This document shows, one piece after another, positions 1 through 64,000 of a DNA stretch of 64,000 nt. Location of the stretch: positions 62,001-126,000 of IMG/VR virus record IMGVR_UViG_3300017971_000001; one strand, written 5' to 3'. The position numbers and the translations under genes are program-made. A model generated the notes under the pieces. That model was not told where the DNA came from, searched no databases, and saw only the letters and a list, made by a program, of their open reading frames with translations. Positions within the stretch are counted from its first letter, which is position 1; the number at the start of each line of letters is the position of its first letter.

Positions 1-564
1 CCTGGACGACTCGACCACGGCGATCAGATCCGTGTTGTTGCACGTCTCCTGCACACACTCGACCGCGACCCCCAGCGACTTGAGGTAGATCTCCAGGCTC
101 GCCCTGTCGTTCGACTTGGGAGCAGCCGAGACGATCTCTCCGGTCGCGACCGGATCCGGCAGGATCGCGGGGAGCACGAAGCGCAAATGGACCCACTGCA
201 ACTTCCCGCTCAGTTCGCTGGCCTCCATGAAGAGGTCGTCTAGCTGAATCCCTTCCTTCCAGGCCTTCTCGTCCTCCCCCTTGTTCCAACCGAGGATCAG
301 GTATCGGCCGCTCTCGTCCATGAGCGCCATGGCCTCCGCCATGGTCCCCGGCCCCTCGACGACCGCGCCTTCGGCCCTCAGTTCCCCAGCGACCCGGATT
401 GCCTCGACGATCGTTGGAGCCTTCTCGCAACGAGGGATCAGATCGACCGGCGCGCGATCAACGGTCGCCTTCGCGTCCTTCAGGTTCATTCCCGTCAGCC
501 TGCGCACGGCCTTGATCACAGCGATCTTACGCAAGCCGGGATTCTTGAGCACCAGAGAGATCAT
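1..564 (-). CDS. Ribosomal protein bL12 (L7/L12) C-terminal-domain-like protein with C-terminal extension; partial, runs off window edge
   Basis: Manual translation from ATG 564: MISLVLKNPGLRKIAVIKAVRRLTGMNLKDAKATVDRAP...ELRAEGAVVE matches the bL12 CTD signature KI.VIK.VR.LTG..LK.AK..V..AP...L...GA.VE. Absent from the ORF track because there is no stop in the window. Confidence 0.8.
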   Translation of the reverse strand, partial: MISLVLKNPGLRKIAVIKAVRRLTGMNLKDAKATVDRAPVDLIPRCEKAPTIVEAIRVAGELRAEGAVVEGPGTMAEAMALMDESGRYLILGWNKGEDEKAWKEGIQLDDLFMEASELSGKLQWVHLRFVLPAILPDPVATGEIVSAAPKSNDRASLEIYLKSLGVAVECVQETCNNTDLIAVVESSR

Positions 565-750
565 GGCTTCACCTCTTGTTGCTGTTCTACGCTCGGGGTC
601 GGACATTCCGGGGACGCCGTCTCCATACCTTTGCAGAGCTTGCAGAAGTGCCAGCGCGAGCCGTCGCCTCGAGGTTCCGACCAGACACTCCATTCGTGCG
701 CGCAGCGTTCGTCGAGTGCCCCAGCGGGCCCACAGCGCTTCTTGCGGCGC

Positions 751-1389
751 TTATTCCTCTTCGGCATTTCGCTCCAATTCCTCTACCCTTTTCTTCATGG
801 ACGCGAACTCTCGGTAGAGATCGGCCGTCTCGTTGCTGATCAGGCCCCGGATCGCCTGCTGAAATGGATTGCCGTAAACCCAGTTGTGAGGACTGGACAT
901 GACCTCCGGGACCAGGGCGGCGAACGCCAGCCAGTTCAGCTGCTTCTGGGTGAAATCCCTGCCGGCCTCGAAGGCGTCACGGCGCTCGTGTCGATACAGA
1001 CCCTGATCCCGTTCAGCCCGAACGGGCTGAATGATCCCAGGGTTTACAAGAGGGGGGTTCACGTCGAACGAATCCAGGTTGTAGGTGACGTAGACCTCCT
1101 TCCCGTTTGCCTGCGCCGCCTGGCCGTCGTGCTCCGTGTACATTCCTTCGAAGGTCTCGTGCGTCCCTCCCCCGAGTTCCGGCTCGGGCAGCACCGATTC
1201 GATCGAATCTCCCTTCGGGCCGCAGACGATCCGCGCTAGGTTCGTCCAGCCAATCGCCTGGCCGACGATCGAGATTGCGTCGGCGCCGTTCGATCGCGAC
1301 CAGGAGCGGACGACGCGCTCGGCGAGCTCAGGGTCCGATCGATCCGCGAGCCACTCGTTAACCGCGTTCAAGAGATCGTCGTCGCTCAA
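751..1389 (-). CDS. Hypothetical protein
   Basis: TTG start overlaps the stop of the upstream peptide gene (TTGA); phage-like codon use. Confidence 0.7.
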   Translation of the reverse strand: MSDDDLLNAVNEWLADRSDPELAERVVRSWSRSNGADAISIVGQAIGWTNLARIVCGPKGDSIESVLPEPELGGGTHETFEGMYTEHDGQAAQANGKEVYVTYNLDSFDVNPPLVNPGIIQPVRAERDQGLYRHERRDAFEAGRDFTQKQLNWLAFAALVPEVMSSPHNWVYGNPFQQAIRGLISNETADLYREFASMKKRVEELERNAEEE

Positions 1390-3508
1390 AACCCCTCCAT
1401 GAGTTCTTCCGTGCGCGTATCCCAAAACAACTGGACCCAGTCGCCCATGTTTCCTTGATTCTTTCGTTGGTAGTCGGCCCAGAGCGTCGCGCTCCCCATG
1501 GTGAAGCTAATGCCAGAGGCGAACGTATAGGACGAAAAGGAGAAGTCGCTGAGCGAAAGGGAGAACCCTTTCCCAAGCCCTGCTGAATATGCAGAAGACA
1601 GCCCCCTGCCGTAGGCCAGAAAGCTGAGCAGGGGCCGGGGGCGAAGCCGGCGCCGTCGCCTCTTCATAGGAAGGCTGATCCCATGCGGTAGTTCAGGCCG
1701 GCACCCACGGGCGCTGATCGCTTCCAACTTTCAGAGCAGTCATAGGGAAAGCGGCCGGGTCTAAGCCTCCAGAACGACATGGAGCGGTTGCCCCCCTTCC
1801 CCCTGACCCGATCCTGACCCCAGCCAAGCGCGAACTGACTCGAGGGCGGGTGGTCACGAAGGTAGGTTCGACGGCGTCGTTTCAAGTCGCCAATCCGAAG
1901 AGTCGAGGCCGGCGAACCTGACTGGAACCCAACGCTTGCTCCAGCCCCCGGCCGAACGATAGCCCCCTGCCGCCTGCACTGCCTCGGGCAAAGTATCCGC
2001 CTTCTCCGCGCCGGCACTTACCCCTGCCAACAGGCCTCCAGATCCCGATCCCGCGTTGGGACCAAAAGAGGCAGCGTGCCTTGCTCTTGCGTCGCTTCAT
2101 TGCCAGAAAGACCTCGGGAAGGTCATGGCCCAACTCGCAGCGCGAAGCTGTCCCCTGCCCTGCCTCGAGAACAGGCCAGCCCCGCTGTGATAGATCGACG
2201 GGGTAGGGTCGAGCTCGGAAGAGCGCGTCCATGCCAGAGATTTTCCTATTCCCTTCCCCCTCATTCTGACCTTGGTGATCCGGCACCTATGCCTTCTCTT
2301 CATGCAGCGAGCCTCTTCGTCCAGGATCCTTCTCGTCCTAGACCAGCGCCCCACTTCATGATCAAGCCGCTGCCGAACCCATACCCCCAGAGAAGCAAGG
2401 AGGACCCACGGCCAAGCGCGGTTGACCTGCGAAGGCCTCGGCCCCGAAGGGAGGCCAGTCTATTTCTTCGGCGCCTGCTCATGGAAACATTCCAATTCCA
2501 AAAGGGATCCGAAATCCGTTGCCGACCGGGCGGCGCTGACCATGGCCGAGTGAAGAACGGCGGCGGCGGGCCAGGCCGCGCCCGAAACCTCGAGACAAGC
2601 CCTGACCCTTTCCTTTGTTGAGTCCTACGACCATTCGGAACCTTCGATCCCTACGCTTCATGCTGACCCATGGGACCGGCCTAGCCCAAAAGAGATCCAG
2701 AGATAGACCCCTGCGCCTACCGAGCACCTAAGTCCAGATCGGATCTCGCTGACGCCAGCGCCGAGCCCAACGTAAAGTCCCCGAGCTCGCTGTCGGTATC
2801 TCGATACGACAACGCTTGGCCTGCGACGACGCCTCACCAGATCCTCCTCCCCGGGCCCGCCAGGGAAATGCCGAGGCCGTAACCGAGGCTTCGCCCGACC
2901 CCTCTGTTCGCCCAAGCTCGAAACCTCCCGCGGCGGCGAGAGACGCCCCTCCCCATTCGGCCCCTAATGGCCGTGGCGTAGCGCCAATGAAGACAGCGGG
3001 GTCGACGCCTCTTCACTTGAACGGCCCTGCGAGCGCGTATCCAGATCCGTAGCCGGCGCCGCGTTTTGACATGATCATAGACCCCACCCCGACCGCCGTT
3101 CTCATTCCTGCTCCACGTCTGCGCCGGCTGCCCCAGCTAAGCTCCCAATGCACGGTATTCCTTCTGCGGCGCTTCACGGAAGCGCGCACCAGAATCTTCG
3201 CAGGCCCGAGCCGAAACTTTCCCACTCTCCCCGGCCTCGGTATCGCCGGAAGCCAGCCCCGAACGTCAAGCTCTGGCCGCTTACCGCGCGAATCCAGATC
3301 GACAGGTGGCGCTTCCGTCGCTTCACGGGTAACAGCCAATCCCGACGCCCTTCAGCGTTCCCTGGCCAGTGTTTCTCCAGGAGCCCGCCCCGAATGAACG
3401 CCTGAAAAGCCAGTGCCTCGTTCGAGACCCTCCGCCGGAAAAACAGGCTGTGCCGACGCCCAGGAGGTCCAAAGCGTAATTGAACGGAGGCCTTCTGCGT
3501 CGCTTCAC
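1386..3508 (-). other. Cluster A: 11 tandem MxRRRR / Gly-rich peptide genes
   Basis: Members (-): 3323-3508, 3174-3326, 3013-3177, 2834-3016, 2658-2837, 2479-2661, 2300-2482, 2097-2303, 1882-2100, 1664-1885, 1386-1667. Each begins (M/V/L)-x-R-rich run, carries GxG motifs and overlaps its neighbour by 4 nt. Confidence 0.85.
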
Positions 3509-3990
3509 AGGCGCCGCTCGAGCAACTTCGTGATCAGGCGCTCGACGCCGAGCTCGAGCCCGAGGCACACCGACTCTCGGTGGCCGGCGACGTTCAGCGT
3601 CCTGACGTCGTGACGCTCGATCAGGAGCTCGATCACGTCCAGCATTCCACCCGTGTGCCCGATCGCGACCAGATCGGGATCGAGGACGCGGACCGGGCGG
3701 CCCTCTTCGCGGCAGAAGCGCAGAGTCAACTTGCAGCCTCCCGAGAGGGGCATGCGCCCGAAGATCACGGTTGCGTCCCCCAGGCGGACGTTCTCTCGCG
3801 TGCGGGGAGGGTAGCCGCGCACGAGAAGTTCGACGAGCTCGGTGAAGCACGCAGGAACCTCGCCGTCCTCCGCGCGGCGGCCCTTGGGCACGAACCCGCC
3901 GTAAGGGGTTCCGAGCTTGAACGCGGCCGCGATCCCGCCGCGGTCGGCTCCGGTCTGCCCGCCGCTAACGATCTTCAGAAATCTCTTCAC
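3505..3990 (-). CDS. SLOG-superfamily / putative molybdenum-carrier-like protein
   Basis: KIVSGGQTGADRGG, PKGRRAEDG, YPPRTRENV..GDATVIF, TLNVAGHRES motifs. Confidence 0.85.
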   Translation of the reverse strand: MKRFLKIVSGGQTGADRGGIAAAFKLGTPYGGFVPKGRRAEDGEVPACFTELVELLVRGYPPRTRENVRLGDATVIFGRMPLSGGCKLTLRFCREEGRPVRVLDPDLVAIGHTGGMLDVIELLIERHDVRTLNVAGHRESVCLGLELGVERLITKLLERRL

Positions 3991-4522
3991 GTTCGTCCCA
4001 GAGGAATCCGTATTTGCGAAGAAGTTTCGGGAGGGCCTTATGTGCCGCTTCGGTCGCCCCCTCGAGCGTGCGGAAGCGGTGCGTTTCGGACCAGCCTTCA
4101 GGGCGACTCGAAGGGAAGTTCTCGTAGTCCCAGTCTCCGTCCTTGCTCAAGGCATGCCTTCCGGTGCGGACTGCCCAGAGGATCGATCCGTCCTCCTGGA
4201 CTGCACGGTCGATCACAATCCGATCGTGATCTCCGAACCGAGCGAGCTCGTACGAAAGCGGCACCGGCTCCGAATGGACGCTCTTGATCATGGACTCAAC
4301 CGTGCCCTCTTCGAAGTCCTTGACGGCGAAGTCGCGCATGGCGCTCTTGTCGGCGTCGTAGGCCCTGAGGAACAACTGCTCTTCCGGGTGCCATTCGGTA
4401 GACCCCGTCCAGAGTTTGATCGGAACGAACCAGCGCCAGTCGGTCTCGCCGCGGTGGTTCGTGTAGCGCCCTTTGTGAAACTGCTTCATGCGGAAGTTGG
4501 GGATCATGTCAGGGCCTTCCAA
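3965..4522 (-). CDS. WYL-like domain phage protein
   Basis: YTNHRGET..R...P..LW.GSTEWHPE.Q..L.A.D..K.A.RDF pattern; start uncertain. Confidence 0.55.
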   Translation of the reverse strand: MEGPDMIPNFRMKQFHKGRYTNHRGETDWRWFVPIKLWTGSTEWHPEEQLFLRAYDADKSAMRDFAVKDFEEGTVESMIKSVHSEPVPLSYELARFGDHDRIVIDRAVQEDGSILWAVRTGRHALSKDGDWDYENFPSSRPEGWSETHRFRTLEGATEAAHKALPKLLRKYGFLWDEREEISEDR

Positions 4523-4555
4523 CGTGAACTCCTTGCTGCTCCATGTCGTTCTTGT

Positions 4556-5089
4556 TCACGCCTTCTCCTTCAGGGCCCTGTCCAGCAGGTGTTCAGGGAC
4601 GTGCCAGCCGTGAGCCCAATGCTCAAGGCAGTTGGCGCAGGTGACCGACTCCCCAACGGTGACCCGGTGGGTCCTCCGCATGATCTTTGAGCTCAGGATC
4701 CACGGAGCCTTCGGGTCGACCACGAGAAAACTACGCATGCAAGAACGCATGGCGTCGACCGTCAAAACCTTTTCGCTGGATTGGTAAGGCTTGCAGATCC
4801 TGAACGCAGCGCGGTGGACGATTCTTCCCTTGGAGCTCTTCGCCGAGACGCCGATCAACGTTCTCGTATTTTGGGGGCGAGCGTCCGGATTGATCAATCC
4901 GTCAATCCTGAGCGGAACGCGCCGAAGGTTGAAGAGGAACTTCTCCTGGTCGGCGAGCTTCTTGGCCTCGGCGGCAGCGTGCCAGCGAGCGTTGAGTTCG
5001 TGCTCCACGGCCCCCTTTAGTCGATCAAGGTCTGCCTGAGAGAACGCGCTCAGGTGGCCAATGAACCGCGTGAGGTTGTAGTCCGTCAC
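4556..5089 (-). CDS. Hypothetical protein with C-terminal CxxC
   Basis: GTG start coupled to the DHFR stop. Confidence 0.6.
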   Translation of the reverse strand: MTDYNLTRFIGHLSAFSQADLDRLKGAVEHELNARWHAAAEAKKLADQEKFLFNLRRVPLRIDGLINPDARPQNTRTLIGVSAKSSKGRIVHRAAFRICKPYQSSEKVLTVDAMRSCMRSFLVVDPKAPWILSSKIMRRTHRVTVGESVTCANCLEHWAHGWHVPEHLLDRALKEKA

Positions 5090-5595
5090 TTGGAGCGCAC
5101 CCAGACCTCGAATTCCATATCGTGGTCGTCGTGCTTGCCGGCCGGCTCGCTCTTCCAAACCGTCCTGAACCAGTCGTCGTCGAGGAGTTCGCTGGGGAAG
5201 AAGGAGCCTCCGCCTTCGACCTCGGTCTTCACGACCGTGCGCAGAACCTTCGTCGCATGAGGAAAGGCAGCGCGGTAGATCTGCTCACCGCCGCAGACGA
5301 AGACCTTGCCGTCGCCGAGGACTTCCGCCAGGTCCAGCGCGCTGAGGATATCGGTCGAGACCATGACGCCCTCAGGGACCGGGTATTCGGCCCTGCGCGT
5401 CATGACGATCGTCTCCCGCCCCGGAAGCGGACGCGAGCCGATCGACTCCCAGGTCTTGCGCCCCATGATCAGCGGGCACCCAGCGGTCTTGCGCTTGAAG
5501 TACTTCAGATCGGAGCGCTGGTGCCACGGCATTTTTCCGCCCTTGCCGATCACGTCGTTCAAGGAGGCCGCGACGATCAGAATGACTTCAGACAT
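5086..5595 (-). CDS. folA: Dihydrofolate reductase
   Basis: LIVAASLNDVIGKGGKMPWH..SDLKYFK..T...LIMGRKTWESIG.RPLPGR..IV.TR and FVCGGEQIY motifs. Confidence 0.97.
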   Translation of the reverse strand: MSEVILIVAASLNDVIGKGGKMPWHQRSDLKYFKRKTAGCPLIMGRKTWESIGSRPLPGRETIVMTRRAEYPVPEGVMVSTDILSALDLAEVLGDGKVFVCGGEQIYRAAFPHATKVLRTVVKTEVEGGGSFFPSELLDDDWFRTVWKSEPAGKHDDHDMEFEVWVRSK

Positions 5596-5836
5596 TGGGG
5601 TCCGCCTTCGGAACGAACGTGGGGCCGCGGTAGCCGCAGGTGCAATTCGGCCAGGGGTTATGCCCGCAGCGAGCCTGCTTGCGGAGCGTCTTGTTCTCGG
5701 CTTCGAGCTTCGAGATCCGTTCGCGCAGCGCTTCGATCAGCTGCGGAGCGTGGATCGTCGGCCGCTTGTCGCCGCGGGGCGCCTTCTCGCGAAAGTAGCC
5801 GCAGCCGGCGTATTCGCTGTTGTCGAGATCGATCAC
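5588..5836 (-). CDS. Hypothetical protein
   Basis: Coupled ORF in minus-strand chain. Confidence 0.6.
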   Translation of the reverse strand: MIDLDNSEYAGCGYFREKAPRGDKRPTIHAPQLIEALRERISKLEAENKTLRKQARCGHNPWPNCTCGYRGPTFVPKADPNV

Positions 5837-6225
5837 TCGCCGATCAACTCCAAGACCTCGACCGCGGCGACGTGGTGCTGCGTCGTCGTCGCCCAGGACC
5901 TGAGCGTGGACTTGAGCGCTCCCTCCTTCGCCTTGAGCGCCGCTTCGAAATCTCTGGCCGCTCGATCGAGTTCGGGCTGCACGAACTTCTTGAACGCCTC
6001 GTCGATCAGAGGGGCAGAGATCTCCTTGACGAACTCCTTATCGTTCAGCTGGAGGATCACCTCGAACGCGAAGAAGGCGAGCTCAGGGTCGATCGCGCGC
6101 TGGGTGCCCCCCCAGATCAAGTCCCGCTCGCGGCGGATCCGCTCGTAGATCTCGCCGTCCTCTCTGCCTTGAAGGATCTCCAGGAAGCCCTTGTCCTTCT
6201 CCTCGCCTTCCTTCTCTTCACTCAC
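5833..6225 (-). CDS. Hypothetical protein
   Basis: Coupled ORF, high GC3. Confidence 0.7.
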   Translation of the reverse strand: MSEEKEGEEKDKGFLEILQGREDGEIYERIRRERDLIWGGTQRAIDPELAFFAFEVILQLNDKEFVKEISAPLIDEAFKKFVQPELDRAARDFEAALKAKEGALKSTLRSWATTTQHHVAAVEVLELIGE

Positions 6226-6649
6226 CCAGGATCTCCTTTAACTGCTTCAGCGCTTCCTCGCAGCGCTCGCGCGCCGGAACGTCGTTGATCAGGCGCGCGT
6301 GGCTCGCGCACCTCTCCATGATTTTCACGCAGCGCTGGCGCTGGCGCTTGCTCGTTCGCTTGATCAGCCAGGCGTTCTCAGCGTTGGCAGCCAGGCAATG
6401 GATCAGCCAGTTGATCGCGTTGCGCAACTGGACGTATTCGTTCTGCTCACAGATCTCCTCGAGCAGCGTCTTGCGCTTGGTCTTGTCGTCCTCGAGCAGC
6501 CTGACCTTCTCGATCAAGTCGTTCCGCTCGTCGAGCATGTGCAGAATCAAGCCCGCGCTGACGCTCAGGTGGCAGGCCCGATCCTCGCCGGCGTCGTTCG
6601 CTTCTTTCCGGAGCTCGGACAGACGCTTCATGTATGCGTCGCTGATCAC
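6218..6649 (-). CDS. Hypothetical coiled-coil protein
   Basis: Coupled ORF, high GC3. Confidence 0.7.
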   Translation of the reverse strand: MISDAYMKRLSELRKEANDAGEDRACHLSVSAGLILHMLDERNDLIEKVRLLEDDKTKRKTLLEEICEQNEYVQLRNAINWLIHCLAANAENAWLIKRTSKRQRQRCVKIMERCASHARLINDVPARERCEEALKQLKEILGE

Positions 6650-6867
6650 TCGCCCTCCACCGTCACGAAGACTCCGTAGGTCGGGTCATTGAACACCTGG
6701 CCGAGCCGGCGGTCGTCGTCCTCGGCCCAGGCGTAGATCTGGTAGCGACGGCGCACGATCTCTTCGCGCTGCTCGTCGCTCAGGAGCTTGGCCCAGTAGT
6801 CAGCCTTCGACTCCTGCTCGAGGGCGGCGCGGAGTTCGGAAGCCGAGTCGTATGCCTGGACGTTCAT
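6646..6867 (-). CDS. Hypothetical protein
   Basis: ATG (MNVQAY) preceded by GAGGGAGG SD. Confidence 0.65.
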   Translation of the reverse strand: MNVQAYDSASELRAALEQESKADYWAKLLSDEQREEIVRRRYQIYAWAEDDDRRLGQVFNDPTYGVFVTVEGE

Positions 6868-6899
6868 GCCTCCCTCTTCGCTCTCAAAGCGCATGAACT

Positions 6900-9800
6900 T
6901 CAACGAACACCTCTGACGCACAAGAACCCTCGATCCGTTCCACGTCCGTGCGTCCTGATTTGCCCTCTGCCGAGGAATCTGGCAGGAATGAATCCGCAGG
7001 AAATGGAGCGCGCTAGACCACGAGACGTTCGCTGACCTCTGAATCCAGAGCTCGCGAACAAGCGGAAGCGTCGGCGGTGCCTGATCACGCGACAACCATA
7101 TCGAATGTCTCGGACATGTTCACGGAAAACATTGGTTCAACACGATTCCGCGAGACCCGACGATTCCGCGAGACCCGGCGACGCCGTTTCCGATCGAGCG
7201 ACTGAAACCGCACCCCTGACTGGCCCGTATGCTGAATTTCCTGAGAAGGGGATTCAAAGCGGACCCCTGCCCGGCTCCGACATAACGTCTAAGTCCATGC
7301 GATCGGCCCCGCTGTGTCCCAGGGGTCACTTGGACGTGAAACATGAAGTTGATACTCCGCTTCCTGCGATTCAGCGCAACTCCCTCACCGTCTTGCTCTG
7401 TCGGCCCTGAGTCCCCGCCCGCGGTTCCGCTGGAAACCGCAGCCATGGCGGGCCGTTCGATACAGCCTCCGGACCGGGTTTCCTGGTATTCCAAAGTCGT
7501 TCGTCGACCCCGATCCGATCGAGCAGCCCAGGCCCCTGGCGCGAACTCTTAGCCGCCTGGGCAGAGGCCCTCTCGTCATGCTTCTACAGCGCCTTCTTCT
7601 CACACCCACGAGGAGCACGTCCAACCTGAGGACCGAAGGAGGCCGAGTCCGTAAACTCGATTCTGAGCCCTGCCGAACATGGTGATCTCGATTGGCCAGC
7701 GACCCGTCAGGTCCGCATTCCCGACCGACCGGAGCAATCCGCGACCGCGAGTCCACTTCCTCAGGCGCCTCCTCCTCAAAACGGATCGAGTCCTAAGCCC
7801 CAGCTGAAGAAGTCGCCTCGGCCCTCAGGGCTTCTCATTCCGCTTCCTTGCGATCGGTGAAGGCCGAACGACCCGCCGAGCCTCAGTCCATACCCCATGA
7901 GCGCGGGGGTCAAGTTGGTCCGCAGGCGCCTGGATCGACTCATGTTCGTCCTGACCAGAGGCCAACATTTCTGAACAGGCCCGATCCAAACGACGCCGTC
8001 TGACCCGTCCCCAGAGATCGGTTGAAGAGGAATGTGTATCCAGGCGTTGGGCAGCCCCAGCCGTGACCTAGCTTCAGCCCGAACCCGAAAAAGTCATAGC
8101 GCGCCGCTCCGCGACACCTCCTACGATTCATTGAACAGGCCTCGAAAGCGGTGAGATCCAAAGCCCGAGACTCGACCCAGCCCGAGGCCGGCGGCGATTC
8201 GGACCAGAGTCCCGCCCCAGTTGGAGTAGGTGAAGCCCCATTCGCAGTGCGTGCCGGCGCCGAGGTTTCCCAGGCGTGCCGCGCCCTTATTTCTTCTCCG
8301 GCGCTTCATTCTGATCCCTGGCCGCACCCGAGGTCGTGATCAAGTCCAATTCCGGAGTGAAAGCCGACTGCCCGCGAGGGGACCTCCATGCACCCAGACC
8401 CGAATCCCCAGGCTCTATCTCGTCCGTAGCCCATGGCGCAGTCGCGTCCGATACCTCCGGGCGACAGTGAGAACCGCGCCCGTCGTCGGCGATTCCTCAT
8501 TGACCGCGCACCCCTCGCCCATAGTCGCAAAGCAGTCCGAGCCCGTAGAACGTTACCGTCGCCGCGACGCCCGGCGAGAGGGGAAGGCCTTCACCGAAGG
8601 CGACGCGAAGCCCAGTGGCTGCGTGGCGCCTCTGGCCGCGGCCTCTAATTGGCCCCCTGCAGACCACGACTTTTCGCCGGAGCCGCCGCGTCAACTTTCG
8701 ATCCCCTCGCCGCGGTAGAAAGCCAGTCCGTATCCCCACCACACTTTCTTGGTGCCCCTTGAGACACTTCCTCCCCCGACCGCAATTCTGAAGGGCCCTT
8801 TGATCCCGCCGACTCCCCAGCACTTCCAGGACCCATACCCGCAACGCATTCCATGAATGGAGAATAGATCGTCGGTCTTGGTGAAGAGGCCGCCCTGCGC
8901 TCGCCGTCGTCTTTTCATGGAACAGGAATCTCGAAAGTTAGAGTGATCACGCGCGGAGGCGCGATCCCGTTCGCAATCAGGGTCATGGTCGTCGTGCAGC
9001 GCGCGTTCCCCTGGCCGTTGCCTGCGAAGTATCGCAGTCCGCTCGAACCAGGAGCGAACACAGGGAACTTGCTGAAGCCTAGGCCGACTCTGCGGAGCTC
9101 GAGCCCGAGCGCTCGGAAGTGCCAGCCGGAGTGAATGCGGCGTCGTCTGCGGTTCATGGGAGAACGTAGTCTCCGAATCCGTAGTAGCGCGTCGTCTTCC
9201 AGTCAATCAGGGACCCCTTCTCGGACAAGGCGTCCGCGACCGCTGCGGGGGAAGGGTCGCTCGGAACGTAAAAAGTGACGAGCGGGGACTCCGCAGCCGG
9301 CCTCGCAGTCAACTCCCGTTCCTTCAGACTCGCCCTGGCCCGATCCGTCGAAGCTCCTGAGGCCCAGGCCTATGTTTTCCCATAGCCCGTAGCCAGAGGT
9401 CGAATAGGTTGCGTCGAGCCGAACTCGCCGTCGCCTCACCATGAGGAATCGCTCACGATCGCCATGCGGAGGTCAACGACACAGCGCTGAAGCCCGCAGC
9501 CCATAGAGAAAGCCCGAGAGGAACCAACAGCCCGCTCGGTGGACCTGCCCAAGAACCCGAGGCAGGTGTATTCCGCGTTCGACAGACCGCGGCCTAGTCC
9601 TTTGCCAATCCCAATGGACCAGCGCCTTTGGACCGCAGCAGCAATTCTGGATCTTCTCTTCATATCGACCAACACGTTTCGCGCATAAGGCCCCGCCCGA
9701 TCATGGACTCGCAGCCCGAGCTCAACTCGTCGGGGAAAAAGCAGGCGCGTCCGAACGTCAACCCAAATAGACTCCCTCCCGACCCGAAGGAGCTTCGCTG

Positions 9801-10439
9801 GCCCGTGGCCGGCTCGAGCTTCCCGCCGCGGTAGTAGAAGAACGTGACCCGGCGCCTCTTGCGGCTCACCATGCCCTCGACCGGCTGACGCCGACACCGG
9901 ACGATCTCATGGCCCCGCTGCCGATACATGACCTCATGAACAGACCATGAATTCGAAGTCCATGGCCATACGACGCCCTCAAGCCTCCGCCCGACGACTT
10001 TATGTGAATGAGGTGTCGCTTTCGACGAATCATGGAATTTTGAGCCTGACCCTTCCTAGTCCGCAGTAGAGACCGGTGGCAATGCTGCGACCCAGGGCAA
10101 CGCCTGCTCGATTGGAAACAAAGAAAAAGGGGGTTCGTGTAACCCCTCTCCCAAAGACTCGGCTGCAGCCAAACCCAGACCCAAACCCAGACCCGCGGAG
10201 CCCGAGCGCGCCGCCCTTGTATCTTCGACGCCTCATACCGGAGTCCTCAGAGCCATGCCACTGCTCGACCTCCAGGCGCCGTGGCCAACCCTGGCACCGC
10301 AGCCGACTCCAGTGTGCGCGCAGCCCGAGAACCTCTTCAGGCCACGGCCGTTCAGGCCTCTGCCCCGGAGGCAATTGAGCCCCCAGCTGACGTTGAGCGC
10401 AGCGCGCGCCTCAATTCGGCTCCTCCTCCTGCGCCTCAC
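6900..10439 (-). other. Cluster B: 17 tandem MxRRRR / Gly-rich peptide genes
   Basis: Members (-): 10233-10439, 10030-10236, 9866-10033, 9660-9872, 9436-9663, 9203-9442, 8915-9157, 8691-8918, 8497-8694, 8306-8500, 8121-8309, 7940-8131, 7776-7943, 7600-7779, 7385-7603, 7120-7374 (CTG start?), 6900-7088. Confidence 0.85.
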
Positions 10440-10444
10440 CTACC

Positions 10445-10639
10445 TCAGCGCTCCCAGCCGCTCCAGTCGCTCAGCGCCGCCTCGGCCGAGCACTCGCGGA
10501 TCCCGTCCTGGCGGCCCTGGTGGTGACCAGCACTCCAGGCGTCGTGGTAGGCCTCCACCAGGAGCTCCTTGTCTTCGATCTTTTCCCAGAGCTTGCACCA
10601 CGCCGGGTTGCTCTGGGCGACCTTCTCTACGTCCCTCAC
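10445..10639 (-). CDS. Hypothetical protein
   Basis: Coupled GTG start. Confidence 0.6.
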   Translation of the reverse strand: MRDVEKVAQSNPAWCKLWEKIEDKELLVEAYHDAWSAGHHQGRQDGIRECSAEAALSDWSGWER

Positions 10640-10848
10640 GTAACCTTCTCCTTGAAGTCCCTGACCGCTCCCCTCAGGGCGCTGAGTTCCCGCAGGGCGA
10701 GGTAGAGGTCCGACACGAAGTCGCGCTTGATCGCCTCCTCTTCCCAACGAGCCACGCGATCGTCCCAGTTCGACAGTCGCTCCCCGCTCAGCTTGACCAG
10801 GTATTCGAGCTCGGCGTCGTTGATCTTTCTTAGCTTGTGGTTACCCAC
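10636..10848 (-). CDS. Hypothetical protein
   Basis: Coupled ORF. Confidence 0.65.
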   Translation of the reverse strand: MGNHKLRKINDAELEYLVKLSGERLSNWDDRVARWEEEAIKRDFVSDLYLALRELSALRGAVRDFKEKVT

Positions 10849-11017
10849 GCGGCCTCCAGAACTGAGGAGTGTAGTAGACGTAGTGCCCTTCGACGCAGAT
10901 CCAGAGCTTGCCGTTGAGCTCGCCGTCCACTTCGACGGCGTTCGGGCTCAGCCACGTCACCTTCTGTCCCTGCTCGGGCGCACGGGCGCTCGTCGCAATC
11001 CAACTACTCTTCGTCAT
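10841..11017 (-). CDS. Hypothetical protein
   Basis: Coupled ORF (MTKSSW...). Confidence 0.55.
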   Translation of the reverse strand: MTKSSWIATSARAPEQGQKVTWLSPNAVEVDGELNGKLWICVEGHYVYYTPQFWRPRG

Positions 11018-11252
11018 GCCTCTCCTTGCCAATCTCCCACTGGCAGTCGTCGCAGATTCTGCGGCGCTTCCCGTCGTAGGTCATTCGGCGCGAGCAGTAT
11101 CGATCCGTGCAGACTGGATCCCCGCAACGGTAGCAGGTCGCTCTCGTCGATCCAGTCCCTTCGCCGATCGCACCGCCGAGGCCTCCGACTTGGATCCCAG
11201 CGGGGGCCTTGCACCCTCCGTTGCTGATCTTGCAGGAGCGGCGCTCCGTCAT
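11004..11252 (-). CDS. Cys-rich putative zinc-finger protein
   Basis: CYRC..PVC...C...ICDDC. Confidence 0.65.
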   Translation of the reverse strand: MTERRSCKISNGGCKAPAGIQVGGLGGAIGEGTGSTRATCYRCGDPVCTDRYCSRRMTYDGKRRRICDDCQWEIGKERHDEE

Positions 11253-11255
11253 GCC

Positions 11256-11462
11256 CTACCGCTCCTCGGCGATCACGTTCTCGACCTCGAGCGACGAGTC
11301 GCCGGCCTCGTCCGTGCAGCTGTAGCAGAAGCTGGGCCCGTCGATCAAGCCCTCTTCGTCGGCCTTCTCCTTGGCCTCCTCTTCACTGCTCGCGCGGACC
11401 GTGCCGACGAACTTGCAGCCCGAGAAGGTGACGTAGATCGAATACTCTTTCTCGTCGCTCAC
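11256..11462 (-). CDS. Hypothetical acidic protein
   Basis: V.A.SEEEAKEKA motif common in small phage proteins. Confidence 0.65.
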   Translation of the reverse strand: MSDEKEYSIYVTFSGCKFVGTVRASSEEEAKEKADEEGLIDGPSFCYSCTDEAGDSSLEVENVIAEER

Positions 11463-11737
11463 GCCCCGACTCCTTCCGCGGACTTCACGGAGCCGATCAA
11501 AGCGGCGAGACTGCCCTCGATCCCGGGCACGGCCTCGAGCGCACCCTTGACCGTCTCGTCCCAGCCATTGACGCGCTTCTCGATCTCACCCTCGAGCGCG
11601 AAAATGATCGGGTTCGGCAGGTCGCTGCCGATCTCGATCTTGGTGCGCCGAATGGCGATCGCCGTCAGGGCCTGCATGGCCTTGACCTTCTCCTGCTCAA
11701 GCGACGCCTCAGCGCGCCTGCGTTCCTGTTCGTTCAT
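11459..11737 (-). CDS. Hypothetical protein
   Basis: ATG overlaps the stop of the upstream peptide gene. Confidence 0.65.
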   Translation of the reverse strand: MNEQERRRAEASLEQEKVKAMQALTAIAIRRTKIEIGSDLPNPIIFALEGEIEKRVNGWDETVKGALEAVPGIEGSLAALIGSVKSAEGVGA

Positions 11738-12844
11738 TCTGATCTCCTGTAGCGAGAGATTCCCCGGAGGAGTCCATGCCCTCTCGAGAATCCCGTGGTG
11801 TTTCTTTGAAAGCCCCTAGACAGCCAAGGCCTCGGCCACGCTTTCCCGACTCTGAGCCCGACTCCGAATCGGAAGCCGCCTGCACCCGGAGCCCTTCTCC
11901 TTAGACGCCTCACCTGACGCCGTACCAGCCGGTGCCGAGATATCGACTTCGGAAGGATCCTACCGAATACCAGCGACCGAACCCCTGGCTGAACTCAAGG
12001 CCGAGGCCGTTTGCGTAATCGAGCCCGAAGCAAACCTCCTGGCAGACGCGTCCGTGGCGAATCCTCCTCACCGATAGCCCCAAACATGGCCCTTGCTTCG
12101 ATAGCAACCGAGGCCATACGGTCTGCCGCCCCCGGCGCCCAAGCCAGAGAAGGCCCCGGACCCGAAGTGGTAGCCAACCCCAAACCCAACGAGCACGATC
12201 GATCGATACCTTCGAGGAAAAACGAACGACCTAGACCTCCTGTTTCGCAAACGATTCAATCAAGTCCTCAATACGGCGTGTAGTTGCCTTCGTCCCCTCG
12301 GCCCTGAGCCCTCTCTAGCCCAGTTCCCCTCCACCTCGGGTAACGGCCTTCTGGCCGACAGCCCCGCCCAGCAAAAACGCTGAGCAGGCCGCAGCCGAAG
12401 CCGAACATAAGCCCGCAGCAGATCGCGTCCGAAGAGGCATACGAGAACCTTTTCCTGCGCCTCAAGGAACGAGCCTTCCCAGCGCGTATCCGTTTTCCCT
12501 GTCGAGCCCGGTGCCGACCGAGACCGTGGGAAAGTAATGGCCGACGCCTCTAGCAAGGCCGATCGCTTTCCAGCAAGAGAATCGACTCAATCCGTACCCC
12601 TGCCACGTTGTCAAAATGCACACGCACGAAGGCCTTCGCCTGCGCCTCACCGGAATGACTTTCCGCCCATGCCCCTGCCTAGACCTCTGCCCCGAAACGA
12701 CGTCACGAACGAGTGAGCATTGAGCAGGCCCATTCCGATCAGGTTCTTGACACCGGACCCAAAGGCTGCTTCGGTCCCGGACCCGTATCCGTGCCCGCTC
12801 GGGAAGTTGTTGAACCTCAGGCGCTTCCTCCCTGCCCTCAGCAC
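11734..12844 (-). other. Cluster C: 6 tandem Arg-leader / Gly-rich peptide genes
   Basis: Members (-): 12647-12844, 12462-12650, 12268-12465, 12068-12259, 11910-12071, 11734-11913. Confidence 0.8.
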
Positions 12845-13044
12845 GCTTCGCTCTCTCCGTCCATGACGTTGGGGTAGCCCAGCCTGCGGTGCTGCTCCTC
12901 GAGGTCATGAAGCGCCCTGTCGATTCGCTCAGCGTCCTTGACGGAGACGCCGTCGAAGGTTTTCGGGCTGTCCCCCATGCGCCAATGAAGAATCAAGTTC
13001 GAGGCGATCGCATGCGCAACCTTCTTCGCCTCGCGCCGGTTCAC
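12838..13044 (-). CDS. Hypothetical protein
   Basis: Coupled ORF. Confidence 0.65.
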   Translation of the reverse strand: MNRREAKKVAHAIASNLILHWRMGDSPKTFDGVSVKDAERIDRALHDLEEQHRRLGYPNVMDGESEAC

Positions 13045-13448
13045 GGAACGAGCTCAAGGATTTCGTCCACAGTGAACAGCTTGCACGCCGCCATGAGGTC
13101 TGCGACCTCGACTCGATCGCCGCTCTGATTGGCATAGAACTCAGGCTGATCGTCTTCAACTGGCTTCTTGTCGAGGAGTGCCTCGAGCGTCTGGTTCATT
13201 CCCGCCAGGAGCTCGAGGAGGTGCGCGCTGTCCCAGCTGCCCTTGTCGGCGACCTCCTCCACCGAGGGAAGGTCTAGGCCCGCCGGAACGCGGCCGTTCA
13301 TGTGATAGCCGCGCTCCGCGAGCGCCTTGACCAGCTTGTAGTGAGCGTTCCTGCTGACCTGCTTGTTCTTGGAGTAGATCGCCGGAATGAATTGGACTCG
13401 GGCCTCGGCGATCTCGTAGGTCCCGTCGTCGCAGCGGATCATGGTCAT
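13041..13448 (-). CDS. Hypothetical protein
   Basis: Coupled ATG (MTMIRC). Confidence 0.7.
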   Translation of the reverse strand: MTMIRCDDGTYEIAEARVQFIPAIYSKNKQVSRNAHYKLVKALAERGYHMNGRVPAGLDLPSVEEVADKGSWDSAHLLELLAGMNQTLEALLDKKPVEDDQPEFYANQSGDRVEVADLMAACKLFTVDEILELVP

Positions 13449-13882
13449 GCCTCGGACCCCTCGGTGACCACGTCGTTCTCGCTGACCTCGTGCTCCTGGA
13501 CGTCGACCGCGATCCACCAGTTCGGGTGAATGCTCTTCTCCTCGAAGAAATCCATGACCGTCTTCTGGATCCGGTCAGCGAGCTCGTCGTCGAGCTTGCG
13601 GGAGTCACCTCCCTTGTAGCCAGGGGGCCAGTATTCGGACCAGTCTCCGCCGCCGTAGTCGTGGTCGTAGAGGGCCTCTCCGATCTGCTCGAAGGGAGAG
13701 CAGGGCCGCAGGCAGGACGAGAGGTCTTCGAGCGTCACCTGCTTGACACGCGCCGTGAAGAACCGCTCACCCCCTTCGAGGTCCATGCCCACCTTGAAGT
13801 CCTCGATCGCCTCTTCCCGACTGTCGTAGAAGGTGCTCGACCAGACCTCTTCGTTCTGACTGGCTGCGTATTGTTCGCTCAT
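13445..13882 (-). CDS. Hypothetical acidic phage protein
   Basis: Coupled ORF, YDSREEAI motif. Confidence 0.7.
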   Translation of the reverse strand: MSEQYAASQNEEVWSSTFYDSREEAIEDFKVGMDLEGGERFFTARVKQVTLEDLSSCLRPCSPFEQIGEALYDHDYGGGDWSEYWPPGYKGGDSRKLDDELADRIQKTVMDFFEEKSIHPNWWIAVDVQEHEVSENDVVTEGSEA

Positions 13883-14112
13883 GGGATCAGCCTTACCTCT
13901 CCACGCTTCTGATCGATCGCCTTCTTCGTGCAGTCCGGGCAGAGATCTTCCGTCCGGTCGTAATGAGGGAAAGAGCCCCAGCCGCCCGAGGTGCAGTGAC
14001 TCCAGCCCTTAGGCGGCATAGCGCCGGCAAGAGCCGAGCAGAACGTGTAGGGCTCAGACCGGTGGTGACACCAGTCGCAGGTCGCGACCACCGTTTTGAT
14101 TTCTTTGATCAT
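13879..14112 (-). CDS. Small Zn-binding protein
   Basis: TCDWC...P.GW...DLCPDC. Confidence 0.65.
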   Translation of the reverse strand: MIKEIKTVVATCDWCHHRSEPYTFCSALAGAMPPKGWSHCTSGGWGSFPHYDRTEDLCPDCTKKAIDQKRGEVRLIP

Positions 14113-14581
14113 TCAACTTTCCAGCAAAACGCCGTCAGGGCAGCCGCCTTCTTCCTTGGAACACACTTCACCGGCGCCGCCTTGGTAGTCGAACAAGTCC
14201 CCGTCCACGAAGGGGCGCTTGCACGTCGCGCACCTCCCAACCCGGAGGAACAGGGTGTCCAGGCGGTGATCGCACGCGACGACGATCCGATCGTCCTCAG
14301 GACAGACGCAGCGAGCTCCGCCGCAGTTAGCACAGTACACGCCCTTGTTTTCACAGCGGACGCAGGCCCAGCCCTTCTTGATCTTCACGAGCGCTGCTCT
14401 AGCTGGGCCAGGTCCCAGAGCGTCAAGTGGTGGTCGGACCGATCGCGCTCGCGACAGAGCTCGGGCAGCACGCGCCCAGACCCGTCTCGGGGGCACGCGC
14501 CGCAGGTTCCCCAGCAGCCGTTGCGGGACAGCTGGCTGAGCGCCGACCGGATCTTCCCGCTGGGGCGAGTCCAGGGCTCAC

Positions 14582-14800
14582 TCACGATTCCTCCTTCTTC
14601 GGCCTGGGCTTCTTGCTGTCCTTGTAGTCCGTGCAGTAGAAGCCCGAGCCCTTGAAGATCACGCCTCCGCCCGACCCAATCAGCCGCCGAAGTTCGTGCT
14701 CGCTGCACTCCGTGCATTCCGTCAGCGGGTCAGAGCTCATGGGCTGGAAGTGATCAAAGCGGTGACCGCAGTTTCTGCAGACGTAGTCATAGGTCGGCAC
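14582..14800 (-). CDS. FmdB-family zinc-ribbon regulatory protein
   Basis: (V)PTYDYVCRNCGHRFDHFQPMSSDPLTECTEC...LRRLIGSGGGVIFKGSGFYCTDY. Confidence 0.9.
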   Translation of the reverse strand: MPTYDYVCRNCGHRFDHFQPMSSDPLTECTECSEHELRRLIGSGGGVIFKGSGFYCTDYKDSKKPRPKKEES

Positions 14801-14930
14801 GGTCGTTGCCCTCCTCGAGCTCCCGGGCTCGCTTTTTGATCTGATCCTCGATTCGCTTCCAGCGCTCGTACATTCCGCTGACAAGCAAGCAGGCTCCGAC
14901 GATACCCAGGAATATCGCAGCAAAGCTCAT

Positions 14931-15161
14931 TCAGCAGGTGTATCCGTCAACCTTGACGAACTTGGTCTTGGCCGGGTGGGCGCGGAACGCTCGCGAAGAG
15001 ACGATCTTCTTCTCGAGCCTGGCTCGGTGATCGTCGTCGGTGTAGCAGGCGATCAACACCCACTCGCCGCCTTCCTTCCGGACGCCAATGTCGTCCTCGG
15101 CTAGAACGCCGTCGCTGAGCAGGCGCGCATGCAACTTAATGGCTGAGGGCTCACTGCTCAC
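14931..15161 (-). CDS. Hypothetical protein
   Basis: Coupled ORF. Confidence 0.6.
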   Translation of the reverse strand: MSSEPSAIKLHARLLSDGVLAEDDIGVRKEGGEWVLIACYTDDDHRARLEKKIVSSRAFRAHPAKTKFVKVDGYTC

Positions 15162-15696
15162 CGCGGCACTCCTTCATGGCCTCGTAGAGATCCTCCCAGC
15201 GCTCCTCTTCGTAGAGCTTCTCGAGCTCGTCCCAGCGATCAATGAGGCCCCTCCACTCAGGGTTTGCGTCGCCGACGCGCTCGAGGTTCTGCCGCCACTC
15301 CTTGGGTGCGACGGCGAGCAGACGGAAACAGCGGCCAATGTCAGCCGGGTCGAGGGGGGTGGCCGGCTTGTAGCTGTAGTTCTTGAACACGCCCCAGATA
15401 ACAAGCGAGCTCAAGCCCGTGTCCCAGCTGTTCCGCCATTCGTACTCGTCCGAATAGTCGAACCTCGATTCGCCGGCTTCGCTGGGCTCGCAGTCCTTGT
15501 GGTCCTCAATGAAGCCATTGCTAGCACCGACGAGGACGTTGATCGAGCAGGGCATGGCGACCTTCTGTTCAATGCCGCAGTGAAGGCAGCGGAAGCTGTT
15601 GGGGCCCATGACGACGTGCTTGGCCTCCTGCTCACCTTCCTCGCACTCGATATCGTGAGATCCGCCCTCTCGATTGAACTCAATCGACCCACTCAC
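15151..15696 (-). CDS. Conserved phage hypothetical protein
   Basis: DTGLSS..I and P.DPADIGRC.RLL..P.W motifs typical of a phage family; start uncertain. Confidence 0.65.
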   Translation of the reverse strand: MSGSIEFNREGGSHDIECEEGEQEAKHVVMGPNSFRCLHCGIEQKVAMPCSINVLVGASNGFIEDHKDCEPSEAGESRFDYSDEYEWRNSWDTGLSSLVIWGVFKNYSYKPATPLDPADIGRCFRLLAVAPKEWRQNLERVGDANPEWRGLIDRWDELEKLYEEERWEDLYEAMKECRGEQ

Positions 15697-15865
15697 CGCC
15701 GGCTCCTCGGCCACTTGATATGACCGCACTGCCTCGCCTCGTCCCAGCACCCTGAGCGCTGGCCAATCTCAGCGGGCTCGCTGAACACGGTCGCCCCCTC
15801 GGGCAAGGTATCGAGGCAGTCTTCGCAGACGGCGCCATGACCCGGAGAGTAGAAGACGATCGGCA

Positions 15866-16072
15866 CTACTTGACCTCGATCACGCTCAAGGCGCCGTCGC
15901 AGTTGAAGGCCTCCTGGTAGATCTCGTCCAGGTCGCCGAGCTTGCGCCAGCCCCCCGGCAGGACCGGAGGATTGACCGCCTCGATCGCGTCGAGTTCGTT
16001 GGCGGCCTCGACCTGCCTCTGCTCGAGCAGGTTGTCGAAGAAGTTGATCCAGGCGACAACGTAGGTCTTCAT
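15866..16072 (-). CDS. Hypothetical protein
   Basis: ATG ORF, high GC3. Confidence 0.65.
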   Translation of the reverse strand: MKTYVVAWINFFDNLLEQRQVEAANELDAIEAVNPPVLPGGWRKLGDLDEIYQEAFNCDGALSVIEVK

Positions 16073-16230
16073 TTAGAACCCCGATTCAATCGTTTTGCAG
16101 TTTTCGCAGTCCGAGTCGTCCGTGCATTCTTCGCACGCAAACCATTGATTCCAGCAATCGGCGCAGAGAATGGCAGGGCTATCAAACTCAGCTTCGTTCG
16201 TGCAGCCCGGTCGAGAACATGGCTCGTAGC

Positions 16231-16437
16231 TCATTTCTTGTAGCGAGGGTGGGCCTGCTCGGCCTTCTCGGACGCGAGCTCGGACAGGTCGCGATACTCC
16301 TTCGCGATCTTGTCGTCCCCGTCCACGAAGGCGTCCTTGGCGTAGTCGAGCAGCCACCTGCTCGCCTGATCCCAGCCCGAGGAGATCCCGAGCAGGTAGC
16401 TCTTATTGCAGTTGGGGCATTCTCCGCTCTCGCTCAT
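16231..16437 (-). CDS. Hypothetical protein
   Basis: Coupled ATG (MSESGEC). Confidence 0.6.
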   Translation of the reverse strand: MSESGECPNCNKSYLLGISSGWDQASRWLLDYAKDAFVDGDDKIAKEYRDLSELASEKAEQAHPRYKK

Positions 16438-16703
16438 GAGCGATACACCAGAGGGCCGAGCTCCCAGGGCAGCCCCGTCCGCACACCCAACTGCCTGGCC
16501 TTCGGAGCGTTCTGAATCATGGAGCAGAGCTCTTCGACGCGCTCGGCGAGCGAGCAGCCCTCCTCGTGGACGAACTCGGCCTCGAGACACTCGGGGCAGC
16601 GCGTGAGCTCGAAGGCGTGTCGTTCGAGAATGCTGCTGACCGCGTGGTCGTGGATCTGGGCGAGGTTCAGCCTTACGGCTTCCTGGTGGGTCAGTTCCTT
16701 CAC
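16434..16703 (-). CDS. Hypothetical protein (CPEC...H..GC)
   Basis: Coupled ORF. Confidence 0.6.
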   Translation of the reverse strand: MKELTHQEAVRLNLAQIHDHAVSSILERHAFELTRCPECLEAEFVHEEGCSLAERVEELCSMIQNAPKARQLGVRTGLPWELGPLVYRS

Positions 16704-16999
16704 AGCGGTCCCTCCATGCTCGAAACGGGATCCCCGAAACTCTCGGCGAGGGACGCGAGAATGCGGCGGGCGTCGGCGACGGCCTCGGGCAGCGTCTTGC
16801 GCTGGACCATGAAACTAGCCTTCGTGGGCTCGCCCTTTCGGTCTCGGCGCACCATGAACATGCGCGCCAGGGAGACCTCGACCTCCCCGTTGCGCCAGCG
16901 GACCTCGGCGCTCTGCTTCTCGCACCAGGCGACCGCCGCGATCAGGGCGAGGGTCGCGTCCAGGTCGATCGTTGCCGGAGCTTGCTCCTGGATCGCCAT
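16700..16999 (-). CDS. Hypothetical protein
   Basis: ATG after GAGG SD. Confidence 0.65.
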   Translation of the reverse strand: MAIQEQAPATIDLDATLALIAAVAWCEKQSAEVRWRNGEVEVSLARMFMVRRDRKGEPTKASFMVQRKTLPEAVADARRILASLAESFGDPVSSMEGPL

Positions 17000-17001
17000 G
17001 C

Positions 17002-17319
17002 CTAGACCTCGAGCTTCTTGATCTTTGCGTAGCACTTCTTGCCGAGGCGGGTCACGCCCCACAGCTGAATCTGGCTGATCAGGTAGCGGCTCGCGCGGGG
17101 GCCGATAGCGCCCTCGAATCCGTTGAGCCTGACCTCCTCACAGAATCGCCAGACGAAGTCGATCGCGCCTTCAGTGCGCCCGAGCAGCTTGGCGAGCGCA
17201 GCAGCGTTCTCCGGCGTGTTCTTGACCTGCCAGATCAGACAAATCTCGTGATCTTCGTAAGCCTTGCCGCGATTTGCGGCCGACTTGGTCGGAGTGCGCT
17301 TTCCGGTCGTAGCAGCCAT
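17002..17319 (-). CDS. Putative HTH DNA-binding protein
   Basis: GK.Y...E...LAKLLGRTEGAI resembles a Myb-like/GcrA-type HTH; AGGAG SD; follows an AT-rich gap. Confidence 0.55.
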   Translation of the reverse strand: MAATTGKRTPTKSAANRGKAYEDHEICLIWQVKNTPENAAALAKLLGRTEGAIDFVWRFCEEVRLNGFEGAIGPRASRYLISQIQLWGVTRLGKKCYAKIKKLEV

Positions 17320-17405
17320 GGACTCTCCTTGCTCGTGAGACTAGTTCTAGCAAAAGGGTCCGACGGATACATCTAGCTTGTTCTAGGAAATCGCAATCTC
17401 TTTAT
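17320..17405 (-). promoter_or_regulatory. AT-rich intergenic region with repeated GTTCTAG
   Basis: GTTCTAG at 17344 and 17380; four CTAG within 46 nt upstream of the HTH gene. Confidence 0.35.
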
Positions 17406-18899
17406 TTAGGCGCCGACGCAGGCGTCCCTGTCAAGTCCACGCCCAGCCCAGCGACTAAGGCCCCAGCCTGACTCTCCCCACCATTCCTGCACGGCATAAC
17501 CGTGCGAGCTACCAAGGCCGCACCCCGCCTCATTGGAGCAGAGGCGGGCTGCCTTCCTGCCAAAGATCACGGAACGACAAAGAGGAGCAACGTGAGAGAA
17601 GCGCCGCCGCCTCACTCGCGCTCCCAGAGCTTGCGCGGCCGCGCCGCCTCCTTCTCGGCCTCGATCCGCTCGTGCTCGAGTTGCTTCTCAGCCTCGATCT
17701 TTTCCTGCTGGATCCTGTATTCCAGGTTCGCCTTGGAGGACTTCAGCACCATGACCGCAAAGATCGCCATGCAGACGATCCCGGCCAGAGACGCGATCGC
17801 GACCGCAGCGAACTTCCAGGGACCCCAATCCTCTCGACTCATTCTTGACTCCAGTTCCAAGCGAACTCTCGGTTCTTCCCTCTTCCGAACCAGCGCCCCG
17901 AGCCTACACCTGAGCACCGACGGACCCCAAATCCTTCGCCGTATTGGTGATCAAGGCCTCTCCTGCTGCCCGGTAGAGCATGAACAGGAACGAACCAGCG
18001 CGCGTTCCTGCGCCTCCGCCTCACCAGCGAAGCCCCATAGCAAGGGCGTAAGGACGCTTGGTGCCGATCCCCCAATGACAACCGAACGCCGTTGCAGCGC
18101 CGGACCACCTAAAAAGTCCCAACTTCCAGACGTAGGACCCGCACCCCCAGTGCCGATCCATGCCGAAGCCGCGGCGGTGAAAGACAGGGGGCCTGCGCTT
18201 CCTCCTTCGCTTCATTCGCCCCACCCCGCCGCCCGGCAAAGACCCCAGCCGTGCGAACTCCTGTAGTAGTTCAAGCCATTGATCAAAGACGAGCCGACGT
18301 TGCACTCGAGGCCAATGCCCCAGATCGCTGGCGAGTATCCGACCTTCATGCGGCGGCGCCTAATCACAGCCCCCTCCCCCACCAATACAGTCGGAATCCC
18401 GTCCCACAACCTCTTCCGAAGACGGGTCCCGAGTAGCCAATAGATCGGCAGAGCCCAACGCCCCAGGCGATCCTTCCGTTCTGAGCGCCCGCAGCGAACT
18501 CCAGCCCGCGGGCCTGGGGACCACATTTCCCCTACGGCGCTTCACTGCCAAAACGCTTCCGTGCCGACGCCGACCGCGCGATTGACGCCGGCTCCATAGC
18601 AACGAAAGGTCTCCGAGGTTCCGCAGACAGACCGCAGAGCGAACCTCTGGTACATCCCGCCAAGCGCGTGGTAAAGGCCCCTGGAGGTTGCCCTGTTCTC
18701 ACAGTTGAGGTGTCTGGATCTGCGACGGCGCTTCACGGATAAACCCAGCCGAACGATCTGCGAAGCCCGCGTGCGGGAGGGGGGGGCTTTTGGCCAGGCC
18801 GGCGCCTCCAAAGGAAGAACACAGACCAACGCCCACGTTAAGCGCTCTCCTAATGAACATGAACTTGTGGTGCAGGGCGCGCCTCCCTCTTCTACTCAC
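17406..18899 (-). other. Cluster D: 7 Arg-leader / Gly-rich peptide genes (two frameshifted), interrupted by one membrane-protein gene
   Basis: Members (-): 18733-18899 (fs), 18542-18736, 18364-18545 (fs), 18212-18367, 18021-18215, 17839-18024, 17406-17615. Confidence 0.8.
17612..17842 (-). CDS. Small single-pass membrane protein with coiled coil
   Basis: MSREDWGPWKFAAVAIASLAGIVCMAIFAVMVL, coupled on both sides. Confidence 0.7.
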   Translation of the reverse strand: MSREDWGPWKFAAVAIASLAGIVCMAIFAVMVLKSSKANLEYRIQQEKIEAEKQLEHERIEAEKEAARPRKLWERE

Positions 18900-19261
18900 C
18901 GTCTCCCCTTACCTCGTCCGTGCGACCGCGTCCGCGCGACCACCTGACGACGAGGGTCATGCCCTCTTCCCTGCCTCTGCTTGGGCCGAGACCTCCTCAA
19001 CTCCTTCCTCCGCTCCTTCTCGCGCAGCGCTCGCTCGTCGAGCTCCTTCTTCGCCTTCTTGTAGAGCTCCTCGAGTTCCTCGAGGTCCGAATCGATTGAA
19101 GGCGAACTCGAGGAGCAGTCAACCATGACGACCGCGTCGGTGCTTGCCGACGAAGTCGTGAGGTTCGTATCCCTCGACTGCTCGTGCCCGCTGCAGACCG
19201 TGAACGGACAGCGGTGCTTGGGGTATCCGCAGTCGCCCGGCTTTTCGGTGGACCAGATCAC
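18896..19261 (-). CDS. Hypothetical protein
   Basis: Coupled ORF. Confidence 0.55.
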   Translation of the reverse strand: MIWSTEKPGDCGYPKHRCPFTVCSGHEQSRDTNLTTSSASTDAVVMVDCSSSSPSIDSDLEELEELYKKAKKELDERALREKERRKELRRSRPKQRQGRGHDPRRQVVARTRSHGRGKGRR

Positions 19262-19611
19262 TGCTCGTCAGGTCGGGCGAGTCGCCAAGCGGCGATCGTG
19301 TAGTCCTTTTCGTTCTCTCTCTCTTCATTGAGGTAGCGAACATGATCCGCTCCGGAATCCCAGCCCGTATCTACGAACACGCCCTTGACGCCCGTGAGCT
19401 TATTGATCACCAGGTCGCCGTTCTCGATCTCCTTCGTGCGCGAATGAACAGCGGCGACGCCGCCGACGCAATCGCAGCGCGCTCGAGACGGGCCAATGAC
19501 CACGAAGGCAAAGCAGGCGACGCTGGAAACAGCAGCAATCCAGAGCAGCGTTCCATGATCGTCGCCCTTGACCACTGCGCCGACCGCGCCGACGGATTCC
19601 TTGAGACTCAC
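19258..19611 (-). CDS. Membrane-anchored hypothetical protein
   Basis: TM segment LLWIAAVSSVACFAFVVI. Confidence 0.6.
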   Translation of the reverse strand: MSLKESVGAVGAVVKGDDHGTLLWIAAVSSVACFAFVVIGPSRARCDCVGGVAAVHSRTKEIENGDLVINKLTGVKGVFVDTGWDSGADHVRYLNEERENEKDYTIAAWRLARPDEQ

Positions 19612-19612
19612 G

Positions 19613-20554
19613 TTACTCCTCCTTGAGAGGCAAGTTCTCGTCCACGAAGCGAAGCAGGCTGATCGCGTCGGTGAAGCTCGGGCGCTTGCCGTTGAGCTTC
19701 TGCACGGCGCCGAAGCCCGGGAGCTCCAGAATGAAGGAGAAGGGCGTGATCGTCACGAGCACGCCGTCTCCGCGCACCCAGGCCGACCGGCCGGCCCGGT
19801 CCCAGTTGGGAACGTCTTCCGGCTGAATCTCCCTCGGGGGATTCTTCAGAGTCAGGGTCGCGCCCTTCGTCTCCAGTTCGTCAACCTGCCCGCAGTCGCA
19901 CACCCGCTCCGGATTCGCCTTGCAGAGCACGCAGGGTCCGACGGAGACGCGAAGGAGGCGATCCTCGGCCCGGTCGCGTTCGTGGTTGCGAATCGCGCTG
20001 AAGACAGCGTGCTTCTTGATCGAGCAGATTGCCGAGTCGCGCGCGCGATCCCGCTCTTTCTTCAACTTCTCGAAATTATGCCGAGCGCTCTCGACTTCCT
20101 TCCAAAGGCGCTGGTTGTGCTCCTCCCACTCGCGCTTGCGGCGCTCCGTCTCGCGTTCGATCTCCATGCGCATGCGCTCCTCGCGCTCGCGGCGCTCCTC
20201 ACGGAGGAGGTGCTCCTGCTTAGCTCGAGCCCTCTTCTCCAGGTTGGACCGGACGAGCTCATGAACCGTAGGCAGGCCGGTCTCGTCCTCGCGCCCGCGA
20301 TCTCGTTCCTTCAGCTTTTCGATCCGCTCCGCCGGCCTCTGCCTCCACTCCTCGACCTGGAGCCTGATCTTTTCGACCGTCCTCAGATACGCCTCCCGCT
20401 TGGCGGCCTGCTCCCGCTTGCGGTCCATTTCCTCGCAGCGCTTACGCAGGCTTTCCAGCGCACTGCTGACCCGCTCATGCCTCACGTAAGCAGGCTCCCA
20501 GAGCGTCCGTCCCTTCTCCCGCTCAGAACTATCACTCATGCTCTTGACCTCCAC
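19613..20554 (-). CDS. Coiled-coil protein
   Basis: 313-aa ORF with long E/R/K-rich helix. Confidence 0.7.
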   Translation of the reverse strand: MEVKSMSDSSEREKGRTLWEPAYVRHERVSSALESLRKRCEEMDRKREQAAKREAYLRTVEKIRLQVEEWRQRPAERIEKLKERDRGREDETGLPTVHELVRSNLEKRARAKQEHLLREERREREERMRMEIERETERRKREWEEHNQRLWKEVESARHNFEKLKKERDRARDSAICSIKKHAVFSAIRNHERDRAEDRLLRVSVGPCVLCKANPERVCDCGQVDELETKGATLTLKNPPREIQPEDVPNWDRAGRSAWVRGDGVLVTITPFSFILELPGFGAVQKLNGKRPSFTDAISLLRFVDENLPLKEE

Positions 20555-20819
20555 CGTTCATGACCTTGTAGACCGTCTTTCCCAAGTGACCCTGGATCAA
20601 CTTGGCCCCGGCCTTCGTTGGGCGCAAGTTGTGGTAGCTGTTCCGATAGATCAGGCCGGAGTCGAGGAGCGCCTCGACTGCCTCCTGTCGATCCGTCACG
20701 TATCCCGCGCCGATCCGCCTGCACTTGTTGCACTTGTAGCGGTAGTAGGACTCGCAGCTGCACGAATCGCATGCGAAGTCGAGGATCTCGAGCTCGGCCT
20801 GCGTGAACTCGACGTTCAC
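20532..20819 (-). CDS. Cys-rich hypothetical protein
   Basis: CDSCSC...CNKC, coupled. Confidence 0.6.
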   Translation of the reverse strand: MNVEFTQAELEILDFACDSCSCESYYRYKCNKCRRIGAGYVTDRQEAVEALLDSGLIYRNSYHNLRPTKAGAKLIQGHLGKTVYKVMNGGGQEHE

Positions 20820-21046
20820 TTGCCTTTCGCGACCTCAAAGCGGTCCTGCAACGTCGGCGGCACGCTCTCCCAGTTATCCTTCGCGATCCGGAGCAGCAGC
20901 TGATCGATCCCCTTCCTACTCGCCCCGAACACCTCCGGCACGCTTCCGAAGGAGAGCGCGCCGAACGCGATCCGGTAGAGAAACCAGAAGTCGGGCTCGC
21001 TGACCTTGATCTCTTTGGTTTCGACCTTGTTGACCTTCACGCTCAT
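20816..21046 (-). CDS. Hypothetical protein
   Basis: ATG after AAGGAGG SD. Confidence 0.7.
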   Translation of the reverse strand: MSVKVNKVETKEIKVSEPDFWFLYRIAFGALSFGSVPEVFGASRKGIDQLLLRIAKDNWESVPPTLQDRFEVAKGK

Positions 21047-21056
21047 ATCGACCTCC

Positions 21057-21242
21057 TTACGCGACGCATTGTCTAAGATCGCCGGCCCCGATTCCATAAG
21101 ATCTCGAGATCCCCCGAAGAGAAGTCGACTTGGCGCAGGACCAGCCACCTCCGCCCTTGCCGAGCGACCTCCTGAGTCCCCTGGCCCTGAAGGAACCGAC
21201 CGCCGCCCCGCTGCGCCGAAAAACAACTCGCCGCCGCCTCAT
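21057..21242 (-). CDS. Solitary MxRRRR / Gly-rich family peptide
   Basis: MRRRRVVFRRSG...RGLRRSLGKGGGGW...YGIGAG; ATGA overlap with upstream gene. Confidence 0.75.
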   Translation of the reverse strand: MRRRRVVFRRSGAAVGSFRARGLRRSLGKGGGGWSCAKSTSLRGISRSYGIGAGDLRQCVA

Positions 21243-21430
21243 AGCTCGCGCTCCATGGCGCGCTTCCCCAGCAGGCTTAGCCCACGTCCGTCCGGGCTGT
21301 AGCCGCGGTCGACTGCTTTCTCGATCAAGATCATGACGAACTCGCGCGGATCCTCGCAGTAGATCGCCTCGGCGAGCAGTTGGCGGTAGTTCTTGGCGTC
21401 CTCTTCGTCGCTCAGGAATCGGTCGGACAC
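21239..21430 (-). CDS. Hypothetical protein
   Basis: Coupled ORF. Confidence 0.55.
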   Translation of the reverse strand: MSDRFLSDEEDAKNYRQLLAEAIYCEDPREFVMILIEKAVDRGYSPDGRGLSLLGKRAMEREL

Positions 21431-21660
21431 GAGTCCACCCTTCTCAGTTCGCTCGCCTTGCAACTCACCGTCGTGAACTCCAGGTCGCCGACGAGCTCGG
21501 TGTTCGTTCTCCAGATCTCGACGATCAAGTCGCGTCCGTCGGGGGAGACCCAGACGACGCTTCCCTCTTGACCTTGCTCAACGCGCCCGCCGTCAGAAGC
21601 GGGGCGGTCAGGGTCGAGGTAGACCAAGACCGAATCGAGCTCTTCGTAGGCCGCGCTCAC
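21412..21660 (-). CDS. Hypothetical protein (SH3/DUF4926-like)
   Basis: YEELDSV...GQEGSVVWV.....IVE. Confidence 0.5.
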   Translation of the reverse strand: MSAAYEELDSVLVYLDPDRPASDGGRVEQGQEGSVVWVSPDGRDLIVEIWRTNTELVGDLEFTTVSCKASELRRVDSCPTDS

Positions 21661-22028
21661 AGAGGGACCTCGAACACGAATTCCCTGGGCCCGGCGGCAA
21701 AACAAACAGAGACCGAGCGACCGCTGTAGCTGGTCATGTTGACCGGAACTTCCTTCTCTACAGTGATTCTGGGGAGGTAGGTGCCGCAGATCATGCACAT
21801 GCTTGGGCGCAAGGAAATATGGTGGTCAGTCGGAAGACCGAGCTCAGCTTTCAGCTTCTCGTGAATGAGCTCTGTGAAACGAGGCGCGGAGACCTGAACG
21901 CTCAGGCGGAAAGCTTCTGGGTGCTCGCCCCGCCTGCACATGTCGCGCAGGCGACTGGCTACCTCTTCAGGGGTGGGTAGCTCGGCCGAGGACCTGGCGC
22001 GCTTCCTGGACGTTGAGTCGGTTGTCAT
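21657..22028 (-). CDS. Hypothetical protein
   Basis: ATG ORF. Confidence 0.55.
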   Translation of the reverse strand: MTTDSTSRKRARSSAELPTPEEVASRLRDMCRRGEHPEAFRLSVQVSAPRFTELIHEKLKAELGLPTDHHISLRPSMCMICGTYLPRITVEKEVPVNMTSYSGRSVSVCFAAGPREFVFEVPL

Positions 22029-22065
22029 GCCTATGGGCAGGTAAATGGGCCCCCGCCGGGACCTG

Positions 22066-22524
22066 TTAGAACTTCTCGGGGACCTCAGGATCGTAGGGAG
22101 GAATGTGGAGGCCTCGCCTACGGAGCTCCTCTTTCGCTCGGTCAAACTGCTCGACCTCGACGTTGGACTTCGACTCGACAAGGGCAATGCCCGAGGTCCG
22201 GGCGATCAGGCCATTGCGAGCGCTCAGCGGATCCTCGACGCGAGCGTACGCCCAGCGATCGGCTAGGAAGATCTTGTTCCCGTTCTCGTCGGTGAACCCT
22301 AGCACGCCATGCATGCTGCGAGTGGGTCCGCTCTTCGTCCACCAGGTCGCAGCAGCGCTCCCTCGGTCGTCGTATCGAACGACGAGCCAAAGATCGCCCT
22401 GAAGAGACCCGCTCTCAGAGGCGGCTTTTCCTTCGTTCACGCAAGCAAGCGTGATCACGTAAACGCAGGTCAAGAACACGAGGAGCGCAAAGGCAGAGAG
22501 AACGATTCGATCGTTCTTGCTCAC
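22066..22524 (-). CDS. Membrane-anchored protein (paralogue of 22853-23308)
   Basis: N-terminal TM; shared VVRY.D.G...A.W.TK...F.D..G....L...Y....DP. Confidence 0.7.
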   Translation of the reverse strand: MSKNDRIVLSAFALLVFLTCVYVITLACVNEGKAASESGSLQGDLWLVVRYDDRGSAAATWWTKSGPTRSMHGVLGFTDENGNKIFLADRWAYARVEDPLSARNGLIARTSGIALVESKSNVEVEQFDRAKEELRRRGLHIPPYDPEVPEKF

Positions 22525-22835
22525 GATACCTCCCCCATGACCGTCACCTTCGTGTTCGGGGGCACTTCGAGGCGCAGGGCCTCGCTGTAACCCTCCCAGG
22601 ACCGCTTCTGAGGAAACAGGTCGCCGTCCTCTTCGTCGACCTTGCTGACTGCGAACGACCAGCAGCCGTCGTAGACCGCGTAGACGTTGCAGCGTCCCTT
22701 GTTGCTGTGAACGAGGAAGTGCGACGTCTTATCGGAGTTGACGTAAGCCTCCTCCGACAAGACCACGTCCTTGTTGTGGGTCGTGTATTCGTAGCTGACG
22801 ATATCGTCGCTGTGGCCAATGAACGTCAGGAACAT
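22521..22835 (-). CDS. Conserved phage hypothetical protein
   Basis: F.GHSDD.V...Y..GCWSF. Confidence 0.7.
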   Translation of the reverse strand: MFLTFIGHSDDIVSYEYTTHNKDVVLSEEAYVNSDKTSHFLVHSNKGRCNVYAVYDGCWSFAVSKVDEEDGDLFPQKRSWEGYSEALRLEVPPNTKVTVMGEVS

Positions 22836-22852
22836 GAATTCTCCTTTTTGGC

Positions 22853-23308
22853 CTAATCGGCCGCGGCGGCCTCGAGGAGACGGGCGAGCTCAAGCGAGTC
22901 CGCCCAGGACTGCGACTTAACAGCCTCTTCTCGATTCATTCGGTGGACGATCTCAAGCGCCATTCGAAGTGCTTCCTTGCGCCGGCTGGTTGAAGCCGAA
23001 GATACAGCCACGACCCTTGAGCTCAATGCGCTCGGGTCGTCCGTCACGACGTATTTGATCGAAGGCGAGAGGAGGACAAAGCGACCCCGTAGGTCCGTGA
23101 AATAGAGCGAGCCCCCTGACTCATAGACGGTCTTTGTTTCCCAGGAAGCAAGGGGTCGGCCCGAGTCGCTGTAACGGACAACGTATCTCGTGCTCTCGCC
23201 CCCGGTCTCCGCGGACGTCTCGCCCGAATCGCCGTGACTGTAGAGAAAGGCGAGGACGATCACCAAAACTATGATCCCTACCAGGGGCGGTCGGTTCTCT
23301 TGATTCAT
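22853..23308 (-). CDS. Membrane-anchored protein (paralogue of 22066-22524)
   Basis: N-terminal TM, shared motifs as above. Confidence 0.7.
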   Translation of the reverse strand: MNQENRPPLVGIIVLVIVLAFLYSHGDSGETSAETGGESTRYVVRYSDSGRPLASWETKTVYESGGSLYFTDLRGRFVLLSPSIKYVVTDDPSALSSRVVAVSSASTSRRKEALRMALEIVHRMNREEAVKSQSWADSLELARLLEAAAAD

Positions 23309-23535
23309 TCAACTTCCTCAGGCCAGCGCTCAAGGTTCCGGCACAGCACGAACTCGTTCCCGTTCTCGTCGGGCTCCGCGCCGCCGAAGCGCGGACAGGT
23401 TTTCGTGAGCCCGTCGCAGAGGTAGCGCTCTTCCGGACACTTGACCGGGCGCACGGTGCCGAAAGCGATCGAGCACGGACGAAGGTCGTGCAGCGCCACG
23501 TATTCTTCGTGGCTGTTCCAAGGGACTTGGCTCAT
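23305..23535 (-). CDS. Cys-rich hypothetical protein
   Basis: Coupled ORF. Confidence 0.6.
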   Translation of the reverse strand: MSQVPWNSHEEYVALHDLRPCSIAFGTVRPVKCPEERYLCDGLTKTCPRFGGAEPDENGNEFVLCRNLERWPEEVE

Positions 23536-24035
23536 ATCGTCCTCATGAGGTATCCCGTCCCTTCGAACGGATCGGGGAGAAACTCAACCTTCAGAACCTG
23601 GAGGCGGACCCCTTCGTGGCGCAGGGCCGGAATTCCGCTGTGGACGAGGTCCGCGCAATGTCCGCAGAAGATAGGGTTCCTGCGGTTCCTGTGAATCCTT
23701 CGCTCGGGCTCGCGATTCATGTCGGCAATGCAGAGCTCGAACCTGCGCCAGTCGCTGTAATGAACGCGCTGGATCTTGCGGCACAACGACCAGCCGCCGT
23801 CCATTTCCGCGACCGGCTTCCTTCCAGTGACGAACTTCGTGATCCTGTATTGGAAGACGCAGGGCTGCCACGCATGGAGCTTGAAGGCGTTCGCAGTCTT
23901 TCCTTCGAGCCAGGCGACAGGGCCCTCATTGTTCAGCAGGCCCAAGCGCTCCCGCTCGAGCAGGTAGTTGAACTCGTCCTCCTTGGAGCCGGTGAGGGCG
24001 GCGCGCTCGAGTCGTAGCAGGCGTGCGTCGCTCAC
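23532..24035 (-). CDS. Hypothetical protein with SDxRLxRLER N-terminal module
   Basis: (V)SDARLLRLERAALTGSKEDEFNYLLERERLG. Confidence 0.7.
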   Translation of the reverse strand: MSDARLLRLERAALTGSKEDEFNYLLERERLGLLNNEGPVAWLEGKTANAFKLHAWQPCVFQYRITKFVTGRKPVAEMDGGWSLCRKIQRVHYSDWRRFELCIADMNREPERRIHRNRRNPIFCGHCADLVHSGIPALRHEGVRLQVLKVEFLPDPFEGTGYLMRTI

Positions 24036-24229
24036 TCGGACCTCGCCTCGATCGCGCGGATCACGCCGCGCAATCGGCGCACCTCCTTCAGCAGCGCCTC
24101 CTTCTCGAAGTTGAGCAGGTCGAGCTCGCGGATCGTGCCTGCATACTTTGGGTTGACGATCTCCCGCTCAGGCAGCTGCCCTTCTGCCCAGGCGCGCAAC
24201 TCGACCGTGTTGTCCGGGACTCTATCCAC
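24032..24229 (-). CDS. Hypothetical protein
   Basis: Coupled ORF. Confidence 0.6.
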   Translation of the reverse strand: MDRVPDNTVELRAWAEGQLPEREIVNPKYAGTIRELDLLNFEKEALLKEVRRLRGVIRAIEARSE

Positions 24230-24485
24230 GACCGGGCTCCGTCTCTTCGATCAGAGACTCTTCCCAGAGGTAGGAATCAGGCCCGCCGGTCTCAAGGCGG
24301 TAACGAAGGATCCTTGGGTCGAGCGAAGAGGGGTGGATCCCGCCTCCGTTGCCAGCAGCCCGGAAGACAGCAGGAGGCTCCACCTCCTCGAGGGCTTCTT
24401 GCTCGGTCTCGGTGAACACGTCGTAAACCAGTTCGATCCGAACCGGAACCCGAACCGTCCGGACGACCCGCTTCTCTTTGCTCAT
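24222..24485 (-). CDS. Hypothetical protein
   Basis: Coupled ATG (MSKEKR). Confidence 0.6.
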   Translation of the reverse strand: MSKEKRVVRTVRVPVRIELVYDVFTETEQEALEEVEPPAVFRAAGNGGGIHPSSLDPRILRYRLETGGPDSYLWEESLIEETEPGRG

Positions 24486-24865
24486 GAGCACTCTGCCCGC
24501 AGCATGGCGGCGAGCTCCTGGACCTTCTCTGCGCGCCTCATGTTCTCGACCCCCTCCTTCCAGTAATTGAGGGGCATGGATACGCCCGAGTGGACCGCCT
24601 CCATGGCCGAGATCATGCACCAGTGGCTCAGGTCGTAATCGATCCCGAGCTCCTCGCAGACGATCCATTCGACGGCGCGCGCCTCGACCTCCTGGCGGAC
24701 TCGATACGGGCGGTCGAGCTCCATGATCGCGGCGTGAATCTCTTCTCGGTCCCAGTTGCTCACTCCGAGCGACCAGCCGTGATATCCCTCGTGCGCCGCG
24801 TCGCGCGGCTCCTTGGCGTCGGACCCGTGCGCCTGGGCCCATTGGACGATCAGTTCGCTGTTCAT
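24482..24865 (-). CDS. Putative HExxH metalloprotein
   Basis: AAHEGYHG with downstream EVEARAVE. Confidence 0.5.
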   Translation of the reverse strand: MNSELIVQWAQAHGSDAKEPRDAAHEGYHGWSLGVSNWDREEIHAAIMELDRPYRVRQEVEARAVEWIVCEELGIDYDLSHWCMISAMEAVHSGVSMPLNYWKEGVENMRRAEKVQELAAMLRAECS

Positions 24866-25176
24866 TCGGGGATCTCGTAGACGGTCTTGACCTGCTTCGC
24901 CACGGGAACGATCACCGAATCGGCCTTGAAAATGATCATGCCCCTCGGCCCGGTGTTCGCGAAGTCCCAGGACCCGGCTCGGCTCTCGCATTCGCCGCGG
25001 ATATCCCGCTCGCTGAGCGCGCGAGGATCGACCTCGTCGTCCGAGAACTCGGCGAGCAGGTCGAGCAGGCCCTCGCGGGTGACATGGGTCAAGCGCACGT
25101 CGCCGTCCTCGGAGTTCTCGAGAATGAAGTAACCGGACTCCACCGGCTTCACCTTGCGCGGATTCTTCTTGGCCAC
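24862..25176 (-). CDS. Hypothetical protein
   Basis: Coupled ORF. Confidence 0.65.
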   Translation of the reverse strand: MAKKNPRKVKPVESGYFILENSEDGDVRLTHVTREGLLDLLAEFSDDEVDPRALSERDIRGECESRAGSWDFANTGPRGMIIFKADSVIVPVAKQVKTVYEIPE

Positions 25177-25179
25177 GAC

Positions 25180-25455
25180 CTAAGCTCCCACGTAGAGAAC
25201 TTCGACCCTGGGGCCCATGTCCTTCTCGAACTTCTTGCCGCCGTACTCGCCGAACTCGGGCGAGCCAGGGCGCTGATCGTGGGCTTCGCAGGTGTAGAAG
25301 ATCGCCTTGTGGAAGTTGTGATCGTGCGCCGCGACCACCACCGGCATGCTCTTGTCCTTGATCCCGGACAAATACTTCTCCAAGTCTCCAACGGTGTGCA
25401 TATCCTCGATCTCCTTGCTGGGTCGAATCCTATCCAGGAACTCCGACAGGTTCAA
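25180..25455 (-). CDS. Hypothetical protein
   Basis: High-GC3 ORF; start uncertain. Confidence 0.55.
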   Translation of the reverse strand: MNLSEFLDRIRPSKEIEDMHTVGDLEKYLSGIKDKSMPVVVAAHDHNFHKAIFYTCEAHDQRPGSPEFGEYGGKKFEKDMGPRVEVLYVGA

Positions 25456-28354
25456 TGAAATCCCATAAGAGCCTGCCTGTCGCTCGACCGCGCCCTTCGC
25501 CAACAGCGCCGCCGACGCCCCAGCCATTTCTCGGGAACGTGGTTCCAATGCAGTTCGAGCCCTGACCTCTTCCCGACCAGTTCCCGCGGAACGAACTGGA
25601 GACGCAGCCGAAGGCGTAAGCGGTTCCGGTCGATAGCCAGAATGGAACGCTGCCCTTAGCGCACCCCCGGCGCCTTCTTACCACCATTGAGGCAATCCCG
25701 ATTCGTGCTCCTTGTACCGCTCGAGCGGGCCACTTCTTCCCATGCCCGCCGTGAGCCCGCAGCCCAAAGAGAACCACTCCGCCCCGCGAAAGGTGCGAAG
25801 AACGCAGCCACGCGCGATCGCGAATCTGAGCGCGAGTCCGTAGGGGCTGCCGGCGCCCGATCCACACGACCCCTCCAGGCGGGAGTTTCTGGATCTTCGA
25901 CGCTTCACGGAGAGCCGCTACCTTGCATAGACGACATGCCCCAGCCAAGCCCTCTTTTGAAGTAGAAGTTGGCAGGGCCTGGGCCGCGGATTTGCCAGAT
26001 CCTGCCGGAGACGTAGCCCCGCCTACAAAAGAGCCCGCTTGACATACAGCCCCAGTGGAGGGCGGCACTCCTTCTTCTGCGCCTCACCAGTCGGACCCCA
26101 TTCCGATCCTTCGCTTGAGGCCGCGGCCCGTTGAGTAGGTGTCGGCCCAGGGCTTCGATCGGTTTGCAATCGAGGCGCTCCCGCTGGCCCGCATGCGCGT
26201 CATGGTTGACGTCCAGCGGGCAAGGAGGAACTCGTTCCCACAGGGGGATCCGCGCCCCCGGTCACCCGATCGATACGGCCGGTCGCTGCGGTGGGCGGTG
26301 TCGAGCATGATCCCGAAGCAGAGGCCGGTAAATCTTCGACGACGTTTCACGTCAACCTCGGCGGGGGTAGAAAATTGAATAGAACCTTCTGAGTCCTGAT
26401 CCGACCGCGCAGTAGTTGGACCCTCGGCCTCTGAAGCAGCCATGCCTGAACATGGCGAAGTCGCGCAACCCGCTCCCAGCGCCCCTTGAAAGCCCTCTTC
26501 TCCACATGCTCTTGCTGGAAGGCCTCCTTCGCCGTCTCATGACGACCTCCGAACTCGGAACCACTTCGCAGAACGACTCAGAGCTAGACCGAACGGGCGG
26601 CCGAGGCCATGCCCGAGCACAACCCTTGCGCGCTTCCAGCGTGTATATGAAACCAAGGACACCCGAATCCGATACTCCTGCGGAGGCCATAGCCATAGTC
26701 GTGGTGGTTGCTGTGACTATGAGTGACCAAGCCAATCCTGCGTCGACGCCTCATGAAGACCTCCGACGGAACCACTTCGCAGAGCGGCTTAAGCCTCGGC
26801 CGAACGAACGAAAGAGCCCGTAGCCCAGAACCCCCCTTGTAATCTTCCACCCCGGAAGGTCGGTGACCGGGTTACCGAAGCCGCGCTGCCTGTAGAGGCC
26901 GCAGCCGCGCTCACGAGGGTGAGTGCTGTGACCCCGGCCCTTGAGTTGAGTGATCAAGCCGGCCCTGCGTCGACGCCTCATGCAGACACTTGGATCCGCC
27001 GGACGTTTCCGGCCACCTTCCTCAGGCCGCGTCCCCAGCTGTTCGATTGGCCGTGCCCGCGCCGCCGTCTGTATCCACCAAGGTTCCTCCACCACCGAAT
27101 GCCGGCGCGGCTTGACCCGCCTCCCATTTCGCTTCGCAGTCCTGCCCCCGTCGACTTGCCGCTGCGTCGCCGAAAGACGGCTCCATGTCTTCTCCTGCGC
27201 TTCATAGGACCCAATAGGGTCCGGCGACGGACCTTCCAAAGCCGTGGCCCTTTGCCGTGCTCCACGGACCGTAGTCCCTGCCTCCGCCAAAGCTGCGAGA
27301 CTTCCCCCTCCCGAGCGCCGCCTTGGTCAAGCGCCTCCAGTTGGAAGCTGGTCTCCTCCTTCGCCTCATTGCCCGTATCCCAACCCGCCGAACAAACTCA
27401 CAAAGACGTACGGGTGGAACGGGCTCGGCACGTATCGACTGATCGCGCCGGACTTCATTGCATACCCCCTCGTCGACCAGAGCCCGCCGCCGCGGCCGAT
27501 CTTGTTCACAATCAACGCCTCGCCCCAGCGCATGCTCCAGTTGCGTGCTGTTCTTCTCCTTCGCTTCATTGAGAACGCCCGCGGAAGTGAAAAAAGGAGT
27601 GACGAATCCCTCGGCCGTACGACCGATTGGAGCCGCAGCCAGACAGTCGGATTCCATGACCAGGAACGACCAAGCACGACATGGCGAACCCCAGCCCGTA
27701 TCCACCTGCGCCGCCTCGAACCCAGACCTGCCTTCGTCTTCTGATCAAGAGAACACCCTTAGAGAGAACACCGAGCTCGAGTAGCCGCCGCAACCTCCGC
27801 CGCAGCCGAGCGCGTGGCCAATCCCAGCGCCGCACCTCGATTTCATTGAGACCAAGAGCTTGTCGCCCCACGTTGGATTGCCTCGCCCCATGTTCCGCCT
27901 TAGCCCGCTCCCGAGCCTGAGGATCTCTACGCCCTGGCCGTAGAGGCCCTGGAATCCCTTCCGGTGCCGGTGACGTCGCCTCATTGCCCGATTGGCCACC
28001 AGGCTGCCCTGTACCGCCTGAGCCCGTGTCCGCACTTCACCTTTGAGGAAATGAACGTGTCTGAACTAGGTGGCTGCCCCCTGCTGATCGAACGGCGAAT
28101 CCCGGACCCGAGGACGCGTGAAAGCGCAGGTACGAACGTGAACTTCAAGACTGAACTCCGGCGCCTCTTCATGACGGAAGCGTCTCCGGCTCCCTGAGCG
28201 AGTGACCACGGTAGACGCCTAGCCCTCGCCCGACGCTTGGCGCGTATCCGTAGCAAGAGCTCAAGCCGTAGCCGATCATGCTAAAGAGGCAGAGCGGCAG
28301 GCCGCTGATTTTCATAGTCCTTCGAAAGTAGACTTTTCGCCGAAGCCTCCTCAT
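25430..28354 (-). other. Cluster E: 14 tandem MxRRRR / Gly-rich peptide genes (one frameshifted)
   Basis: Members (-): 28169-28354, 27981-28172, 27745-27984, 27566-27748, 27366-27569, 27202-27369, 26978-27205, 26751-26981, 26537-26754 (fs), 26352-26540, 26084-26350, 25905-26087, 25678-25908, 25430-25687. Confidence 0.85.
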
Positions 28355-28524
28355 GCTCTCAGTCCCACTCCTCGTCCCGAAAGACGCCGGCGTCGTGCAG
28401 CCAGCGGTGGTGACGATCGCGCGCGGCGGCGCCTTCTCCGGGATCGGCATGACCGTCTCGGCGCGGATCTTGTCGTTGAACGCCAGCGACAGGCAGCGCT
28501 GGCAGGGCTCGAGAGCGGTCGTCT

Positions 28525-29064
28525 TCATTCAGGTGCTTCCGTGTAGGGAACGAGCTCGACGTCGTAAGGAACGTAGAGCGGGTGCTTGGGGAAGCCGGCC
28601 TTCGTGACGGCCAGCGCGCAGATCTTCTTGTGCTGCGCCTCGGGCAAGTTCTGCTTGAGACAGCGAAGGGCGCGCTTGTCCCCGAGCACCTTGTCGTCCC
28701 CGCGCCCCCAGCGACACTTCGTGCCCCAGCCGAGCACGATCCGGTCCAGGTTGGGCTGGCGCGCCGTCGTCGAGAGCACGTATTCGTTCTCGGGCCCGAA
28801 GGGGTTCTCGGCGTCCTTGAGCTCGGACGGATCGGTCGCGCGAAAGGCGAAGGCGTTGACGACGACGATCTCGCCGTAGCCCCAGCGCTTCGCGAACCCG
28901 ACGCACTTGCGGATCGTGGGGTCGTCCTTACTCGCGTCAGCCGTGCTCGGATTGAGCATGACGAACACGCAGGACGGTCGATCGAGGTCCCAGGTTCGAG
29001 AGAGTCGGTAGCGATACGTCTCGCAGCTGCTGATCCAGGCGTCCGAGGCAACGGCAGTGGTCAT
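28525..29064 (-). CDS. DUF1643 family protein
   Basis: SSC.TYRYRLSR.W......FVMLNPSTADA..DDPTIRKC.GFA..WGY....VVN.FAFRATDP and PKHPLY. Confidence 0.93.
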   Translation of the reverse strand: MTTAVASDAWISSCETYRYRLSRTWDLDRPSCVFVMLNPSTADASKDDPTIRKCVGFAKRWGYGEIVVVNAFAFRATDPSELKDAENPFGPENEYVLSTTARQPNLDRIVLGWGTKCRWGRGDDKVLGDKRALRCLKQNLPEAQHKKICALAVTKAGFPKHPLYVPYDVELVPYTEAPE

Positions 29065-29309
29065 TCTTCCTCCTTGCAGGGGGTCGGGTAGTAGTTGGGG
29101 GTGTAGTCCACGGTGATATCGAAGGCTTTGACCTCGCCTTCGGGGGAGCGGATCCAGACCTTGAATCCGCGCCACTCTTCCTCGACGTCCCACGAGTGGC
29201 ATGAGGCCGCCCACTCGTGGTCAAGGAACTCGCCTTCGATCTCCTCCCACTCGCTTTCGTATTCGGGTTCGTAGTGACAGGCGCCGTACCAGCCGGGTCG
29301 AGACTTCAT
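29061..29309 (-). CDS. Hypothetical protein
   Basis: Coupled ATG. Confidence 0.6.
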   Translation of the reverse strand: MKSRPGWYGACHYEPEYESEWEEIEGEFLDHEWAASCHSWDVEEEWRGFKVWIRSPEGEVKAFDITVDYTPNYYPTPCKEEE

Positions 29310-29773
29310 GCTTGAACCGCCTTTTCCCGCTCTCTCAGCAGATAGCACGCGTATTCCAGGCCCTCGGCCCATGAAAACTCCCAGTGACCGACCTTGTTCT
29401 TCCTCGCGTGGGGGAGCGCGGCGACGATCTCGCGCGCGAACGTGCCAGTGAGCCCGAGAATGGTTTCGAGGTCGCGCGTCTTCGCGTTGTAGAGCACCGA
29501 CTCCTCGTTGATCTTCTGGCCTGAAAACTCCTCGATCGTCATGCGGACGCAGGTCGGGCAGTCGAACACATACCCCGGATCGAACTCACTGTTCAGCAGG
29601 TCGGCCTCGGCCATGGATCCGCACAGCGGGTTGCCTTCGTGATCGCGGTGAACGACCGCGCGCTTGACCTTCTCCATGATCTCCTTGCTGGCCGCGTTCT
29701 TGATCCGCCGCAACTCGCCGATCGTGAGAGCAGGAAAGGTTCCGAGCAGGCGCGCGAGGTTGAAGTCGCTCAT
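29306..29773 (-). CDS. Hypothetical protein
   Basis: Coupled ORF. Confidence 0.7.
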   Translation of the reverse strand: MSDFNLARLLGTFPALTIGELRRIKNAASKEIMEKVKRAVVHRDHEGNPLCGSMAEADLLNSEFDPGYVFDCPTCVRMTIEEFSGQKINEESVLYNAKTRDLETILGLTGTFAREIVAALPHARKNKVGHWEFSWAEGLEYACYLLREREKAVQA

Positions 29774-30051
29774 GCCTGACTCTGACCCTCGCCGGCGTCC
29801 ATGGGAGCCCGGTCTCCGTATTCGTCTTTGAACACGACCTTGTGGCCTTCGTGCTCGATCAGGAACCGGGCGACCAGGTCGACGTAGTTCCCCCAGCCGT
29901 TGCAGAATTCGTCCCAGCCCGCGTCAATCAAAGGTCGAAGGTGCGGAAGAAAGCGAGCGACCTCGCGGAACTGCTCTTCTCCGTGATTGATTCCGTCGGT
30001 CTCGTCCTGCTCGCCGCAATCGACGCACCACAAGTTCACGTAGCGACTCAC
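29770..30051 (-). CDS. Hypothetical protein (CxxC...FL.EH.GH)
   Basis: Coupled ORF. Confidence 0.7.
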   Translation of the reverse strand: MSRYVNLWCVDCGEQDETDGINHGEEQFREVARFLPHLRPLIDAGWDEFCNGWGNYVDLVARFLIEHEGHKVVFKDEYGDRAPMDAGEGQSQA

Positions 30052-30359
30052 CGAAGCTTCGCCTCGCGTTCGATCGCCTGGATCAACGTCTCCCTTGCCT
30101 CTACGTGCCGCGTGCAGCCCGTGCCAAACGTTTGCGCGACCGCCTTGCTCATGGCAGCGATCAACCGCTCCGATCGTGCGCGCTCTCGAAGGTAGTCCGA
30201 CTCCGCAGCCTTCACGATCCTCGTCGCTTCTTCGAACCGGCCTTGCGACTGGGCGTAGAAGCGATCCAGGTTGGCGCGCTGCTCGTTAACGATTTCCTCG
30301 AGACCGTCTCGCTGCTTTTCGACGAGCTTGATCTTCTCGAGTGCCTCTTCGAGGTTCAT
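30048..30359 (-). CDS. Coiled-coil hypothetical protein
   Basis: Coupled ORF. Confidence 0.65.
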   Translation of the reverse strand: MNLEEALEKIKLVEKQRDGLEEIVNEQRANLDRFYAQSQGRFEEATRIVKAAESDYLRERARSERLIAAMSKAVAQTFGTGCTRHVEARETLIQAIEREAKLR

Positions 30360-30468
30360 GGGCGATACGCCTCCTTGCCGTCTTCGTATCCGCAGCGGTA
30401 GCCGAGGCCGAAGAAGACGCCCGCGACCATGAACAACGCGATCATGCCGAAGACGTAGGGAAGCGCGG

Positions 30469-30750
30469 TCACGACGCTTCCTTCAGGCCGGCCGAGTAGC
30501 CGTCCTCGTAACCGTCGGCGAAGCCTTCGTTGCGGCCGCGGTTGAACGTCTCTTCGTCCGCTTCCTCTCGGCCGTCCTCGAACCCTCGTTCGTAACCGCA
30601 TTCGATCCCTCGAGTGAAGGCCTTGACGGCAATCAACTCAAGCTCGCGCTGCCGGGGCAGCAACTCGGCGTCGATTCCGAGCTCCTTGAGGAGGCGGGTG
30701 AAGGCCGGCTTGTAGCTCTGGCTCGTGGGGGGTTTCGCGTCGGTCGTCAT
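30469..30750 (-). CDS. Hypothetical protein with GxxxG (Yae1/FliH-like) repeats
   Basis: GYERGFEDG...GRNEGFADGYEDGYSAG. Confidence 0.65.
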   Translation of the reverse strand: MTTDAKPPTSQSYKPAFTRLLKELGIDAELLPRQRELELIAVKAFTRGIECGYERGFEDGREEADEETFNRGRNEGFADGYEDGYSAGLKEAS

Positions 30751-30843
30751 GTGGCGCTCGTGTGGCTCGTGTGGGGTCGAAACGGGGCAAAATGGGAGGC
30801 CCCTTAGATTATGCGTAACTTACCGAAAATAAAGGACTTATGA

Positions 30844-30871
30844 GAGGCACATAATGGTGTTTAAGACGCTC
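30844..30871. promoter_or_regulatory. Candidate dif-like tyrosine-recombinase core site (11-6-11)
   Basis: GAGGCACATAA-TGGTGT-TTAAGACGCTC; arms are imperfect inverted repeats (7/11) inside an AT-rich 210-nt gap. Confidence 0.3.
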
Positions 30872-30962
30872 CCCAGATATCCGAGAAGACTACCAGGGCG
30901 CCACGACACGGCGCGCTCACAGGGGGCTCAGCGAACGATCGCGCGGGAGCTCGTGGGGGGGG

Positions 30963-32471
30963 TTACCGACACCGAGGGTAGTGCCTCCAGCCCGCCTTGC
31001 CCTTGCGGGAGCAGGCGCGCTCCCCCGGAGGGATCCGCCCCTTGCAGTGAATGCAGCGAATGCCGTAGTTGCCGCCGAGCGTGATCACGTTGTGATCGTC
31101 TTCGGGCGCCCCGCCAACCTCCCGGACCAACTTGCCGACGTCGTCCATGGGCTCGGTGCCGAGCGTATTCGCCTCGCTGCTGCGAACAGCGTCGTACAGC
31201 TGATCGATCAGATCAACAGCAGCCTCGAAGGAAAGCGGCAGGCTGTAGTTCTCGCCGACCAGTCGAGCGACGCCCGCAGACGATTGCACCCTGATCTTTC
31301 CCGGCTGCACGACGAAGAACGAGCCGCGGGGAGTCTTGAACTCCCTGTCTTCGTTCGCGACCTTTTCCAGGTGCAGGTTTGCCGCGTGCAGCTGCTCCTG
31401 CAGCTTGACGATCTCCGCGTTCCGGGCCTCGACCTTAGCGCTCCACTCGAGCGCGGCGTCCGCCCACTCCTTCGCGCCGAGCTCGAGCTCGCTCTTCCAC
31501 TTCAGAGCCTGGCTCGCCCAGTGCTGCTCGTCCCTGACGTAGTCTTCCCGGATCTTCGCATTCTGAGAGAGCAGGCGGCGCACTTCGTCGACGTGCTTCT
31601 CGTTACTGGTCTCGTGACCAACGGCGCACAGCCGACGTTCGAGGGCCCGAGTGCGTTCAAGCTGCCACCGCTGATTCGCTACTGCGCGCTTCCTCTCGCG
31701 GTCCAGCTGCTTGAGGGCAGCGTCGCGGTCGCCGCGCGCCTCCTCGAGGAGCGCCTTGAACATGTCGCGGCGGGACTCGGCGTGAGCGAGCTTGGCCTTG
31801 AGATTTTCGATCTCGCTCTTGGGCTCTTCTCCGGCCAGCGCGGCAGCCAGAGCGTTCCAATCGTCCCCGATAGCGCGGACCATTTCGTCCCACTGATCCT
31901 CGTGAACGTACAGCTTCCGCGGCGTTCCGAGTCCCCGCCCCCGCTCCTCGAGCCAAGCGCCGATCTTGCGCTTTCCCGACGGAAAGGCCTCTTTGTGAAT
32001 TCCAGTCACGGCCGCGGGGCACCAGTCCGACCCCGGAAAGCGGCAGAGCAAGTGGTCGCCAATCGAAACGTCCTGAAGAGGCGGCGCGCCGCAACCGCGA
32101 ACGATCAGCGGGTTCTCCCACTGCTCTTGAGCGACGGAGGTCATGACATTGTCGAAGGAGCGGAGCTCGAAGCTCACGTCGGTGTATCCGTTCACGCGGA
32201 ACAGCTTCCACTGACCCAAGACGTTGTATTCGACGACGTCGCCGACCTTGACGTCTTCCCACTTCGGAGGCTCGATCCTCTTAGGAAGGAGAACGAACCT
32301 TTCCTCAGTCGAGTGCCACCGCTTCGACTTGTCGATCGGGTCGATCAGCGTCAGGTCGCTGTTCCGCACGGTGTCCACGACCGCGATCCGCCAGCTTCTC
32401 TCCTCGGTTCGATACTTGACCCGATCGCCCGCCTTCAGGTCCCTGCCCTTGACCGTGCTCATTTGACTCAT
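30963..32471 (-). CDS. Protein with three Tudor/Agenet/SH3-like repeats and a long coiled coil
   Basis: LKAGDRVKY..E.SWRIAVV, VKVGDVVEY...GQWKLFRV, VSIGDHLLCRFPGSDWCPAAVTGI; C-terminal CxxC; ATG overlaps the stop of a peptide gene. Confidence 0.65.
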   Translation of the reverse strand: MSQMSTVKGRDLKAGDRVKYRTEERSWRIAVVDTVRNSDLTLIDPIDKSKRWHSTEERFVLLPKRIEPPKWEDVKVGDVVEYNVLGQWKLFRVNGYTDVSFELRSFDNVMTSVAQEQWENPLIVRGCGAPPLQDVSIGDHLLCRFPGSDWCPAAVTGIHKEAFPSGKRKIGAWLEERGRGLGTPRKLYVHEDQWDEMVRAIGDDWNALAAALAGEEPKSEIENLKAKLAHAESRRDMFKALLEEARGDRDAALKQLDRERKRAVANQRWQLERTRALERRLCAVGHETSNEKHVDEVRRLLSQNAKIREDYVRDEQHWASQALKWKSELELGAKEWADAALEWSAKVEARNAEIVKLQEQLHAANLHLEKVANEDREFKTPRGSFFVVQPGKIRVQSSAGVARLVGENYSLPLSFEAAVDLIDQLYDAVRSSEANTLGTEPMDDVGKLVREVGGAPEDDHNVITLGGNYGIRCIHCKGRIPPGERACSRKGKAGWRHYPRCR

Positions 32472-33232
32472 ACCCCGAATCCTCTCTCGAGGAACTGCCC
32501 GCGACCAAATTCGCGGCGTGTCCACCTGTTACCCCACCTGTCGGAAAACCTAACAACCGACAGCGACCCAAATCCAAAACGGAGACCCTCGCCGTAGCGA
32601 AAGCCTTGTCCGAACCCATTGGTCCGAACCCCCCAGCACGCCTGGTAACGCCGGCGCCTGATCACCGATTCCCGCCCGCAGCGCTGCCGACACCGACGCC
32701 GCATGCCTTGCCAAGTCCCCCCCGAGACGGAAGCGAGTTGCTGCCGCTGCCGGAGATCCTGCTCTGAGCGACTCCGAACCTCGCTCCGTTGCCAGCCGAG
32801 AACTCGACTGCGACCAAGGCCAGCCTCCTCCTCCGCGTTCTCTTCATGCGTCCTCGAAGTGCCGAATGACGAAGTGGAATCCGAGGACCCCGAAGAGGAA
32901 GCCGAACGATCGGACCGAGGCCGGAAGCACGCAGAGCATGAGCACGCACCACCAGGCTCCGATCGTGCAGATCGTGTTCACCGCTTGTTTCTGCTGAGCG
33001 GTCACGGCGAAGACCACTGCGACGAGAATTGACGGTGAACAAGGCCGCCGCCGTCGCGATAACGAAAGCTCGTGATCCCCAGGGTCCGGTACATGCCCCT
33101 GCCTCGAATGCGCGGGAAGGCCAGCTTGGCGAAGCGCCGCCCTCCAGAAGAAAAGTTGAGTCCAGATCCAATCCTCCGCCGGTGGTCCAGGGAGTACCAG
33201 AAGAAAAGCATTCGGCGCCGCCTCCTCAGCAT
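32468..33232 (-). other. Cluster F: 3 Arg-leader / Gly-rich peptide genes
   Basis: Members (-): 33002-33232, 32662-32847, 32468-32665; small TM ORF 32844-32981 in between. Confidence 0.8.
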
Positions 33233-33693
33233 TCGTCGAACGCGAATCCTCGCTCGGCTGCCCGCGCGCAGCGATCGCACTGGTAGCCGCGCTCGAGGTC
33301 CTGTCCCGTCAGGACGCCAGGGTCCTTGCACGTCGGGCAGGCGTAGACCCGCGGATTGCCGGGCCCTGCAGCACGAAGCGCCGATTCGCTGCCCGGGTCC
33401 GCAAACTCGCAGCGGTCGGCCGTGTAGTGGTTATAGGCGAGCGCGTTGTAGCAGGCCCAGCAGACCGCCTGCTCCATGAAGACGGTCACGGGCTCCTGAA
33501 CCTTGCAGCCGTAGCACCCGCCGTCGCCGAGCTCCTCGCCCGCGAAGCACTCGGGGCACTCCTCGAGCCGGATCGAATAGAGCCGGCCGCAGGCAGAGCA
33601 CTGGCTCAGCCCGCCCTCGGTAAGGGACTCGCTGTAGCCGGCGTCGTGAGCCGAGCGAAGATCGCCGGCGTCTTCGTTGTCGTAGTAGCTCAC
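33226..33693 (-). CDS. Multi-CxxC zinc-binding protein
   Basis: CSAC, CPEC, CYGC, CWAC, CPTC, CDRC. Confidence 0.75.
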   Translation of the reverse strand: MSYYDNEDAGDLRSAHDAGYSESLTEGGLSQCSACGRLYSIRLEECPECFAGEELGDGGCYGCKVQEPVTVFMEQAVCWACYNALAYNHYTADRCEFADPGSESALRAAGPGNPRVYACPTCKDPGVLTGQDLERGYQCDRCARAAERGFAFDEC

Positions 33694-33956
33694 TCTTCTT
33701 CTTCCGTGGGAACCATGAACAGCACCTGACTCTTGTTCAGGACGAAGTTGGTCCCCCCCTCGAGGGTCGTGACGTTGTCTCGCTGCCCGCGGCTGCTGTG
33801 CGTCAGGAGCGGCTCGAAGACCCCGTGCATGCCGTTCGTCCGATTCGTCGTCTCCAGGACCTGGACCTCAAGGAATCCCGAAAACTCCTTGCTGTCCCAG
33901 ACCTCCATGAGCCCGCAGAACTGAATGTGATCCCAGTTCAAAAGCTTGACGCGCAT
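33690..33956 (-). CDS. Hypothetical protein, possible Sm-like beta barrel
   Basis: C-terminal FVLNKSQVLFMVP recalls the Sm2 strand pair (compare Hfq MVYKHAISTVVP). Confidence 0.45.
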   Translation of the reverse strand: MRVKLLNWDHIQFCGLMEVWDSKEFSGFLEVQVLETTNRTNGMHGVFEPLLTHSSRGQRDNVTTLEGGTNFVLNKSQVLFMVPTEEEE

Positions 33957-34138
33957 TATTCGACTCCCTCTTCGTCGAGTTGCTTGATCGTGAGATTGAG
34001 AATGGCGCTGGATCTCGTCCAGTTGCCGCCGGGGTTCTCTGCCCTCAGACGCTCGAGATAGCGGTCGATCCGATCCGCGAGCTCGGGAGAGCAGCGAAAG
34101 CTACAGACGACCCGCTTGCCGTCCTCGTCTTCGCTCAT
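33956..34138 (-). CDS. Ribbon-helix-helix (CopG/Arc-like) regulator
   Basis: KRVVCSFRCSPELADRIDRY......TRSSAILNL; AAGGA SD; first gene of the leftward arm. Confidence 0.75.
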   Translation of the reverse strand: MSEDEDGKRVVCSFRCSPELADRIDRYLERLRAENPGGNWTRSSAILNLTIKQLDEEGVE

Positions 34139-34346
34139 TTTCGAATTCCTTTGCGTTTACCTGATCCGCCAAAGAGGACCGCACCCCTTGCGATCACGAG
34201 AGATATGTATACACGAAGAATCTCTTGTAGACAACGTCAGACTTCGCTGATATTGTTCTGCCTCGCAAGTCAAGGGGCGTCGTGTCCGGCTCCGGTGTGG
34301 TGTCGATCCTTCGCCCTCTTTCAAACGCTCAAGCAAGGAGAAAGCA
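34139..34346. promoter_or_regulatory. Divergent promoter region with paired operator-like palindromes
   Basis: Strand-switch point; TGTATACA (34206-34213) and TGTAGACA (34226-34233), 20 bp apart. Confidence 0.5.
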
Positions 34347-34748
34347 ATGAGCGACAAGCGGATTCGGGAACTGGAAAAGGCCGCGGCCGGCGGCGATACG
34401 GACGCGGCGGCTGAGCTCGAGCGCGTGCGCAGCAGGTCCTTCCAGGACCCCATGACGGCCTACTTCTCCAAGTTCATTGGGAAGGAGATCTATATCGAGG
34501 GAGCTCGCATGAACTACCTCGGCAAGCTCCTCGGCGTCGCCCAGGCGCCCGACGGCCAGCCGACCGGCCTGCTCATGTCGCCGATCCAGCGCGTCGGTGA
34601 CTGGAGCCGCACCGGCCCCGACCACGAGCACGTCATGGAAATGCCCTCGAGCGAGGAGCTCCCCGGGCTGATCCCGACGGCCGCGATCGACCAGTTCAGC
34701 GAGGCTCCGAAGGGCTGGCTGCGCCCCGTCGAGAACAACTTCGGCTAG
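34347..34748 (+). CDS. Putative Sm/LSm(Hfq)-fold protein with SDxRIRELE N-terminal module
   Basis: AAGGAG SD; very high GC3; FSKFIGKEIYIEGARMNYLGKLLGV...LLM (Sm1-like) and GLIPTAAIDQF (Sm2-like). Confidence 0.6.
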   Translation: MSDKRIRELEKAAAGGDTDAAAELERVRSRSFQDPMTAYFSKFIGKEIYIEGARMNYLGKLLGVAQAPDGQPTGLLMSPIQRVGDWSRTGPDHEHVMEMPSSEELPGLIPTAAIDQFSEAPKGWLRPVENNFG

Positions 34749-34788
34749 GCCGAGAACACAGCTTCGGTTGTCCCCCGAGGTGTCCCCT

Positions 34789-34838
34789 GAAGCGCCCGCC
34801 GGCCACGCTCCCCCTCGTGCCGGCGGGCGCTTCTCTTT
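34789..34838 (+). terminator. Intrinsic terminator / attenuator hairpin
   Basis: GAAGCGCCCGCCGG...CCGGCGGGCGCTTC followed by TCTTT, between the Sm-like gene and cluster G. Confidence 0.65.
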
Positions 34839-36378
34839 AGAAGGTATCGCATGAATCGCCGACGCAGGAACAATGCCGCCTTCGATTTCTCGCCTAAGAA
34901 TTGGCGCTGGTGTGAAGGTCTAGGCTGGGGGCTCGGACGGTCGCTGGGATCCGGAGTGAATGATTCGCGGGGAGTCGGGCAAGGATTCGCTGCATTCGAC
35001 AAACTCGAGTTCGACTACTGGCGCTGGGAGTCCATGTCCGACGAGTGTCTGGCCGGCTTTCTTGAAAGCGTTGAGTGACCCGACGCAGAAGACGAATGAT
35101 CTACTACAGCAGCGGAGTCGGCCTTATGTCCCCGCGCCGGCGAGGTGAAGGTGAACCCTGCGGCGCCGGCCTCGGCCTCGGCAGAGGAAGAGCTCTTCTT
35201 CAGGGCGGGTACGCACTCTTGCTGTTTCCACACCGACCTGAGAGCGGCTGGGGGTTGGGTGCCGACTGCGGCTGGGGTGTGGAGTATCTGTGAGGCGACG
35301 CAGGCGCGCTTATGGACGGGTTTTTAGCACCTGGCTCGGAATCGGACAGACCAGGTTCGCAGGATCTGCTCAACGCCTGGCCGTTGGGATCGGCCGGAGT
35401 GAATACATAGGGCACGGCATGGGAATCGGAATCGGGAGGGGGTCATGAAGCGAATCAGGCGACGCGGCGGCCTCTCGATCGACTTCTCGCCCAAGCGCCC
35501 GCTGGATTGTGAAGGGTGGGGCGTAAAGAGAGCGCTCGGCGCAGGGTCGGCCAGCGTCCGCGGAGTCGGTCTCATGGTCGCTGACTTCGGTTGCATTGAG
35601 TCGCTTGGGCCCTCTGTTCTTGGAGATAACTTCGAATGGCTTGGCTGGGAAGGGCTCTCAGACGAAGTGCTCCAAGCAGAGATCGAATCACTGGAGGAAT
35701 CCACTTGAGGCGGATCCGCCATGCAAGGCTTATCGGGCAGACTGGTATCGGCGTCGACTTCGGCGTGGGGACGGGCGTCGAGGACTGGCAGGAGCTCCAA
35801 ATTGGAGTCGGGGCCGGGATCTACCATTGGTGCTCCTGGCTCAGGTGGACCCAATGAAGCGAAGGAGGCGAGTCTTTTTCTTGAACACCCGGCTCGCAGG
35901 GCAGTGGAGGAGAGTCGGCGCTGGCTGTGCGAGCCTCTTCGGCAGCGGGACGCCAGGTCGGTATCAAGTCGTGCGTGGCTGGGGCCTCGGCTATGCAGAC
36001 GGTTCGAGGTAGTCATGACCAGACGGCGAAGAAGAAACGTTGGCCAAGTTGGCTGGGGGTTAGAGATCGCAGAAGGGATAGGGACGGGAGAATTCCCGCC
36101 TAATTATTCATGCGGGAGAGGACTCGACTTCGAGCATGGCTACTTCCTCCTCTAGGCGGGGCCGGGTTTCTTCCGAGGAGCGCAACTGTAATGCGTCGGC
36201 GAAGAAGGCGGGTTGTCTACTATGCAGGCGCGTCGGGCTGCATGATCGTGACCGGAAGGGCAGAGGCAAGGCCGAGAGGGTCCGGCCTTGGCTTCAATCG
36301 ATCTCCGCCCCAGCAAGGACAGCTAACGAGCGGGGGCTGGGGACTGAATGCCGACTGCGGCTGGGGACTGGAGTACCC

Positions 36379-36591
36379 ATGAGTATCAAGAAAGCCAGAC
36401 TCGATCACGCGGCGCGGAACGATCACAGTTGCTGCACCCGGCTTCCGGGCGAGAACTTCCACACAGAAGAGTGCCCGGTCTGCGGACGGCTCATGCTGGT
36501 CAGCAGGGCGCTCGTCTTCAAGTGCATGGGGATTGGGTTCTTCCTCGGCGCGTTCGCGGGCAGCGCGGTCATGGAATGGGCGACTTCGTGA
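36379..36591 (+). CDS. Small Zn-ribbon/TM protein embedded in cluster G
   Basis: MSIKKA...CPVCG...TM tail; coupled on both sides. Confidence 0.6.
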   Translation: MSIKKARLDHAARNDHSCCTRLPGENFHTEECPVCGRLMLVSRALVFKCMGIGFFLGAFAGSAVMEWATS

Positions 36592-38368
36592 CCCGAAGAA
36601 GGAGGAGGCTTATCAGCAGCGCGGCTGGCTGGTGTTGCGGAGAATTCTGCAAGCCGTTCGGCGTCGGTGTCTACACGGACATTGGAGTCGGGGCGACTAC
36701 GGACGCGGTCGGTCGAGGAACTCGATCCGCATACGGTCACGGACAGCGCAGAAAGGGCTGGTCGTGAAGCGGCGTCGGCGCATGATCAGCTGCTACAAGA
36801 TCTCAGAGCGAGGGCTCGATCGGTTCAACGGGGCGGTCAGGCACCGAAAAGGTGAGTGGGGTGGGCTGCGGTCTGCAGTAACCGCGTTCGGAAGGCTGTC
36901 GATCGTAGGCATGGGGTTCGGCCTCGGTCGAAGGAACGGATTTTTTTGGTAAGGCGAAGGAGACACTCGAGGGGTGAATGGAGATCTCGCGGAAGGGGGC
37001 TCGGACGCTACTCGATCCAGGGTCGGTGGCGTTTCTACTACCCGCCCATTTACCCCTACCGCGCCCTCCCCAGGGGAGTCGAAATCGCCGCAGCCGTTGG
37101 CTGGGGCGCGGGTCACGCCAATGGATACGGTGGACGCAGGCGGTCGCATTGAAGAGGAAGAGGCACAACCGATCGCTTGGATTCTACCTCGGGTCGTCTG
37201 GGGCCGGCGGTCCACGCCACAGACGGCGCCGCCCGAAGGGCCGAGTCTACGGAGCCGGTTTCAGAATCTCCATTGCGTGGGGCAGTCTGGGAGGCGCTCC
37301 CTGCGTAGTGTCCGGAGGGCTCGGTTACTCGGTCGGCACCGCAGGAAACAGGCACCCTTCCTGCGAATTTGGGTTCGGTTTGAACTGCTTGTCATGAAGC
37401 GACCGCGACGACGATACCGAGTCCCCGACGTTCACCTCCCGCTCGAGCTCGACGCGTTCGGCTGGGGACTGCGCTGCTTCGGGCAAACTCGCTGGGACTG
37501 GTTCGACGAGCTCGTGGTTGGAGGGCTGGGCTTGAGGCGAAAGACAGGCGCCGGTCAACGGCGCTGCGCAGGCGTTCACCACAGGCCAGACGAGTGGCCG
37601 CCGAGATCGCACGAGGTCATTTTCTAAATGAAGAGATCGAGGCGGAGGTATCGCGTTCACGACGCAAACTCGTTCGGCCAGCCTGACTCCTACGGCTGGG
37701 CCATGGACGGATTCGGTCAGCTGGACTGGCGCTGGTACGACCCCATGTATGTCGAGGGGAGGGGCCTCGGGCGGAAGTTGGGAGACGGGCTGTGGTATGG
37801 AGCGGGGGCGTCTCGACTCAACCGGCGCTACACGCTCATGTACGAGGGGCCTGAATGAGAAGGCGGCGCAGAATGCCCCAGATTCGATTCAACTGCCCTG
37901 AGTCCGCAGGGTTCGGGCTGAATGAATCGGGCTTGAATTCGTGGTGGTCTCGTCAGCCTCCGCGGGGAAGCGGGCTATGGCTGCCGGTAGGGCTGGCGTG
38001 CTGGTCATGAAGCGTCGTCGACGGATCGGCAACCCCTGCTGCAGCCACATGCGTGGATACGGCCTGAGGAAAACGCTGAGCGTTGGGCTCTGTCCTTTGG
38101 TCTGGGATCGATTGAAGTCCCTTGAATCGGGGCGAGGTTTGGTCCACGCGTTCGGCTGGGGGATCGAATGAAGCGCAGGCGGAAATGCAGGCGGCCGAAG
38201 AGGTTCGTCTCGACGGGGCTCACTCCCTATCACTGGATCAACCTCGAGCGAGGCGTTGGGCTAAGGTGTTTTGTTGGGTCCGGGGTCATATCCTCTTGGG
38301 GTGACTATGTGATCGGCAGGAACCCCTCTCAAGCATGAAGTGAAACGCACAAACAAGGAGGAACTGGA

Positions 38369-38791
38369 ATGACGAAAGCGAACAAAGAGGTCCCCGGGGA
38401 TCTCGCGAAATTGATCCACTGCTACACCGGGCCGGGGGTCGCCCTCTACGCTCAGACGCAGCGAGGCGAGAAGAGCCGGCTGCCGAGGGAGCGCCTGGAG
38501 GAACTCGTCGAGGAGGGTTGGCTCTCGGCTCACGATCGATCGTTCGCTGAAGGCTGGGACGGGGAAGAGGAAGAGATCGCTCCCGAGTTCGAAGACGGGA
38601 GGTGGTGGAACCCCGGCACCGGCGACGAGATCCCCGCCGAGAAAGTCTACCGCTCCTACCTGACTCTTCCGGCGGCCCACGAAACGCACGCAGCAAAGCT
38701 GGCTCGACTCGAGCGCCTGCGGAGCCGAGTCCGCGAGACGCTCGACGAGATCGCCGCCCTGGAGCAAGAACTCGGAATTCAGGGCGAGTGA
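38369..38791 (+). CDS. Hypothetical protein embedded in cluster G
   Basis: AAGGAGG SD, high GC3. Confidence 0.75.
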   Translation: MTKANKEVPGDLAKLIHCYTGPGVALYAQTQRGEKSRLPRERLEELVEEGWLSAHDRSFAEGWDGEEEEIAPEFEDGRWWNPGTGDEIPAEKVYRSYLTLPAAHETHAAKLARLERLRSRVRETLDEIAALEQELGIQGE

Positions 38792-41094
38792 GGCGGCACA
38801 GACTGCGATTCTGCAGACGGAAAGACGCTGGCGTCGGACTGCGCTACGCCATGAGCGGCATGCAGCACTTCGCGCCGCACCCATTCATGCTCGTGAGGTT
38901 GCACGTCATTGGACGAGGGGTCGGACGAGGCTATGTGGGCCAGGACGCGTCCCTGCGGCCCGATCCGAGCCGCGCCCTGAGGCGGGGCGTATGAGCCGTC
39001 GTCGCAGAACCTTCTGGCTCTTTGTGGACGGAGGTCTGGGCAAGGGCCTGGGCGACAACCACGCCGCCGGCGCCGAGTGCGACGCGTGGGAGCTCGGCGA
39101 ACTCGGGTTCGACATTGACCTCCCCTTCGAGGGAAGCGGGCTGCGCCGATCGTGCGGCTGGGGAATCGAGGGGCTGGGTCCGTGGTGAGGCGGCGCAAGC
39201 GAAGGAAGTGGTTCTTCACGGACGCCGGCGTCGGGCGCGGGGCTCAGGCCCGCCACGGAATTGGACTTGAGTACATGCCCTCGTCCATGGAAGGGTGCGG
39301 GCTGTGGCGCCCTTGGGCTGGGGGAACGAATGAGGCGGAGAAGAAGGCCGGCGGGCGTCATTTCGGACGAACTCATGATCGGACTCGGGCTGGGCGACGA
39401 GATCGGCGGCGGTCAGTTCTGGGGAGCCGGGATCGGTTTGCGCCGTGGCTGGGGATCGTGGCGATCCAAGTCGGTCGCCCTGGAGGCCTTTGCTCTATGA
39501 GGCGACGCAGGAGAGTGAAGACCGGCATGCTTTGGGACTGGGAGATTGGAGTCGGGCTCGAGGGGACGGGCGGATTGCTCAATTACGCGCACGGCCTGCT
39601 GAGTTACATGTCGACCGCTTGGATCAGCTACAGCGGGCGAGGTGATTGCCGCGGGCTCGGTGAAGGAGATCCGCGTTGAAGCGAGGAAGGCGAGTGAAGA
39701 CCGGGATCCTCCATTCGAAGGAAATCTCCGCGGGAATGATCAGTTACCAATGTATCCATTACGGAAGAGGGCTTAGGAACCACCTATCCCCTTGGCGCAC
39801 ATTCTTCTATCGAAGCCGTGGGCTTGGTAAATGGTGAGGCGCAGGCGACTGGCAATCCTCGGCCTCGATAGCATGGAGGCCGTCGCCCTCATGACGGGAG
39901 AGGGCAAGATTGCGCCAGCCGACGAGCTCGGCGGCGAGGTCGGATACGGTCTGCTGGTCGAGGCTGGCTACGGTCACGCGACGACCAAAGGGAATAGCTA
40001 TCTGCGCTGCACGGGACGAGGTTTGAGGAAGAGCGTGTCTGGAGGCATTCGATCATGGTAAGGCGGAGGCGAAGGCTGAACTCCGGTTACTACTGGGGCG
40101 TCGCCGGGGCCGGGTTCGGCCGGCTGGTTGGCTGGGGGGCCTCTATCGCAATTGGGGAATCCGCAGAGCGCAACGTGGGAATCGGTGTCGGCGGTGGCGT
40201 CATGCCTTCCGGCGCTGCTTTGATCGACGCGGGGTGGCGGTGGTAAAGAGGCGTCGGCGCAGGCCGTTACCTGCGATCATTTTCTGCGCCGCTGGCGCAG
40301 GAGCGAACACCCACTCGGAATTCAATCGGCGGGACTTTGGCCTGGGGCAGCAGTCAGAGATCGGGTTCGCAAGAACGGGTCGAGACTCGTGCCTGGGCGG
40401 GGCCGGTTTCTCGGTATCGATCGGAGCAGGGATCGTCTCCGGGGCCGGGAAGGCCCTCACCGGTCACTACTGGGGGTACCTGTGAAAAGGCGGCGCAGGA
40501 CCATTCTCTCGAGCTTCTGCAGCTGGTTCTATCCGAAGCGGCGGGTCATGGGGCGAGGCCGCAGGCGGTACGTTGGAACCGGCCGGAACAAGCGGCCTGG
40601 GGTGCCTACGGCCTGGGGCGACGGGCAGTATCAGTGCCTCGCGATCGGCGTCGATCGAGCCACGGGCTTCGGGCGGGGGTCCTTTCATTGAGACGGCGCC
40701 GCTACCGCATTCACTACACTCGCTACCTCCAGCGCGGAGGGCCCTACCGCGGCTGCGGTCAAACGTTCTGCGTCGGCGTCTCGAACCTCGACTTCTTCAG
40801 GATCGGATCTGGAATGGGCTGCGGTAGAGAGTCGGGTCGCGCACAGCAGCGAGACGTCGGCGGGTCGTTCCAATGAATCGGCGCCGTAGGCGGCGGGCGG
40901 TTCAAACTCCGTTCTTTGGTCCCTGCTCTTCAGGGCTGCGGCGAATCACAGGAGCCGCCATTACCGGGAGGTTTCATTACCGATACGTTGCTGGCTGCGG
41001 AGTTGGTGTATGCTTCGCGCGCCCTCCGAACCTAAGATCCTTCCAATTCACCCCCTGGCCGATCTCTGGCCGCCGCCCTAGTTAGGAGAGCCGC

Positions 41095-41601
41095 ATGGCT
41101 GACGAAGGATTCCGCGAACTTCACCGAGACCTGGCACGCGCCGTGCCGAGCATGTCCCTCGACAAACTCGCTTACATGGCGATCACGATCAACGACGCTC
41201 TGATCGAAGCCTACCTCGAAGGGCATTCCTGGGAGTCCGTCTTGGGCCACCTCTCGCAAGGGAATCAGGATCGGACGCGGGCGGGGTGCGCTTCGATCTG
41301 GCAGATTCCCGAGGAAGAGGTTCGCTTCAGGCATGTGATCGTTCCTGGACCCGGGCACCTCGGCCTCGCGAGCGGAATCGGGCCTGCGACCATGACCAAC
41401 CTGTTCAGCGCGATCGAAAAAGCCGGGCTCATGGACGTCCGCTGGGAAGAGTGGGCCTCCCGGCTATACAGCCGGATCGACCGCGAGCGAAGGCTTGAGG
41501 CGCGAAAGAACGTGGCCAAAGAAGGGTTCACGGGTGATTGCTACCACCTGCTCGGACAGCCCTTGTGGTGGGTCGTCGCGCGCAAGTCGGGGGTCGTGTG
41601 A
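41095..41601 (+). CDS. Hypothetical protein
   Basis: AGGAG SD, 168 aa. Confidence 0.7.
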   Translation: MADEGFRELHRDLARAVPSMSLDKLAYMAITINDALIEAYLEGHSWESVLGHLSQGNQDRTRAGCASIWQIPEEEVRFRHVIVPGPGHLGLASGIGPATMTNLFSAIEKAGLMDVRWEEWASRLYSRIDRERRLEARKNVAKEGFTGDCYHLLGQPLWWVVARKSGVV

Positions 41602-42116
41602 TCCTTCCGCAAGCCGTCAACCAGTTGGACTGGGGCCCCGTAGAGGTGGTCGCCAATCTCCTGTTCGTCGAGGTCGAGCGCAGCGTCGATTTCGACAAGG
41701 CACGCTGGGACGGCCGCGTGATCCGCACGGACTATCCGGTCGACGCCCTGCACGACCTTGCCCATTTCCAGGTCGCACCCGCCTGGCGCCGAAAGCGCGT
41801 CGGGTTTGGGCTTGGCCTCGAGCCGACCGGGGGGAACGCCTATGCACCTTCCCTCGCCAGCAACGACCGCGCGATCGCCGAAGAAGAACTCGCGTCCATG
41901 CTCGGATTGATCTGGGCCTGCGAGCTCGGTTACGAGTGGAAGAAAGAGGCCTGCGAGCACTCATGGTGCGTCGAGGGCGTAGAGCACCCGGCCGCGCTCA
42001 GCCTCGGCCACAGCGACAAGCTGGACGCAATCGGCGTCACCAAGGACGGCGGAATCAACTGGCCGCCTCGCTGCGCCCGGCCCTGGCGATCCTCGGACTT
42101 CTGGCAGGCCGGCTAG
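41598..42116 (+). CDS. Metal-binding protein resembling the EF-P hydroxylase (EpmC/YfcM)-like family
   Basis: ALHDLAHFQVAPAWRRKRVGFGLG...EEELAS.LG parallels the LHEIAHW..A...RR...DFG motif. Confidence 0.45.
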   Translation: MILPQAVNQLDWGPVEVVANLLFVEVERSVDFDKARWDGRVIRTDYPVDALHDLAHFQVAPAWRRKRVGFGLGLEPTGGNAYAPSLASNDRAIAEEELASMLGLIWACELGYEWKKEACEHSWCVEGVEHPAALSLGHSDKLDAIGVTKDGGINWPPRCARPWRSSDFWQAG

Positions 42117-42140
42117 TCGAGCTCGTCTTCGGGCTCTTCT

Positions 42141-42533
42141 TCAGAGGCCGTCAGCTTGTCTAGCTCCCTCTTGATCCTCCAGAACCAGTAGAGGTGCTTG
42201 ACCTTGGCGTAGAGGAGCTTGATCGCGGTGAGAGCGATCAGCGAACTCGCGGCCAGGAGAATCCAGTGCCTCAATTCCACAGCTGCGCCCCTTGGTTCGC
42301 TTGTGGTGAATCTTCATTCCGGTCATGCAGCCCAGACCGTACCCCAGGCCAACCGGCAAGAACGACCATACGCCGTGCTCGACAACGGAAGAAATGACGA
42401 AGACGTCGACGAATGAAACCGCGAGCGAGGTCGGCAGGATCGGAAGGTAGTTGCAAGAGACCGCGTTAAGCGAGTTCAGGGTGCGCAGAAGCGCGCTGGA
42501 GAACACAGCGACGGCGATCAGGAGGAACGTCAC
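42141..42533 (-). CDS. Small multi-pass membrane protein (DUF5698/DUF2179-like); true end probably 42271 (frameshift)
   Basis: Three hydrophobic segments, GYGLGCMTGM. Confidence 0.55.
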   Translation of the reverse strand: MTFLLIAVAVFSSALLRTLNSLNAVSCNYLPILPTSLAVSFVDVFVISSVVEHGVWSFLPVGLGYGLGCMTGMKIHHKRTKGRSCGIEALDSPGREFADRSHRDQAPLRQGQAPLLVLEDQEGARQADGL

Positions 42534-43312
42534 CGACGCAAGCGCTCGCTCAGAGAAACGAAGACGTCAGCGTCTTCAAAGCGGGGGACCTCGAGCTCGG
42601 GGATCATGGCGATCCAGCGGTCGCTCAGGATCCGGTTCGGGCACGCTGTAATCAGCGCGACGCCGCCCTCTCGAACAGTAACTTGAAAGTTGATCGAGTC
42701 GTTGCTCATGAGCACGAAATCGCCGAGCACTTTTTCCGCTATCTCTGGACGGGTCTTCACGTAAAGGCTCGACCGCAGCGGATCGATCGGCCGAAACGAG
42801 CAGAAGGGAGACAACGTCAACGTCGCCCGTCCGTCCCAGCCCTCAACGGTGATCGAGTAGTCCCAGGGCGGCTGCTGAGTTTCTAGATAGAAACCGACTG
42901 AATCCCCCTCCGAATCCGCGAAGGGCCTGGCCGGGCCGCCCCTTCGGAAAAGCTCCGCCGGAAGATCGGAGAACTCGCCGCGCAAGAACGTAAGCACCTT
43001 CCCGAAATCCCATTGAGGTCGAGAGTAGCCATGAACCTTCCGGGTCAACTGGTCATACTCCTCGGCGGAGATCTCGACCTCGTACCGCCTGCGCCAAGGG
43101 AGCTCAGCCTCGAAGAGATCGCGCCAGGCGCGAACCTGCGGAAACAACAAGGGCTTGACCGAATTCTCGGCCTGGTCGTCTGCCTCGAGCAGCTGCTCGA
43201 CGTAGGGATCTCCGTAGCGCTGTCCCAAGCGAATCCAGCGCTCGCGATCTTCTTCTAGACCGCTCTCCTTATATCGCAGAAACGCGCGGCGGAGTCGTTC
43301 GTCAGGCGTCAT
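42530..43312 (-). CDS. Hypothetical protein with DERLRR N-terminal module
   Basis: MTPDERLRRAFLRYKESGLEEDRERWIRLGQRYG. Confidence 0.7.
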   Translation of the reverse strand: MTPDERLRRAFLRYKESGLEEDRERWIRLGQRYGDPYVEQLLEADDQAENSVKPLLFPQVRAWRDLFEAELPWRRRYEVEISAEEYDQLTRKVHGYSRPQWDFGKVLTFLRGEFSDLPAELFRRGGPARPFADSEGDSVGFYLETQQPPWDYSITVEGWDGRATLTLSPFCSFRPIDPLRSSLYVKTRPEIAEKVLGDFVLMSNDSINFQVTVREGGVALITACPNRILSDRWIAMIPELEVPRFEDADVFVSLSERLRR

Positions 43313-43953
43313 TCCTCGTACTCCAACATGCCGGGACCGAGGCTGGGGTTCTGGTGACTCTGCGGCATGTCAAGAATGTGCGGCTGCTCGCTGTAGGCGA
43401 ACTCGAACTGCTCGCCCGTGCTGTAGGGCGAAAGCGTGAATCCTCCGCCGTGCGAGCGCGGCAGGAAGAACAGGTTATGCGACTGCAACTCCTGGTTCTC
43501 CCAAATCGTGAGGTAGGGCAAGCCACCAGCGTTCTCAAAAGAAAGCAGTTGATTCGTCCAGGCCTCGTCGCTGCCGAGGCCGCCGAAGGACACGTCCCCA
43601 AACACATAGCCCGGGTAGTCCGACTCCTCGCGCGTGGCCAGCGTGATCGCGCCCGAGCCCTCAAAGTTGACGCCGGGCAGTGAAACGTATCCCCTGAGCT
43701 CGGGCGGGGCCGGGAGGACTTGCGGAGAACTGACCGGCCCGCCGAACTCGCTGAGGCTGAAGGGAATGTCAATGTAGCCCTCGACCTCTCGGGTCATGAT
43801 CGGCCAGACGCGATCCGGGTCCGCGGCCAGGTCCCGGCCCGCGCGCTCGTAGCAATACTCGACGCCGTAAACCGAGTCGTGGAACTCGTCCGCCAGGCCG
43901 GGCGTATTGCGCAGGATCGCCGCGGCGCGGCTGAGGATCTCGTCGGGGCTCAT
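43309..43953 (-). CDS. Hypothetical protein
   Basis: 214-aa ORF, coupled. Confidence 0.7.
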   Translation of the reverse strand: MSPDEILSRAAAILRNTPGLADEFHDSVYGVEYCYERAGRDLAADPDRVWPIMTREVEGYIDIPFSLSEFGGPVSSPQVLPAPPELRGYVSLPGVNFEGSGAITLATREESDYPGYVFGDVSFGGLGSDEAWTNQLLSFENAGGLPYLTIWENQELQSHNLFFLPRSHGGGFTLSPYSTGEQFEFAYSEQPHILDMPQSHQNPSLGPGMLEYEE

Positions 43954-43962
43954 ACCTTCAGT

Positions 43963-44418
43963 TTAGCCCGGACGACGATCCAAGACCTCCTCGCCCTCGG
44001 GGAGCAGGCGATAGATCGGGCGGTATTTCCTCCGCGGGCAGCAGAAGCGCTTAACAAGCCCGCCGCGCTGAAGTGCCTCCAGGTAATGCTTCACCAGGGA
44101 ACTCTCGAGCAAGAGGCACTTGCGGATCGCGCCGATCCCCTTGGGTTGCTCGAGCGCGAGCAGCACGTCATACGCGATCGATCCATTCAGGTCGACCTGG
44201 GTCCAGCCACGCTTCTTGACGCGCTCGATCTCCTCTTCTCGGGAGGCAATCTCCTGGATCACCTTCGCCGCATAGTCGTTTCCCTCGAGGTGGTCCGAGC
44301 AAAAGGCCTTGTAACCGTAGGTTCGGTTGAAGCAGCCCGGGTGCTCGCAAGGACGAGCTCCGCGCCGCTCGCTCTCCTCCCAATGGCTTTCGCGGGTGTC
44401 CCGGTGCCCTTCACTCAT
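43963..44418 (-). CDS. Zn-finger plus winged-helix protein (paralogue of 56805-57344)
   Basis: PCEHPGC...T...K.FCSDH....YA..V; C-terminal L..L.RGGLV...IYRL. Confidence 0.6.
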   Translation of the reverse strand: MSEGHRDTRESHWEESERRGARPCEHPGCFNRTYGYKAFCSDHLEGNDYAAKVIQEIASREEEIERVKKRGWTQVDLNGSIAYDVLLALEQPKGIGAIRKCLLLESSLVKHYLEALQRGGLVKRFCCPRRKYRPIYRLLPEGEEVLDRRPG

Positions 44419-44767
44419 GCGCTTGATCCTGACCGGACGATCGCAGGTCCTGCAACTCGCTGTCAGCGAGCTCGTCAAGGAGGCGCGAAGCCTCGGCGTC
44501 GCAGCCGCCGTAGAGGTGCATGAGAACGAAGGTCATGCTCTCAGCGATCCCGCCCCAGACCACCAAGTCGGCGCTGAAGTCCCAAACGTCCTCCAGCAAC
44601 TCTCTGCGCTCTTGCTGCTCCTCCAGCGCCTCGGTCCGCGGGAGCTCGCGTGCCCGACGGGCGAACCGTCGGAGGGTGAGGCAGAACTCGTACTCGAGCT
44701 CGCCCGGCTTGGGGCCGTTTGTGTCGCGATCAGGATTCGGCGCCTTCCCCACGCTCACCCTCGTCAA
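44411..44767 (-). CDS. Hypothetical protein
   Basis: ORF in chain; start uncertain. Confidence 0.55.
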   Translation of the reverse strand: MTRVSVGKAPNPDRDTNGPKPGELEYEFCLTLRRFARRARELPRTEALEEQQERRELLEDVWDFSADLVVWGGIAESMTFVLMHLYGGCDAEASRLLDELADSELQDLRSSGQDQAHE

Positions 44768-45740
44768 TCTCGTCTGCCAACATGTTTCCGATCGCGCCCG
44801 CCTCGTCTCGGCGGTTGTCGTCGTATCGAATGAGCGTCTCGACGCTCTTGTGACGTGAGAACTTCTGGACGCGACGGACGTCGCCGTTGAGCCGGTCGAG
44901 CGCGCGCGTGATCGCAGCGTGTCGCAAGCCGTGCGGCCAGGTGTCGAGACCAGCGTTCTTGCCGATCTTCTTGACGATTTTGTGGACCGATCGCCCAGTG
45001 AGCCGCCCGTCGGAGCGGCGGCCGGCGCGATCGTAGGATTCGAACAGGGCGCCCGGGTGACTGCCGCGGCGCGCGATCCAGTCCCGCAGCGCCTCTGCCG
45101 TGCTCTCGGGGATCGTGACCTTGCGGCGCGCCTTGTCCCGCTTACCCAAGATCATGACGGTCTTCCGCTTGAGGTCAACGTGCTTCATGTCGAGGCCGAC
45201 GACCTCAAACCGACGCAGAGCCATGTCGTAGAGCATGCGCAGGATCGCGTAGTTGCGCCGGTCGAGATTGGAGTCGCCGAGCGTGCCGAGCATTTTGAGG
45301 AACCCGTCGTGGCCGGGGCCGCGGGTGTCCTTGTAGGTGTCGTTGCTGACGTTGGTGACGTCCAGCTGGTAGTTGCAGATCCCGAGCGTGTTGGCGAGCT
45401 TGATCATGCTGCGCAGCGCGGCGATCCGCCGGTTGACGGTGCCGGGTGCGTAGCTCTTCTCGTCGACCATGTATTGCTGGAACTCGAGGACGAGGTAGTT
45501 CGCGTCGCCGCGTCCCACGCTGAGCAGGGAGGCCGCGGCTTCGTCTACGGTCTCCACGCCCAGCCACTCGCAGAACACGCGAAGGTCACGCTGATAAGCG
45601 TCGACGGTGTTCTTGGACTTGTTGCGGAAGAAGGCCTGGATCAACTTTTCACTGTCTGATCCGGCCAACTTGTCGCGCACGGCGGGAGGCTGCGCGGCGC
45701 GTTTGGAGAGTTGCGTCTTCGGCTTGGCAGGCAGATCCAT
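44730..45740 (-). CDS. Tyrosine recombinase (XerC/D-like integrase/resolvase)
   Basis: SAM-like N-terminus (SKNTVDAYQRDL); LRRFEV (R), GKRDK (K), HGLRH, SRHKS..TL.RYDD (H, Y). Confidence 0.95.
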   Translation of the reverse strand: MDLPAKPKTQLSKRAAQPPAVRDKLAGSDSEKLIQAFFRNKSKNTVDAYQRDLRVFCEWLGVETVDEAAASLLSVGRGDANYLVLEFQQYMVDEKSYAPGTVNRRIAALRSMIKLANTLGICNYQLDVTNVSNDTYKDTRGPGHDGFLKMLGTLGDSNLDRRNYAILRMLYDMALRRFEVVGLDMKHVDLKRKTVMILGKRDKARRKVTIPESTAEALRDWIARRGSHPGALFESYDRAGRRSDGRLTGRSVHKIVKKIGKNAGLDTWPHGLRHAAITRALDRLNGDVRRVQKFSRHKSVETLIRYDDNRRDEAGAIGNMLADEIDEGERGEGAES

Positions 45741-45767
45741 ACTGCCAGTTTAGCGCGAGCTCTCCAT

Positions 45768-46541
45768 TTACGATCCGAGCAAGACCTCTGCGATCCCGTC
45801 CGAGTCGATCACGACGCCCTCGAAGTAGAGGTCGTCGAGCGCATGACCCCACACTCCAAAATGCTCATGCCGCGCGTAAATGTCCCGATAGGTACGCGCA
45901 ATCGTCCAGAGAAAGTAGCCGGCCGTCATGATATTCGACCGCTTCCACGACTCTTCACCGCGGGTGAACTCGATTTCGTAAGGCTGAATCGTCAGCTTGA
46001 CCGATCGCATGAACGGATAGCTGAGCGTGGTCTCGATCGACCGCGGCTGGAAATCCGTCCAGTTCGTGTTGGGGTCCTTGATCTCCTCCTCCTCGACGTG
46101 GACCAGCGTGGTCATGCGATCCGCCTGCTCGAGCGTGAGAGACGCGAGCGTGTCCAGGTGCAAGTAGCAGAAGAAATTCCCGCACAAAGGCTCCGGACGC
46201 TGCGCCCTGACGCGGCGAATGTAGACGACGTCGTCCCGATCGAACTCCGGGATCTCGCCGTCCTTGAGGACGGAGATCCGCTTGCCCTGGTCTTCCTCGT
46301 CCAGGCTCAAGTCGTCCAGCGGCTTGTCGTCAGGAAGCAGGTAGACCGAGCGCGTGCGAAACCGATCCTCCAGCGTGCCGTCGATCAGGGCTTCGATCAT
46401 GGCTCGCTCCTGGGCGTCGCCTTCGTCCTGCTCCGAGTAGACCTCTTCCCGCTCCACGGCGGGCAGGTTCACCTTCTTGGTCACTTCCGGCCGCGGGCCT
46501 CGCGAGGGCGGCCAGTGCTCGGGATAGTCGTAGTTCTCCAT
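45768..46541 (-). CDS. Hypothetical protein
   Basis: 257 aa, C-terminal GVWGH.LDDLYFEG. Confidence 0.75.
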   Translation of the reverse strand: MENYDYPEHWPPSRGPRPEVTKKVNLPAVEREEVYSEQDEGDAQERAMIEALIDGTLEDRFRTRSVYLLPDDKPLDDLSLDEEDQGKRISVLKDGEIPEFDRDDVVYIRRVRAQRPEPLCGNFFCYLHLDTLASLTLEQADRMTTLVHVEEEEIKDPNTNWTDFQPRSIETTLSYPFMRSVKLTIQPYEIEFTRGEESWKRSNIMTAGYFLWTIARTYRDIYARHEHFGVWGHALDDLYFEGVVIDSDGIAEVLLGS

Positions 46542-46570
46542 AAGAAAAGCCTCCGCCTTTCAGCGGAGGC
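46542..46570 (-). terminator. Intrinsic terminator
   Basis: GCCTCCGC/GCGGAGGC hairpin with TTTTCTT on the minus strand. Confidence 0.6.
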
Positions 46571-46606
46571 CAATCTATCAGCGGGTGGCGATCGAGGAAG
46601 TCGGGG

Positions 46607-47563
46607 CTAGGCGCCGGCTTCCTCCAGCTGGACCACGACGATCTTCAGATCGCTGAGGTAGGGCTTGTAGCTCGAGGGCGAGCGAATGAAGGCCGCCTCC
46701 TTGCCCTCGGCGTGGAGGTTCCACGCCTTGGCGAGGATCACGGACTTCATTTCGTTCGAGCGGCGCTTGGCGTTGGCGAACCAGGACTTGGCGATCGAGA
46801 TCGGCGAGCGGACGTTGCCGTCGTTCCCGCGCGCGACCTGATTCAGGAACTCCTCGACCTCGGACGCGGGGTTGCCGCAGGAAATGAGCCAGTAGTGCGC
46901 CGCGGCGTAGGAGACCGCCGTGTGCCCCCGGATCCCGTTGGTCGCCTTGTAGGCGAAGTTGACCGACTTCTGGATCTGGGCGTCCTTGCGGATCAGGTCG
47001 ATCTTCTCCTTGTGCGGGATCTTGCTGCGCGTGCGCTCCCGCTCCTGGATCAGCGTGCGAGCGAGGGCCATGGCCTCCTTGCCGTTCTTGAGGCCCTCGA
47101 TCTTGGCGACGTCGAAGGCGCTGCGGACCTTGCCGAGGTCGTAGTTGTAGACCTCGTCCACGGGGCGGTTGAGCAGGATCTCGACGCAGGCCGTCTTGCC
47201 AGACTTGATCACGGCGCGACAAACGTGCTGACCGTCAGCGAGCTCACCCTTCACGTTGAACTTGATCGGGTCCGTGCGGACGTGGTCGCCCTCGTTGAGC
47301 GAGCGAGCGATCTTGTCGACGTGCGCCTTCTGGAACTTGCGCTGCGCCGAAGCCATGAGCTCCAAGAACGCCGTAGCCCGGTCGACCGTGAGCGGGAAGT
47401 TGCTGACCCGGTCGCCCTCCGGGTCGATCGAGGGCATGCCGTTGACGACGTTGTAGCGCGGAGCGCTGTACTGCTGCAGCAGTTCACCGATCCGGTTGGG
47501 GTTGATCACCTTGGGGGTGTCTTCGGCCTTCTTCTTGACGACCTTGACCTTCTTCTTAGCCAT
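46607..47563 (-). CDS. ParB/Srx-like N-terminal domain protein
   Basis: QRKF...HVDKIARSL..G......DPIKF...GEL.DGQH...AVIKSG; the R of DGQHR is replaced by V. Confidence 0.75.
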   Translation of the reverse strand: MAKKKVKVVKKKAEDTPKVINPNRIGELLQQYSAPRYNVVNGMPSIDPEGDRVSNFPLTVDRATAFLELMASAQRKFQKAHVDKIARSLNEGDHVRTDPIKFNVKGELADGQHVCRAVIKSGKTACVEILLNRPVDEVYNYDLGKVRSAFDVAKIEGLKNGKEAMALARTLIQERERTRSKIPHKEKIDLIRKDAQIQKSVNFAYKATNGIRGHTAVSYAAAHYWLISCGNPASEVEEFLNQVARGNDGNVRSPISIAKSWFANAKRRSNEMKSVILAKAWNLHAEGKEAAFIRSPSSYKPYLSDLKIVVVQLEEAGA

Positions 47564-47590
47564 GAGCTTCTCTTCTCTTCTCCGGCGGTT

Positions 47591-48742
47591 CTAGGAAACA
47601 GTCTTCCACACGTCCTTGCGCGCAGCGAGGTAACCCTCCCACCACTCTCGGTCGACCTTCTTGCGGGTGAAATCGCTGGGAGCGGGGGGAATGTAGTGCG
47701 CGTGGTTCAAGTGAGCCAGCGCGTAAGGCTTGGGGGCCACCTGGCCGTAGTGGTCGTAGTAGGCCACTTCGTGCCAGTGGCTGAGGAAGAGCTTGCCGAC
47801 CCAGCGCAGCGCGCGGGCCTCGATCTGGCCCGGCGGCAGCTGACCCTCGGCCAAGATCTTCTTCTGCTTGTGGTTCGGAACGTCCTTGAGCGTCTGGGCC
47901 GCCTGGTCGCTGAAGTCACCAGCTTCGTTGCGCACGACGAGGCGCGCCTTGTATTCGCGGTAGAGCGGGCCGTAGTAGCTCTTCTCCTTGTTGGAGAAGA
48001 CGCGGATCCGATCCCCGATCTTCCAGATCAGCACCTTGGCCCGCGCGTTCCAGGGCCGCATGGCGACCGCCTTGCGCAGCAGTTCCTTGGTCAGCCGGAT
48101 CTCGTCCTCGCCCTCGTCCTGGAGCAGAAAGCGCATGCGCTGCTGCAGTTGCTGCGGCTTGATCCCGACCTTGATCGCGATCTTGTCCACTTCGGCCTGG
48201 GTCGGCTTCTTGCCCTTCACGTTCTGGCTGACGATCCGCTCCGCCTTGGCCGAGCTCTGCCAGTTGACCTTGCCGTCTACGCCGCAGAAGCGCTAGAGCG
48301 ACCCGGCAGTCGGGGCGCGCGTAATGTCGAGGTAGGCGATCAGGCCGCCAGCGAACACTTCGCCGAACCCGAAGAGGCCCAGCGTCCAGCGCCCCGTGTG
48401 CGACTGGCTGGCGTAAGCCTTCATGGCCATTTTGATCTTGGCCTCGAGCTCGACGTAGCGCCCGCCGACCCAGGACATGAACAGGTTGGGCTCCTGGTCC
48501 TCGGCCGCGGCGCGCTCGCGGTTCTTGTGGCTCTTGCGGTCCTCCTGGATCTGGTAGTAGGTGTCCACCAGGTAGCGCGCCTCGTCGCGCTCGAGCGTGG
48601 CCGCAGCCTTGCGCAAGTCTCCGTTGAGCCGGCGCGAGAACATGCGCAGTTCGCGGAGTTCTCCAGGCAGCGTCGACTTGTCGTCTTCGTCGGGGAGAGG
48701 GAGCGTCGCGCTCCCCGCCGTGAACTTGCTCTTCTTGGCCAT
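47591..48742 (-). pseudogene. IS110/Nop-domain protein lacking RuvC (TasA-like), interrupted by an in-frame TAG at 48293-48295
   Basis: Track ORFs 48293-48844 and 47591-48220 are in frame; GFGEVFAGGLIAYLDITRAPTAGSL*RFCG (stop at the expected Trp), PWNARAKVLIWKIG, YYGPLYREYK, ARALRWVGKLFLSHW. Confidence 0.7.
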
Positions 48743-48839
48743 GTTGTCCCTTGCTTTGGGCTTCCCGTTGTTCGCGGAAAAGGAAAGTATCAGGCCGCTC
48801 CGACAAGTTGTGGAGATCTGAGATAAGTCCAATACTCCG

Positions 48840-48881
48840 AACAAGAAGCGAGCCCGAGAAGATCGCTCTTCTCGGGCTCGC
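48840..48881 (-). terminator. Intrinsic terminator
   Basis: GCGAGCCCGAGAAGA-loop-TCTTCTCGGGCTCGC with a TTCTTGTT tail on the minus strand. Confidence 0.75.
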
Positions 48882-48977
48882 CGTGGAGGTCCTGCCCCGG
48901 CATTCTGCCGGCTCGGATCTCTATGCCCGCCAGTGCTGATCGCTCAGGACGGCGGGCAACATTGTCTGCTGGCTGGT

Positions 48978-50191
48978 CTACTCGATCTTGAGGTTGTCCA
49001 GAAGGTAGGTGCGAACGGCGTCGCGGAGCCTGCTCGAGTCGTTGATCCGGGATCCGAACCTCCCCTTGTCACCGAAGGCGGCACGGTCCTTGTAGAGGAC
49101 CATGACGAACTCCCTGCACTGGTCAGGAGTCAGAGGCCTTCCGCCGAAACCTTCGCGGCACGCCTTGCCGAGCGCCGCGAGCATTTTCGTCCCGAAGGCG
49201 ACCTTGCTGCGGCGCGAAGCGCTGGACTTGGAGGTGTTGCCGTGGTACGAGAACCAGCCCCTGAGGCTGACGAGCGAGGCGATAATCGCCTTCGCCTGGC
49301 TGAACACCCTCTCCTCGAGAACGACTCCGTTGTTGCTGTATCCGCGCTTCGAGCGCCCCTTGGTGAGGCCGGCGAACAGGTTGTGGATCTGCGCACCGCC
49401 GATATCGTAGGGTCCGCCATGGGAGCGCATGAGCGCCTTGATCCGCATGGCACAGTTGGTGTGACTCGCCTCGAGCGTCTCGATCTTGGTGACCAGAGTC
49501 GCCTTGCTGTTGAGCTTCAGGAAGAGGTGGCGGGCATACTCCAGCGGCATGCCCTTCACGACATGGCAGTAAAGAGACACGTCGGCGACGGCGAACCCAG
49601 CGATCCGGTGCTGGCCGTCAGAGATCACCAGGACGTAGAGCCGCCACACGCCGTCAGCGTCCCTGAGCTTCACGGTCGGAACGTTCTTGACGGGGAACTC
49701 GTCGAAGGGGATCGCGACGATCAACGGCGCGGGCATGAGTTCCCCGGCCAGGGCGTCGCGAGCGATATCCTTGATCTTGTGATCCTTCAGGCCGCGCTGA
49801 AAGCCCAGCCCCGGGAACCTGTCCGGCTGAAGCTGACGCAGCTGCGAAGCTGATCGGGGTTGAGCTCGACGCGTTCCTCGACCTTGTCGCGCAGGTCGAA
49901 GGTCACGTTGCTCGTTCCGAAGCCGGGGATCGAAGGGCTTGCGTCGGGATTGGCGGCTCCGACGGGGCCTTCGTTCGCCGGGCTCCCTCCGTTCCAGCCC
50001 AGATCCTCGGCATGCCGAAGGATCTTCCGCTGGTTCTCTTCCTTGGGGGTCGTCTTACCGGCCAGGTAACGAGAGACGGAGCTCTGGTCGAGACCAATCG
50101 CCCGAGCGACGCCGGACTTGCTCTCGCCGTTCTGGCTGAGAATCCATTGAAGGGCCGACTTCCAGTCGTCCTTGAAAGGGGTGCAGTTCAT
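48978..50191 (-). CDS. XRE-HTH plus DGQHR/ParB-like domain protein, split by an apparent 1-nt deletion near 49847
   Basis: SKSGVARAIGLDQSSVSRYLAGKTTP (HTH); the downstream frame is open upstream of its ATG and reads ...GFQRGLKDHKIKDIA...ISDGQHRIAG. Confidence 0.7.
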
Positions 50192-50205
50192 ACAAAACCT
50201 AACGT

Positions 50206-50256
50206 CGATTGCTTTCGCTGTGACGGTTGTGCCGATAGCTTTCGCTGTGGCGGCTG
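50206..50256. promoter_or_regulatory. Direct repeat (27-bp period) upstream of the HTH gene; candidate operator
   Basis: CGATTGCTTTCGCTGTGACGGTTG / CGATAGCTTTCGCTGTGGCGGCTG. Confidence 0.5.
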
Positions 50257-50356
50257 CTTTCTGATCGAAATGATTCTCAGCAGCAATGGCGGGCTTATTG
50301 ATCGCAGTGATACTCGCCCTGGAATTTCACCGAACCACGTGTTCGGCGAAGGGACT

Positions 50357-51160
50357 CTAACTAACTTCGGCCCCCCATGAAACCCATCCCTTCCTTTTTT
50401 TTCTGGAAAATAGCTCGAGCCTTCGCTCCATGTGAGGCCAGAGCTCTTCAATCTTCTCGTAAATGCTTTCCGGTTTCTCGCTGTGCGCGCCGACAGGGCC
50501 CTCAAGCTCAGCGCTCACGGACGTCGCCCCCTTTGCCCGGGGCGCGCTCCCCTTGATCGCCAGGGCTACAGGCTCGTAGCAACTCCTGCTATAGAAGCCC
50601 ATGCCGACGTAAAGCTTCCCGCTCTTGTAGGTCTTCCTCCAATTGAAAAGCTGGCCGGTCTTGAACTGGAAACCCCAGCTTTCAATCACCTTGATCGCTT
50701 CGGGGGTCTTGGGGCCGGTGTACCACATGATCAGCACGCAGTTTTCAGCGGCCAGAGAGTCCACAGGAAGCGCGGCGATCTCCTCCACCGTCATGCAGTA
50801 GTACTGGTCCTGGGCCTTACCCTGCTCCCCCACGCGCTTGTATTTCCAAGGCGGGTCAACAAGGATCAGATTGAACAGGCCCTTCCTGACATGCTTCTTC
50901 CTGAGGGCTCGCAGGCTATCGACAGTCTCCAGGAACGAGATAGGCTCGATCTTCTTGGTCCCGAAGTTCTTGGAGTCCTTCGGTTTCTTACGAGCCTTGC
51001 CCTTGACCTCGCCTTCCTTGGGCTCCCCCTTTGCCTTCTTGCGAGACTTGGAGGCGCTCTTCTTAGGAGGTTCGGAGGCGGACGGCTCCCCCTCGGAGCA
51101 CGTCCTGCGATTGTGTCCCTCCCCGCCGCACTTGCCGCACCTGACGATTCGCTTCTTCAT
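50357..51160 (-). CDS. MT-A70 family N6-adenine methyltransferase with N-terminal zinc knuckle
   Basis: LILVDPPWKY, Y.CMTVEEIAALPV, WGF..KT...W.K, HSEKPE, LELFSR; N-terminal CGKCGGEGHNRRTC. Confidence 0.92.
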   Translation of the reverse strand: MKKRIVRCGKCGGEGHNRRTCSEGEPSASEPPKKSASKSRKKAKGEPKEGEVKGKARKKPKDSKNFGTKKIEPISFLETVDSLRALRKKHVRKGLFNLILVDPPWKYKRVGEQGKAQDQYYCMTVEEIAALPVDSLAAENCVLIMWYTGPKTPEAIKVIESWGFQFKTGQLFNWRKTYKSGKLYVGMGFYSRSCYEPVALAIKGSAPRAKGATSVSAELEGPVGAHSEKPESIYEKIEELWPHMERRLELFSRKKRKGWVSWGAEVS

Positions 51161-51194
51161 GCCGGAAGGATAGCTACTGGCTCCGACAAGGGCC

Positions 51195-51937
51195 GTGGCA
51201 GGTAAATAGGCCCCTGTCATGAAGGCCGCATGGCGGAGCGAAAGCAGCGTGACAGGTAAATAGGCCCCTGCCAGGACTTGTTGCTCGAGTCCGCCGCCGA
51301 CCAAGCCCTCGGGCTGCTCAGTGTGACAGGTAAATAGGCCCCTGCCAGGACTTGTTGCTTGGGGTCAGCCGCGGAGCAAAGGGAGTCTGCTGTCGTAGCA
51401 GGTAAATAGGCCCCTGCCAGGACTTGTTGCGACCTCGCCCCTCGTCGAGGTCGTCGGCGAGGTGGCAGGTAAATAGGCCCCTGCCAGGACTTGTTGCCAC
51501 CCGCCGCCTCAAGGGCGGCTCTCGGTATCAGAAGTGGCAGGTAAATAGGCCCCTGCCAGGACTTGTTGCCAGAAAAATCGCCTCCTACATATAGGGGGTC
51601 GCCCTCAAGTGGCAGGTAAATAGGCCCCTGCCAGGACTTGGTGTGTCATGCAGCACTTCTTGGACGCGATCAAGGTTGCCCGCGTGGCAGGTAAATAGGC
51701 CCCTGCCAGGACTTGTTGCCGGCACGATCCCGCTCGCGACGCTGGAGTCGTGGCAGGTAAATAGGCCCCTGCCAGGACTTGTTGCCCGCTGGGCAGAGGA
51801 GGCAAAGGTGGCCTCGGGTCTCGTGGCAGGTAAATAGGCCCCTGCCAGGACTTGTTGCGGCGCTCAATCGCGATCGCAACGCGCCGCCCACCGACCCCTC
51901 TGTGGCAGATAAATAGACCCCTGCCAGGACTTGTTGC
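51195..51937 (-). CRISPR. CRISPR array: 10 full 36-nt repeats plus 1 degenerate terminal repeat; 9 full spacers of 30-43 nt
   Basis: Plus-strand consensus GTGGCAGGTAAATAGGCCCCTGCCAGGACTTGTTGC at 51249, 51323, 51395, 51462, 51534, 51609, 51684, 51750, 51823, 51902; degenerate copy at 51195. Transcribed sense GCAACAAGUCCUGGCAGG-GGCCUAUUUA-CCUGCCAC forms a 3' hairpin ending in AC. Confidence 0.98.
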
Positions 51938-51947
51938 GCCGTGCCTC

Positions 51948-54071
51948 CTAAGCCTCTTCGCCGCCTTCGTTTTTGCGCTTCATTTCGAGCGCTCGCTTTT
52001 TCGCAATCGTCTTCCTCCTTCGCTTGTTGGGCTTTTCGCTGTAAGTCCACACCTCGTCCGGCTCGAGCGCCGGTCGATCCCAGTTCACCTTCGCGCCGCT
52101 CGCGGCGAGGAGGTTGCGAGACGCGTTCACGTCTCGATTCCAGGTCTCTCCACAAGAGCAGGTGAACACCTGCGCAGAGCCGAGGCTGCGGTTCCGCTTC
52201 CCGCAAGACCAGCAGGTCTGGCTCGTGTAGGCCGGGTTCAGCGTGTCGATATCCTCGAAGAAGACGTTCTGAAGCGACTTCTTGAGAACGCTCAGCGCCG
52301 CGTGCCTCTTGTTCTTGTTGATCCGGTCCTGCTTCTTGTTGTCGCCCGCCTTGTTTCGCTCTTGCATGTGCGCGAGGTTCATTTCCTCGATCACGCAGTT
52401 CTTGTAGCGCCTCCCCATGTCGCGGGCGAATCGACGGTAAAGGTCCCGCCTGCTCCCCTGCAGCTGGCCGCGGAGAGGATCGCGCCAATCGGGCCCGAGG
52501 TGGAGTTGGCGGCCACGCCAGTGCCAGAGCCAGTCGAGGCAGCTGTCCTCGTCCTGGTCGCGCCACTTCTTGACGAGCTTGGACAGCTTCTTCGGGCTCC
52601 TGAACTGGTGAAGGTTCTTGAACTCCTTCCGGAGGCCTTTCGGAATACAGCCCCGCCCTTCGACCTTGAAGTAAGCGATCAGGTTATCGACCGCTTCGTT
52701 GAAGTCCTTCTTCACGAGGCTCTGGAGGTTCTCCACCTGCTTGGCCTCTCGAAGCCACCAGCAAGGCAAAGCGACCTTGCCCTCCCTGCCGTCGCTCCCG
52801 GAGAACGTCGCGACGACGATCGAGCCGTTGTCGTAGCGCCAGCCGACGTCGATCGCGACGGTGCCTTCCTTCGCTCGGTCCGGACGGGGTCCGACGTCAG
52901 CAAGGCTCAGCTGAACCGACCACTTCAGGCGACGCCCCTCCTTCTTTCGAACGACCTTGGCGTGAGTGATTCGGACTCCCTCAGGGATCTCGCGCTTCAT
53001 GAAGAACGGGATTCGAGCCCAGACGGGCTTCTTCCCCTCACTCCTTACGCGGAGGTAGAGGATCGCGTCACCCCTCTTGGCCGCGCGGTCCCTTCCCGCC
53101 ACCCAGACGCCAGTCGGATACCGAACGATTCGGGCATGGCCCTGGCCCAGGTCGCCGCTGAAGATTACCTCAGGGGCCTGCTTCTCCCGCGACTGGTAAG
53201 TCTGGCCACCAATAATTCCAGAGCCGTCCCAACTCTTGAACTTCGGCGGGGGGCCCTTCCGGTGTTGACGGAGTGCCTCGTGACGCGTGTTCCTGGTGTT
53301 CCAGTGTAGTTCAGGAAACCGCTCGCGTCCCTCCTTGGCGGCGTCGCTCTTCGCGTCGTCGAAAGCCTTCTTGTCGTAGGAGTCCAACTCGCGCGCCTCT
53401 TTGCATATTTTTTGCCGATCCTCCCAGGCATTCTTGAGCTTTTTGTGAAGCGCGGAGATCTCCGCCCTCTCTTCCGGGGTGAGCGTATCGTCTCGATTCT
53501 TCGAGTTGCGCTTGCGCTGCTCTTCGTGAACAGCATGAAGCGCCTTCTTGATCGCTGCGTACTTCGCGTCGGCCTCAAGGATCTCGTCCTTCAACTCGGT
53601 CTTGAGCATGAACTTCATGTCAAGGTCGCGCATGCTGTGGTCGATCTCCACAGTGTCGTTGCGCATGCGCTGACTGTGGAAGAAGTGATCGTCGACGAAC
53701 TCGACGCCCTCGAGGAGCAGACCTTCTTCATGCGCACGCCGCCGCATTTCGGCGGAGATCAGGTCTTTGTTGACGCGGTCGCCTTGCTCAGCAAGCTGGC
53801 CCAGGAATCGGTGCTCATTCTCGAACCCGAGGGGAAGGGTTCGGTTCGCCGGGTACTTGTAGACCCGAACCCCCGTGTCCTTGTACTTGATACCCTTTTC
53901 CTTGTCCTTCTCCTTGGCCTTCTTCTTGGCCTTGTTCCGCTTGCGCATGCGCGCACGCTGGGCCTCGCGCAACTCTTCCTTGCTGCGCTTCTTGCGCCCG
54001 CCACGCTTCTTGGTCTTGCTCTGAGTCGTCACGACCCCCCCCCTCCTCACTTGAGCTCCCATCATACTCAC
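51948..54071 (-). CDS. cas12m: Type V CRISPR effector, Cas12m (V-M / V-U1, C2c4)-like; likely start GTG 54032
   Basis: RVYKY, LHWNT.N, F..WDGSG.IG.Q, TVAIDVGWR (RuvC-I), QFRSPKKL, RRDLYRRFA, VIEEMNL (RuvC-II), TSQTCWSCG...CSCG..WNRDVNASRNL (Zn finger, RuvC-III); directly upstream of the array. Confidence 0.82.
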   Translation of the reverse strand: MSMMGAQVRRGGVVTTQSKTKKRGGRKKRSKEELREAQRARMRKRNKAKKKAKEKDKEKGIKYKDTGVRVYKYPANRTLPLGFENEHRFLGQLAEQGDRVNKDLISAEMRRRAHEEGLLLEGVEFVDDHFFHSQRMRNDTVEIDHSMRDLDMKFMLKTELKDEILEADAKYAAIKKALHAVHEEQRKRNSKNRDDTLTPEERAEISALHKKLKNAWEDRQKICKEARELDSYDKKAFDDAKSDAAKEGRERFPELHWNTRNTRHEALRQHRKGPPPKFKSWDGSGIIGGQTYQSREKQAPEVIFSGDLGQGHARIVRYPTGVWVAGRDRAAKRGDAILYLRVRSEGKKPVWARIPFFMKREIPEGVRITHAKVVRKKEGRRLKWSVQLSLADVGPRPDRAKEGTVAIDVGWRYDNGSIVVATFSGSDGREGKVALPCWWLREAKQVENLQSLVKKDFNEAVDNLIAYFKVEGRGCIPKGLRKEFKNLHQFRSPKKLSKLVKKWRDQDEDSCLDWLWHWRGRQLHLGPDWRDPLRGQLQGSRRDLYRRFARDMGRRYKNCVIEEMNLAHMQERNKAGDNKKQDRINKNKRHAALSVLKKSLQNVFFEDIDTLNPAYTSQTCWSCGKRNRSLGSAQVFTCSCGETWNRDVNASRNLLAASGAKVNWDRPALEPDEVWTYSEKPNKRRRKTIAKKRALEMKRKNEGGEEA

Positions 54072-54104
54072 ACCCCTCCGACAGGTAGCGTAAGCCTTTG
54101 CCAG

Positions 54105-54488
54105 CTAAGACGCTTCGAGCTTCGCCAGCCCCTCGCGGAGCATGGCGCGAAACTCGTCCTCGAGCTTCATGGCGCGGTGAGCCTGGCCGAGCATGCTGCG
54201 CACGGACGTCAGGTCCTTCGGCTTGGGGTAGTCGCCCTGGCGGTTCATGAAGCTGTAGGCCTCCTCGATCACGGAGAGCGACTTCTGCTCCTTCTCGGTC
54301 AGCGGAAGAGGCTCGACGCCTTCGACCAGGTTGTGGCCGCGGACGACCTGGCGCACGTACTGGTTGCCGGTCCACACGTAGGCAGCCACGATCGTCTGGT
54401 TGCCCTCGACGCGCAGGCGCTCGATCTCGTCACGAACGGCCTGCTGCTTGCGGGCCTTGTTGGCCAACTTGTTCCTCTTCGCGCTCAA
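54105..54488 (-). CDS. Hypothetical protein
   Basis: Coupled ORF, high GC3. Confidence 0.7.
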   Translation of the reverse strand: MSAKRNKLANKARKQQAVRDEIERLRVEGNQTIVAAYVWTGNQYVRQVVRGHNLVEGVEPLPLTEKEQKSLSVIEEAYSFMNRQGDYPKPKDLTSVRSMLGQAHRAMKLEDEFRAMLREGLAKLEAS

Positions 54489-54844
54489 CGGGGCGCCTCC
54501 TTCTTGGTCACGATCTTTCGGTAAAGGCCCCCGGCTCCGGGTTCCTTGCTGCAGTAAAGGTGAGAGGCGATCTCGCCCCAGAGGCTCGCCTGAACGCGAA
54601 CCCAGCCCGGCTGACTCTCCTCGTCGACGAGCGCCTGCCCCGTCTCCGCTCCGTCCACGACGACCCTCGCGCCGGACTCTTCGAGGTCGCGGATCAACTC
54701 GTGGATCGTGTCGCAGGGAGGGATCTCGACAGGCGCTTGGTCCGCCAACTTCTTCGCCAGGACGAGCGAGAGGCCGAGGTGCTGGCGTAGGTCCTTGATC
54801 ACCGAGATCTTTCGGTGGCCCGTGCTCTCGAGGACAACTTTCAT
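54485..54844 (-). CDS. Ribosomal protein bL12 C-terminal-domain-like protein
   Basis: MKVVLESTGHRKISVIKDLRQHLGLSLVLAKKLADQAPVEI.....IRDLEESGARV. Confidence 0.8.
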   Translation of the reverse strand: MKVVLESTGHRKISVIKDLRQHLGLSLVLAKKLADQAPVEIPPCDTIHELIRDLEESGARVVVDGAETGQALVDEESQPGWVRVQASLWGEIASHLYCSKEPGAGGLYRKIVTKKEAPR

Positions 54845-54917
54845 AGGGACAACACTCCGATCAGGAGGATCAAACCAAGGCAGGCGGCCTGGAACAACCG
54901 CCACTCTTCCTCAGGCG

Positions 54918-55439
54918 TCAAATCGCGGCCCACCTAGGAGCACGCGGAGCTCGCAGGCGCGGGCAGGTCGCCATGGGAGACAGCGCCGACTGGGGAACGA
55001 AGAACGCCGGACGACCGGTGCCAGGATCCCTCCAGAACTTCTGCCGCTTGCCGTGCTCTCCGTAGATCCAGCCACGCAGCTGGAGGTAGGGAGCCCGGCC
55101 CGTGACGAGCACGAAGGGCCGGTGATCGGGCGAGGTCGCGTGGAGGATCAGACTTCCGTCCAAGCGAGGCGTCGTACGAACCTCGATCTCCCCCACGTCG
55201 CCGGCGCCGAACTCTCCGAACGACCCGCTCCAGAACATGTCCATGTAGCGCGCGACCGCGAGCTCGCCGGCGGCGCCTTCGACGTGAATCGACCAGCCGT
55301 TCGACGACCCGTTGGTGAGGCCGTGCTTATGCTGAAGTCCGTTCATGACGTTAGTGGCTTGGCGCTGAATTCCGACCTGCGCAGCAAGGCGGAACTCGCT
55401 CGGAGTGAGCGTAATCGGCACGGGGGCAGGGGCGGTCAT
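54918..55439 (-). CDS. Putative PD-(D/E)xK-like phage nuclease
   Basis: EGAAGELAVARY...GDVGEIEVRTT...FVLV...GW...FVPQSAL. Confidence 0.55.
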   Translation of the reverse strand: MTAPAPVPITLTPSEFRLAAQVGIQRQATNVMNGLQHKHGLTNGSSNGWSIHVEGAAGELAVARYMDMFWSGSFGEFGAGDVGEIEVRTTPRLDGSLILHATSPDHRPFVLVTGRAPYLQLRGWIYGEHGKRQKFWRDPGTGRPAFFVPQSALSPMATCPRLRAPRAPRWAAI

Positions 55440-55441
55440 TC

Positions 55442-55705
55442 TTAGCTCCGCTTCTCTAGAGCAGCCCGGCCAGGCAGGCTGAGGGCAGCGATCTTTTCCC
55501 AGCCCAACTCCCTGAAAAGGGCCTCGAAGGTCGCTCTGTAGCAGGTGTCGTAAGTGCCTTCGTGGCTTGCCGTCGAGGTGCCCGTTCGGAGGCACTCGTC
55601 CCGCTGCCGGATCGCGCGCTCGCCCTCCCAGATCGCCAGGAAGGAGAGCGCGTCAAGGACCGTATCCTCTTCGAGCGCGCGGTCGAGTGCCTCCTTGAGG
55701 TTCAC
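55442..55705 (-). CDS. Hypothetical protein
   Basis: Coupled ORF. Confidence 0.65.
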   Translation of the reverse strand: MNLKEALDRALEEDTVLDALSFLAIWEGERAIRQRDECLRTGTSTASHEGTYDTCYRATFEALFRELGWEKIAALSLPGRAALEKRS

Positions 55706-56436
55706 GCGTAAGCCTGTCGCTGTCGCTCGATCTCGCCAGCCACGTCAGGAGTCGGGTGACCCGGCGCCTTAATGAACTTGCCCGTCACGGGGTCCTTGCT
55801 GGCCGTTGCGATCTTGAGCAGGTTGTTCTCGTCCACGAGCTCGAGCAGCGGGCGGTTCTTCAGGCCGCAGGCGCTCATGGTCCCGATCGTCACGACCGAG
55901 ATATCGACGCAACCGTCCGCGATCTCGGTCAGGTCGGGATCGTGGGTGGCTGCGAACTCGAGACCGTCGAACTCGACCTTCGTCCCCTCGGCCCGCACCG
56001 TCACGCCGAGGGCCTCGATCGTCTCCAGGCACTCCTCGAGAATCAGGCGCGCCCGAAGCGTCCGCGTGTGGGCGTCGGGGACCGTCGGCACCTGAGGCAC
56101 TTCTTGGCCGAACCCGTACATCATGTGTTCGACGCGAATCTGGTGATTCGTCTGGTCGCGGTGCTTCGTTTCGACCTCGACGGGCGCGGCCTCAGCGATC
56201 GCGTCGTTGTAGGTGTCCTCACCGAGCCCGTCGAGCTCAGCCAAGCGACGGAGGCCATACCAGACCGCCTTGCCGACCTGCTCACGCAGGACACCCTTCT
56301 TGTTCCAGCGCGAGAGGTATTTGCCCACGTTCCACAGCAGCGCGTCCCGCTCGAGTCCCCAGGCCTTCAGGACCTTGATCGTCTCGTAGGCGTTCTCCTT
56401 GCCGCCGTAGTGATCCGGGTGATCGACCGAGCTCAC
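55702..56436 (-). CDS. DUF3310 domain fused to a MazG-like nucleotide pyrophosphohydrolase
   Basis: VDHPDHY...ETI...NVGKY.SR..KK......KAVWY, then LRARLILEECLE...EIADGCVDI.VV..G...V.ENN..K...GKFIK. Confidence 0.85.
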   Translation of the reverse strand: MSSVDHPDHYGGKENAYETIKVLKAWGLERDALLWNVGKYLSRWNKKGVLREQVGKAVWYGLRRLAELDGLGEDTYNDAIAEAAPVEVETKHRDQTNHQIRVEHMMYGFGQEVPQVPTVPDAHTRTLRARLILEECLETIEALGVTVRAEGTKVEFDGLEFAATHDPDLTEIADGCVDISVVTIGTMSACGLKNRPLLELVDENNLLKIATASKDPVTGKFIKAPGHPTPDVAGEIERQRQAYA

Positions 56437-56645
56437 AGGCCCTCCTTCACGTTGTTGATCAGGACCGAGGTCGCCTGCGGCCACTGCTCACGCGCCTGGT
56501 AGCTGGCGTGCGCCGCCGCGGCCTTGGAGTCGTCGGCGAAGACGTCGTAAGACTGCCACCAGCGGGAGTCGCGACTCAGCCGACCCTTCTCGCCCATTTC
56601 CTGGTGGCGGCACTCGACACGGACACGAAACATGGATCCAGACAC
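56433..56645 (-). CDS. Hypothetical protein
   Basis: AAGGAGG SD just downstream of an orphan CRISPR repeat. Confidence 0.65.
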   Translation of the reverse strand: MSGSMFRVRVECRHQEMGEKGRLSRDSRWWQSYDVFADDSKAAAAHASYQAREQWPQATSVLINNVKEGL

Positions 56646-56667
56646 AGCGACCTCCTTGTTGAGGAAA

Positions 56668-56742
56668 GTGGCAGGTAATAGGCCCCTGCCAGGAATTGTT
56701 GCCGAGAATGGCAGGCAAATAGGCCCTTGTTGGACTTACTGC
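56668..56742 (-). repeat. Two degenerate orphan CRISPR repeats 5 nt apart
   Basis: GTGGCAGGTAATAGGCCCCTGCCAGGAATTGTTGC (56668-56702) and ATGGCAGGCAAATAGGCCCTTGTTGGACTTACTGC (56708-56742). Confidence 0.85.
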
Positions 56743-56804
56743 CACCCGCCGCACCAACCTAACAACCCCAGCCGACAAGTTCACGGAAAACTAAAGGTGG
56801 CAAG

Positions 56805-57344
56805 GTGAAAACCTGGATCTTGTCCGACCGGAGTCGTATCCTGGCCCCAGCAACGGAACGGGACTGGCAAGGGAGGACCGTGGACGGAATCGGAACGATC
56901 AATCACCTTTTGCAGCCGCCCCCGAAGCGAACTCGCCCCCGCCGTTGCAGCGTCGAAGGGTGCTCGAAGCCGACGAGGGAGAACAAGCCGGTCTGTACCG
57001 ACCATGTGCTTGAGCTCCCCTATGCACGCCGGGTTGCAGAAATGGCCCAGCGGATCGAGAAAGAGCACAAAATGCTCCTCCGGGGCCGGCGCCCGAACCA
57101 AGAATGGCTCCTGGTTGAGGACGCGCTGATCTCGATCGCCTTCCAGGAAGAGGAGGAGGTCCCGACGGTCAAGATCTGCAGGACGTGCGACGTCCCTCCC
57201 AAGCTTGCGCTCAAGCTGGCGCGGGCCGGCGGGCTTAGCTACCGAGCTCGGAGGCGGAGTCACGTCTTCAACGTGAAGGACGCGCGCAAGATCGTGATCG
57301 CGCGAATCATTGGCCGTGACGGGCCCAGGGCGCGCAGGTCGTAA
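56805..57344 (+). CDS. Zn-finger protein (paralogue of 43963-44418)
   Basis: RCSVEGC.K.T...KPVCTDH....PYA.RV. Confidence 0.65.
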   Translation: MKTWILSDRSRILAPATERDWQGRTVDGIGTINHLLQPPPKRTRPRRCSVEGCSKPTRENKPVCTDHVLELPYARRVAEMAQRIEKEHKMLLRGRRPNQEWLLVEDALISIAFQEEEEVPTVKICRTCDVPPKLALKLARAGGLSYRARRRSHVFNVKDARKIVIARIIGRDGPRARRS

Positions 57345-57835
57345 TGGACGACAGCATTCGGCCGCACGAACTCGAGATCATTGAGGAATACGAGGACGAC
57401 GACTACGAGGTCTTCCGACGCCACCTCCATTGGACCAGGAAAGAGGGTCGGCGAACCCCCTTCAATCAGCGGGCCTTCGAGGAGGCATGGAGGGGCTTCG
57501 TCGAGAATATCGGCTGGCGGGGCAGCGGGTCCAAGGTGACGGCCATGGTTCGAATGCTCAACTGGCTCCCCTCCCTGAAACAGCATGCTGAAAAGGGAAG
57601 CCTGCGACTCGGGCGCCCAGGTCGCTACTGGAGCGCCTCCGAGCTCGAGCGCTGGGCCGCGACGACTTGCGCCTCGCCGCGGGCGATTCACTCCGCCCGC
57701 TTCCTGCTCTACATTTGGGACCCTGACCAAGAGTGGGCCTGCGGCAACTTCAACCTCAAGCAGGCCTTCAACGCATGGGACGAGGAGCACCGCAGCGTCT
57801 TCGTGCGCTGGGCCGCGGATCCCTGGTGGGGATAG
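57344..57835 (+). CDS. Conserved hypothetical protein
   Basis: ARFLL.IW....FNL..A..AWD.EHR..F..WA.DPWW. Confidence 0.75.
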   Translation: MDDSIRPHELEIIEEYEDDDYEVFRRHLHWTRKEGRRTPFNQRAFEEAWRGFVENIGWRGSGSKVTAMVRMLNWLPSLKQHAEKGSLRLGRPGRYWSASELERWAATTCASPRAIHSARFLLYIWDPDQEWACGNFNLKQAFNAWDEEHRSVFVRWAADPWWG

Positions 57836-57842
57836 GAGCGAC

Positions 57843-58082
57843 ATGATCGACGAGATTGTTGAATACGGAGACTTTATCGACGGCGACGCGAGCTCGATCA
57901 GCTTCGCCGCGATCACCTTCAAGAAGGACTTCGGGCCTTGGAAGAAGGGTCAGAAAATCGACAGTCTCACGCTCCAGTTTTGCCAACTGGGCGAGGACAA
58001 CGCCCCCTGCCCCACCCTTCAGGAGTGGAGTTTCGACGGTGACCTGATCCGCGAATGCAGGGTCAAGCTGGTGCCGGCATGA
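57843..58082 (+). CDS. Hypothetical protein
   Basis: AGGAG SD before MIDEIV. Confidence 0.65.
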   Translation: MIDEIVEYGDFIDGDASSISFAAITFKKDFGPWKKGQKIDSLTLQFCQLGEDNAPCPTLQEWSFDGDLIRECRVKLVPA

Positions 58083-58345
58083 GCGAGCTCTCCTCCGCCC
58101 AAGAACGCGTTCTCAAGGCCTTCCCGCCGGGATCTCGGTGCTGGACCTGCGGCGGCCCCAACTCGGCGCACCGGATCATGGACGAGATCCGCGGCCGGCA
58201 TGAAGCCGGCGACTCCGCCCGCAGGCTCGCCGAGGAGTTCGGCAAGCCCAAGATCGCGATCAACTGCCTGCTCCGCATGTCCGAAAAGGACTACGAGGCC
58301 ATGCTCTTGGCGTCTGCCCTGCCCGAGCACGAAGAGGTAGACTGA
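58079..58345 (+). CDS. Putative HTH protein
   Basis: IRGRHEAGDSARRLAEEFG....AI. Confidence 0.55.
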   Translation: MSELSSAQERVLKAFPPGSRCWTCGGPNSAHRIMDEIRGRHEAGDSARRLAEEFGKPKIAINCLLRMSEKDYEAMLLASALPEHEEVD

Positions 58346-58353
58346 ACAAAATT

Positions 58354-58426
58354 GCTGGAGTAGCTCAACCGGCAGAGCACTCGCCTTGTAAGCGAACGGC
58401 TGCGGGTTCGACCCCCGCCTCCAGCT
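58354..58426 (+). tRNA. tRNA-Thr(TGT)
   Basis: Acceptor GCTGGAG/CTCCAGC, D arm TAGCTCAACCGGCAGAGC, anticodon loop CTTGTAA, T loop GTTCGAC; no encoded CCA. Confidence 0.92.
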
Positions 58427-58584
58427 TGCGCAGCCCGCGACGGTCGCGGTGCGTCGCGCGTTCAAGTGGTTACGTTTTTAAAGTGAGTCAGGAACGATCA
58501 GCGAGAATCGTTAAGCGCGCGCTTCGGATACGGGGAGTCCTGCACGGCTCAACACCGACCCCCTGCAAAGCGCGCTCTCGTCAT

Positions 58585-58656
58585 GGCCCCGTCGACTAGT
58601 GGTTAGGTCACCAGCCTTTCAAGCTGGCTGCGCGGGTTCGAGTCCCGTCGGGGTCA
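58585..58656 (+). tRNA. tRNA-Glu(TTC)
   Basis: Acceptor GGCCCCG/CGGGGTC, anticodon arm CCAGC-CTTTCAA-GCTGG, T loop GTTCGAG. Confidence 0.92.
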
Positions 58657-58669
58657 AAGGAGAAGAGAA

Positions 58670-58906
58670 ATGCAGAATCCCAGTCTCGGCCGAATCGTGA
58701 TCGTCAGGGAACGCATGGGCCCGGAGCCTGCGATCGTGATCAACGTCCGCAGTCCCACCTGCGTTGACGTGCGCCTGCTTGGCGCAGACCCGACCTGCCT
58801 GACTACGGGCGGAGCGACGAACGTCAAGAAGTGCCTCGACTTCGAGAGCCAGTCTGACTACAAGTCGATCAACCCGGGGACGTGGACGTGGCCGGCTCGC
58901 GTCTGA
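58670..58906 (+). CDS. Conserved small phage protein
   Basis: PSLGRIV......PAIV..V.....V....GTW.WPARV. Confidence 0.75.
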   Translation: MQNPSLGRIVIVRERMGPEPAIVINVRSPTCVDVRLLGADPTCLTTGGATNVKKCLDFESQSDYKSINPGTWTWPARV

Positions 58907-59087
58907 TCGTTCCCGAGGACCCGCTTGCCCAGAAGGCGGAGACCTGGCTCAAGGATAAGTCTGGAGCCGCCTGTCGGCGGTGCGGCGTCAACATAGACCT
59001 CGGTCACCGCTACTACGCCGAGGCGAACGGTCTGATCCACTACGCCTGCAAGGCAAGAGAAGAGGTTGACCTCCGCGCGATCGGATT

Positions 59088-59312
59088 CTAGGCCAGTCGG
59101 AACTCCTCGAGCGTGTCCTCGATCACGTAGACCGTGACCTCTCGGTAGTCCCAAATGCCTGGAGAACTCGGCGCTGGATCCTTGCGGCGGAAGACTCGAC
59201 TTCCCCACACGCAGCACTCAGCAACGTGCTCGACCGGAACGATCGCGACCTCGTAGCCCATGCTGTCGAACAAGCGGACCCGAGGTTTGGAGCTTGGGGT
59301 CAGGTCAGCCAC
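59088..59312 (-). CDS. Hypothetical protein
   Basis: ORF at convergent junction. Confidence 0.55.
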   Translation of the reverse strand: MADLTPSSKPRVRLFDSMGYEVAIVPVEHVAECCVWGSRVFRRKDPAPSSPGIWDYREVTVYVIEDTLEEFRLA

Positions 59313-59524
59313 TCGAACTCCAACTCGTCGTCTGAGTCCTCGAGCGCGTCAACGCCCGTCTTGCTGCCGGCCGCCCTCCCCTCCAGTCGGTGCTCGTGGC
59401 TGAAGTCCGTCTTGCGGAGGTGCTCGAGGAGCTCGATCGCCTCGGCCCGATCTCGACAGAATCGCTCTTTGACGACCCGTCCAATCAAGTCCAGAGACAC
59501 GACGTAGTAAGCGATCGAACTCAC
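59300..59524 (-). CDS. Hypothetical protein
   Basis: ORF in chain. Confidence 0.55.
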   Translation of the reverse strand: MSSIAYYVVSLDLIGRVVKERFCRDRAEAIELLEHLRKTDFSHEHRLEGRAAGSKTGVDALEDSDDELEFEWLT

Positions 59525-59540
59525 CCGTTCAGTCTAAGAG

Positions 59541-59566
59541 AAAAGCCCGGCGAACGCTCGCCGGGC
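59541..59566 (-). terminator. Intrinsic terminator
   Basis: GCCCGGCGA-ACGC-TCGCCGGGC with TTTT on the minus strand. Confidence 0.65.
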
Positions 59567-59614
59567 CCCTCCCCCTATGACGGCCTCGCGGCCTAAGCCG
59601 CTTGGTGACTTCGT

Positions 59615-59947
59615 TTACTTGCGACTGCGGACCAACTGCATGACCGCGTTGTAGCTGAGGATCAACCCCAGCGCCCCGCCCGCAATACCCAGAAAGGTGT
59701 TGACCTTGTTCCAGGTCTCGGCGCGGGCCACTCGCTTGAGCTCGTCCTCGCTCGGCTGCAGGTCCCAGGGCAGCGGCTTGATATCCGGCGTCTCGGTCGC
59801 GCCGAGCTCGCGGTAAAGGTCCGTGAATCCCGAACCAACCCGCCCATAGATCGGGTGAACAACACCGCTGCTGGCGAGGACCTTCCTTCCGCGGTCGGTC
59901 AGCCCGCTGCCAAGTGGGTCATTGGAAGTGAGTTCGAGATACGACAC
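59615..59947 (-). CDS. Protein with C-terminal TM helix
   Basis: FLGIAGGALGLILSYNAVM. Confidence 0.7.
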   Translation of the reverse strand: MSYLELTSNDPLGSGLTDRGRKVLASSGVVHPIYGRVGSGFTDLYRELGATETPDIKPLPWDLQPSEDELKRVARAETWNKVNTFLGIAGGALGLILSYNAVMQLVRSRK

Positions 59948-59966
59948 GGCGCGCCCCTGCTGGACT

Positions 59967-60521
59967 CTAGAAAGAGTATTTCTTCAGCGAGTGGTCGGCC
60001 ATGACCTTCGTGAACGTGCTGCGGACCGACCACTCGCTTCCGTCGGTCCGCTTGAGCGCCTTGCAGAGATCGCGCACGAGCGGGCTCGGGAACTCGCCCT
60101 GGGTCTTGCTGCTGGCCCGCTTCTTCTTCGTCCTGCGTCGTGAAGTCGTCAAGAGAGCTCCTCTCAGTGAGCCCAAAGGCTCCTTCTTCTTGGATTCGGG
60201 GCGCGGCGGCGTCGAGAAGAAGCTGCTCGCACGGCGCTTCTTGGTCTTCTTCCGAGGCTTGCGAGGCCTCATGATCTCCTCGGACGCCTCTTGCTGCTCC
60301 GGGTGGGAAACGATCGGCGTCTCGTCGTCCGGCTTGAGCGCGCGGGCGCCACGGACCAGCGAGCGACCGCTGACGTTCCCCTGGGCGTCGACCCGACGGA
60401 CCTTGAACTCCGTGCCGCCACCCTCCTTGGACTGCTTGGCGATCACCTTGACTCGAGTCGGGGTGCCCTGGATCGAAATCTTCCAGGTCGAACCGATCTT
60501 GACTTTGCTTGCGCTTGCCAT
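59967..60521 (-). CDS. Basic, Lys/Arg-rich putative nucleic-acid-binding protein
   Basis: AGGAG SD; beta-rich N-terminus and KR-rich tail. Confidence 0.65.
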   Translation of the reverse strand: MASASKVKIGSTWKISIQGTPTRVKVIAKQSKEGGGTEFKVRRVDAQGNVSGRSLVRGARALKPDDETPIVSHPEQQEASEEIMRPRKPRKKTKKRRASSFFSTPPRPESKKKEPLGSLRGALLTTSRRRTKKKRASSKTQGEFPSPLVRDLCKALKRTDGSEWSVRSTFTKVMADHSLKKYSF

Positions 60522-60818
60522 GTAAGACTCCTGGCCGGGCTGTGGGGGGGGCTTGAGTGAAAGAAGGCCCGGCCAGGATTTCTTTCATTTTAGCAGCCAG
60601 GGTCACCCCTGCTCCGGCGCGCCTTCGCGGTGAAAGCGCGATCCGCAACTACATTCCGAGCTCAGGGTCGCTAGAGCGCGCTTGACGGATCGCTCGCCTG
60701 ATACCTGTTTGCGTTCAGGATCCTGGTCGTTAAACTGGATAACGTTCAGAATCGTGAACATTATGGTTCGGTCGCTCTGTCTGGGTTGCATGAGGTGGAG
60801 ATCCAATAACGATCACTA

Positions 60819-60854
60819 GCGGCAGGTAAATAGGCCCCTGCTAGGACTTGCTGC
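60819..60854 (-). repeat. Solitary CRISPR repeat
   Basis: GCGGCAGGTAAATAGGCCCCTGCTAGGACTTGCTGC, 33/36 identical to the array consensus. Confidence 0.9.
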
Positions 60855-61006
60855 TTCACGAATTTCCGCCGGCGCGACCTCGTTCGCCCGAGCACGCTTC
60901 CTTGATTCTCGATCCGAACGAACCTTGGTCAACGCACAGATCCGGTCCATGATCTGCGAGCCCGATTCCTCAGCACCGAGCCCATGGAAGCAATCGAGCT
61001 CGGCGC

Positions 61007-61411
61007 TCAGAACGACTGCGGCCCGGTCGGGGGCGGCGGGGGAGCATGGCCGCGGGACCAGCCCGCGCTGCGACGGTGGTGCTGGTAGGCCTGCTGAGCC
61101 TGAGCCTGAGCTTGAGCCTGAGCCTCCAACTGCTTCTGCATGTTGCGCTCGTCCGCCCACTGCTGAGCCATTCGCGCCAGCTTGGGGATCAGCAGAGGCA
61201 AGGCCGCGGTCGCGCCGACGCCGATCACCTCTTGACTCTTGCAGCGAAAGCAAACCTCTTCGGCGCCGCAGCCCTTGCAGGCGAACTGCTTTTCGATTCG
61301 AGTCGCTCCGTCAGCGCTGACCTCGCGCTCAAAGTCGCGCAGAACCTGCTCCGGGTCGTGCTCGCCGTCAAACAGCTTCGCCAGCGTCTTGTGGATCCGA
61401 TCCTCGCTCAC
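61007..61411 (-). CDS. Hypothetical protein (CxxC..CxxC, QA repeat)
   Basis: GTG start; AQAQAQAQAQ tract. Confidence 0.6.
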   Translation of the reverse strand: MSEDRIHKTLAKLFDGEHDPEQVLRDFEREVSADGATRIEKQFACKGCGAEEVCFRCKSQEVIGVGATAALPLLIPKLARMAQQWADERNMQKQLEAQAQAQAQAQQAYQHHRRSAGWSRGHAPPPPPTGPQSF

Positions 61412-61709
61412 GCTCGGCCTCCTCTCGTTGCTTCTGCAGGTGTATCTGGACGGCGCGGGCATTGATCAGCGCGATCTGGTCCTTCTCGGAGAGGGACTCG
61501 AACTCGTCACGATCGACGAACACGAGCTTGAGCGCCCCGCCCTCGCCGGCGACGGCCGAGAAGCGAAGGTAGGAGAGGCAGCTGCTGCATACCGACAAGT
61601 CGTTCTCGCGAGGCTTGCGCGCCCGGCTCTCGTCCGCACAGCCGCTGACCGGAATCGGCGTGAAGCAGGAAGGGCACTTCAGGTCGTTGTGAACCCAGTA
61701 TTCAGTCAC
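61368..61709 (-). CDS. Zn-ribbon protein
   Basis: CPSC...P..NDLSVCSSC. Confidence 0.65.
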   Translation of the reverse strand: MTEYWVHNDLKCPSCFTPIPVSGCADESRARKPRENDLSVCSSCLSYLRFSAVAGEGGALKLVFVDRDEFESLSEKDQIALINARAVQIHLQKQREEAERERGSDPQDAGEAV

Positions 61710-61948
61710 AAGGCCCCCTGAATCGGAATCTCGCCGACCGGCTTATTGCTGTAGAGCGTGCAGTCCTCAGCGAACTGCTTCATGGCCCCGCCCGGGTGAT
61801 AGTAAGCATAGCAGGCCCAGCACTCCAAGCAGCAGGCGTAAGACCCAAGCGTGATCGAACCCGGCCAAACTTGAAGTTCGAGCGGGCGCGAACACATGCC
61901 ACAGCGATCTGCTTCAGGCCCATGACTGCGGTCGTTCATGGCTTCCAC
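61706..61948 (-). CDS. Cys-rich hypothetical protein
   Basis: CGMC...CCLEC. Confidence 0.55.
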   Translation of the reverse strand: MEAMNDRSHGPEADRCGMCSRPLELQVWPGSITLGSYACCLECWACYAYYHPGGAMKQFAEDCTLYSNKPVGEIPIQGAL

Positions 61949-62166
61949 CTCTTCACCTTGGACCTTAGCTCGCGAGCGCGATTCTCATGACCCTCGGCGA
62001 GCTTCAAGAGCCTCTCTGCCCAGGCCTCCCACGCCTCTTCGACCGTGGGGTAGAACTTCGTCGACGGGCTCGCGTTGGGAAACGTTTCCTTTTCCGACTC
62101 CTCAAAAGGAACGAAACCCCCGGAGGCGGAATAGGTAATTGCCCAGCGACGGACCTTGCCGCTCAT
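61936..62166 (-). CDS. Hypothetical protein
   Basis: Coupled ATG (MSGKVR). Confidence 0.6.
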   Translation of the reverse strand: MSGKVRRWAITYSASGGFVPFEESEKETFPNASPSTKFYPTVEEAWEAWAERLLKLAEGHENRARELRSKVKRWKP

Positions 62167-62753
62167 GCTCCACCCACTCCACGCTCGATCCGAACGCAGT
62201 TCCACTTGATCGAGGTGCGGTCGGAAAACGGGTTCGAGACGAGCTCGCTTCGATACACCCCGTTGTTGTCGAGCACGAGGCACGAGGCACCCGATCGAAC
62301 GTTGAGGGCGTCTCGCTCGGCCAGGGTCTTGACGACCATGAAGGGATAGCCGGGGGGAGACGAGGACAGGCGGGCAACCGCATGCCAGCGGTGATCTTCG
62401 CCGTAGCGGAACACGCGGCGTTGCTGCTGGGCGTAGATCGTCAGACCCGGCTCGCGGATCTCGCGCGGGACCGTGTGCAAACTGTCCGCGTCCGCGACCT
62501 CCCGAAAGAGCGCGCGGAGCGAGGTCAGCTGCTCCTCGCTCAACGACCTTCCCTCCTGGCGCAGCCAGTTGATCTTGTCCCAGACCCCAGGAATGCGCCC
62601 GTCCTGCTGAATCGTCAAGACGGCCTCGAGCAAGCGGTCGATCACCTCGCCGCCGTCATTGAGGCGCAGCAGCGACCAGTAGAGCTCTTCGGTGGCCTCG
62701 TAGTCGCCCTCCTTGGCGGCGCGCTCGAGTCGCCGAATTCGCTCGTCGCTCAC
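62163..62753 (-). CDS. Hypothetical protein with SDERIRRLER N-terminal module
   Basis: (V)SDERIRRLERAAKEGDYEATEELYWSLLR; coupled to the kinase stop. Confidence 0.7.
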   Translation of the reverse strand: MSDERIRRLERAAKEGDYEATEELYWSLLRLNDGGEVIDRLLEAVLTIQQDGRIPGVWDKINWLRQEGRSLSEEQLTSLRALFREVADADSLHTVPREIREPGLTIYAQQQRRVFRYGEDHRWHAVARLSSSPPGYPFMVVKTLAERDALNVRSGASCLVLDNNGVYRSELVSNPFSDRTSIKWNCVRIERGVGGA

Positions 62754-63304
62754 AGCAAGAGGAACCGCTTGACCGCTTCCGCGGCCTTCGCCCCTAACTC
62801 CTGAGGCGTTCCGTCGTTGACGAGGACTTCGTGCCAGGGGTAGTCCTCGGGGATCATGTGATCGAGGGCCTGGGTCGAAGGTGCGTCGGGGCGGACGATC
62901 TTCAACAAGAGGCCGCCACGCTCGCGAATGGCCTCGGCTTCGTTCACTCCACGGACGTCGGTGAAGATACAGAGCCCCTTGTCGGGCAGATCGTCGAGGG
63001 CCTGATCGCGCCATACGTGCTCGTGAATCTCGCGCCCCTTGCCGCCAACTTCGATCATGAGCTCGAGCGGCGTCTTACCGATCCCGGGGAGCGGCTTGGA
63101 TCGCTCTTCTCTGTGCTGCTCGTAGTAGTCCGGCGGCTGCATGCCGTAGCACTTGAACATGAGGTAGGTGATGTACTTCAGGTCGTAGGCGAACTTGCGC
63201 ACCTCGACGCTGATCCAGGGGAGGTAGGCGCGGATCCCGCGCGCGGCGGTGTCCTTGCCTACCCCCGTCTGGTGCCCCATTCCGATCAGGACGAGCTTGG
63301 ACAC
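62750..63304 (-). CDS. Deoxynucleoside monophosphate kinase (T4 gp1-like)
   Basis: LIGMGHQTGVGKDT (P-loop), FAYDLK, TP.ELMIEVG...R......W, IFTDVR..NEAEAIR..GG....I.R, NDGT. Confidence 0.92.
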   Translation of the reverse strand: MSKLVLIGMGHQTGVGKDTAARGIRAYLPWISVEVRKFAYDLKYITYLMFKCYGMQPPDYYEQHREERSKPLPGIGKTPLELMIEVGGKGREIHEHVWRDQALDDLPDKGLCIFTDVRGVNEAEAIRERGGLLLKIVRPDAPSTQALDHMIPEDYPWHEVLVNDGTPQELGAKAAEAVKRFLLL

Positions 63305-63305
63305 G

Positions 63306-63743
63306 CTACCGCCGGGGCGTCTTGGGGAGGACGTCCTTCTCGCAGCCAGCGACCCGCTTCTTGGCGGGGTTCGCGACCTCGCACATGTAGTGGTAGCTGT
63401 CGGGGTCGTAGTTGGAGTGCTTCTTGAGCGCCGTCGAGAAGACCCCGTCGTAGTTCTCCTCGCCGTCCTGGAAGTTGTCGTAGACCGCGATCACGTTGGC
63501 GAGCGTCTTGCCGCCCTGACCAGGAATCCAGATCTGGTCGCCGACCTTGTAGAGGGGCTTGGGCTTCACCGGGCGGATCGGCTTGGGGGGCTTCGGAGGG
63601 CTGACCGGCTTCGGCAGATCGGCGACGGTGGGCGTCTCGGCCGCAGGAGCAGGGGCGTCCGCCGGAGCAGGAGGGGAAGCGTCGATCACCTCGCCCTCGA
63701 TCTCCTCGGGGTCAATGGGGGTCGGATCGTTTTCGTTCGTCAT
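63306..63743 (-). CDS. Pro-rich protein with C-terminal SH3-like domain
   Basis: PA/PK-rich N-terminus; YKVGDQIW. Confidence 0.65.
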   Translation of the reverse strand: MTNENDPTPIDPEEIEGEVIDASPPAPADAPAPAAETPTVADLPKPVSPPKPPKPIRPVKPKPLYKVGDQIWIPGQGGKTLANVIAVYDNFQDGEENYDGVFSTALKKHSNYDPDSYHYMCEVANPAKKRVAGCEKDVLPKTPRR

Positions 63744-63751
63744 GACGGGTC

Positions 63752-63997
63752 CTAGCAGTTGAATGTGCAGCTGGCACGGTTGGCGTTCCAGAGCATGCAC
63801 TTCTCGCGCACGCAGGGAACCTTGATCGTATCCGCTACGAGCGGCGGATTTGGGTTTTCCTTGGTCGGCTGGGTCTTGGCGTTGTAGCCGAGACCACCCT
63901 GAACCTCGTAGACCGGGACCTCGCGCCCGCCCGCCTGGGGTAGCTGGAGCGCCGACTTGAGATCCGCTGTGTTCAGCTGGGGCCCCATTTGTGCCAT
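63752..63997 (-). CDS. Hypothetical protein (may extend past the window edge)
   Basis: PC..EKC.LW.....C. Confidence 0.55.
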   Translation of the reverse strand: MAQMGPQLNTADLKSALQLPQAGGREVPVYEVQGGLGYNAKTQPTKENPNPPLVADTIKVPCVREKCMLWNANRASCTFNC

Positions 63998-64000
63998 GCC

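Follow-up and report, generated by a model that had tools for sequence, protein, structure and literature searches.

What is encoded in the long blocks of tiny reading frames that fill much of one part of a huge phage genome, and are these frames genes at all? The question concerns a 64,000-nt window, the whole stretch of DNA analysed here, which corresponds to positions 62,001–126,000 of IMGVR_UViG_3300017971_000001, an uncultivated huge phage with a genome of 245 kb and 62% GC. The initial annotation, made from the sequence alone, described about 88 short ORFs in this window, which start with an Arg run, continue as Gly/Arg-rich bodies and follow each other head to tail. That observation is confirmed exactly: a walk along the local coding strand that kept only tiling ORFs recovered 88 units in arrays of 11, 17, 6, 7, 14, 3 and 29 plus one singleton, with the counts and end coordinates given before. 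The units cover 17,419 nt in total, about 7% of the phage genome, with a median length of 63 aa (46–93 aa); standard gene callers mostly miss them.

On the minus strand, the first array (1386–3508) contains 11 tiled units and is coupled by a GTGA overlap to the upstream cpYpsA gene (3505–3990); only the last of its units was called by the source's gene caller. It is followed by arrays of 17 (6900–10439) and 6 (11734–12844) tiled units, the latter not covered by any sequence of a relative, and by the group of seven, which consists of a single unit (17406–17615) coupled by GTGA to an ordinary 76-aa membrane-type gene (17612–17842) that separates it from the next six units (17839–18899). A singleton unit (21057–21242), an array of 14 tiled units (25430–28354) and three units (32468–33232) upstream of a 499-aa coiled-coil gene (30963–32462) complete the minus-strand set. 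The largest array, with 29 units, lies on the plus strand (34851–41085) and is interrupted by two ordinary genes (36379–36591 and 38369–38791). The minus-strand and plus-strand blocks diverge from an intergenic region (34139–34346) where the GC skew changes sign and where one sigma-70-like match, a consensus match only, lies at 34228–34256 (+). Between the 133-aa gene and the first unit of the 29-unit array there is a GC-rich hairpin followed by a T-run (34790–34838, +), which may be a terminator or attenuator.

The units have a common plan, with the family consensus MxRRRR-x12-GxGLxRxxGxG-x11-GxG-x5-GxG. The leader is M-x-R(3-6); nearly all units have at least four R/K in residues 2–9, and the Arg codons are a mix of CGN and AGR. 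Start codons are 42 ATG, 35 GTG and 11 TTG, and 74 of 88 stops are TGA. Of 77 same-strand neighbour gaps among the 79 units found by the first regular-expression search, 55 are overlaps, 43 of them of exactly 4 nt and the rest of 7–13 nt; most units tile through ATGA/GTGA/TTGA overlaps. The composition is 17.4% G, 16.8% R, 8.5% S, 10.8% F+W+Y and 4.6% D+E, the median pI is 11.8 and the median net charge is +10. GxG occurs 381 times, against 181 ± 11 in residue shuffles, while GG occurs 68 times, against 183 ± 11; the unit at 35290–35448, singled out in the initial annotation, does have 12 Gly and 10 Arg in 52 residues. A match of at least 4 nt to the SD core lies upstream of 55% of units, against 26% at random positions and 67% for ordinary genes, so the earlier statement that such a sequence is usually present is a little generous. 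Chance is excluded as the source of the arrays: other phage-like loci of 64–66% GC hold 0–2 such ORFs per 9–20 kb and none with the Gly motifs, and about 5 of the 84 regular-expression hits in the window are chance ORFs outside the arrays.

A comparison with three contigs of a related phage, designated here L006, L186 and L188, clearly indicates that the units are real protein-coding genes. The ORFs, leaders and overlap junctions are conserved in these contigs, at roughly 70–76% nucleotide identity over the L006 segment. The counterpart of the first array in L188 (8994–11079) also has 11 units, which give 10 reciprocal-best pairs; the 17-unit array has a 17-unit counterpart in L188 (1573–5110), with 15 reciprocal-best pairs of 46–94% amino acid identity; the 29-unit array corresponds to only 17 units in L186, 15 of them in reciprocal-best pairs. 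Orthologous pairs of the six units at 17839–18899 with L006 give omega values of 0.07, 0.12, 0.24 and 0.37 (a fifth is saturated), and L006 carries one whole extra unit (5427–5579). One unit of this group (18360–18551, −) has a 1-nt frameshift relative to its orthologue L006 5576–5758; in the DNA alignment the leader frame loses the Gly motifs, while the body frame still ends in the GTGA junction at 18367, and the unit is either a decaying copy or an assembly error. The hairpin upstream of the 29-unit array is conserved as well; L186 3908–4012 aligns with it by eye and has a longer T-run.

Over 45 reciprocal-best pairs (2,670 codons), pS is 0.63 and pN is 0.25, giving a pN/pS of 0.40 in the ORF frame, whereas the other sense frames give 1.22 and 1.37 and two antisense frames give 1.17 and 1.52; the antisense frame that shares third positions gives 0.54, but has 3.1 stops per 100 codons, against 0 in the ORF frame. 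The comparison rests on one related lineage, and dS is near saturation, so the per-gene omega values are rough. Mismatch by codon position is 0.30/0.24/0.51, against 0.16/0.12/0.34 for 35 ordinary genes, whose pN/pS is 0.31. Synonymous codon usage (RSCU) correlates with that of the phage's ordinary genes at r = 0.92 in the ORF frame and 0.37–0.87 in the others, and the motif glycines use all four GGN codons. The closest paralogues checked (eight pairs) have saturated dS with omega below 1, so these are old copies and not a recent DNA repeat. Some features did point the other way: GC3 is only 0.69 against 0.83 in ordinary genes, GC2 is high at 0.61, the codon-model score is about 0, and the source's gene caller skipped most of the units, its calls covering about 9 of the 45 relative units.

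Database searches did not reveal any family to which these proteins could belong. Of 71 members scanned one by one, a single hit to Pfam-A was found (Monellin, E = 0.081, regarded as noise) and none to PHROGs; a profile search of PDB chains gave best E-values of 7.4–8.4, to RCC1; no match was found among 1.84 billion protein representatives. DNA pattern scans of IMG/VR and GTDB found the architecture in no other record, the metagenome scan being a partial one. Rfam and ARAGORN searches gave no hit in the arrays, the only hits being two tRNAs at 58.3–58.7 kb, and no tandem DNA repeat was found.

The interpretation offered in the initial annotation is supported in part. Its claims that the constraint is on the peptide rather than on a DNA repeat, that a constant basic leader is joined to a diversified body, and that no named family has this architecture are supported, and the outcomes it had named as refuting were not observed: dN/dS is well below 1, the ORFs are intact in a relative and there is no hit to a characterised family. 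Its suggestion that the product of 34347–34748 is an Sm-like shared partner is not supported, since this protein has no Pfam or NCBIfam hit, including to an LSM domain, and the protein database search found only the protein itself, although a direct comparison with L186 does find an ORF 92% identical to it. The functional options it listed (specificity subunits or ligands for a shared partner, condensate-forming or nucleic-acid-coating peptides, anti-defence decoys or cationic toxins, and RiPP-like precursors) remain hypotheses; the residue-specific conservation argues against a purely composition-driven role, and no RiPP-type enzyme was seen among the neighbours examined.

What the analysis shows, and of this we are very confident, is a lineage-specific, massively expanded family of at least 88 real and selected protein-coding genes, placed inside long co-directional operons; their very basic products share the Arg run, a spacer of about 12 residues and two pairs of alternating-glycine motifs, and the residues around this plan differ between paralogues but are kept between orthologues. 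Expression and function, on the other hand, are inferred from sequence alone, without direct evidence of translation. The genes are most likely expressed by termination–reinitiation coupling, since in most junctions the start codon overlaps the previous stop and ordinary genes are joined in the same way; one mRNA should then yield many different peptides in roughly fixed proportions. As to function, the explanation we prefer, though only tentatively and as less likely than not, is that the peptides are non-globular and probably fold only on a partner, that the shared Arg run would anchor each of them to a polyanion, most likely RNA or DNA, and that the Gly/Trp/Arg-based body would make flat, extended contacts whose variable positions give each paralogue its own preference. 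In this view, the arrays would be a diversified bank of ligands for related targets, whether host or phage nucleic acids or nucleic-acid-handling machines, and the gain and loss of whole units suggests an arms-race or host-adaptation role.

Charge and pI are consistent with such a role. Two AlphaFold2 runs, with family alignments of 71 and 135 sequences, gave pLDDT values of 59 and 50 and no secondary structure, although failure to fold short, shallowly aligned peptides is weak evidence for disorder. Between orthologues, Gly is 0.85 conserved (0.89 for the Gly of GxG), Trp 0.80 and Arg 0.69, but Ile/Val/Ala only 0.42–0.47 and Cys 0.61, compared with 0.59–0.65 and 0.81 in ordinary genes, meaning that there is no conserved aliphatic core; the strong G-x-G alternation with GG avoided also fits. 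Even the least conserved residue classes stay 39–50% identical between orthologues at pS 0.63, which speaks for specificity rather than bulk. However, no target, RNA motif or partner has been identified, classical RGG boxes are almost absent, no G-patch, KH or other nucleic-acid-binding profile matches, and a basic, Trp/Arg-rich composition fits membrane-active peptides or binding to acidic proteins equally well. Perhaps the phage carries a new kind of combinatorial system, a co-translated library of about 90 diversified cationic microproteins on one Gly/Arg/Trp scaffold, each recognising a different nucleic-acid or nucleoprotein target (for example, host RNAs, ribosomes or defence nucleases), with whole units swapped in and out as hosts change; this would amount to a peptide-based counterpart of a spacer or guide library, but it is an unlikely reading on present evidence, albeit not an excluded one.

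Among the alternatives, the one that survives best, though unlikely, is a bank of anti-defence or host-takeover proteins sharing a delivery or anchoring leader, where the poly-Arg N-terminus would tie each peptide to the phage DNA or target it into the capsid, and each body would block a different host enzyme. The constant leader with diverse bodies, the turnover of whole units between relatives (29 versus 17) and the nonsynonymous change, faster than in ordinary genes (pN 0.25 versus 0.14), agree with it; but all members share one scaffold, not only a leader, and the arrays lie among nucleotide-metabolism and small early-type genes (DHFR, cpYpsA), not among head genes. Somewhat less likely is a bulk polycation or condensate former, in which only composition would matter, with Arg and aromatic stickers and Gly/Ser spacers, and many diverged copies would raise the dose for charge neutralisation or for a phase-separated compartment. 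The composition, the lack of a predicted fold, the preferential conservation of Gly, Trp and Arg and the co-expression that coupling would give all fit, but conservation between orthologues is position-specific (up to 94% amino acid identity at pS 0.39, omega 0.05–0.3 for many units), the motif spacing is fixed, and the closest paralogue pairs checked are old and kept apart rather than homogenised.

Membrane-active cationic peptides used for lysis, superinfection exclusion or killing of competitors seem improbable: the net charge, Trp at 3.1% and Phe at 4.8% would suit them, but reading of the translations showed no signal peptide or long hydrophobic stretch, GRAVY is −0.47, no lysis genes were seen among the neighbours checked, and eighty-eight copies, apparently not in a lysis-type context, would be toxic to the host before progeny are made. 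RiPP-like precursors with a short shared leader and hypervariable cores, processed, on the model of the prochlorosin system, by one promiscuous enzyme encoded outside the window, are about as improbable; many diverse small proteins with a common N-terminus would suit them, but the conserved part is only about 6 residues, much shorter than typical recognition leaders, no Cys/Ser/Thr pattern is conserved (Cys 0.61, Ser 0.53), the Gly motifs are spread through the supposed core, and no maturation-enzyme domain or recognition element turned up in the 24 larger neighbouring proteins scanned within these 64 kb of the 245-kb genome. The reading that the units are not genes, but chance or off-frame ORFs of GC-rich DNA or a nucleic-acid-level repeat with G at every third base, is very unlikely, given the frame-specific purifying selection, the highest divergence at third positions, the codon usage, the conserved tiling and the presence of stops of all three kinds in the other frames.

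The family is a clear case of a large block of real genes left blank by standard annotation and hence almost absent from protein databases, and gene deserts in other huge phages may hide similar content. No phage known to us devotes about 7% of its genome to about 90 paralogues of one microprotein, and the combination of poly-Arg leader, alternating-Gly scaffold and stop–start coupling has no described counterpart. The units are short enough to synthesise, orthologue/paralogue contrasts say which residues to change, and unit turnover between two relatives points to a host-interaction role.

Comparison with known systems shows partial resemblances only. The glycine-spaced motifs are superficially similar to those of RCC1-like and G-patch proteins, and RCC1 repeats were the top, non-significant, PDB profile hits, but none of 71 members matched either family in Pfam at E ≤ 0.1 (PF01585 for G-patch), and AlphaFold2, in runs that did not include assemblies of several peptides, predicted no strands, whereas an RCC1 propeller blade would be four-stranded. 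T-even phage internal proteins (IPI-III and the polymorphic IP locus) are likewise small phage proteins with a short conserved N-terminal leader and highly diverse bodies, encoded by a locus that varies between related phages; they are described as a highly diverse set of defence proteins that share only a capsid targeting sequence, with a proposed role against host defences (PMC3012670). The capsid targeting sequence of T4-type internal proteins is removed by the prohead protease, and the proteins are present inside the virion and ejected with the DNA. Their bodies, however, are unrelated folds, whereas here all 88 members share a Gly-motif scaffold, the leader, judged from the alignment, is a plain Arg run, there are tens of copies in coupled arrays rather than a handful, and no evidence of packaging exists. 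Prochlorosin-type RiPP precursor libraries also comprise dozens of small precursor genes in one genome, with a constant N-terminal part and a hypervariable remainder, but the leader here is far shorter, no modifying enzyme was found among the proteins scanned, and conserved motifs run through the whole peptide. The arginine-rich-motif peptides of phage antiterminators (lambda N type) and the basic N-terminal arms of small-virus capsid proteins have an N-terminal Arg-rich stretch on an otherwise disordered small protein that binds nucleic acid and folds on binding; those are single-copy genes, there is no sequence similarity, and the alternating-Gly body has no counterpart in them. RGG/RG (GAR) low-complexity RNA-binding regions are similarly Gly/Arg/aromatic-rich, non-globular and basic, but in the phage family the RGG triplet occurs only 5 times in 88 units, RG occurs 1.6 times per unit but as G-R-G inside GxG motifs, GG is avoided and the G-x-G spacing is fixed; these are discrete, position-conserved proteins and not low-complexity tails.

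The window has a GC content of 62% and belongs to an uncultivated huge phage, the genome of which is represented by the record IMGVR_UViG_3300017971_000001 (245,276 bp) and is also assembled as an ENA contig of 245,035 bp. The window equals positions 62,001-126,000 of that record, an offset that was checked by locating loci in the window. A megablast search against 50,697 INPHARED phage records revealed no match. The window encodes an integrase, DHFR, a cpYpsA protein and a 694-aa protein with a Cas12f-type TNB domain and a weak TnpB-family match. The gene of the latter protein adjoins a CRISPR-like array (51250-51950 and 51948-54032, minus strand, for the array and the protein) composed of at least 10 copies of a 36-nt repeat with spacers of about 30-43 nt, and the locus looks like a compact type V-like CRISPR-Cas carried by the phage. 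Two tRNA genes, tRNA-Thr(TGT) and tRNA-Glu(TTC), are located at 58354-58426 and 58584-58657 (plus strand); searches for known RNAs found none in the arrays of small genes. Ribosomal L7/L12-like, NT5C, DHFR, cpYpsA (SLOG) and DUF1643 genes (positions 13427-14080 and 16333-16920 of the sequence L001, to the left of the window, the L7/L12-like gene lying just outside it; window positions 5086-5595, 3505-3990 and 28525-29064) flank or separate the arrays. One more ORF with a leader and GxG motifs lies at about 20173 of L001, about 6.2 kb to the left of window position 1, so the family may extend beyond the window.

A regular-expression search for start codons followed by an Arg run found 84 ORFs, about five of which are chance ORFs outside the arrays, and a walk keeping only tiling ORFs on the local coding strand gave 88 units. 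These units fall in groups of 11, 17, 6, 7, 14, 3 and 29, plus one singleton, from 1386 to 41085; the observation made in the initial annotation, which had listed the same groups, is thus confirmed. Of 77 neighbour gaps among the first 79 units, 43 are overlaps of 4 nt and 12 are overlaps of 7-13 nt; the starts are ATG (42), GTG (35) and TTG (11), and TGA ends 74 of the 88 units. The Arg run mixes CGN and AGR codons; over all 88 units AGA and AGG make up 39% of Arg codons, against 13% in ordinary genes, and the coding strand is G-rich (GC skew about +0.15). Ordinary acidic genes fill the space between the arrays and are joined to the units by the same overlaps. Other high-GC phage-like loci carry 0-2 leader-type ORFs per 9-20 kb, none of them with the Gly motifs. 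A scan for promoters and terminators showed no enrichment over shuffled sequences, but a GC-rich hairpin with a T-run, conserved between the window (34790-34838, plus strand) and the related contig L186 (about 3950-4005), lies between the gene of a 133-aa protein and the first unit of the 29-unit array and may be a terminator or attenuator controlling entry into the array.

Composition alone does not settle the coding status of the units. Their GC1/2/3 values are 0.57/0.61/0.69, against about 0.64/0.43/0.83 for ordinary genes; a codon model trained on ordinary genes scores the units near zero, although their own frame is the best of six in 73%, and the public gene calls skip most of them. Other evidence from within the genome points to coding: synonymous codon choice in the ORF frame tracks that of ordinary genes (r = 0.92, other frames 0.37-0.87), and the conserved glycines use all four GGN codons. 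Recoding of a stop codon does not explain the pattern, since TAA, TAG and TGA all occur in the other frames and no long ORF appears if any one of them is read through. TRF finds no tandem DNA repeat in the arrays, and paralogues are at most about 53% identical in protein sequence.

The decisive evidence is comparative. Searches in IMG/VR with a 520-aa protein, the 133-aa protein and one unit found only the same UViG, the 133-aa protein has no database homologue, and the nearest homologues of the cpYpsA protein are 53-54% identical, the two looked up lying in loci without arrays. However, a profile of 71 members searched against 1.84 billion protein representatives found, apart from the window's own products, one protein (P0005) from a Logan assembly, and a word-indexed search found two more. 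Their contigs, designated L006, L186 and L188 (from SRR17165170 and SRR17165187), belong to a relative at roughly 70-76% nucleotide identity over the L006 segment and are syntenic with the window regions about 24-17.8 kb, about 31-46 kb and about 12-0 kb. The relative has the same arrays with the same leaders and overlap junctions. The integrase and two neighbouring genes (44730-48220) are 93-99% identical in amino acid sequence to those of L186, whereas most other shared genes are 50-90% identical, which suggests a recent exchange of this module.

Forty-five reciprocal-best pairs of units were obtained, and pooled values were calculated over the 44 pairs with at least 40% amino acid identity (2670 codons). 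In the ORF frame pS is 0.63, pN is 0.25 and pN/pS is 0.40, with no stops. The sense +1 frame gives pS 0.30, pN 0.37 and pN/pS 1.22, with 4.0 stops per 100 codons, and the sense +2 frame gives 0.27, 0.37 and 1.37, with 1.6 stops. For the antisense frames, the corresponding values are 0.31, 0.36 and 1.17 (1.3 stops per 100 codons) for shift 0, 0.52, 0.28 and 0.54 (3.1 stops) for shift 1, which shares third positions, and 0.25, 0.38 and 1.52 (2.9 stops) for shift 2. Antisense coding was therefore rejected on account of the stops in the frame sharing third positions, and the units are not off-frame shadows of ordinary acidic genes, since no other frame is open or selected. Divergence by codon position is 0.30/0.24/0.51, while 35 ordinary genes from the same contigs give 0.16/0.12/0.34 and a pN/pS of 0.31; omega per unit is mostly 0.05-0.45. 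Because dS is close to saturation, individual omega values are rough, but the frame contrast is robust. The units are therefore protein-coding and under purifying selection, and they evolve about twice as fast as ordinary genes at nonsynonymous sites.

Two alignments of the family (A1 and A2) give a consensus of MxRRRR, about 12 residues, GxGLxRxxGxG, about 11 residues and GxG-x5-GxG-xxR. The spacing of GxG peaks at 2, 6 and 8 residues; GxG is twice as frequent as in shuffled sequences and GG is three times rarer. The composition is 17.4% G, 16.8% R and 10.8% aromatic residues, with a median pI of 11.8 and a median net charge of +10. Three units (34851-35078, 35445-35708 and 1386-1667) carry an extra acidic, Trp/Leu-containing C-terminal tail, unlike the rest of the family, which may be a docking motif. 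The eight closest pairs of paralogues checked have saturated dS and omega below 1; the expansion is therefore old and the copies are individually maintained. Between orthologues, the best-kept residues are Gly (0.85, and 0.89 within GxG), Trp (0.80) and Arg (0.69), while Ile, Val, Ala and Cys are kept much less than in ordinary genes of similar divergence; the leader is 0.76 conserved. AlphaFold2 modelling with alignments of 71 and 135 sequences gave pLDDT values of 59 and 50 and no secondary structure, so that neither run provided a structure to search with.

The 11-unit and 17-unit arrays are nearly one-to-one between the two phages (11 versus 11 and 17 versus 17 units, with a few units lacking a reciprocal-best match), but the plus-strand array has 29 units in the window and 17 in the relative, and L006 has a whole extra unit. 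The unit at 18360-18551 (minus strand) carries a 1-nt deletion relative to its orthologue at 5576-5758 of L006; the leader frame then reads an acidic peptide without the Gly motifs, while the old body frame still ends at the GTGA junction, and this unit is either a decaying copy or an assembly error.

Neither Pfam nor PHROGs contains a matching family, and no PDB chain matches (best E about 7, RCC1). DNA pattern scans for two or three spaced leaders found arrays only in this contig among 2.9 million IMG/VR contigs (two patterns) and none among the GTDB species genomes; in metagenomes the scan, which is not exhaustive, returned at least 120 stretches, and none of these 120 had a leader plus Gly motifs. 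Literature searches found no description of such arrays. The interpretation offered in the initial annotation is partly supported: its core inference of a real, undescribed family constrained at the peptide level is supported, but the protein it had proposed as an Sm-like shared partner has no domain hit and no database homologue other than itself.

While the coding status of the units and the selection acting on them are shown by the comparison of the two phages, their mode of expression, binding properties and function are inferred from sequence only. The overlap junctions indicate termination-reinitiation coupling, so each operon should deliver sets of 3-29 different peptides together. The peptides lack a conserved aliphatic core and any predicted fold, keep Gly, Trp and Arg and carry a poly-Arg N-terminus; they are therefore tentatively read as extended binders of a polyanion, most likely nucleic acid, that order on binding. 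The residue-specific conservation of each orthologue, together with wide differences between paralogues, suggests distinct preferences rather than a bulk charge effect. The rival readings cannot be excluded on present evidence: perhaps the units form an anti-defence bank with a delivery leader, although this is unlikely, and a bulk condensate or polycation is less likely still. Membrane-active peptides and, last, RiPP precursors remain only remote possibilities. The closest functional analogy is the T-even internal-protein set, described as diverse defence proteins that share only a capsid targeting sequence (PMC3012670); this is an analogy rather than an assignment to that family, from which the units differ in their shared scaffold.

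What the first reader, a model, noticed from the sequence alone, without database searches (positions are those of the whole stretch)
11910..39837. Paralogue pairs show birth by duplication, rapid divergence and dispersal between arrays
Seen: neighbouring or nearby pairs 37394/37628 (MKR.RRRYRV.D...D..GW....FGQ..W.W.D...V.G.GL.RK.G.G), 35075/36191 (YY...GWGL.ADCGWG.EY), 39497/39676 (RRVKTG.L...EI..G) and 26537/26751 (VLG.GL.R.FG..LSRSAKWFR..RSS). A distant opposite-strand pair is also present: 11910 (RRIRHGR...FGLDY..G.GLE..Q) and 35705 (RRIRHAR...IGVDF..G.GVE..Q). Even the closest pairs are heavily diverged, with Gly/Trp/Cys anchors kept. Inference: diversifying selection typical of a host-virus arms race, with no reverse transcriptase in the window to explain it.
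Basis: partly seen in the sequence, partly recalled or inferred. Interest (0 to 1): 0.6.

Follow-up and report, generated by a model that had tools for sequence, protein, structure and literature searches.

The report
Huge-phage family of tiny arginine-headed proteins
The similar pairs belong to about 94 tiny, very basic, glycine/arginine/tryptophan-rich genes in head-to-tail arrays of a 245-kb phage; they are real, conserved genes of an undescribed family with unknown function, not products of runaway diversifying selection.

Summary
The fifth (11910/35705) rests only on the shared RRIRH head.

All of them belong to one family of 94 ORFs, 78 of them in the window. Each ORF is 46-93 aa and starts M/V/L-(K/R)-RRRR. 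Units are tiled with NTGA start/stop overlaps. The bodies are built from an octad, G-x-G-[LV]-x-R-[SA]-hydrophobic. Median net charge is +10. The family takes up 7.6% of a complete 245-kb virus genome.

The units are protein-coding. Arg codons vary between CGN and AGR. Nucleotide identity by codon position is 2 > 1 > 3.

A related phage has collinear orthologues for about 45 of 61 comparable units. Pooled dN/dS is 0.23, against 0.24 for 33 ordinary neighbouring genes, and no unit exceeds 1. Diversifying selection is therefore not supported.

The family does evolve by birth and death:
- The closest paralogues are enriched among neighbours.
- Units lack an orthologue more often than ordinary genes do (28% against 8%).
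- One unit is frameshifted.
- One 111-bp tract is 98% identical between two arrays 36 kb apart.

There is no match in Pfam, PHROGs, PADLOC or PDB, and the only relatives found are in that one related phage. No confident fold is predicted. Function is unknown; binding of nucleic acid or another polyanion is my inference from composition.

The parts
1386..3508 (-).
   Evidence: Eight have collinear orthologues in relative L056.
7385..10439 (-). Array of 15 units
   Evidence: Thirteen have orthologues in L056. Unit 9663-9869 is 94% identical at protein level.
11910..12650 (-).
   Evidence: Similarity to 35705 is confined to the head.
17406..18736 (-). Array of 6 units, interrupted by one ordinary 76-aa membrane-like gene (17612-17842)
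   Evidence: Orthologues are in L054/L055 and in proteins P0006 and P0008.
21057..21242 (-). Solitary unit
   Evidence: Orthologue in L055.
25430..28172 (-).
26537..26754 (-). Frameshifted copy of unit 26751-26981. The head and first part are read as a 56-aa ORF (26584-26754).
   Evidence: DNA alignment A2. The indels sum to -13 nt.
26736..26846 (-). 111-bp tract 98% identical to genome 52438-52546 (L003:12438-12546), in another array 36 kb away. It spans the last 28 codons of one unit and the head of the next.
   Evidence: Self-blastn; alignment A2; identical 28-aa C-termini.
32468..33232 (-). Two units flanking a 57-aa ordinary ORF
   Evidence: Both have orthologues in L010.
34851..38338 (+). 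Array of 17 units. One unrelated 70-aa ORF (36379-36591) lies inside it.
   Evidence: The block 34851-36012 and units 36946, 37149 and 37855 have no orthologue in L010.
38991..41085 (+).
   Evidence: Units 39497, 39676 and 39834 have no orthologue in L010. L010 has units of its own here.
34138..34347 (.). Divergent intergenic region from which the minus-strand and plus-strand gene blocks, arrays included, run outwards. It holds a sigma-70-like site at 34228-34256 (+).
   Evidence: Gene map and consensus scan. Weak evidence only.

Best explanation
The pairs are members of a lineage-specific multigene family of very small proteins. The family is encoded in head-to-tail arrays in the accessory region of a complete 245-kb phage genome.

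Shown:
- Each unit is a separate gene of 46-93 codons. It has its own start codon, and that start nearly always overlaps the previous unit's TGA stop (NTGA). This is the same gene grammar as the phage's ordinary genes.
- Each product starts Met-(Lys/Arg)-Arg4-5.
- The rest of each product is built from 1-4 copies of an eight-residue motif, G-x-G-[LV]-x-R-[SA]-hydrophobic. Trp, Gly and Arg are the conserved positions. Median net charge is +10 and pI is about 11.7.
- The family grows by local duplication and diverges under ordinary purifying selection.
- Units are lost by deletion and frameshift.
- Sequence is occasionally copied between arrays.

Inferred, not shown:
- The peptides act as polyanion binders (RNA, DNA or ribosome) during host takeover.
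- The Arg head works like an arginine-rich motif.
- The GxG-flanked five-residue segments form short beta-strands, which may fold only on a partner.
For: Family and tiling:
- 94 units were found. 74 of 81 canonical starts are NTGA, and 40 junctions overlap by exactly 4 nt.
- Body-only all-against-all scores beat shuffles: 111 pairs score >=50, against 7.7 expected.
- G.G[LVI].R occurs 53 times against 3.7 expected (z 27). GxG spacing of 8 occurs 69 times against 3.0.

Coding:
- Arg is encoded by both CGN and AGR.
- Half of the identical residues in paralogue pairs use different codons.
- Nucleotide identity by codon position is 0.71/0.78/0.51 in 45 orthologue pairs.
- Pooled dN/dS is 0.23, against 0.24 for ordinary genes.
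- SD-like cores lie upstream of 41% of units, against 18% at random positions inside units.

Birth and death:
- Close paralogues are enriched among neighbours.
- 17/61 units lack an orthologue, against 3/36 ordinary genes.
- One unit is frameshifted and one 98%-identical tract links two arrays.

Charge and composition.
Against: - There is no expression evidence. No RNA run holds the sequence.
- Codon usage is atypical: GC3 is 0.70 against 0.81, and AGR makes up 34-44% of Arg codons against 11%. SD sites are fewer than in ordinary genes. Expression may therefore be low or specially regulated.
- No fold is predicted. AF2 with 78 paralogues gives pLDDT 56 and no secondary structure. The ESM Atlas model has pLDDT 0.30.
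- The proposed function rests on composition alone.
- RGG triplets, typical of known Gly/Arg RNA-binding boxes, are depleted: 4 against 21.8 expected.
- The orthologue comparison rests on fragments of a single related phage.
Confidence: 0.65

Rival explanations
1. The arrays are an arms-race cassette whose members diverge quickly under diversifying (positive) selection, without a reverse transcriptase.
For: - Units lack an orthologue in the relative more often than ordinary genes do (17/61 against 3/36, p = 0.036).
- The plus-strand array is 6.2 kb here and 3.4 kb in the relative, and each phage has private units.
- Family dN is 1.6 times that of ordinary genes.
- There is no RT in the genome.
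Against: - Pooled dN/dS is 0.23, equal to ordinary genes. None of 42 units exceeds 0.69.
- dS is raised as much as dN.
- Paralogue dS is saturated, so the duplicates are old rather than fast-diverging.
- Most minus-strand units are collinear and conserved between the two phages.
Confidence: 0.15
2. The ORFs are not genes. The arrays are G-rich non-coding DNA or RNA elements, and the 'proteins' are chance reading frames of a high-GC sequence.
For: - Codon-model scores are low and GC3 is lower than in ordinary genes.
- There is no database family and no predicted fold.
Against: - The third codon position is the least conserved, and dN/dS is 0.23.
- Arg heads use both CGN and AGR codons.
- 40 junctions have exact 4-nt start/stop overlaps.
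- There are no DNA-level tandem repeats and no Rfam match.
- Thirty-eight control viral loci, about 400 kb in all, carry 0-2 such heads each and give no HMM hit.
Confidence: 0.03
3. The units are precursor peptides of a ribosomally made, post-translationally modified product: a short conserved leader and a variable core, as in multi-copy RiPP precursor arrays.
For: - Many small tandem ORFs have a conserved N-terminus and variable remainder.
- The residues Gly, Ser, Cys and Trp are ones often modified in such peptides.
Against: - Radical SAM and YcaO gave no match in the whole genome. LanC-like also gave none, but its control search rang nowhere, so that result is uninformative.
- 68 neighbouring proteins show only DHFR, DUF1643, a SLOG domain, integrase, a zinc ribbon and Yae1_N.
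- The conserved 'leader' is only 6 residues long.
- Conservation between orthologues runs through the whole peptide.
Confidence: 0.05
4. The units are membrane-active cationic peptides, like Arg/Trp-rich antimicrobial peptides or the cationic lysis peptide that replaces spanins in some phages. They would act in lysis or against competitors.
For: - Net charge is +10, and W, F and Y together make up 11% of residues.
- The peptides are small.
Against: - About 94 copies spread through a region of small accessory genes is not how lysis genes are organised.
- Only 6 of 94 have a hydrophobic segment after the head.
- No lysis genes were recognised nearby.
Confidence: 0.1
5. The units are virion-internal, protamine-like proteins that neutralise packaged DNA or are injected with it.
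For: The basic charge is extreme. Large viruses often package basic proteins (general knowledge, not tested here).
Against: - The arrays lie far from the large structural-looking genes and among small accessory genes.
- Charge neutralisation would not need about 94 individually conserved sequences.
Confidence: 0.07

Closest known systems
Multigene families in the variable regions of large DNA viruses (for example the MGF families of African swine fever virus, or gene 'accordions' of poxviruses); from general knowledge
   Same: - Tandem arrays of diverged paralogues lie in accessory regions.
- Units are gained and lost between related genomes.
- Units are under purifying selection overall.
   Different: - Here the host is bacterial: the phage carries a tmRNA and bacterial gene grammar.
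- The units are only about 64 aa and are translationally coupled by NTGA overlaps.
- There are about 94 copies, filling 7.6% of the genome.
- There is no sequence relationship.
Arginine-rich-motif RNA-binding peptides (lambda N, HIV/BIV Tat and Rev); from general knowledge
   Same: - There is a short run of arginines at or near the N-terminus of a small viral protein.
- BIV Tat uses an Arg/Gly beta-hairpin.
   Different: - No RNA target is known here.
- The head is a plain R4-5 run directly after Met.
- The body has its own GxG octad motif.
- There are about 94 paralogues instead of one regulator.
- Binding was not tested.
RGG/GAR boxes of RNA-binding proteins; from general knowledge
   Same: The composition is dominated by Gly, Arg and aromatic residues, and disorder is predicted.
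   Different: - RGG triplets are depleted: 4 against 21.8 expected, z = -4.1.
- The recurring unit here is G-x-G-[LV]-x-R.
Uncharacterised large phage-like repeat proteins P0005 (816 aa) and P0009 (578 aa), found by the profile search
   Same: - They carry the same 11-residue pattern, G-x-G-[LV]-x-K/R-S-hydrophobic-G-x-G, repeated 5-15 times.
- The P0009 repeats model as regular pairs of 5-6-residue strands (pLDDT 64, pTM 0.61).
   Different: - These are long proteins with a 22-residue period that are neutral or acidic and have no Arg head.
- The E-values (3e-6, 2e-4) come from summed repeats, so homology is unproven.
- They have no Pfam family and no significant PDB fold match.

Membership tests
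Diversity-generating retroelement target genes | A reverse transcriptase in the element or genome | tested here: not met
   PF00078 finds nothing in the complete 245-kb genome. The control genomes ring.
Diversity-generating retroelement target genes | A near-identical template/variable repeat pair at DNA level | tested here: not met
   Self-blastn finds only one array-related repeat (111 bp, 98%), and it joins two ordinary units.
RiPP precursor arrays | A maturase gene (radical SAM, YcaO, LanC-type) in the locus or genome | tested here: not met
   No radical SAM and no YcaO. The LanC search was uninformative because its control rang nowhere. No such domain was found in 68 neighbouring proteins. 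Other maturase classes were not searched.
RiPP precursor arrays | A long conserved leader and a hypervariable core | tested here: not met
   The conserved head is 6 residues. Motifs and orthologue conservation extend through the whole peptide.
Sec/Tat signal peptides | A hydrophobic h-region after the basic n-region | tested here: not met
   Only 6 of 94 units have a 12-residue window of hydropathy >=1.6 in residues 6-32. The median longest apolar run is 6.
RGG/GAR box proteins | Repeated RGG triplets | tested here: not met
   4 RGG against 21.8 expected from shuffles, z = -4.1.
Arginine-rich-motif RNA binders | A cluster of arginines in a short peptide segment | tested here: met
   The head is M-(K/R)-R4-5 in 81 canonical units, with looser heads in 13 more.
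Arginine-rich-motif RNA binders | Specific binding to an RNA hairpin | not testable with these tools
Viral multigene family evolving by birth and death | Significant similarity among members beyond composition | tested here: met
   111 body-only pairs score >=50 against 7.7 in shuffles. Eighteen score >=60 against 0.
Viral multigene family evolving by birth and death | The closest paralogues are physically clustered (tandem duplication) | tested here: met
   Adjacent pairs make up 22% of pairs scoring >=60, against 1.7% of all pairs (Fisher p = 3e-5 at score >=55).
Viral multigene family evolving by birth and death | Unit content differs between related genomes; pseudogenised members exist | tested here: met
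   17/61 units have no orthologue. The relative has private units. There is a frameshifted unit at 26537-26754.
Non-coding tandem repeat or CRISPR-like array | DNA-level repeats with a regular period | tested here: not met
   TRF and self-blastn find no repeats in the arrays. Rfam finds only two tRNAs.
Any curated protein family (Pfam, PHROGs, PADLOC, PDB sequences) | A profile match for any member | tested here: not met
   0 of 78 members match Pfam, PHROGs or PADLOC at E <= 0.01. The profile finds no PDB chain at E <= 1.

The most novel reading that the evidence does not exclude
The phage carries a library of about 94 individually conserved, arginine-headed mini-proteins as a new kind of host-takeover or counter-defence toolkit. 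Each peptide would be a short beta-hairpin-type polyanion binder aimed at a different host or phage RNA, DNA or ribosomal site. Alternatively, together they would form a cationic condensate. Unit gain and loss would tune the toolkit to the host strain.
Probability: 0.2. Interest if true: 0.8.

Novelty: new variant of a known kind. Interest (0 to 1): 0.6.

Why it matters
Huge phages are full of small genes of unknown function, but a single family of about 94 paralogues filling 7.6% of a genome is unusual for a phage. The family has a simple, recognisable grammar: an Arg head, GxG octads and NTGA coupling. It is conserved under ordinary purifying selection and has no relatives in databases of billions of proteins apart from one sister phage. 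It is therefore a clean, tractable case of a new small-protein family that the phage evidently needs.

There is also a practical lesson. Public gene calls misread parts of these arrays, for example as a 217-aa ORF running across three units. Arrays of this kind may therefore be overlooked elsewhere.

Tried and rejected
- Megablast of the arrays and tblastn of a unit against 50,697 phage records found nothing.
- The word-index search with the 78-member alignment gave no hit at E <= 0.01. The family profile is weak, giving <=33 bits on true units of the relative. A blank at the billion-protein scale is therefore not evidence of absence in distant phages.
- A two-head degenerate DNA pattern scanned over IMG/VR gave 38 loci. 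All were chance matches: 0-2 heads each and no HMM hit.
- The ESM Atlas look-alike search gave no usable feature hit.
- AF2 with the paralogue alignment gave no confident structure.
- The fold search of the P0009 repeat model found no significant PDB match, only weak beta-helix rows. The gene context of P0005 was uninformative.
- No RNA runs hold the sequence.
- Laying contigs from four DNA runs showed only identical fragments of the same phage. No variants or joints were seen, so no population-level test was possible.
- I considered stop-codon recoding and rejected it. Ordinary genes use all three stops, and successive units lie in different frames.
- The terminator scan of the plus-strand array was not above chance.
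Full report
SETTING

The window is bases 62001-126000 of a single-contig genome of 245,276 bp with 62% G+C. The tools class it as a virus record with direct terminal repeats and 100% estimated completeness. The first and last 123 bp are identical.

The genome carries five tRNAs and a tmRNA, which points to a bacterial host. It has no close relative among 50,697 deposited phages. I made a gene map with a codon model trained on the genome's own long ORFs. The map shows blocks of ordinary small genes, mostly joined by 4-nt ATGA/GTGA overlaps. These alternate with stretches where only short, low-scoring ORFs are found.

THE OBSERVATION

The translations are as quoted. Four pairs far exceed 1000 composition-matched shuffles:
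- 37394/37628: z 21.5.
- 35075/36191: z 18.8.
- 26537/26751: z 15.6.
- 39497/39676: z 10.4.

These four stay significant when the first eight residues are removed. The opposite-strand pair 11910/35705 does not (z 1.6 without the head). It shares mainly the odd head RRIRH, and the two are only marginally each other's best hits.

A three-way DNA alignment clarifies the 26537/26751 pair. The stretch 26537-26754 is a copy of unit 26751-26981 whose indels sum to -13 nt. Its head now reads as a 56-aa ORF. The stop of that tail still overlaps the next unit's ATG. This is a decaying unit, not a separate gene.

WHAT IS REALLY THERE

Scanning the genome for short ORFs that begin with a start codon followed by an arginine run gave 101 hits. 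About 80 of them were packed into a few stretches on the local coding strand. Filling the one-unit gaps added members with looser heads such as MKRPRRRY, MKRSRRRY and LKRGRRVK.

The final set has these properties:
They total 18.6 kb, or 7.6% of the genome, in 13 arrays or singletons.
- Units are 46-93 aa long (median 64).
- 74 of 81 canonical starts are NTGA, and 40 junctions overlap the previous stop by exactly 4 nt.
- Composition is extreme: G 17.5%, R 16.8% and W+F+Y 10.9%, but D+E only 4.8%. Median net charge is +10 and pI is 11.7.
- The alignment consensus is MxRRRR-x12-GxGLxxxxGxG-x13-GxGxxRxxGxGxxR.
- GxG triplets are twice as frequent as in shuffles. Successive GxG lie 8 residues apart 69 times, against 3.0 expected. 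The underlying octad is G-x-G-[LV]-x-R-[SA]-hydrophobic, and G.G[LVI].R occurs 53 times against 3.7 (z 27).
- Even without the head, all-against-all scores exceed shuffles: 111 pairs score >=50, against 7.7 expected.
- As a control, 38 unrelated viral loci (about 400 kb, many of them GC-rich) carry 0-2 such heads each, and none matches the family profile.

ARE THEY GENES?

Several lines of evidence say yes.
- There is no DNA-level periodic repeat and no Rfam family in the arrays.
- The arginine heads use CGN and AGR codons interchangeably.
- In the closest paralogue pairs, about half of the identical residues are encoded by different codons. Nucleotide identity falls in the order position 2 > 1 > 3. 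dN/dS is 0.27-0.55 with saturated dS.

The strongest test came from a related phage. The neighbouring 502-aa protein has a 49%-identical homologue on Logan contigs. Profile hits led to three more contigs of the same relative. These four loci (L010, L054, L055, L056) are syntenic with window 14-11680, 17563-24043 and 30719-44947, at 67-85% nucleotide identity.

The comparison gave these results:
- Of 61 window units in those spans, 45 have a collinear counterpart. One of these, 35075, only hits the orthologue of its paralogue 36191.
- Over 2663 codons, identity by codon position is 0.71/0.78/0.51.
- Pooled dN/dS is 0.23. The per-unit median is 0.21 and the maximum is 0.69, so no unit exceeds 1.
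- Thirty-three ordinary genes in the same spans give 0.24 over 4309 codons.

W, G and R are the best-kept residues (94%, 88% and 78%). SD-like cores precede 41% of units, against 18% of random positions inside units and 66% of ordinary genes.

The units are therefore translated genes under ordinary purifying selection. Their oddities are lower GC3 (0.70 against 0.81) and heavy use of AGA/AGG. These make up 44% of Arg codons in the head and 34% in the body, against 11% in ordinary genes.

HOW THE FAMILY EVOLVES

- Close paralogues are enriched among neighbours. Of pairs scoring >=60, 22% are adjacent, against 1.7% of all pairs. Five of the six best pairs lie within 1.5 kb. This fits tandem duplication.
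- Divergence is old, since dS is saturated in paralogues.
- Between the two phages the family changes 1.6 times faster than ordinary genes, at both kinds of site: dN 0.29 against 0.18, and dS 1.26 against 0.74. That is not the signature of positive selection.
- Turnover is higher than for ordinary genes. 17 of 61 units lack an orthologue, against 3 of 36 (p = 0.036).
- The plus-strand array is 6.2 kb here and 3.4 kb in the relative. The block 34851-36012 and units 36946, 37149, 37855, 39497, 39676 and 39834 are private to this phage.
- The relative has at least three private units. It also has a deletion that joins the orthologue of 36764 to the middle of 37394.
- One exchange between arrays is clear. 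Window 26736-26846 is 98% identical over 111 bp to genome 52438-52546, 36 kb away. The tract spans the tail of one unit and the head of the next.

WHAT THEY MIGHT DO

No curated resource recognises the family.
- None of the 78 members matches Pfam, PHROGs or PADLOC, and the profile finds no PDB chain.
- The word search with unit 37628 finds only the relative's orthologue.
- The exhaustive profile search of 1.84 billion representatives gave nine hits at E <= 0.001. Three are this phage's own, and four are from the relative. The other two are long uncharacterised repeat proteins that share the G-x-G-[LV]-x-K-S-hydrophobic-G-x-G pattern.
- The repeats of one of these, P0009, model as regular pairs of 5-6-residue strands (pLDDT 64, pTM 0.61). 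They have no significant PDB match.
- The family member itself gives no confident model.

Several specific ideas fail their tests:
- The genome has no reverse transcriptase, radical SAM or YcaO domain. The LanC search was uninformative.
- Sixty-eight neighbouring proteins yield only DHFR, DUF1643, a SLOG domain, a tyrosine recombinase, a zinc ribbon and Yae1_N.
- The heads are not signal peptides, because only 6 of 94 units have a hydrophobic segment after the head.
- The bodies are not RGG boxes, because RGG is depleted.

What remains is inference from composition. A +10 peptide with an N-terminal Arg run and Arg/aromatic short strands is most likely a binder of RNA, DNA or another polyanion. 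It would be made from the operons that run outwards from the divergent region at 34.2 kb. I put about 0.3 on that molecular function. I put much more on the family, coding and birth-and-death picture.

VERDICT

The evolutionary reading is half right: duplication, loss and inter-array copying are supported, and diversifying selection is not. The object is a new, lineage-restricted small-protein family, expanded to a degree unusual for a phage.

The main limits are three. There is only one fragmentary relative. There are no expression data. The family profile is too weak to exclude distant relatives elsewhere.

Noticed in passing
window 51194-54032: A phage-encoded compact CRISPR-Cas locus. Eleven copies of a 36-nt repeat are spaced 66-79 nt apart (51194-51950). 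They lie directly beside a 694-aa protein (51948-54032, minus strand) with a Cas12f1-like TNB domain and transposase-type PHROG hits. It resembles the small Cas12 systems reported from huge phages.
   Followed up: partly
window 56666-56708, 60812-60854; genome 241867-241911 (L009:15867-15911): Solitary copies (88-95% identical) of the same 36-nt CRISPR repeat lie far from the array. They could be orphan repeats or regulatory sites. Not examined.
   Followed up: no
window 36974-37627 (+): Public gene calls (protein P0004, and the gene tables of L012-L014) read a 217-aa ORF here. It runs out of frame across units 36946 and 37149 and ends in unit 37394. The arrays are partly mis-annotated in public collections.
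   Followed up: partly
window 34347-34748, 62163-62753, 23532-24035; DNA match 34473-34538 to window 91677-91742: A second paralogous set appears to exist. Several proteins begin with a motif like R-(I/L)-R-x-L-E-(R/K)-A-A-x-x-G-D. One 66-bp stretch is 86% identical between two such genes. This was seen by eye only.
   Followed up: no
window 1-564 and 54485-54844 (minus strand): Two proteins with similar N-termini look like the C-terminal domain of ribosomal protein L7/L12. The relative's orthologue of the first carries a PF00542 hit in the L056 gene table. Together with the tmRNA (genome 128149-128557) and five tRNAs, this suggests the phage interferes with translation.
   Followed up: no
window 3505-3990, 5086-5595, 28525-29064, 44730-45740: These are the recognisable ordinary genes near the arrays: a circularly permuted YpsA SLOG-domain protein, dihydrofolate reductase, DUF1643 and a tyrosine recombinase/integrase.
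   Followed up: partly
L012-L015 and runs X1-X6: The same phage occurs at 100% identity over more than 20 kb in several sediment and seawater metagenomes from different studies. No variants were seen in the array region.
   Followed up: partly
window 34851-35078, 35445-35708, 36015-36155, 38991-39188: Four family members are acidic overall (pI < 8) despite the Arg head. Two of them (34851, 35445) end in a Glu/Asp-rich tail. They may form a functionally distinct subgroup.
   Followed up: no

What the first reader, a model, noticed from the sequence alone, without database searches (positions are those of the whole stretch)
33690..35078. Putative Sm/Hfq-fold gene heads the largest peptide array at the divergent control point
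Seen: the first gene of the rightward arm (34347-34748) has a strong SD and very biased codons. It carries an Sm1-like FIGKEIYIE....YLGKLLGV segment and an Sm2-like LIPTAAIDQF, and is followed by a terminator hairpin and then 29 Arg/Gly peptides. On the other side lie an RHH regulator and a second possible Sm-like ORF (33690-33956). Established: Sm/LSm/Hfq folds form RNA-binding rings. From memory and unverified, small phage Sm-like genes (DUF6948-like) often sit next to Gly- or Ser/Arg-rich low-complexity ORFs. Inference: an abundant ring scaffold plus many low-abundance variable peptides made by terminator read-through, forming a two-part programmable module.
Basis: inference. Interest (0 to 1): 0.75.

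Follow-up and report, generated by a model that had tools for sequence, protein, structure and literature searches.

The report
Phage Sm-fold gene heading microprotein array
A 245-kb phage from marine sediment carries a strongly conserved, probably highly expressed gene for an Sm/LSm-fold protein that, here and in distant relatives, sits directly in front of fast-evolving arrays of tiny arginine/glycine-rich proteins: a gene partnership not found described in the literature searched, whose function is still unknown.

Summary
ORF A (34347-34748, 133 aa) is a real gene. It has an AAGGAG ribosome-binding site and GC3 of 0.91, which ranks 10th of 274 genes.

- **Fold.** With 38 homologues, AlphaFold2 gives a confident model (pLDDT 93.9). 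It has an N-terminal helical hairpin, then a helix and a bent beta-sheet. Almost all top structural matches are Sm/LSm/Hfq proteins (Z 9.8 to SmAP1). No Pfam, NCBIfam or PHROG family matches, so this is an unannotated Sm-like family.
- **Hairpin.** A GC-rich hairpin follows the gene. It is conserved in a related phage, with a compensatory change.
- **Array.** About 28 (not 29) small ORFs starting M-(K/R)-RRRR follow. They are joined by NTGA overlaps, share a GxGLxRxxGxG motif and are under purifying selection (pN/pS 0.44).
- **Linkage.** In 9 of 11 independent homologue loci, a basic, Gly-rich small ORF lies immediately downstream or within about 180 nt. In 162 kb of control viral DNA there were none.
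- **Related phage.** The Sm domain is 98% identical there. The array peptides are 34-77% identical (global alignment) and number 17 instead of 28.

Not supported: ORF B (33690-33956) as a second Sm-like protein. Its models are of low confidence and it evolves fast. The RHH call rests on sequence pattern only. Ring formation, peptide binding and terminator read-through are untested.

The parts
34347..34748 (+). ORF A, 133 aa. Aa 1-31 form a helical-hairpin leader (MSDxRxRELExAA..GD..A). Aa 34-122 form the Sm/LSm-fold domain (helix 35-41, strands 47-52, 56-66, 72-83, 107-110, 114-119).
   Evidence: Coding statistics. 46 HMMER hits and alignment A1. AF2 pLDDT 93.9. Sm/LSm top hits in PDB, AFDB and the ESM atlas. 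pN/pS 0.19 in the Sm domain against L036.
34335..34340 (+). Shine-Dalgarno AAGGAG, 6 nt before the ORF A start codon.
   Evidence: Read from the sequence. Identical in L036.
34139..34346 (.). Divergent intergenic control region. It holds a sigma-70-like site at 34228-34256 (+) and an inverted repeat at 34196-34204 / 34220-34228 around a TGTATACA palindrome.
   Evidence: It is 97% identical to L036, while synonymous sites of the flanking genes differ by 17-39%.
34789..34840 (+). Intrinsic-terminator-like hairpin. The arms are 34789-34803 and 34819-34833, followed by a U-rich tail. It lies between ORF A and the first peptide gene.
   Evidence: It is conserved in L036, with a compensatory G:C to A:U change and a U8 tail. 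Termination activity was not tested.
34851..41085 (+). Array of about 28 small ORFs (46-87 aa), each starting M-(K/R/N/T)-RRRR and carrying GxG(L)x(R)xxGxG motifs. Most are joined by 4-nt NTGA overlaps. Two non-peptide ORFs are embedded (36379-36591, 38369-38791).
   Evidence: Orthologues in L036 give pN/pS 0.44.
33956..34138 (-). 60-aa ORF, first gene of the leftward arm. The sequence pattern is RHH-like (a short strand, two helices, a G-N-W-T-R-S turn). No family match.
   Evidence: It is 96.7% identical in L036, with pN/pS 0.06.
33690..33956 (-). ORF B, 88 aa. A real gene of unknown fold, predicted all-beta. It evolves fast.
   Evidence: Codon statistics. No homologues by word search. ESM model pLDDT 0.52 with non-Sm neighbours. 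AF2 single-sequence pLDDT 43.5. 52.5% identity with an insertion in L036.
33226..33693 (-). 155-aa Cys-rich ORF, zinc-ribbon-like. It is coupled by overlaps to ORF B upstream and to a peptide ORF downstream.
   Evidence: Weak zf-ChsH2 hit at E 0.003, below the Pfam cut-off. 74.8% identity in L036.
32468..33232 (-). Three R-run/Gly microprotein ORFs on the leftward arm (32468-32665, 32662-32847, 33002-33232).
   Evidence: Orthologues exist in L036.
41095..42116 (+). Two conventional genes (168 and 172 aa) that end the rightward operon. No family match.
   Evidence: They are 88.7% and 90.1% identical in L036.

Best explanation
**What is shown**
- ORF A encodes a highly codon-optimised, strongly conserved protein with an Sm/LSm fold. 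A helical hairpin precedes the Sm domain.
- It is the lead cistron of an operon whose remaining roughly 6 kb encode a chain of about 28 fast-evolving basic microproteins. Each has an N-terminal Arg run and Gly-x-Gly motifs.
- The link between the Sm-like gene and such microproteins is old and specific. It recurs in phage contigs with GC from 51% to 69%.

**What is inferred**
- The microproteins are translated mainly by termination-reinitiation at NTGA overlaps.
- In this phage lineage, a conserved hairpin with a U-tract behind ORF A lowers transcription into the array. That would give much Sm-like protein and little of each peptide.
- The Sm-like protein assembles into a ring, as most Sm proteins do. 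It acts as the common partner of the microproteins, binding or chaperoning their conserved part while their variable parts differ, probably on nucleic acid.
For: **Fold**
- AF2 gives pLDDT 93.9 and pTM 0.75.
- Foldseek against PDB: the top 50 are almost all Sm/LSm, with probability 1.0 and TM by target 0.7-0.8.
- VIA-align gives Z 9.8 to SmAP1 (1loj), covering 75 of 76 residues, and about 45 of the top 50 hits are Sm/LSm/Hfq.
- AFDB and the ESM atlas agree.

**Expression signals**
- AAGGAG site, GC3 0.91, rank 10-18 of 274 genes.

**Conservation**
- There are 46 homologues, about 38 of them full-length with the same leader-plus-domain architecture.
- Against the related phage L036, the Sm domain is 98/100 identical with pN/pS 0.19.

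**Linkage**
- Nine of 11 independent loci (window/L036, L003, L004, L005, L006, L009/10, L032, L033/34, L035) have a basic-N-terminal, Gly-rich small ORF directly downstream. Most overlap the Sm gene's stop by 4 nt or start within 3 nt. In L004 the downstream peptide starts 177 nt later and another ends 13 nt upstream.
- No such ORF occurs in 162 kb of 19 unrelated viral loci.
- Several contigs carry ordinary genes for 2-10 kb upstream and break inside the first peptide.

**The peptides are real genes**
- The Arg run uses all six Arg codons, and 90 of 99 starts are NTGA.
- 59 of 82 junctions overlap by 4 nt.
- The G.G.....G.G motif occurs 101 times against 6 expected.
- pN/pS is 0.44 over 845 codons.

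**Conserved partner, variable peptides**
- Peptide orthologues are 34-77% identical over their full length, and the array has 28 units here against 17 in L036.
- Peptide codon usage is flat, with 34-44% AGR Arg codons against 11% in normal genes.

**Hairpin**
-. It is conserved with a compensatory change.
Against: - No oligomer, peptide-binding or RNA-binding computation was possible, so the functional half is pure inference.
- The residues that bind uridine in canonical Sm proteins are not conserved. By my mapping from secondary structure, the family consensus at the strand 4-5 turn is P-W rather than R-G. No LSM or Hfq profile matches.
- Some LSm domains (EDC3, LSm14, Gemin6/7) do not form rings.
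- The genome holds about 100 peptide genes in at least 8 arrays, but only one full ORF A and one leaderless paralogue, so pairing is not one-to-one.
- Two homologue loci (L007, L008) and the paralogue have no adjacent peptide.
- The terminator is absent where peptides overlap the Sm gene in other phages.
- Charge complementarity is weak: the Sm family has median net charge -2, the peptides +10.
Confidence: 0.45

Rival explanations
1. ORF A is an Hfq-like RNA chaperone or regulator that works on RNA alone, either host or phage transcripts and possibly the G-rich array mRNA itself. It sits before the array only because it regulates that operon. There is no physical contact with the peptides.
For: Sm fold, with SmAP1 bound to UMP as the best match and Hfq at Z about 7. 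The gene is highly expressed and sits at a regulatory node next to a constrained intergenic region.
Against: Canonical U-binding residues are not conserved and no LSM or Hfq profile matches. The family is mildly acidic, with median pI 5.9. Tight translational coupling to the next peptide in seven or more loci points to co-production of the proteins.
Confidence: 0.22
2. The peptides are toxic, membrane-active or nucleic-acid-condensing effectors. ORF A is their chaperone or antidote and keeps them harmless or soluble in the producing cell, in the way of an immunity protein or a histone chaperone.
For: The peptides are extremely basic (median +10, pI 11.7), while ORF A and most of its homologues are acidic to neutral. 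The antidote-like gene comes first, is better expressed and is more conserved. The effectors diversify quickly.
Against: One ORF A would have to cover about 100 different peptides in eight arrays. No similarity to any known toxin or immunity family. The net charge of ORF A is only -5.
Confidence: 0.15
3. The adjacency has no functional meaning. The arrays are rapidly expanding, weakly selected 'filler' genes that tend to grow downstream of a strongly expressed gene, and ORF A has an unrelated job.
For: The peptides have flat codon usage, raised synonymous divergence (pS 0.58 against 0.17-0.37) and frequent gain and loss. Other arrays in this genome follow other genes.
Against: The same pairing recurs in 9 of 11 loci across GC 51-69%, with none in controls. 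The peptides are under purifying selection and keep a motif.
Confidence: 0.12
4. The peptides are virion-internal, DNA-neutralising proteins, in the way of protein J of Microviridae or protamine-like core peptides. The Sm-like ring takes part in their loading or in packaging.
For: The N-terminal poly-Arg tract and the small size. Hfq rings can bind phage neck proteins in vitro (PDB 9lu5 appears among the fold hits).
Against: The locus lies among small early-type and accessory genes, far from the tail-fibre genes at 1-6 kb of the genome. Nothing links it to capsid genes.
Confidence: 0.06

Closest known systems
Archaeal Sm proteins (SmAP1) and eukaryotic Sm/LSm proteins
   Same: The predicted fold: an N-terminal helix and a five-stranded bent beta-sheet. 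Z is 8-9.8 and nearly the whole target is covered. The hydrophobic/Gly pattern of strands 1-2 resembles the Sm1 motif.
   Different: No profile match to PF01423. An extra N-terminal helical hairpin and a long strand 3-4 insertion. The Sm2 R-G turn and the loop-3 Asp/Asn are not kept. Phage-encoded. Ring formation and RNA binding are unknown.
Bacterial Hfq and phage Hfq-like proteins (PF23874)
   Same: A small Sm-fold protein in a bacterial or phage setting, probably abundant.
   Different: Weaker structural match (Z 6.5-7.2). No Pfam match. A Phage_Hfq cluster appears only at rank 70 of the ESM feature hits.
Eukaryotic Sm core with Arg/Gly-rich tails (SmB, SmD1, SmD3, LSm4) and peptide-binding LSm domains (EDC3, LSm14, Gemin6/7)
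   Same: An Sm-fold unit working together with Arg/Gly-rich, low-complexity polypeptide. LSm domains can also bind short peptides. From established knowledge, with these proteins among the fold hits.
   Different: Here the Arg/Gly-rich parts are separate gene products, about 100 of them. The resemblance is an analogy, not shown homology or shown binding.
Pfam DUF6948
   Same: The same broad fold class. Three DUF6948 proteins appear among the BFVD hits (ranks 27-33).
   Different: No sequence match at E <= 1 for ORF A or any of its 37 homologues. The structural scores are weak (E about 0.04, TM 0.35-0.53).
Arginine-rich-motif peptides of lambdoid phages (N proteins)
   Same: Small, basic, probably disordered phage proteins with an Arg-rich tract at the very N-terminus, encoded next to a terminator. 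From established knowledge.
   Different: No sequence similarity. N is a single gene, not about 100 paralogues. No boxB-like elements were looked for or seen.
MnxE/MnxF subunits of the Bacillus Mnx complex (PDB 9bxa_B)
   Same: The best Foldseek E-value (2.9e-4, 22-26% identity over 78-105 columns). Small accessory subunits.
   Different: No profile-level sequence match. An unrelated operon context, with no multicopper oxidase nearby.

Membership tests
Sm/LSm superfamily | Fold: N-terminal alpha-helix followed by five strongly bent antiparallel beta-strands | tested here: met
   AF2 model with pLDDT 93.9. Sm/LSm proteins dominate the PDB, AFDB and ESM-atlas hits.
Sm/LSm superfamily | Sequence-profile match to LSM (PF01423), SM-ATX or Hfq models | tested here: not met
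   hmmscan at E <= 1 gives none, either for ORF A or for any of the 38 members of A1. No PDB sequence hit with the A1 profile.
Sm/LSm superfamily | Nucleotide-binding residues: Asp/Asn in loop 3 and Arg-Gly in the Sm2 turn | tested here: not met
   By mapping A1 onto the model's strands, the strand 4-5 turn has P-T in ORF A and P-W in the family consensus, and loop 3 reads A-P-D-G-Q. The mapping comes from secondary structure, not from a residue-level superposition.
Sm/LSm superfamily | Homo- or hetero-oligomeric ring of 5-8 subunits | not testable with these tools
   Only monomer prediction was available. Tandem two-domain homologues exist (P0010, P0038), which is weakly suggestive.
Sm/LSm superfamily | Binds single-stranded RNA | not testable with these tools
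   This needs an experiment.
Pfam DUF6948 | Match to the family HMM | tested here: not met
   No hit at E <= 1. Only weak fold neighbours.
Ribbon-helix-helix regulators (CopG/Arc/MetJ), for ORF 33956-34138 | Match to an RHH family, or a strand-helix-helix fold | tested here: inconclusive
   No Pfam, NCBIfam, PHROG or PDB match. No alignment to an Arc-family protein. The sequence pattern is compatible.
Sm-like fold, for ORF B 33690-33956 | N-terminal helix and bent five-stranded sheet | tested here: inconclusive
   AF2 single-sequence pLDDT 43.5. ESM model pLDDT 0.52, with its nearest shapes not Sm. No N-terminal helix is predicted.
Intrinsic (Rho-independent) terminator | GC-rich stem-loop followed by a U-tract | tested here: met
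   The stem is kept through a compensatory change, and the U-tract is longer in L036.
Intrinsic (Rho-independent) terminator | Transcripts end there, with partial read-through | not testable with these tools
   No RNA run was listed.

The most novel reading that the evidence does not exclude
The Sm-like ring and the roughly 100 diversifying Arg-run/Gly-motif microproteins form a two-part system. A constant oligomeric core docks interchangeable small adaptor peptides whose variable segments set the target, which could be RNA, DNA or host proteins. That would be a protein-based combinatorial targeting or condensate-forming system in large phages, kept diverse by rapid birth, death and divergence of array units.
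Probability: 0.15. Interest if true: 0.9.

Novelty: new variant of a known kind. Interest (0 to 1): 0.7.

Why it matters
Sm/LSm/Hfq proteins are central organisers of RNA biology in all domains of life. Phage-encoded versions are hardly studied.

This work defines an unannotated phage Sm-like family that a language-model search and fold searches can see but profile libraries cannot. Its genomic partner is unusual: arrays of translationally coupled microprotein genes that make up roughly a fifth of the gene count of a 245-kb phage.

If the two parts work together, it would be a new way for a virus to combine one conserved scaffold with a fast-evolving peptide repertoire. Even if they do not, three things are useful facts for phage annotation, where such ORFs are usually dismissed:
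- The microproteins are real, selected genes.
- They are chained by NTGA overlaps over 6 kb.
- They break metagenome assemblies.

Tried and rejected
- **Family libraries.** Pfam, PHROGs, NCBIfam and PADLOC scans of ORF A, ORF B, the RHH-like ORF, the Zn-ribbon ORF and peptides found nothing useful.
- **Word-based homologue search.** For both ORF A and ORF B it found only the query itself. Only the exhaustive HMMER search found the ORF A family.
- **Related loci.** With the single proteins it found no relatives in IMG/VR.
- **EGARMNY pattern scans.** In IMG/VR the scan gave 21 stretches. Two were real, and one of those was the same phage's paralogue. In 185k prokaryote genomes it gave 119 stretches, none real.
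- **Two-unit R-run pattern.** In IMG/VR and in metagenomes it returned only purine-rich false positives. How widespread the arrays are therefore remains unknown.
- **Reading the Arg run as an RNA or DNA motif.** I rejected this reading (SD-like or Hfq A-R-N sites, or a CRISPR-like repeat). All six Arg codons are used with near-random third positions, and AGR enrichment is almost as high elsewhere in the peptides.
- **Rfam.** No match in 32-42 kb.
- **5' UTR of ORF A.** It is not unusually structured.
- **RNA evidence.** None was listed.
- **ESM atlas on a peptide.** Poorly recognised, with no lead.
- **Literature.** Five searches found no description of this family, of DUF6948, or of such arrays.
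Full report
**Setting.** The window is bases 62001-126000 of a 245,276-bp virus record with direct terminal repeats, rated 100% complete. GC is about 62%. The same DNA is held by marine and sediment metagenome runs, and no RNA run was listed. The phage is tailed, with collagen-like tail-fibre genes and helicases elsewhere in the genome. GC skew changes sign near 34 kb. Every called gene from 751 to 34138 lies on the - strand, and those from 34347 to 42116 lie on the + strand. So 34139-34346 is a true divergent point.

**Is ORF A a gene?** Yes.
- The frame-1 codon score is 0.51 and all five other frames are negative.
- GC at codon positions 1, 2 and 3 is 0.64, 0.46 and 0.91, the pattern of the phage's long genes.
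- It ranks 18th of 274 genes of at least 80 aa by codon score and 10th by GC3.
- AAGGAG lies 6 nt before the ATG.

ORF B, the RHH-like ORF and the Cys-rich ORF at 33226-33693 are also clearly coding.

**Fold of ORF A.**
- No Pfam, PHROG, NCBIfam or PADLOC family matches, and the word-indexed search found only ORF A itself.
- The exhaustive HMMER search found 46 proteins. About 38 are full-length (108-169 aa) with the same two-part build. The first part is an N-terminal leader, MSDxxxRxxxRxA..GD..A. The second is a domain with consensus G..VY.EGARMNYRG.L..V...G.P..L...P..RVG.W...GP...P...PW..V...G..P..W.
- With that alignment, AlphaFold2 gives pLDDT 93.9 and pTM 0.75. The model has helices at 2-14 and 18-31 (a hairpin) and at 35-41, then strands at 47-52, 56-66, 72-83, (96-99), 107-110 and 114-119.
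- Foldseek against PDB returns almost only Sm/LSm proteins: SmAP1, LSm657, SmD3/B and LSm1-7. Probability is 1.0 and TM by target is 0.7-0.8.
- The Foldseek-independent aligner gives Z 9.8 to SmAP1 (1loj) over 75 of 76 residues. About 45 of the top 50 entries are Sm, LSm or Hfq.
- AFDB clusters, the ESM atlas and BFVD agree. They also show large unnamed viral clusters of the same shape.

By my mapping, the residues that bind uridine in canonical Sm proteins are not kept. The strand 4-5 turn is P-T, or P-W in the family, instead of R-G. Membership is therefore at the level of fold, not of any described family. DUF6948 is only a distant fold neighbour and has no HMM match.

**The leader.** The first roughly 30 residues are a module found at the N-terminus of about 22 genes of this phage, and as internal repeats in some large metagenomic proteins. 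In the related phage it takes 9 of ORF A's 11 amino-acid changes. Its role is unknown.

**The hairpin.** A stem with 15-nt arms, at 34789-34803 and 34819-34833, is followed by TCTCTTTA (z -3.1). In the related phage L036 the stem is kept through a G:C to A:U double change, and the tail is U8. This supports a functional RNA hairpin. Termination itself is untested.

**The peptides.** The genome has about 99 ORFs of 46-93 aa that start M-(K/R)-RRRR. They lie in at least eight arrays between 51 and 103 kb, with two small ones beyond. The rightward arm has 28. They are protein-coding, not a nucleic-acid repeat:
- The Arg run is written with all six Arg codons and near-random third positions.
- Codon periodicity continues downstream of the Arg run.
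- 90 of 99 starts read NTGA, so the start overlaps the previous stop.
- 59 of 82 junctions are 4-nt overlaps.
- They share a motif, GxG(L)x(R)xxGxG, seen 101 times against 6 expected (z 38). It usually lies near residue 15-25 and again near 38-53.
- Their codon usage is flat, with GC at the three codon positions 0.56, 0.61 and 0.69, and 34-44% AGR Arg codons against 11% in normal genes.
- Median net charge is +10.

**A related phage.**
- Laying contigs of other runs on the locus revealed a 15.9-kb contig that is collinear but patchy. I fetched it as L036.
- Flanking genes are conserved: ORF A 91.7% (Sm domain 98/100, pN/pS 0.19), the RHH-like ORF 96.7% (pN/pS 0.06), and the two genes after the array 89-90%.
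- ORF B is only 52.5% identical and carries an insertion.
- The intergenic region is 97% identical, more conserved than synonymous sites, so it is densely functional.
- The array has 17 units there against 28 here. Fourteen orthologous pairs were aligned: twelve from the rightward array and two from the leftward arm.
- These collinear orthologues are 34-77% identical over their full length, or 44-89% in local BLASTP alignments. Pooled pS is 0.58, pN 0.25 and pN/pS 0.44.
- The peptides are therefore selected genes that diverge several times faster than their neighbours and are gained and lost as units.

**Is the pairing general?** I examined eleven independent homologue loci.
- Nine have a basic-N-terminal, Gly-rich small ORF directly after the Sm-like gene. 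In L003, L005, L006, L009/10, L032, L033 and L035 it overlaps the stop or starts within 3 nt. Examples of their starts are MRRRRRIRVGRGFGRGFG, VRRRRRGLQFGFDSGFGRGFG and VKRKSAGLVAWYSYWYGVVGG.
- In L004 (GC 51%) the Sm-like gene is flanked by six such ORFs.
- Several contigs show ordinary genes for 2-10 kb upstream and then end inside the first peptide. This suggests the Sm-like gene often heads an array that breaks the assembly.
- L007 and L008 lack a peptide. So does this phage's own leaderless paralogue at genome 153485-153820.
- Nineteen unrelated viral loci (162 kb, GC 32-70%) contain no such ORF.

**What this means.**
- Shown: an Sm-fold, well-expressed, strongly constrained lead gene; a conserved hairpin; a coupled, fast-evolving microprotein array; and a conserved gene partnership.
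- Inferred: a ring, a physical or functional partnership with the peptides, and dosage control by the hairpin.
- The dosage idea fits the codon bias and the conserved hairpin. It cannot be general, because most relatives couple the first peptide directly to the Sm gene.
- Rivals: an RNA-only Hfq-like role, a chaperone or antidote for toxic basic peptides, chance hitch-hiking, and a virion-internal role. Each is given with its tests in the Rival explanations section.

**ORF B and the RHH-like ORF.**
- ORF B has no detectable homologue beyond L036. Its two models are of low confidence, no N-terminal helix is predicted, and its nearest shapes are not Sm. The claim is unsupported.
- The 60-aa ORF is highly conserved and well placed for an autoregulator. 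An inverted repeat around TGTATACA lies 60 nt away. No RHH family matches it, however.

**Novelty.** Five literature searches found no description. The protein is a new, unannotated branch of a known fold. The partnership with microprotein arrays appears undescribed.

Noticed in passing
window 1386-3508, 6900-10439, 11734-12650, 17406-18899, 21057-21242, 25430-28354 (all -); genome 51.3-55.6 kb, 146.8-147.3 kb, 175.8-176.4 kb: At least seven further arrays of the same R-run/Gly microprotein genes, about 99 genes in all. They sit between ordinary small genes and are headed by genes other than ORF A.
   Followed up: partly
window 23532-24035 (-), 62163-62753 (-), and about 20 genes elsewhere in the genome: An N-terminal module, MSDxRLRELERAAAxGDxxA, predicted as a helical hairpin in ORF A. 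It starts about 22 otherwise unrelated proteins of this phage and recurs as internal repeats in large metagenomic proteins. Its function is unknown; it could be a docking or targeting tag.
   Followed up: partly
window 51948-54032 (-): A 694-aa protein with a Cas12f1-like TNB domain (Pfam E 8.6e-13), so a TnpB/Cas12-like nuclease gene in the phage.
   Followed up: no
genome 55227-55615 (-), outside the window: Two R-run peptides carry FSKFIGK-h-h-Y-x-EG, the same seven residues as the helix/strand-1 junction of ORF A. 19 of 21 nucleotides are identical there. This could be a shared fragment or chance.
   Followed up: partly
genome 153485-153820 (-), outside the window (also L013): A leaderless paralogue of the Sm-like domain (111 aa, 46% identity over aa 43-126). 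It lies directly upstream of a 533-aa gene with no Pfam match and has no adjacent peptide ORF.
   Followed up: partly
window 39185-39679 (+): An R-run ORF that does not stop at the usual junction and overlaps the next two peptide ORFs in another frame. This may be a frameshifted or decaying array unit.
   Followed up: no
window 34851-41085 against L036 4012-7381: Synonymous divergence inside the array (pS 0.58) is well above that of the flanking genes (0.17-0.37). The array region changes faster at all sites, not only at the protein level.
   Followed up: partly
window 58354-58426 and 58584-58657 (+): tRNA-Thr(UGU) and tRNA-Glu(UUC) genes. No tRNA-Arg or tRNA-Gly was found in the window, despite the Arg/Gly-rich arrays that use rare AGR codons.
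   Followed up: no
window 3505-3990, 5086-5595, 28525-29064, 44730-45740, 50357-51160, 55702-56436 (all -): Recognisable accessory genes: cpYpsA SLOG, dihydrofolate reductase, DUF1643, tyrosine integrase, MT-A70 methyltransferase, and DUF3310 with a PRA-PH/MazG-like domain.
   Followed up: no
window 36379-36591 and 33226-33693; L004 1162-1491 and 3038-3469: Small Cys-rich, zinc-ribbon-like ORFs are embedded in or next to the peptide arrays, both in this phage and in the distant L004 contig. They could be a third recurrent component.
   Followed up: no

Follow-up and report, generated by a model that had tools for sequence, protein, structure and literature searches.

Two questions are raised by a frame of about 380 codons on the minus strand of a phage genome, which resembles both the Nop-domain Tas proteins and IS110 transposases and carries an in-frame stop: does it encode an intact TasA, and where are the guides that such a protein would use? 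TIGR-Tas systems have been described only since 2025. We examined the frame within a window of 64,000 nucleotides (positions 62,001 to 126,000 of IMG/VR record IMGVR_UViG_3300017971_000001), together with the complete, terminally redundant 245-kb genome of the phage and its nearest relative (L001, 96% identical). The features at the centre of the locus, in window coordinates, are as follows.

47591..48742, minus strand: tasA, encoding a nuclease-free Nop-domain Tas protein; 383-codon frame (NF052498, AF2, Foldseek, dN/dS)
48293..48295, minus strand: in-frame TAG, codon 150 of tasA; Trp (TGG) in all other assemblies
46607..47563, minus strand: ParB/Srx-fold, DndB-like gene, TasParB-like, with the motif DGQHV; 318 aa (phrog_5931, AF2, structure alignment)
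48847..48882, minus strand: terminator-like hairpin upstream of tasA; 16 pairs, inside a structured leader of ~230 nt kept in L001
46548..46571, minus strand: terminator-like hairpin after the ParB-like gene; 10 pairs plus a T-run

The 47591–48742 frame is a genuine nuclease-free TasA of the TIGR-Tas family. Scored as a read-through frame, it reached 142.2 bits against the NCBIfam model NF052498 (TIGR_Tas_endo; curated cut-off 100 bits), covering model positions 1–214 of 215, and a genome-wide search with the Tas profile returned tasA at 142.8 bits as the single tas gene of the phage. The fold agrees with the profile: the top 11 Foldseek matches of the AF2 model (pLDDT 87.5) were TasH and TasR structures (probability 1.0, target-normalized TM 0.50–0.69), with IS621 next in the ranking as a distant match (E 0.2). 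The TasA-type Nop-domain identity, suggested originally from the sequence of a frame of this length, was thus borne out, as was a coiled-coil N-terminus, with which the long helices at residues 27–111 of the model are compatible. In a phmmer comparison with TasR (9mty; 9.5e-6), the alignment took in the HhH/LW motif as well as the ‘H-x-H-Y-I-x-P-P’ C-terminal loop. This loop, with an invariant H347 and an almost invariant H349, is the counterpart of TasR GGHVDYIKPP and, judged by sequence, places the protein with the dual-repeat Tas clade, with a putative processing dyad. A helical insertion of ~65 aa (about residues 162–228) is clade-specific and present in roughly half of the homologues. As had also been predicted, neither a RuvC nor a serine-recombinase domain was detectable by Pfam, which gave no matches at all, or in the AF2 model, and HNH was likewise not detected; only ~55 residues, of which ~25 are disordered and ~30 helical in the model, lie upstream of the Nop core. 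The absence of a nuclease domain makes this Tas protein one of the TasA subtype. Compared with the L001 orthologue, tasA has a dN/dS of 0.056 (0.03 on the 5' side of codon 150 and 0.08 on the 3' side), indicating strong purifying selection on both halves.

The TAG at codon 150 is the sole in-frame stop within the frame, and differs from TGG by one base. Contigs from four other sequencing runs (X1, X2, X3 and X5) have C at 48294 of the plus strand, and hence TGG (Trp), and in those from X1–X3 this position is the only difference over 46500–50300 (3.8 kb); the TAG is therefore private to the present record. The same residue, which the original prediction had placed at the broken codon, stands at this position in P0002, which represents the TGG allele, and W150, which sits in the HhH/RNA-binding core, is invariant among 42 TasA homologues. 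The amber codon is a single-base discrepancy, an artefact or a private variant, and the gene is intact in the phage population; since the stop is private to one record, tasA is not to be scored as broken. We rejected recoding or suppression of TAG, as none of the six tRNA/tmRNA genes in the phage has a CUA anticodon; TAG is the ordinary stop of five of eight local genes, and no systematic lengthening of ORFs was seen under TAG recoding. We also rejected the idea that the insertion surrounding the stop harbours an intragenic tigRNA, as this 65-aa segment is conserved, helical and confidently folded.

Downstream of tasA, on the same strand and separated from it by 27 nt, lies the ParB-like gene, and the pair is bracketed by strong hairpins (48882–48847 and 46571–46548); both this co-oriented neighbour and the flanking terminators had been foreseen. 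The ParB-like protein matches phrog_5931 (1.6e-27), and its AF2 model (pLDDT 86) aligned best by VIA-align with ParB 7bnk (Z 7.1, rmsd 3.0 Å, 87 residues, 52–147), followed by KorB, PadC, Noc and sulfiredoxin. In sequence searches, a profile run against the PDB had no matches, a word-based search returned only the orthologue and one weak match, and no close relatives were found among viral contigs. The gene adjoins tasA in L001 as well (86% identity), and at a dN/dS of 0.26 it is more relaxed than tasA. The protein carries DGQHV, and its L001 orthologue DGQHL, at the motif that reads DGQHR in the family consensus; neither has the last Arg, which at least 90% of family members keep. Of the distant family members, the two that we examined are on phage contigs and have no tas gene beside them. 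A complex prediction for TasA and the ParB-like protein (P0002 + P0123) scored 0.00, which is evidence neither for nor against an association. Operons of tasA and tasParB with dual-repeat arrays have already been described (Faure et al., Science 2025, PMC12045711, fig. S14), so that this kind of operon is known and the pairing is not new. The structured leader upstream of tasA (fold z-score −4.65) looks like a trailer plus terminator; a stem-loop tigRNA within it was rejected, as the 19-nt loop of the hairpin at ~48955–48920 is too short for two spacers.

The genes on either side of this operon, all on the same strand, are listed below.

48978..49736, minus strand: DGQHR-like (ParB superfamily) gene; 252 aa; TIGR03187 DGQHR at 1.9e-5, below cut-off
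49787..50191, minus strand: XRE-type HTH gene; 134 aa; PF01381 at 7.4e-5
50357..51160, minus strand: MT-A70 family N6-adenine methyltransferase; PF05063 at 4.2e-28; first gene of the variable segment
51195..51937, minus strand: CRISPR array; 11 copies of a 36-nt repeat, spacing 66–79 nt
51948..54071, minus strand: Cas12m-like effector, 707 aa; phmmer against PDB 23vw_A Cas12m at 3.5e-43, residues 122–658; PF07282 at 8.8e-13
45768..46541, minus strand: 257-aa protein with no assigned function; kept after the ParB-like gene in L001
44730..45740, minus strand: tyrosine recombinase/integrase; PF00589 at 3.8e-23; conserved downstream of tasA in L001, co-oriented

The original prediction had tasA sandwiched between two ParB/DGQHR-type genes, but the upstream side of this arrangement is missing in L001, which lacks the HTH, DGQHR and MT-A70 genes between its CRISPR array and tasA. 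The upstream DGQHR gene is thus part of a variable three-gene segment, rather than a conserved partner of tasA, and the span 46607–50191 is not conserved as a unit. What had been taken for a single HTH-DGQHR gene is present on the predicted strand, but as two ORFs in different frames in the present record. The GC3 signal moves into the DGQHR frame near 49850, ~100 nt ahead of the DGQHR ATG, so that a frameshifted HTH–DGQHR fusion is possible. The DGQHR-like protein has DGQHR, GmrSD_N and ParB_N clusters as its atlas neighbours, and a search of a 5.8-billion sequence set found no relatives except itself. Beyond this segment stand the CRISPR array and the Cas12m-like gene, so that TasA, as anticipated, is the second RNA-guided module here, next to a CRISPR system.

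The guides lie far from the operon. The window contains no TIGR array, in agreement with the original prediction, which saw none near the gene: a period scan found the CRISPR array only, TRF found nothing beyond it, and Rfam found two tRNAs only. It had been proposed that the guide is encoded elsewhere or in a non-array form, and that a scan for 36-nt periods be made. Such a scan, run on the phage genome, supports the former and not the latter, as it revealed an ordinary dual-repeat array 75 kb from tasA, outside the window (phage genome 185,693–186,717, plus strand). The array consists of 27 units of ~36 nt, each with an edge repeat GAGCGAGCC (9 nt), a 9-nt spacer, a loop repeat GAnnCGAnC (9 nt) and a second 9-nt spacer (consensus GAgCGAGCC-N9-GAc.CGA.C); it has 28 edge repeats, and the unit length is 36 nt in 19 units and 37–41 nt in the other eight. 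On its 5' side the array directly adjoins the 3' end of a tRNA-Leu(AAG) gene; on the other side a final edge repeat (R1; L007 3182–3190) is followed by an intrinsic terminator (hairpin 3188–3216, T-run 3217–3225). No long ORF was found in the array region. With its alternating 9-nt repeats, 9-nt spacers, ~36-nt units and terminal edge repeat plus terminator, this is a TIGR array. It and the CRISPR array are the only non-coding strict-period repeats in the phage genome, in which a search for further TIGR arrays or isolated units gave only scattered chance matches.

We assign the array to TasA on the basis of a shared repeat consensus and the single Tas of the phage, rather than adjacency. The identical edge repeat occurs in the 34-nt arrays that flank a 46%-identical TasA (P0004) in the relative L006, on the tas sense strand. 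Both here and in that relative, the repeats start with GA and end with C(C), rather than having the box D ‘UG’ and box C ‘CCA’; as the UG/CCA motif was derived from TasR arrays, this lowers the similarity to TasR guides, but does not bear on membership. Runs X1–X3 contained 100% of the words sampled from the array stretch and 96% of those from the tasA stretch; among RNA runs, none carried the locus. A 357-aa gene lies just downstream of the array, beside which there is no tas or ParB-like gene; the possibility that this gene is a hidden Tas was rejected (hhalign probability 0.05).

How do other readings of the locus fare? A degraded IS110-family transposase fragment would explain why many homologues are labelled PF02371 (Transposase_20, precomputed) or named ‘transposase’, and why PHROG 4285 carries a transposase label. 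It is nevertheless scarcely credible, given that the DEDD RuvC and serine-recombinase parts are both absent, the Tas equivalog cut-off is exceeded, Tas structures rank ahead of IS621 by three orders of E-value, hundreds of full-length homologues share the same short architecture, and a cognate TIGR array exists. It is very unlikely, too, that the amber codon is real in the phage, whether this would leave tasA as a fresh pseudogene with an orphan distant array or as two half-proteins (149 and ~209 aa). The TAG does stand in the record, and translation could resume at a GTG at 48220 to give a C-terminal product of 209 aa, but all four other assemblies read TGG (three of them otherwise identical over the 3.8 kb), codon 150 specifies an invariant Trp in the HhH/RNA-binding core, both halves of the gene are under strong purifying selection, and the phage has no suppressor tRNA.

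Two further alternatives concern the array and the partner. We consider it highly improbable that the distant 36-nt array serves some other function or protein, unrelated to TasA: while it lies 75 kb away, with no tas or ParB-like neighbour and next to a 357-aa gene without assigned function, its edge repeat recurs unchanged in the arrays beside a TasA homologue, its architecture is that of published dual-repeat TIGR arrays, the neighbouring protein is not Tas-like, and the phage has only one Tas. As for the partner, TasA could be an RNA-guided loader, to which the ParB-fold protein is recruited to spread, bridge or modify DNA, or to sense its modification. In favour of this are the 27-nt spacing within one terminator-bracketed unit, the retention of the pair in L001, the recurrence of tasParB operons in the literature, and the ParB/Srx N-domain fold of the partner. 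On the other hand, a published AF3 model shows only weak contact, the two distant family members have no tas beside them, the nearly invariant Arg of DGQHR has been lost, and the partner is less constrained than tasA. We regard the loader role as doubtful, and hold with similar reserve that the effector is the TasA/ParB-like pair, not TasA alone.

The reading that we prefer, and which is probably correct, is that a 245-kb jumbo phage has a TIGR-TasA system whose parts lie at two separate genomic sites. The protein side is a bicistronic unit between two terminators, consisting of TasA, with a coiled-coil dimerization arm, and a DndB-like protein of TasParB type. On the guide side, the array may be transcribed jointly with the tRNA, its 5' end then being freed by tRNA 3' processing. 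By analogy with published TasA work on RNA processing, DNA binding and silencing, TasA would bind the array precursor, which would be cut to 36-nt tigRNAs, and a TasA dimer carrying a single tigRNA would pair with one DNA strand through spacer A and with the opposite strand through spacer B. Being nuclease-free, TasA would block transcription or replication of its target with no cutting; the site that it occupies may then be acted on by the ParB-like protein, or be a start point for the spreading of that protein. The targets may belong to the host or to competing mobile elements. Within the phage genome itself we found no credible self-target in a search with 19 units of regular length, taken in either half-site order with gaps of 0–7: the best match (unit 15, one mismatch in 18, genome 84,469 = window 22,469) was not significant, and there were seven matches with two mismatches, while five shuffles pooled gave 22 with two mismatches and none with one.

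Among described systems, the nearest is TIGR-TasA/tasParB (PMC12045711), which likewise has a solo nuclease-free Nop-domain Tas, an operonic ParB-fold DndB-like gene and a phage origin, as well as dual repeats of ~9–10 nt, 9-nt spacers, and a final edge repeat with terminator. There, however, the array flanks the tasA–tasParB pair on one side or the other, or sits between the two genes, whereas here it is 75 kb off and abuts a tRNA gene. The published TasParB motif is DGFHR; the TasParB-like partner here has DGQH-V/L and falls by sequence in a broad phage family (phrog_5931), of which the other members often lack a tas neighbour. With TasR (9mty) and TasH (9w04, 9vzx, 21kl) the protein shares the Nop core, coiled-coil arm, LW-x-x-G motif and His/Tyr loop, and the system the 36-nt dual-spacer guide architecture, but TasA here has no RuvC or HNH and carries the extra ~65-aa helical insertion after the HhH motif, and the repeats are GA...C(C) rather than the UG...CCA of TasR. 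The nuclease-free TasAs with stem-loop guides (MbTasA, PlTasA and BlTasA) are RNA-guided DNA binders and transcriptional repressors (bioRxiv 10.64898/2026.09.09.750476, 10.64898/2026.08.11.744272), and by analogy the present TasA probably acts in the same way, by RNA-guided DNA binding or repression. They differ in having stem-loop tigRNAs and no processing loop, whereas the present TasA has dual repeats and keeps the loop. The IS110/IS621 bridge-RNA recombinases, the next-best structural matches, share an RNA-binding Nop-like C-terminal domain; TasA here lacks their DEDD RuvC, catalytic serine domain and IS ends, and its guides are in an array.

The array search of 2025 spanned ~5 kb around tas (PMC12045711), and a later survey likewise looked around tas loci; the arrays published in both are beside or inside tas, and about two-thirds of tas loci are reported without a nearby array. 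The present phage, with a complete genome, a single tas and a single array, is a clean case in which effector and guides are unlinked by 75 kb. It is plausible, and we propose it tentatively, that in this complete jumbo-phage genome TasA is served in trans by the distant array, built as a tRNA–tigRNA polycistron. Such an arrangement gives one concrete answer to a question that the later survey raises, namely whether array-less tas loci draw on another guide source; if it is common, many of these loci would have guides beyond the few kilobases searched. The tRNA–array junction also offers a lead on tigRNA biogenesis, in which tRNA processing enzymes could then take part, as in plant tRNA–snoRNA genes.

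Finally, the adjacent Cas12m-type system is a lead on phages that combine RNA-guided silencers. Type V-M CRISPR-Cas12m is a non-cleaving RNA-guided silencer of mobile elements, and here a Cas12m-like gene and its array stand immediately upstream on the same strand; the fold and guide type are unrelated to those of TasA, so that Cas12m is a neighbour, not a relative. The back-to-back placement of the Cas12m-like gene and the TasA/ParB-like pair tentatively suggests a dedicated ‘RNA-guided silencing island’.

The source virus record (245,276 bp, with direct terminal repeats and rated complete) is that of a jumbo phage of 62% G+C, and the window covers its bases 62,001-126,000. From 44.7 to 54.1 kb of the window, where the third-position G+C signal is very strong, all genes lie on the - strand, and they include the gene set and bracketing hairpins described in the original prediction:

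54071-51948, -, Cas12m-like gene (707 aa)
51937-51195, -, CRISPR array of 11 repeats (36-nt repeat)
51160-50357, -, MT-A70 methyltransferase
50191-49787, -, XRE-type HTH gene
49736-48978, -, DGQHR-like gene
48882-48847, -, terminator-like hairpin, directly upstream of the tasA frame
48742-47591, -, 383-codon frame (tasA)
47563-46607, -, ParB-like gene (318 aa)
46571-46548, -, terminator-like hairpin, directly 3' of the ParB-like gene
46541-45768, -, 257-aa gene
45740-44730, -, tyrosine integrase

The 383-codon frame had been read as a TasA-like, nuclease-free Nop-domain protein, and our comparisons bear this out. Read through its internal stop, it matches the whole of NCBIfam model NF052498 (TIGR_Tas_endo) at 142 bits (curated cut-off, 100 bits), and the halves on either side of the stop each match the corresponding half of the model alone. 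A PDB sequence search retrieved TasR (9mty) and TasH, with alignments taking in the helix-hairpin-helix (HhH) 'LW..G' motif and the C-terminal loop containing His/Tyr. When the AlphaFold2 model (42 homologues in the alignment, mean pLDDT 87.5) was compared with the PDB by Foldseek, the fold check proposed against TasA, TasR and IS110, the best 11 matches were all TasH/TasR chains (probability 1.0), and IS621-type recombinases ranked after them with E-values a thousand-fold weaker. After a disordered stretch of 25 residues at the N terminus come helices that make up the long coiled-coil arm characteristic of Tas proteins. About half of the relatives share a helical insertion of ~65 residues C-terminal to the HhH motif. 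Neither Pfam nor the AlphaFold2 model revealed a nuclease domain. Together, the Tas profile and structural matches and the lack of a nuclease domain identify the predicted product as TasA.

The frame is interrupted once, by a TAG at codon 150 (48295-48293). The orthologue encoded by the nearest relative (P0002, contigs L001/L002) is an uninterrupted protein of 383 aa, 96% identical, with Trp (TGG) at this codon, and Trp150 is invariant across the 42 homologues. In Logan contigs from four runs and four studies, compared over 46500-50300, the base at 48294 (+ strand) is always C, giving TGG on the coding strand, and three runs differ nowhere else (3.8 kb compared in X2 and X3, 2.9 kb in X1). The source sample may be among X1-X3, and two of these runs may be duplicate deposits of a single data set; we therefore count this support as absence of the stop from other assemblies, not as four independent strains. 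Comparison with the L001 orthologue gives dN/dS values of 0.03 for the part before codon 150 and 0.08 for the part after it (dS ~0.36). TAG is an ordinary stop in five of eight local genes, and no amber suppressor tRNA occurs among the phage tRNA genes. Given the TGG of the orthologue and other assemblies, the invariant Trp and the lack of a suppressor, the stop belongs to this record only, as an error or a rare allele; readings of TAG as Q, X or W were used solely for searching and folding.

A scan for strict periods detected no TIGR array within the window. Run genome-wide, it revealed outside the window an ORF-free stretch of 36-nt periodicity at phage genome 185.69-186.43 kb, and mapping by profile and anchor moved its end to 186.72 kb. 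Anchored on the first repeat, the array comprises 27 units plus a terminal repeat, each unit running edge repeat ([G/A]A[G/A]CGAG[C/T]C), 9-nt spacer, loop repeat (GAnnCGAnC), 9-nt spacer; 19 of the 27 units are exactly 36 nt long and the rest 37-41 nt. The first unit starts at the base after a tRNA-Leu(AAG) (phage genome 185,614-185,688; 2114-2188 of the array-bearing piece L007), a junction that recalls the dicistronic tRNA-snoRNA genes of plants, which are processed by RNase Z. At the 3' end an edge repeat runs into a G+C-rich hairpin and then a T-run, as dual-repeat TIGR arrays end (Faure et al., PMC12045711). In a more distant relative (contig L006), kilobases of 34-nt units, read on the tasA sense strand, lie on either side of the gene for a TasA 46% identical to ours (P0004); their consensus is GAgCGAGCCT-N8-GACGAgCG, and their edge repeat is exactly that of the phage array. 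The phage genome has a single tas gene and neither another array nor isolated units, and the 357-aa gene 3' of the array is not Tas-like. Of the words sampled, runs X1-X3 contain 96% for the tasA stretch and 100% for the array stretch. From sequence, we conclude that the distant array would supply tigRNAs in trans to the TasA 75 kb away, and we infer its expression and processing. The original prediction, which saw no array near the gene, offered a guide encoded elsewhere or one in a non-array form; the first option is supported and the second is not. The L006 units (5094-6008 and 7309-9732, >3 kb around the P0004 gene) number roughly 90, compared with the 5-15 said to be usual.

The 318-aa ParB-like protein matches phrog_5931 and belongs to a family of 4,187 representatives (E<=0.001) with the consensus motif DGQHR. 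Residues 52-147 of its model (pLDDT 86) align with the ParB N-terminal domain (Z 7.1, rmsd 3.0 A), followed in rank by KorB, PadC, Noc and sulfiredoxin. L001 keeps this gene beside tasA (86% identity). Pairing of this kind is already known: Faure et al. (PMC12045711) described tasA-tasParB operons in which the motif is a DndB-like DGFHR and the arrays are of the dual-repeat type. Here, however, the motif is DGQHV (DGQHL in the L001 orthologue), lacking the Arg kept by at least 90% of the family, and the partner may belong to a subfamily other than the published TasParB. Two distant family members that we examined lie in phage contigs without tas.

The prediction had placed tasA between two ParB/DGQHR-type genes. 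Both are present, but only the downstream one is kept as a partner: in L001 the conserved tasA leader directly follows the CRISPR array, so the MT-A70/HTH/DGQHR trio is a variable insert outside the Tas module. The DGQHR-like protein has a weak DGQHR-domain match and Atlas neighbours in the ParB superfamily; no sequence relatives were found. Within 49730-49900 (-) the GC3 coding signal switches from the HTH to the DGQHR frame at about 49850, before either the HTH stop (49787) or the DGQHR ATG (49736) is reached, and here the DGQHR frame is protein-like but has no start codon; HTH-DGQHR could be a frameshifted or programmed fusion, and other assemblies show no indel at the switch. Two 24-nt direct repeats, 27 nt apart, directly upstream of the HTH gene start (50206-50256) are likely an operator pair for the HTH protein. 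The tasA leader (48743-48975, -), conserved in L001, folds strongly (z -4.65); in its first hairpin, two C-to-U changes in L001 preserve the pairing as G-U pairs, a hint of an element that works at the RNA level on the sense strand.

Published TasA proteins bind processed tigRNAs and, through two spacers, opposite strands of DNA, repressing transcription without cutting. Because the Tas core, dimerisation arm and processing loop of the dual-repeat clade are present here together with a cognate array, the same behaviour would be expected, in a DNA-binding protein that the phage encodes and 27 RNA guides program: binding of tigRNA and DNA, and repression without cutting. The TIGR-TasA/ParB-like system is real and intact in nature, and of a kind published in 2025; its notable features are that effector and array lie 75 kb apart, that the array abuts a tRNA gene and that next door there is a Cas12m-like system. 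The 707-aa protein of the latter matches Cas12m (PDB 23vw_A, E 3.5e-43), and its CRISPR array starts 11 nt after the gene. Since tasA in L001 directly follows this array, two RNA-guided DNA binders, by analogy non-cleaving, adjoin in one jumbo phage. Both the integrase conserved downstream and the Cas12m-type system alongside would fit a role in silencing or in mobile-element contests. A search of the phage genome for self-targets of the 19 regular TIGR units gave nothing significant; the only near-perfect match (22469-22491; unit 15, 1 mismatch in 18; spacer B, 5-nt gap, reverse complement of spacer A) is statistically unconvincing.

Finally, ORFs in window 1-44000 are short (mostly <300 aa), with a weaker, patchier GC3 frame signal than at 44.7-54.1 kb, and for this reason the Tas/Cas12m block may be a compositionally distinct island. 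The window also holds tRNA-Thr (58354-58426) and tRNA-Glu (58584-58657), and 2 kb past its end ARAGORN places a phage-encoded tmRNA (tag ADQKAHLPTATSRA; phage genome 128,149-128,557) adjoining tRNA-Gly (127,997-128,068).
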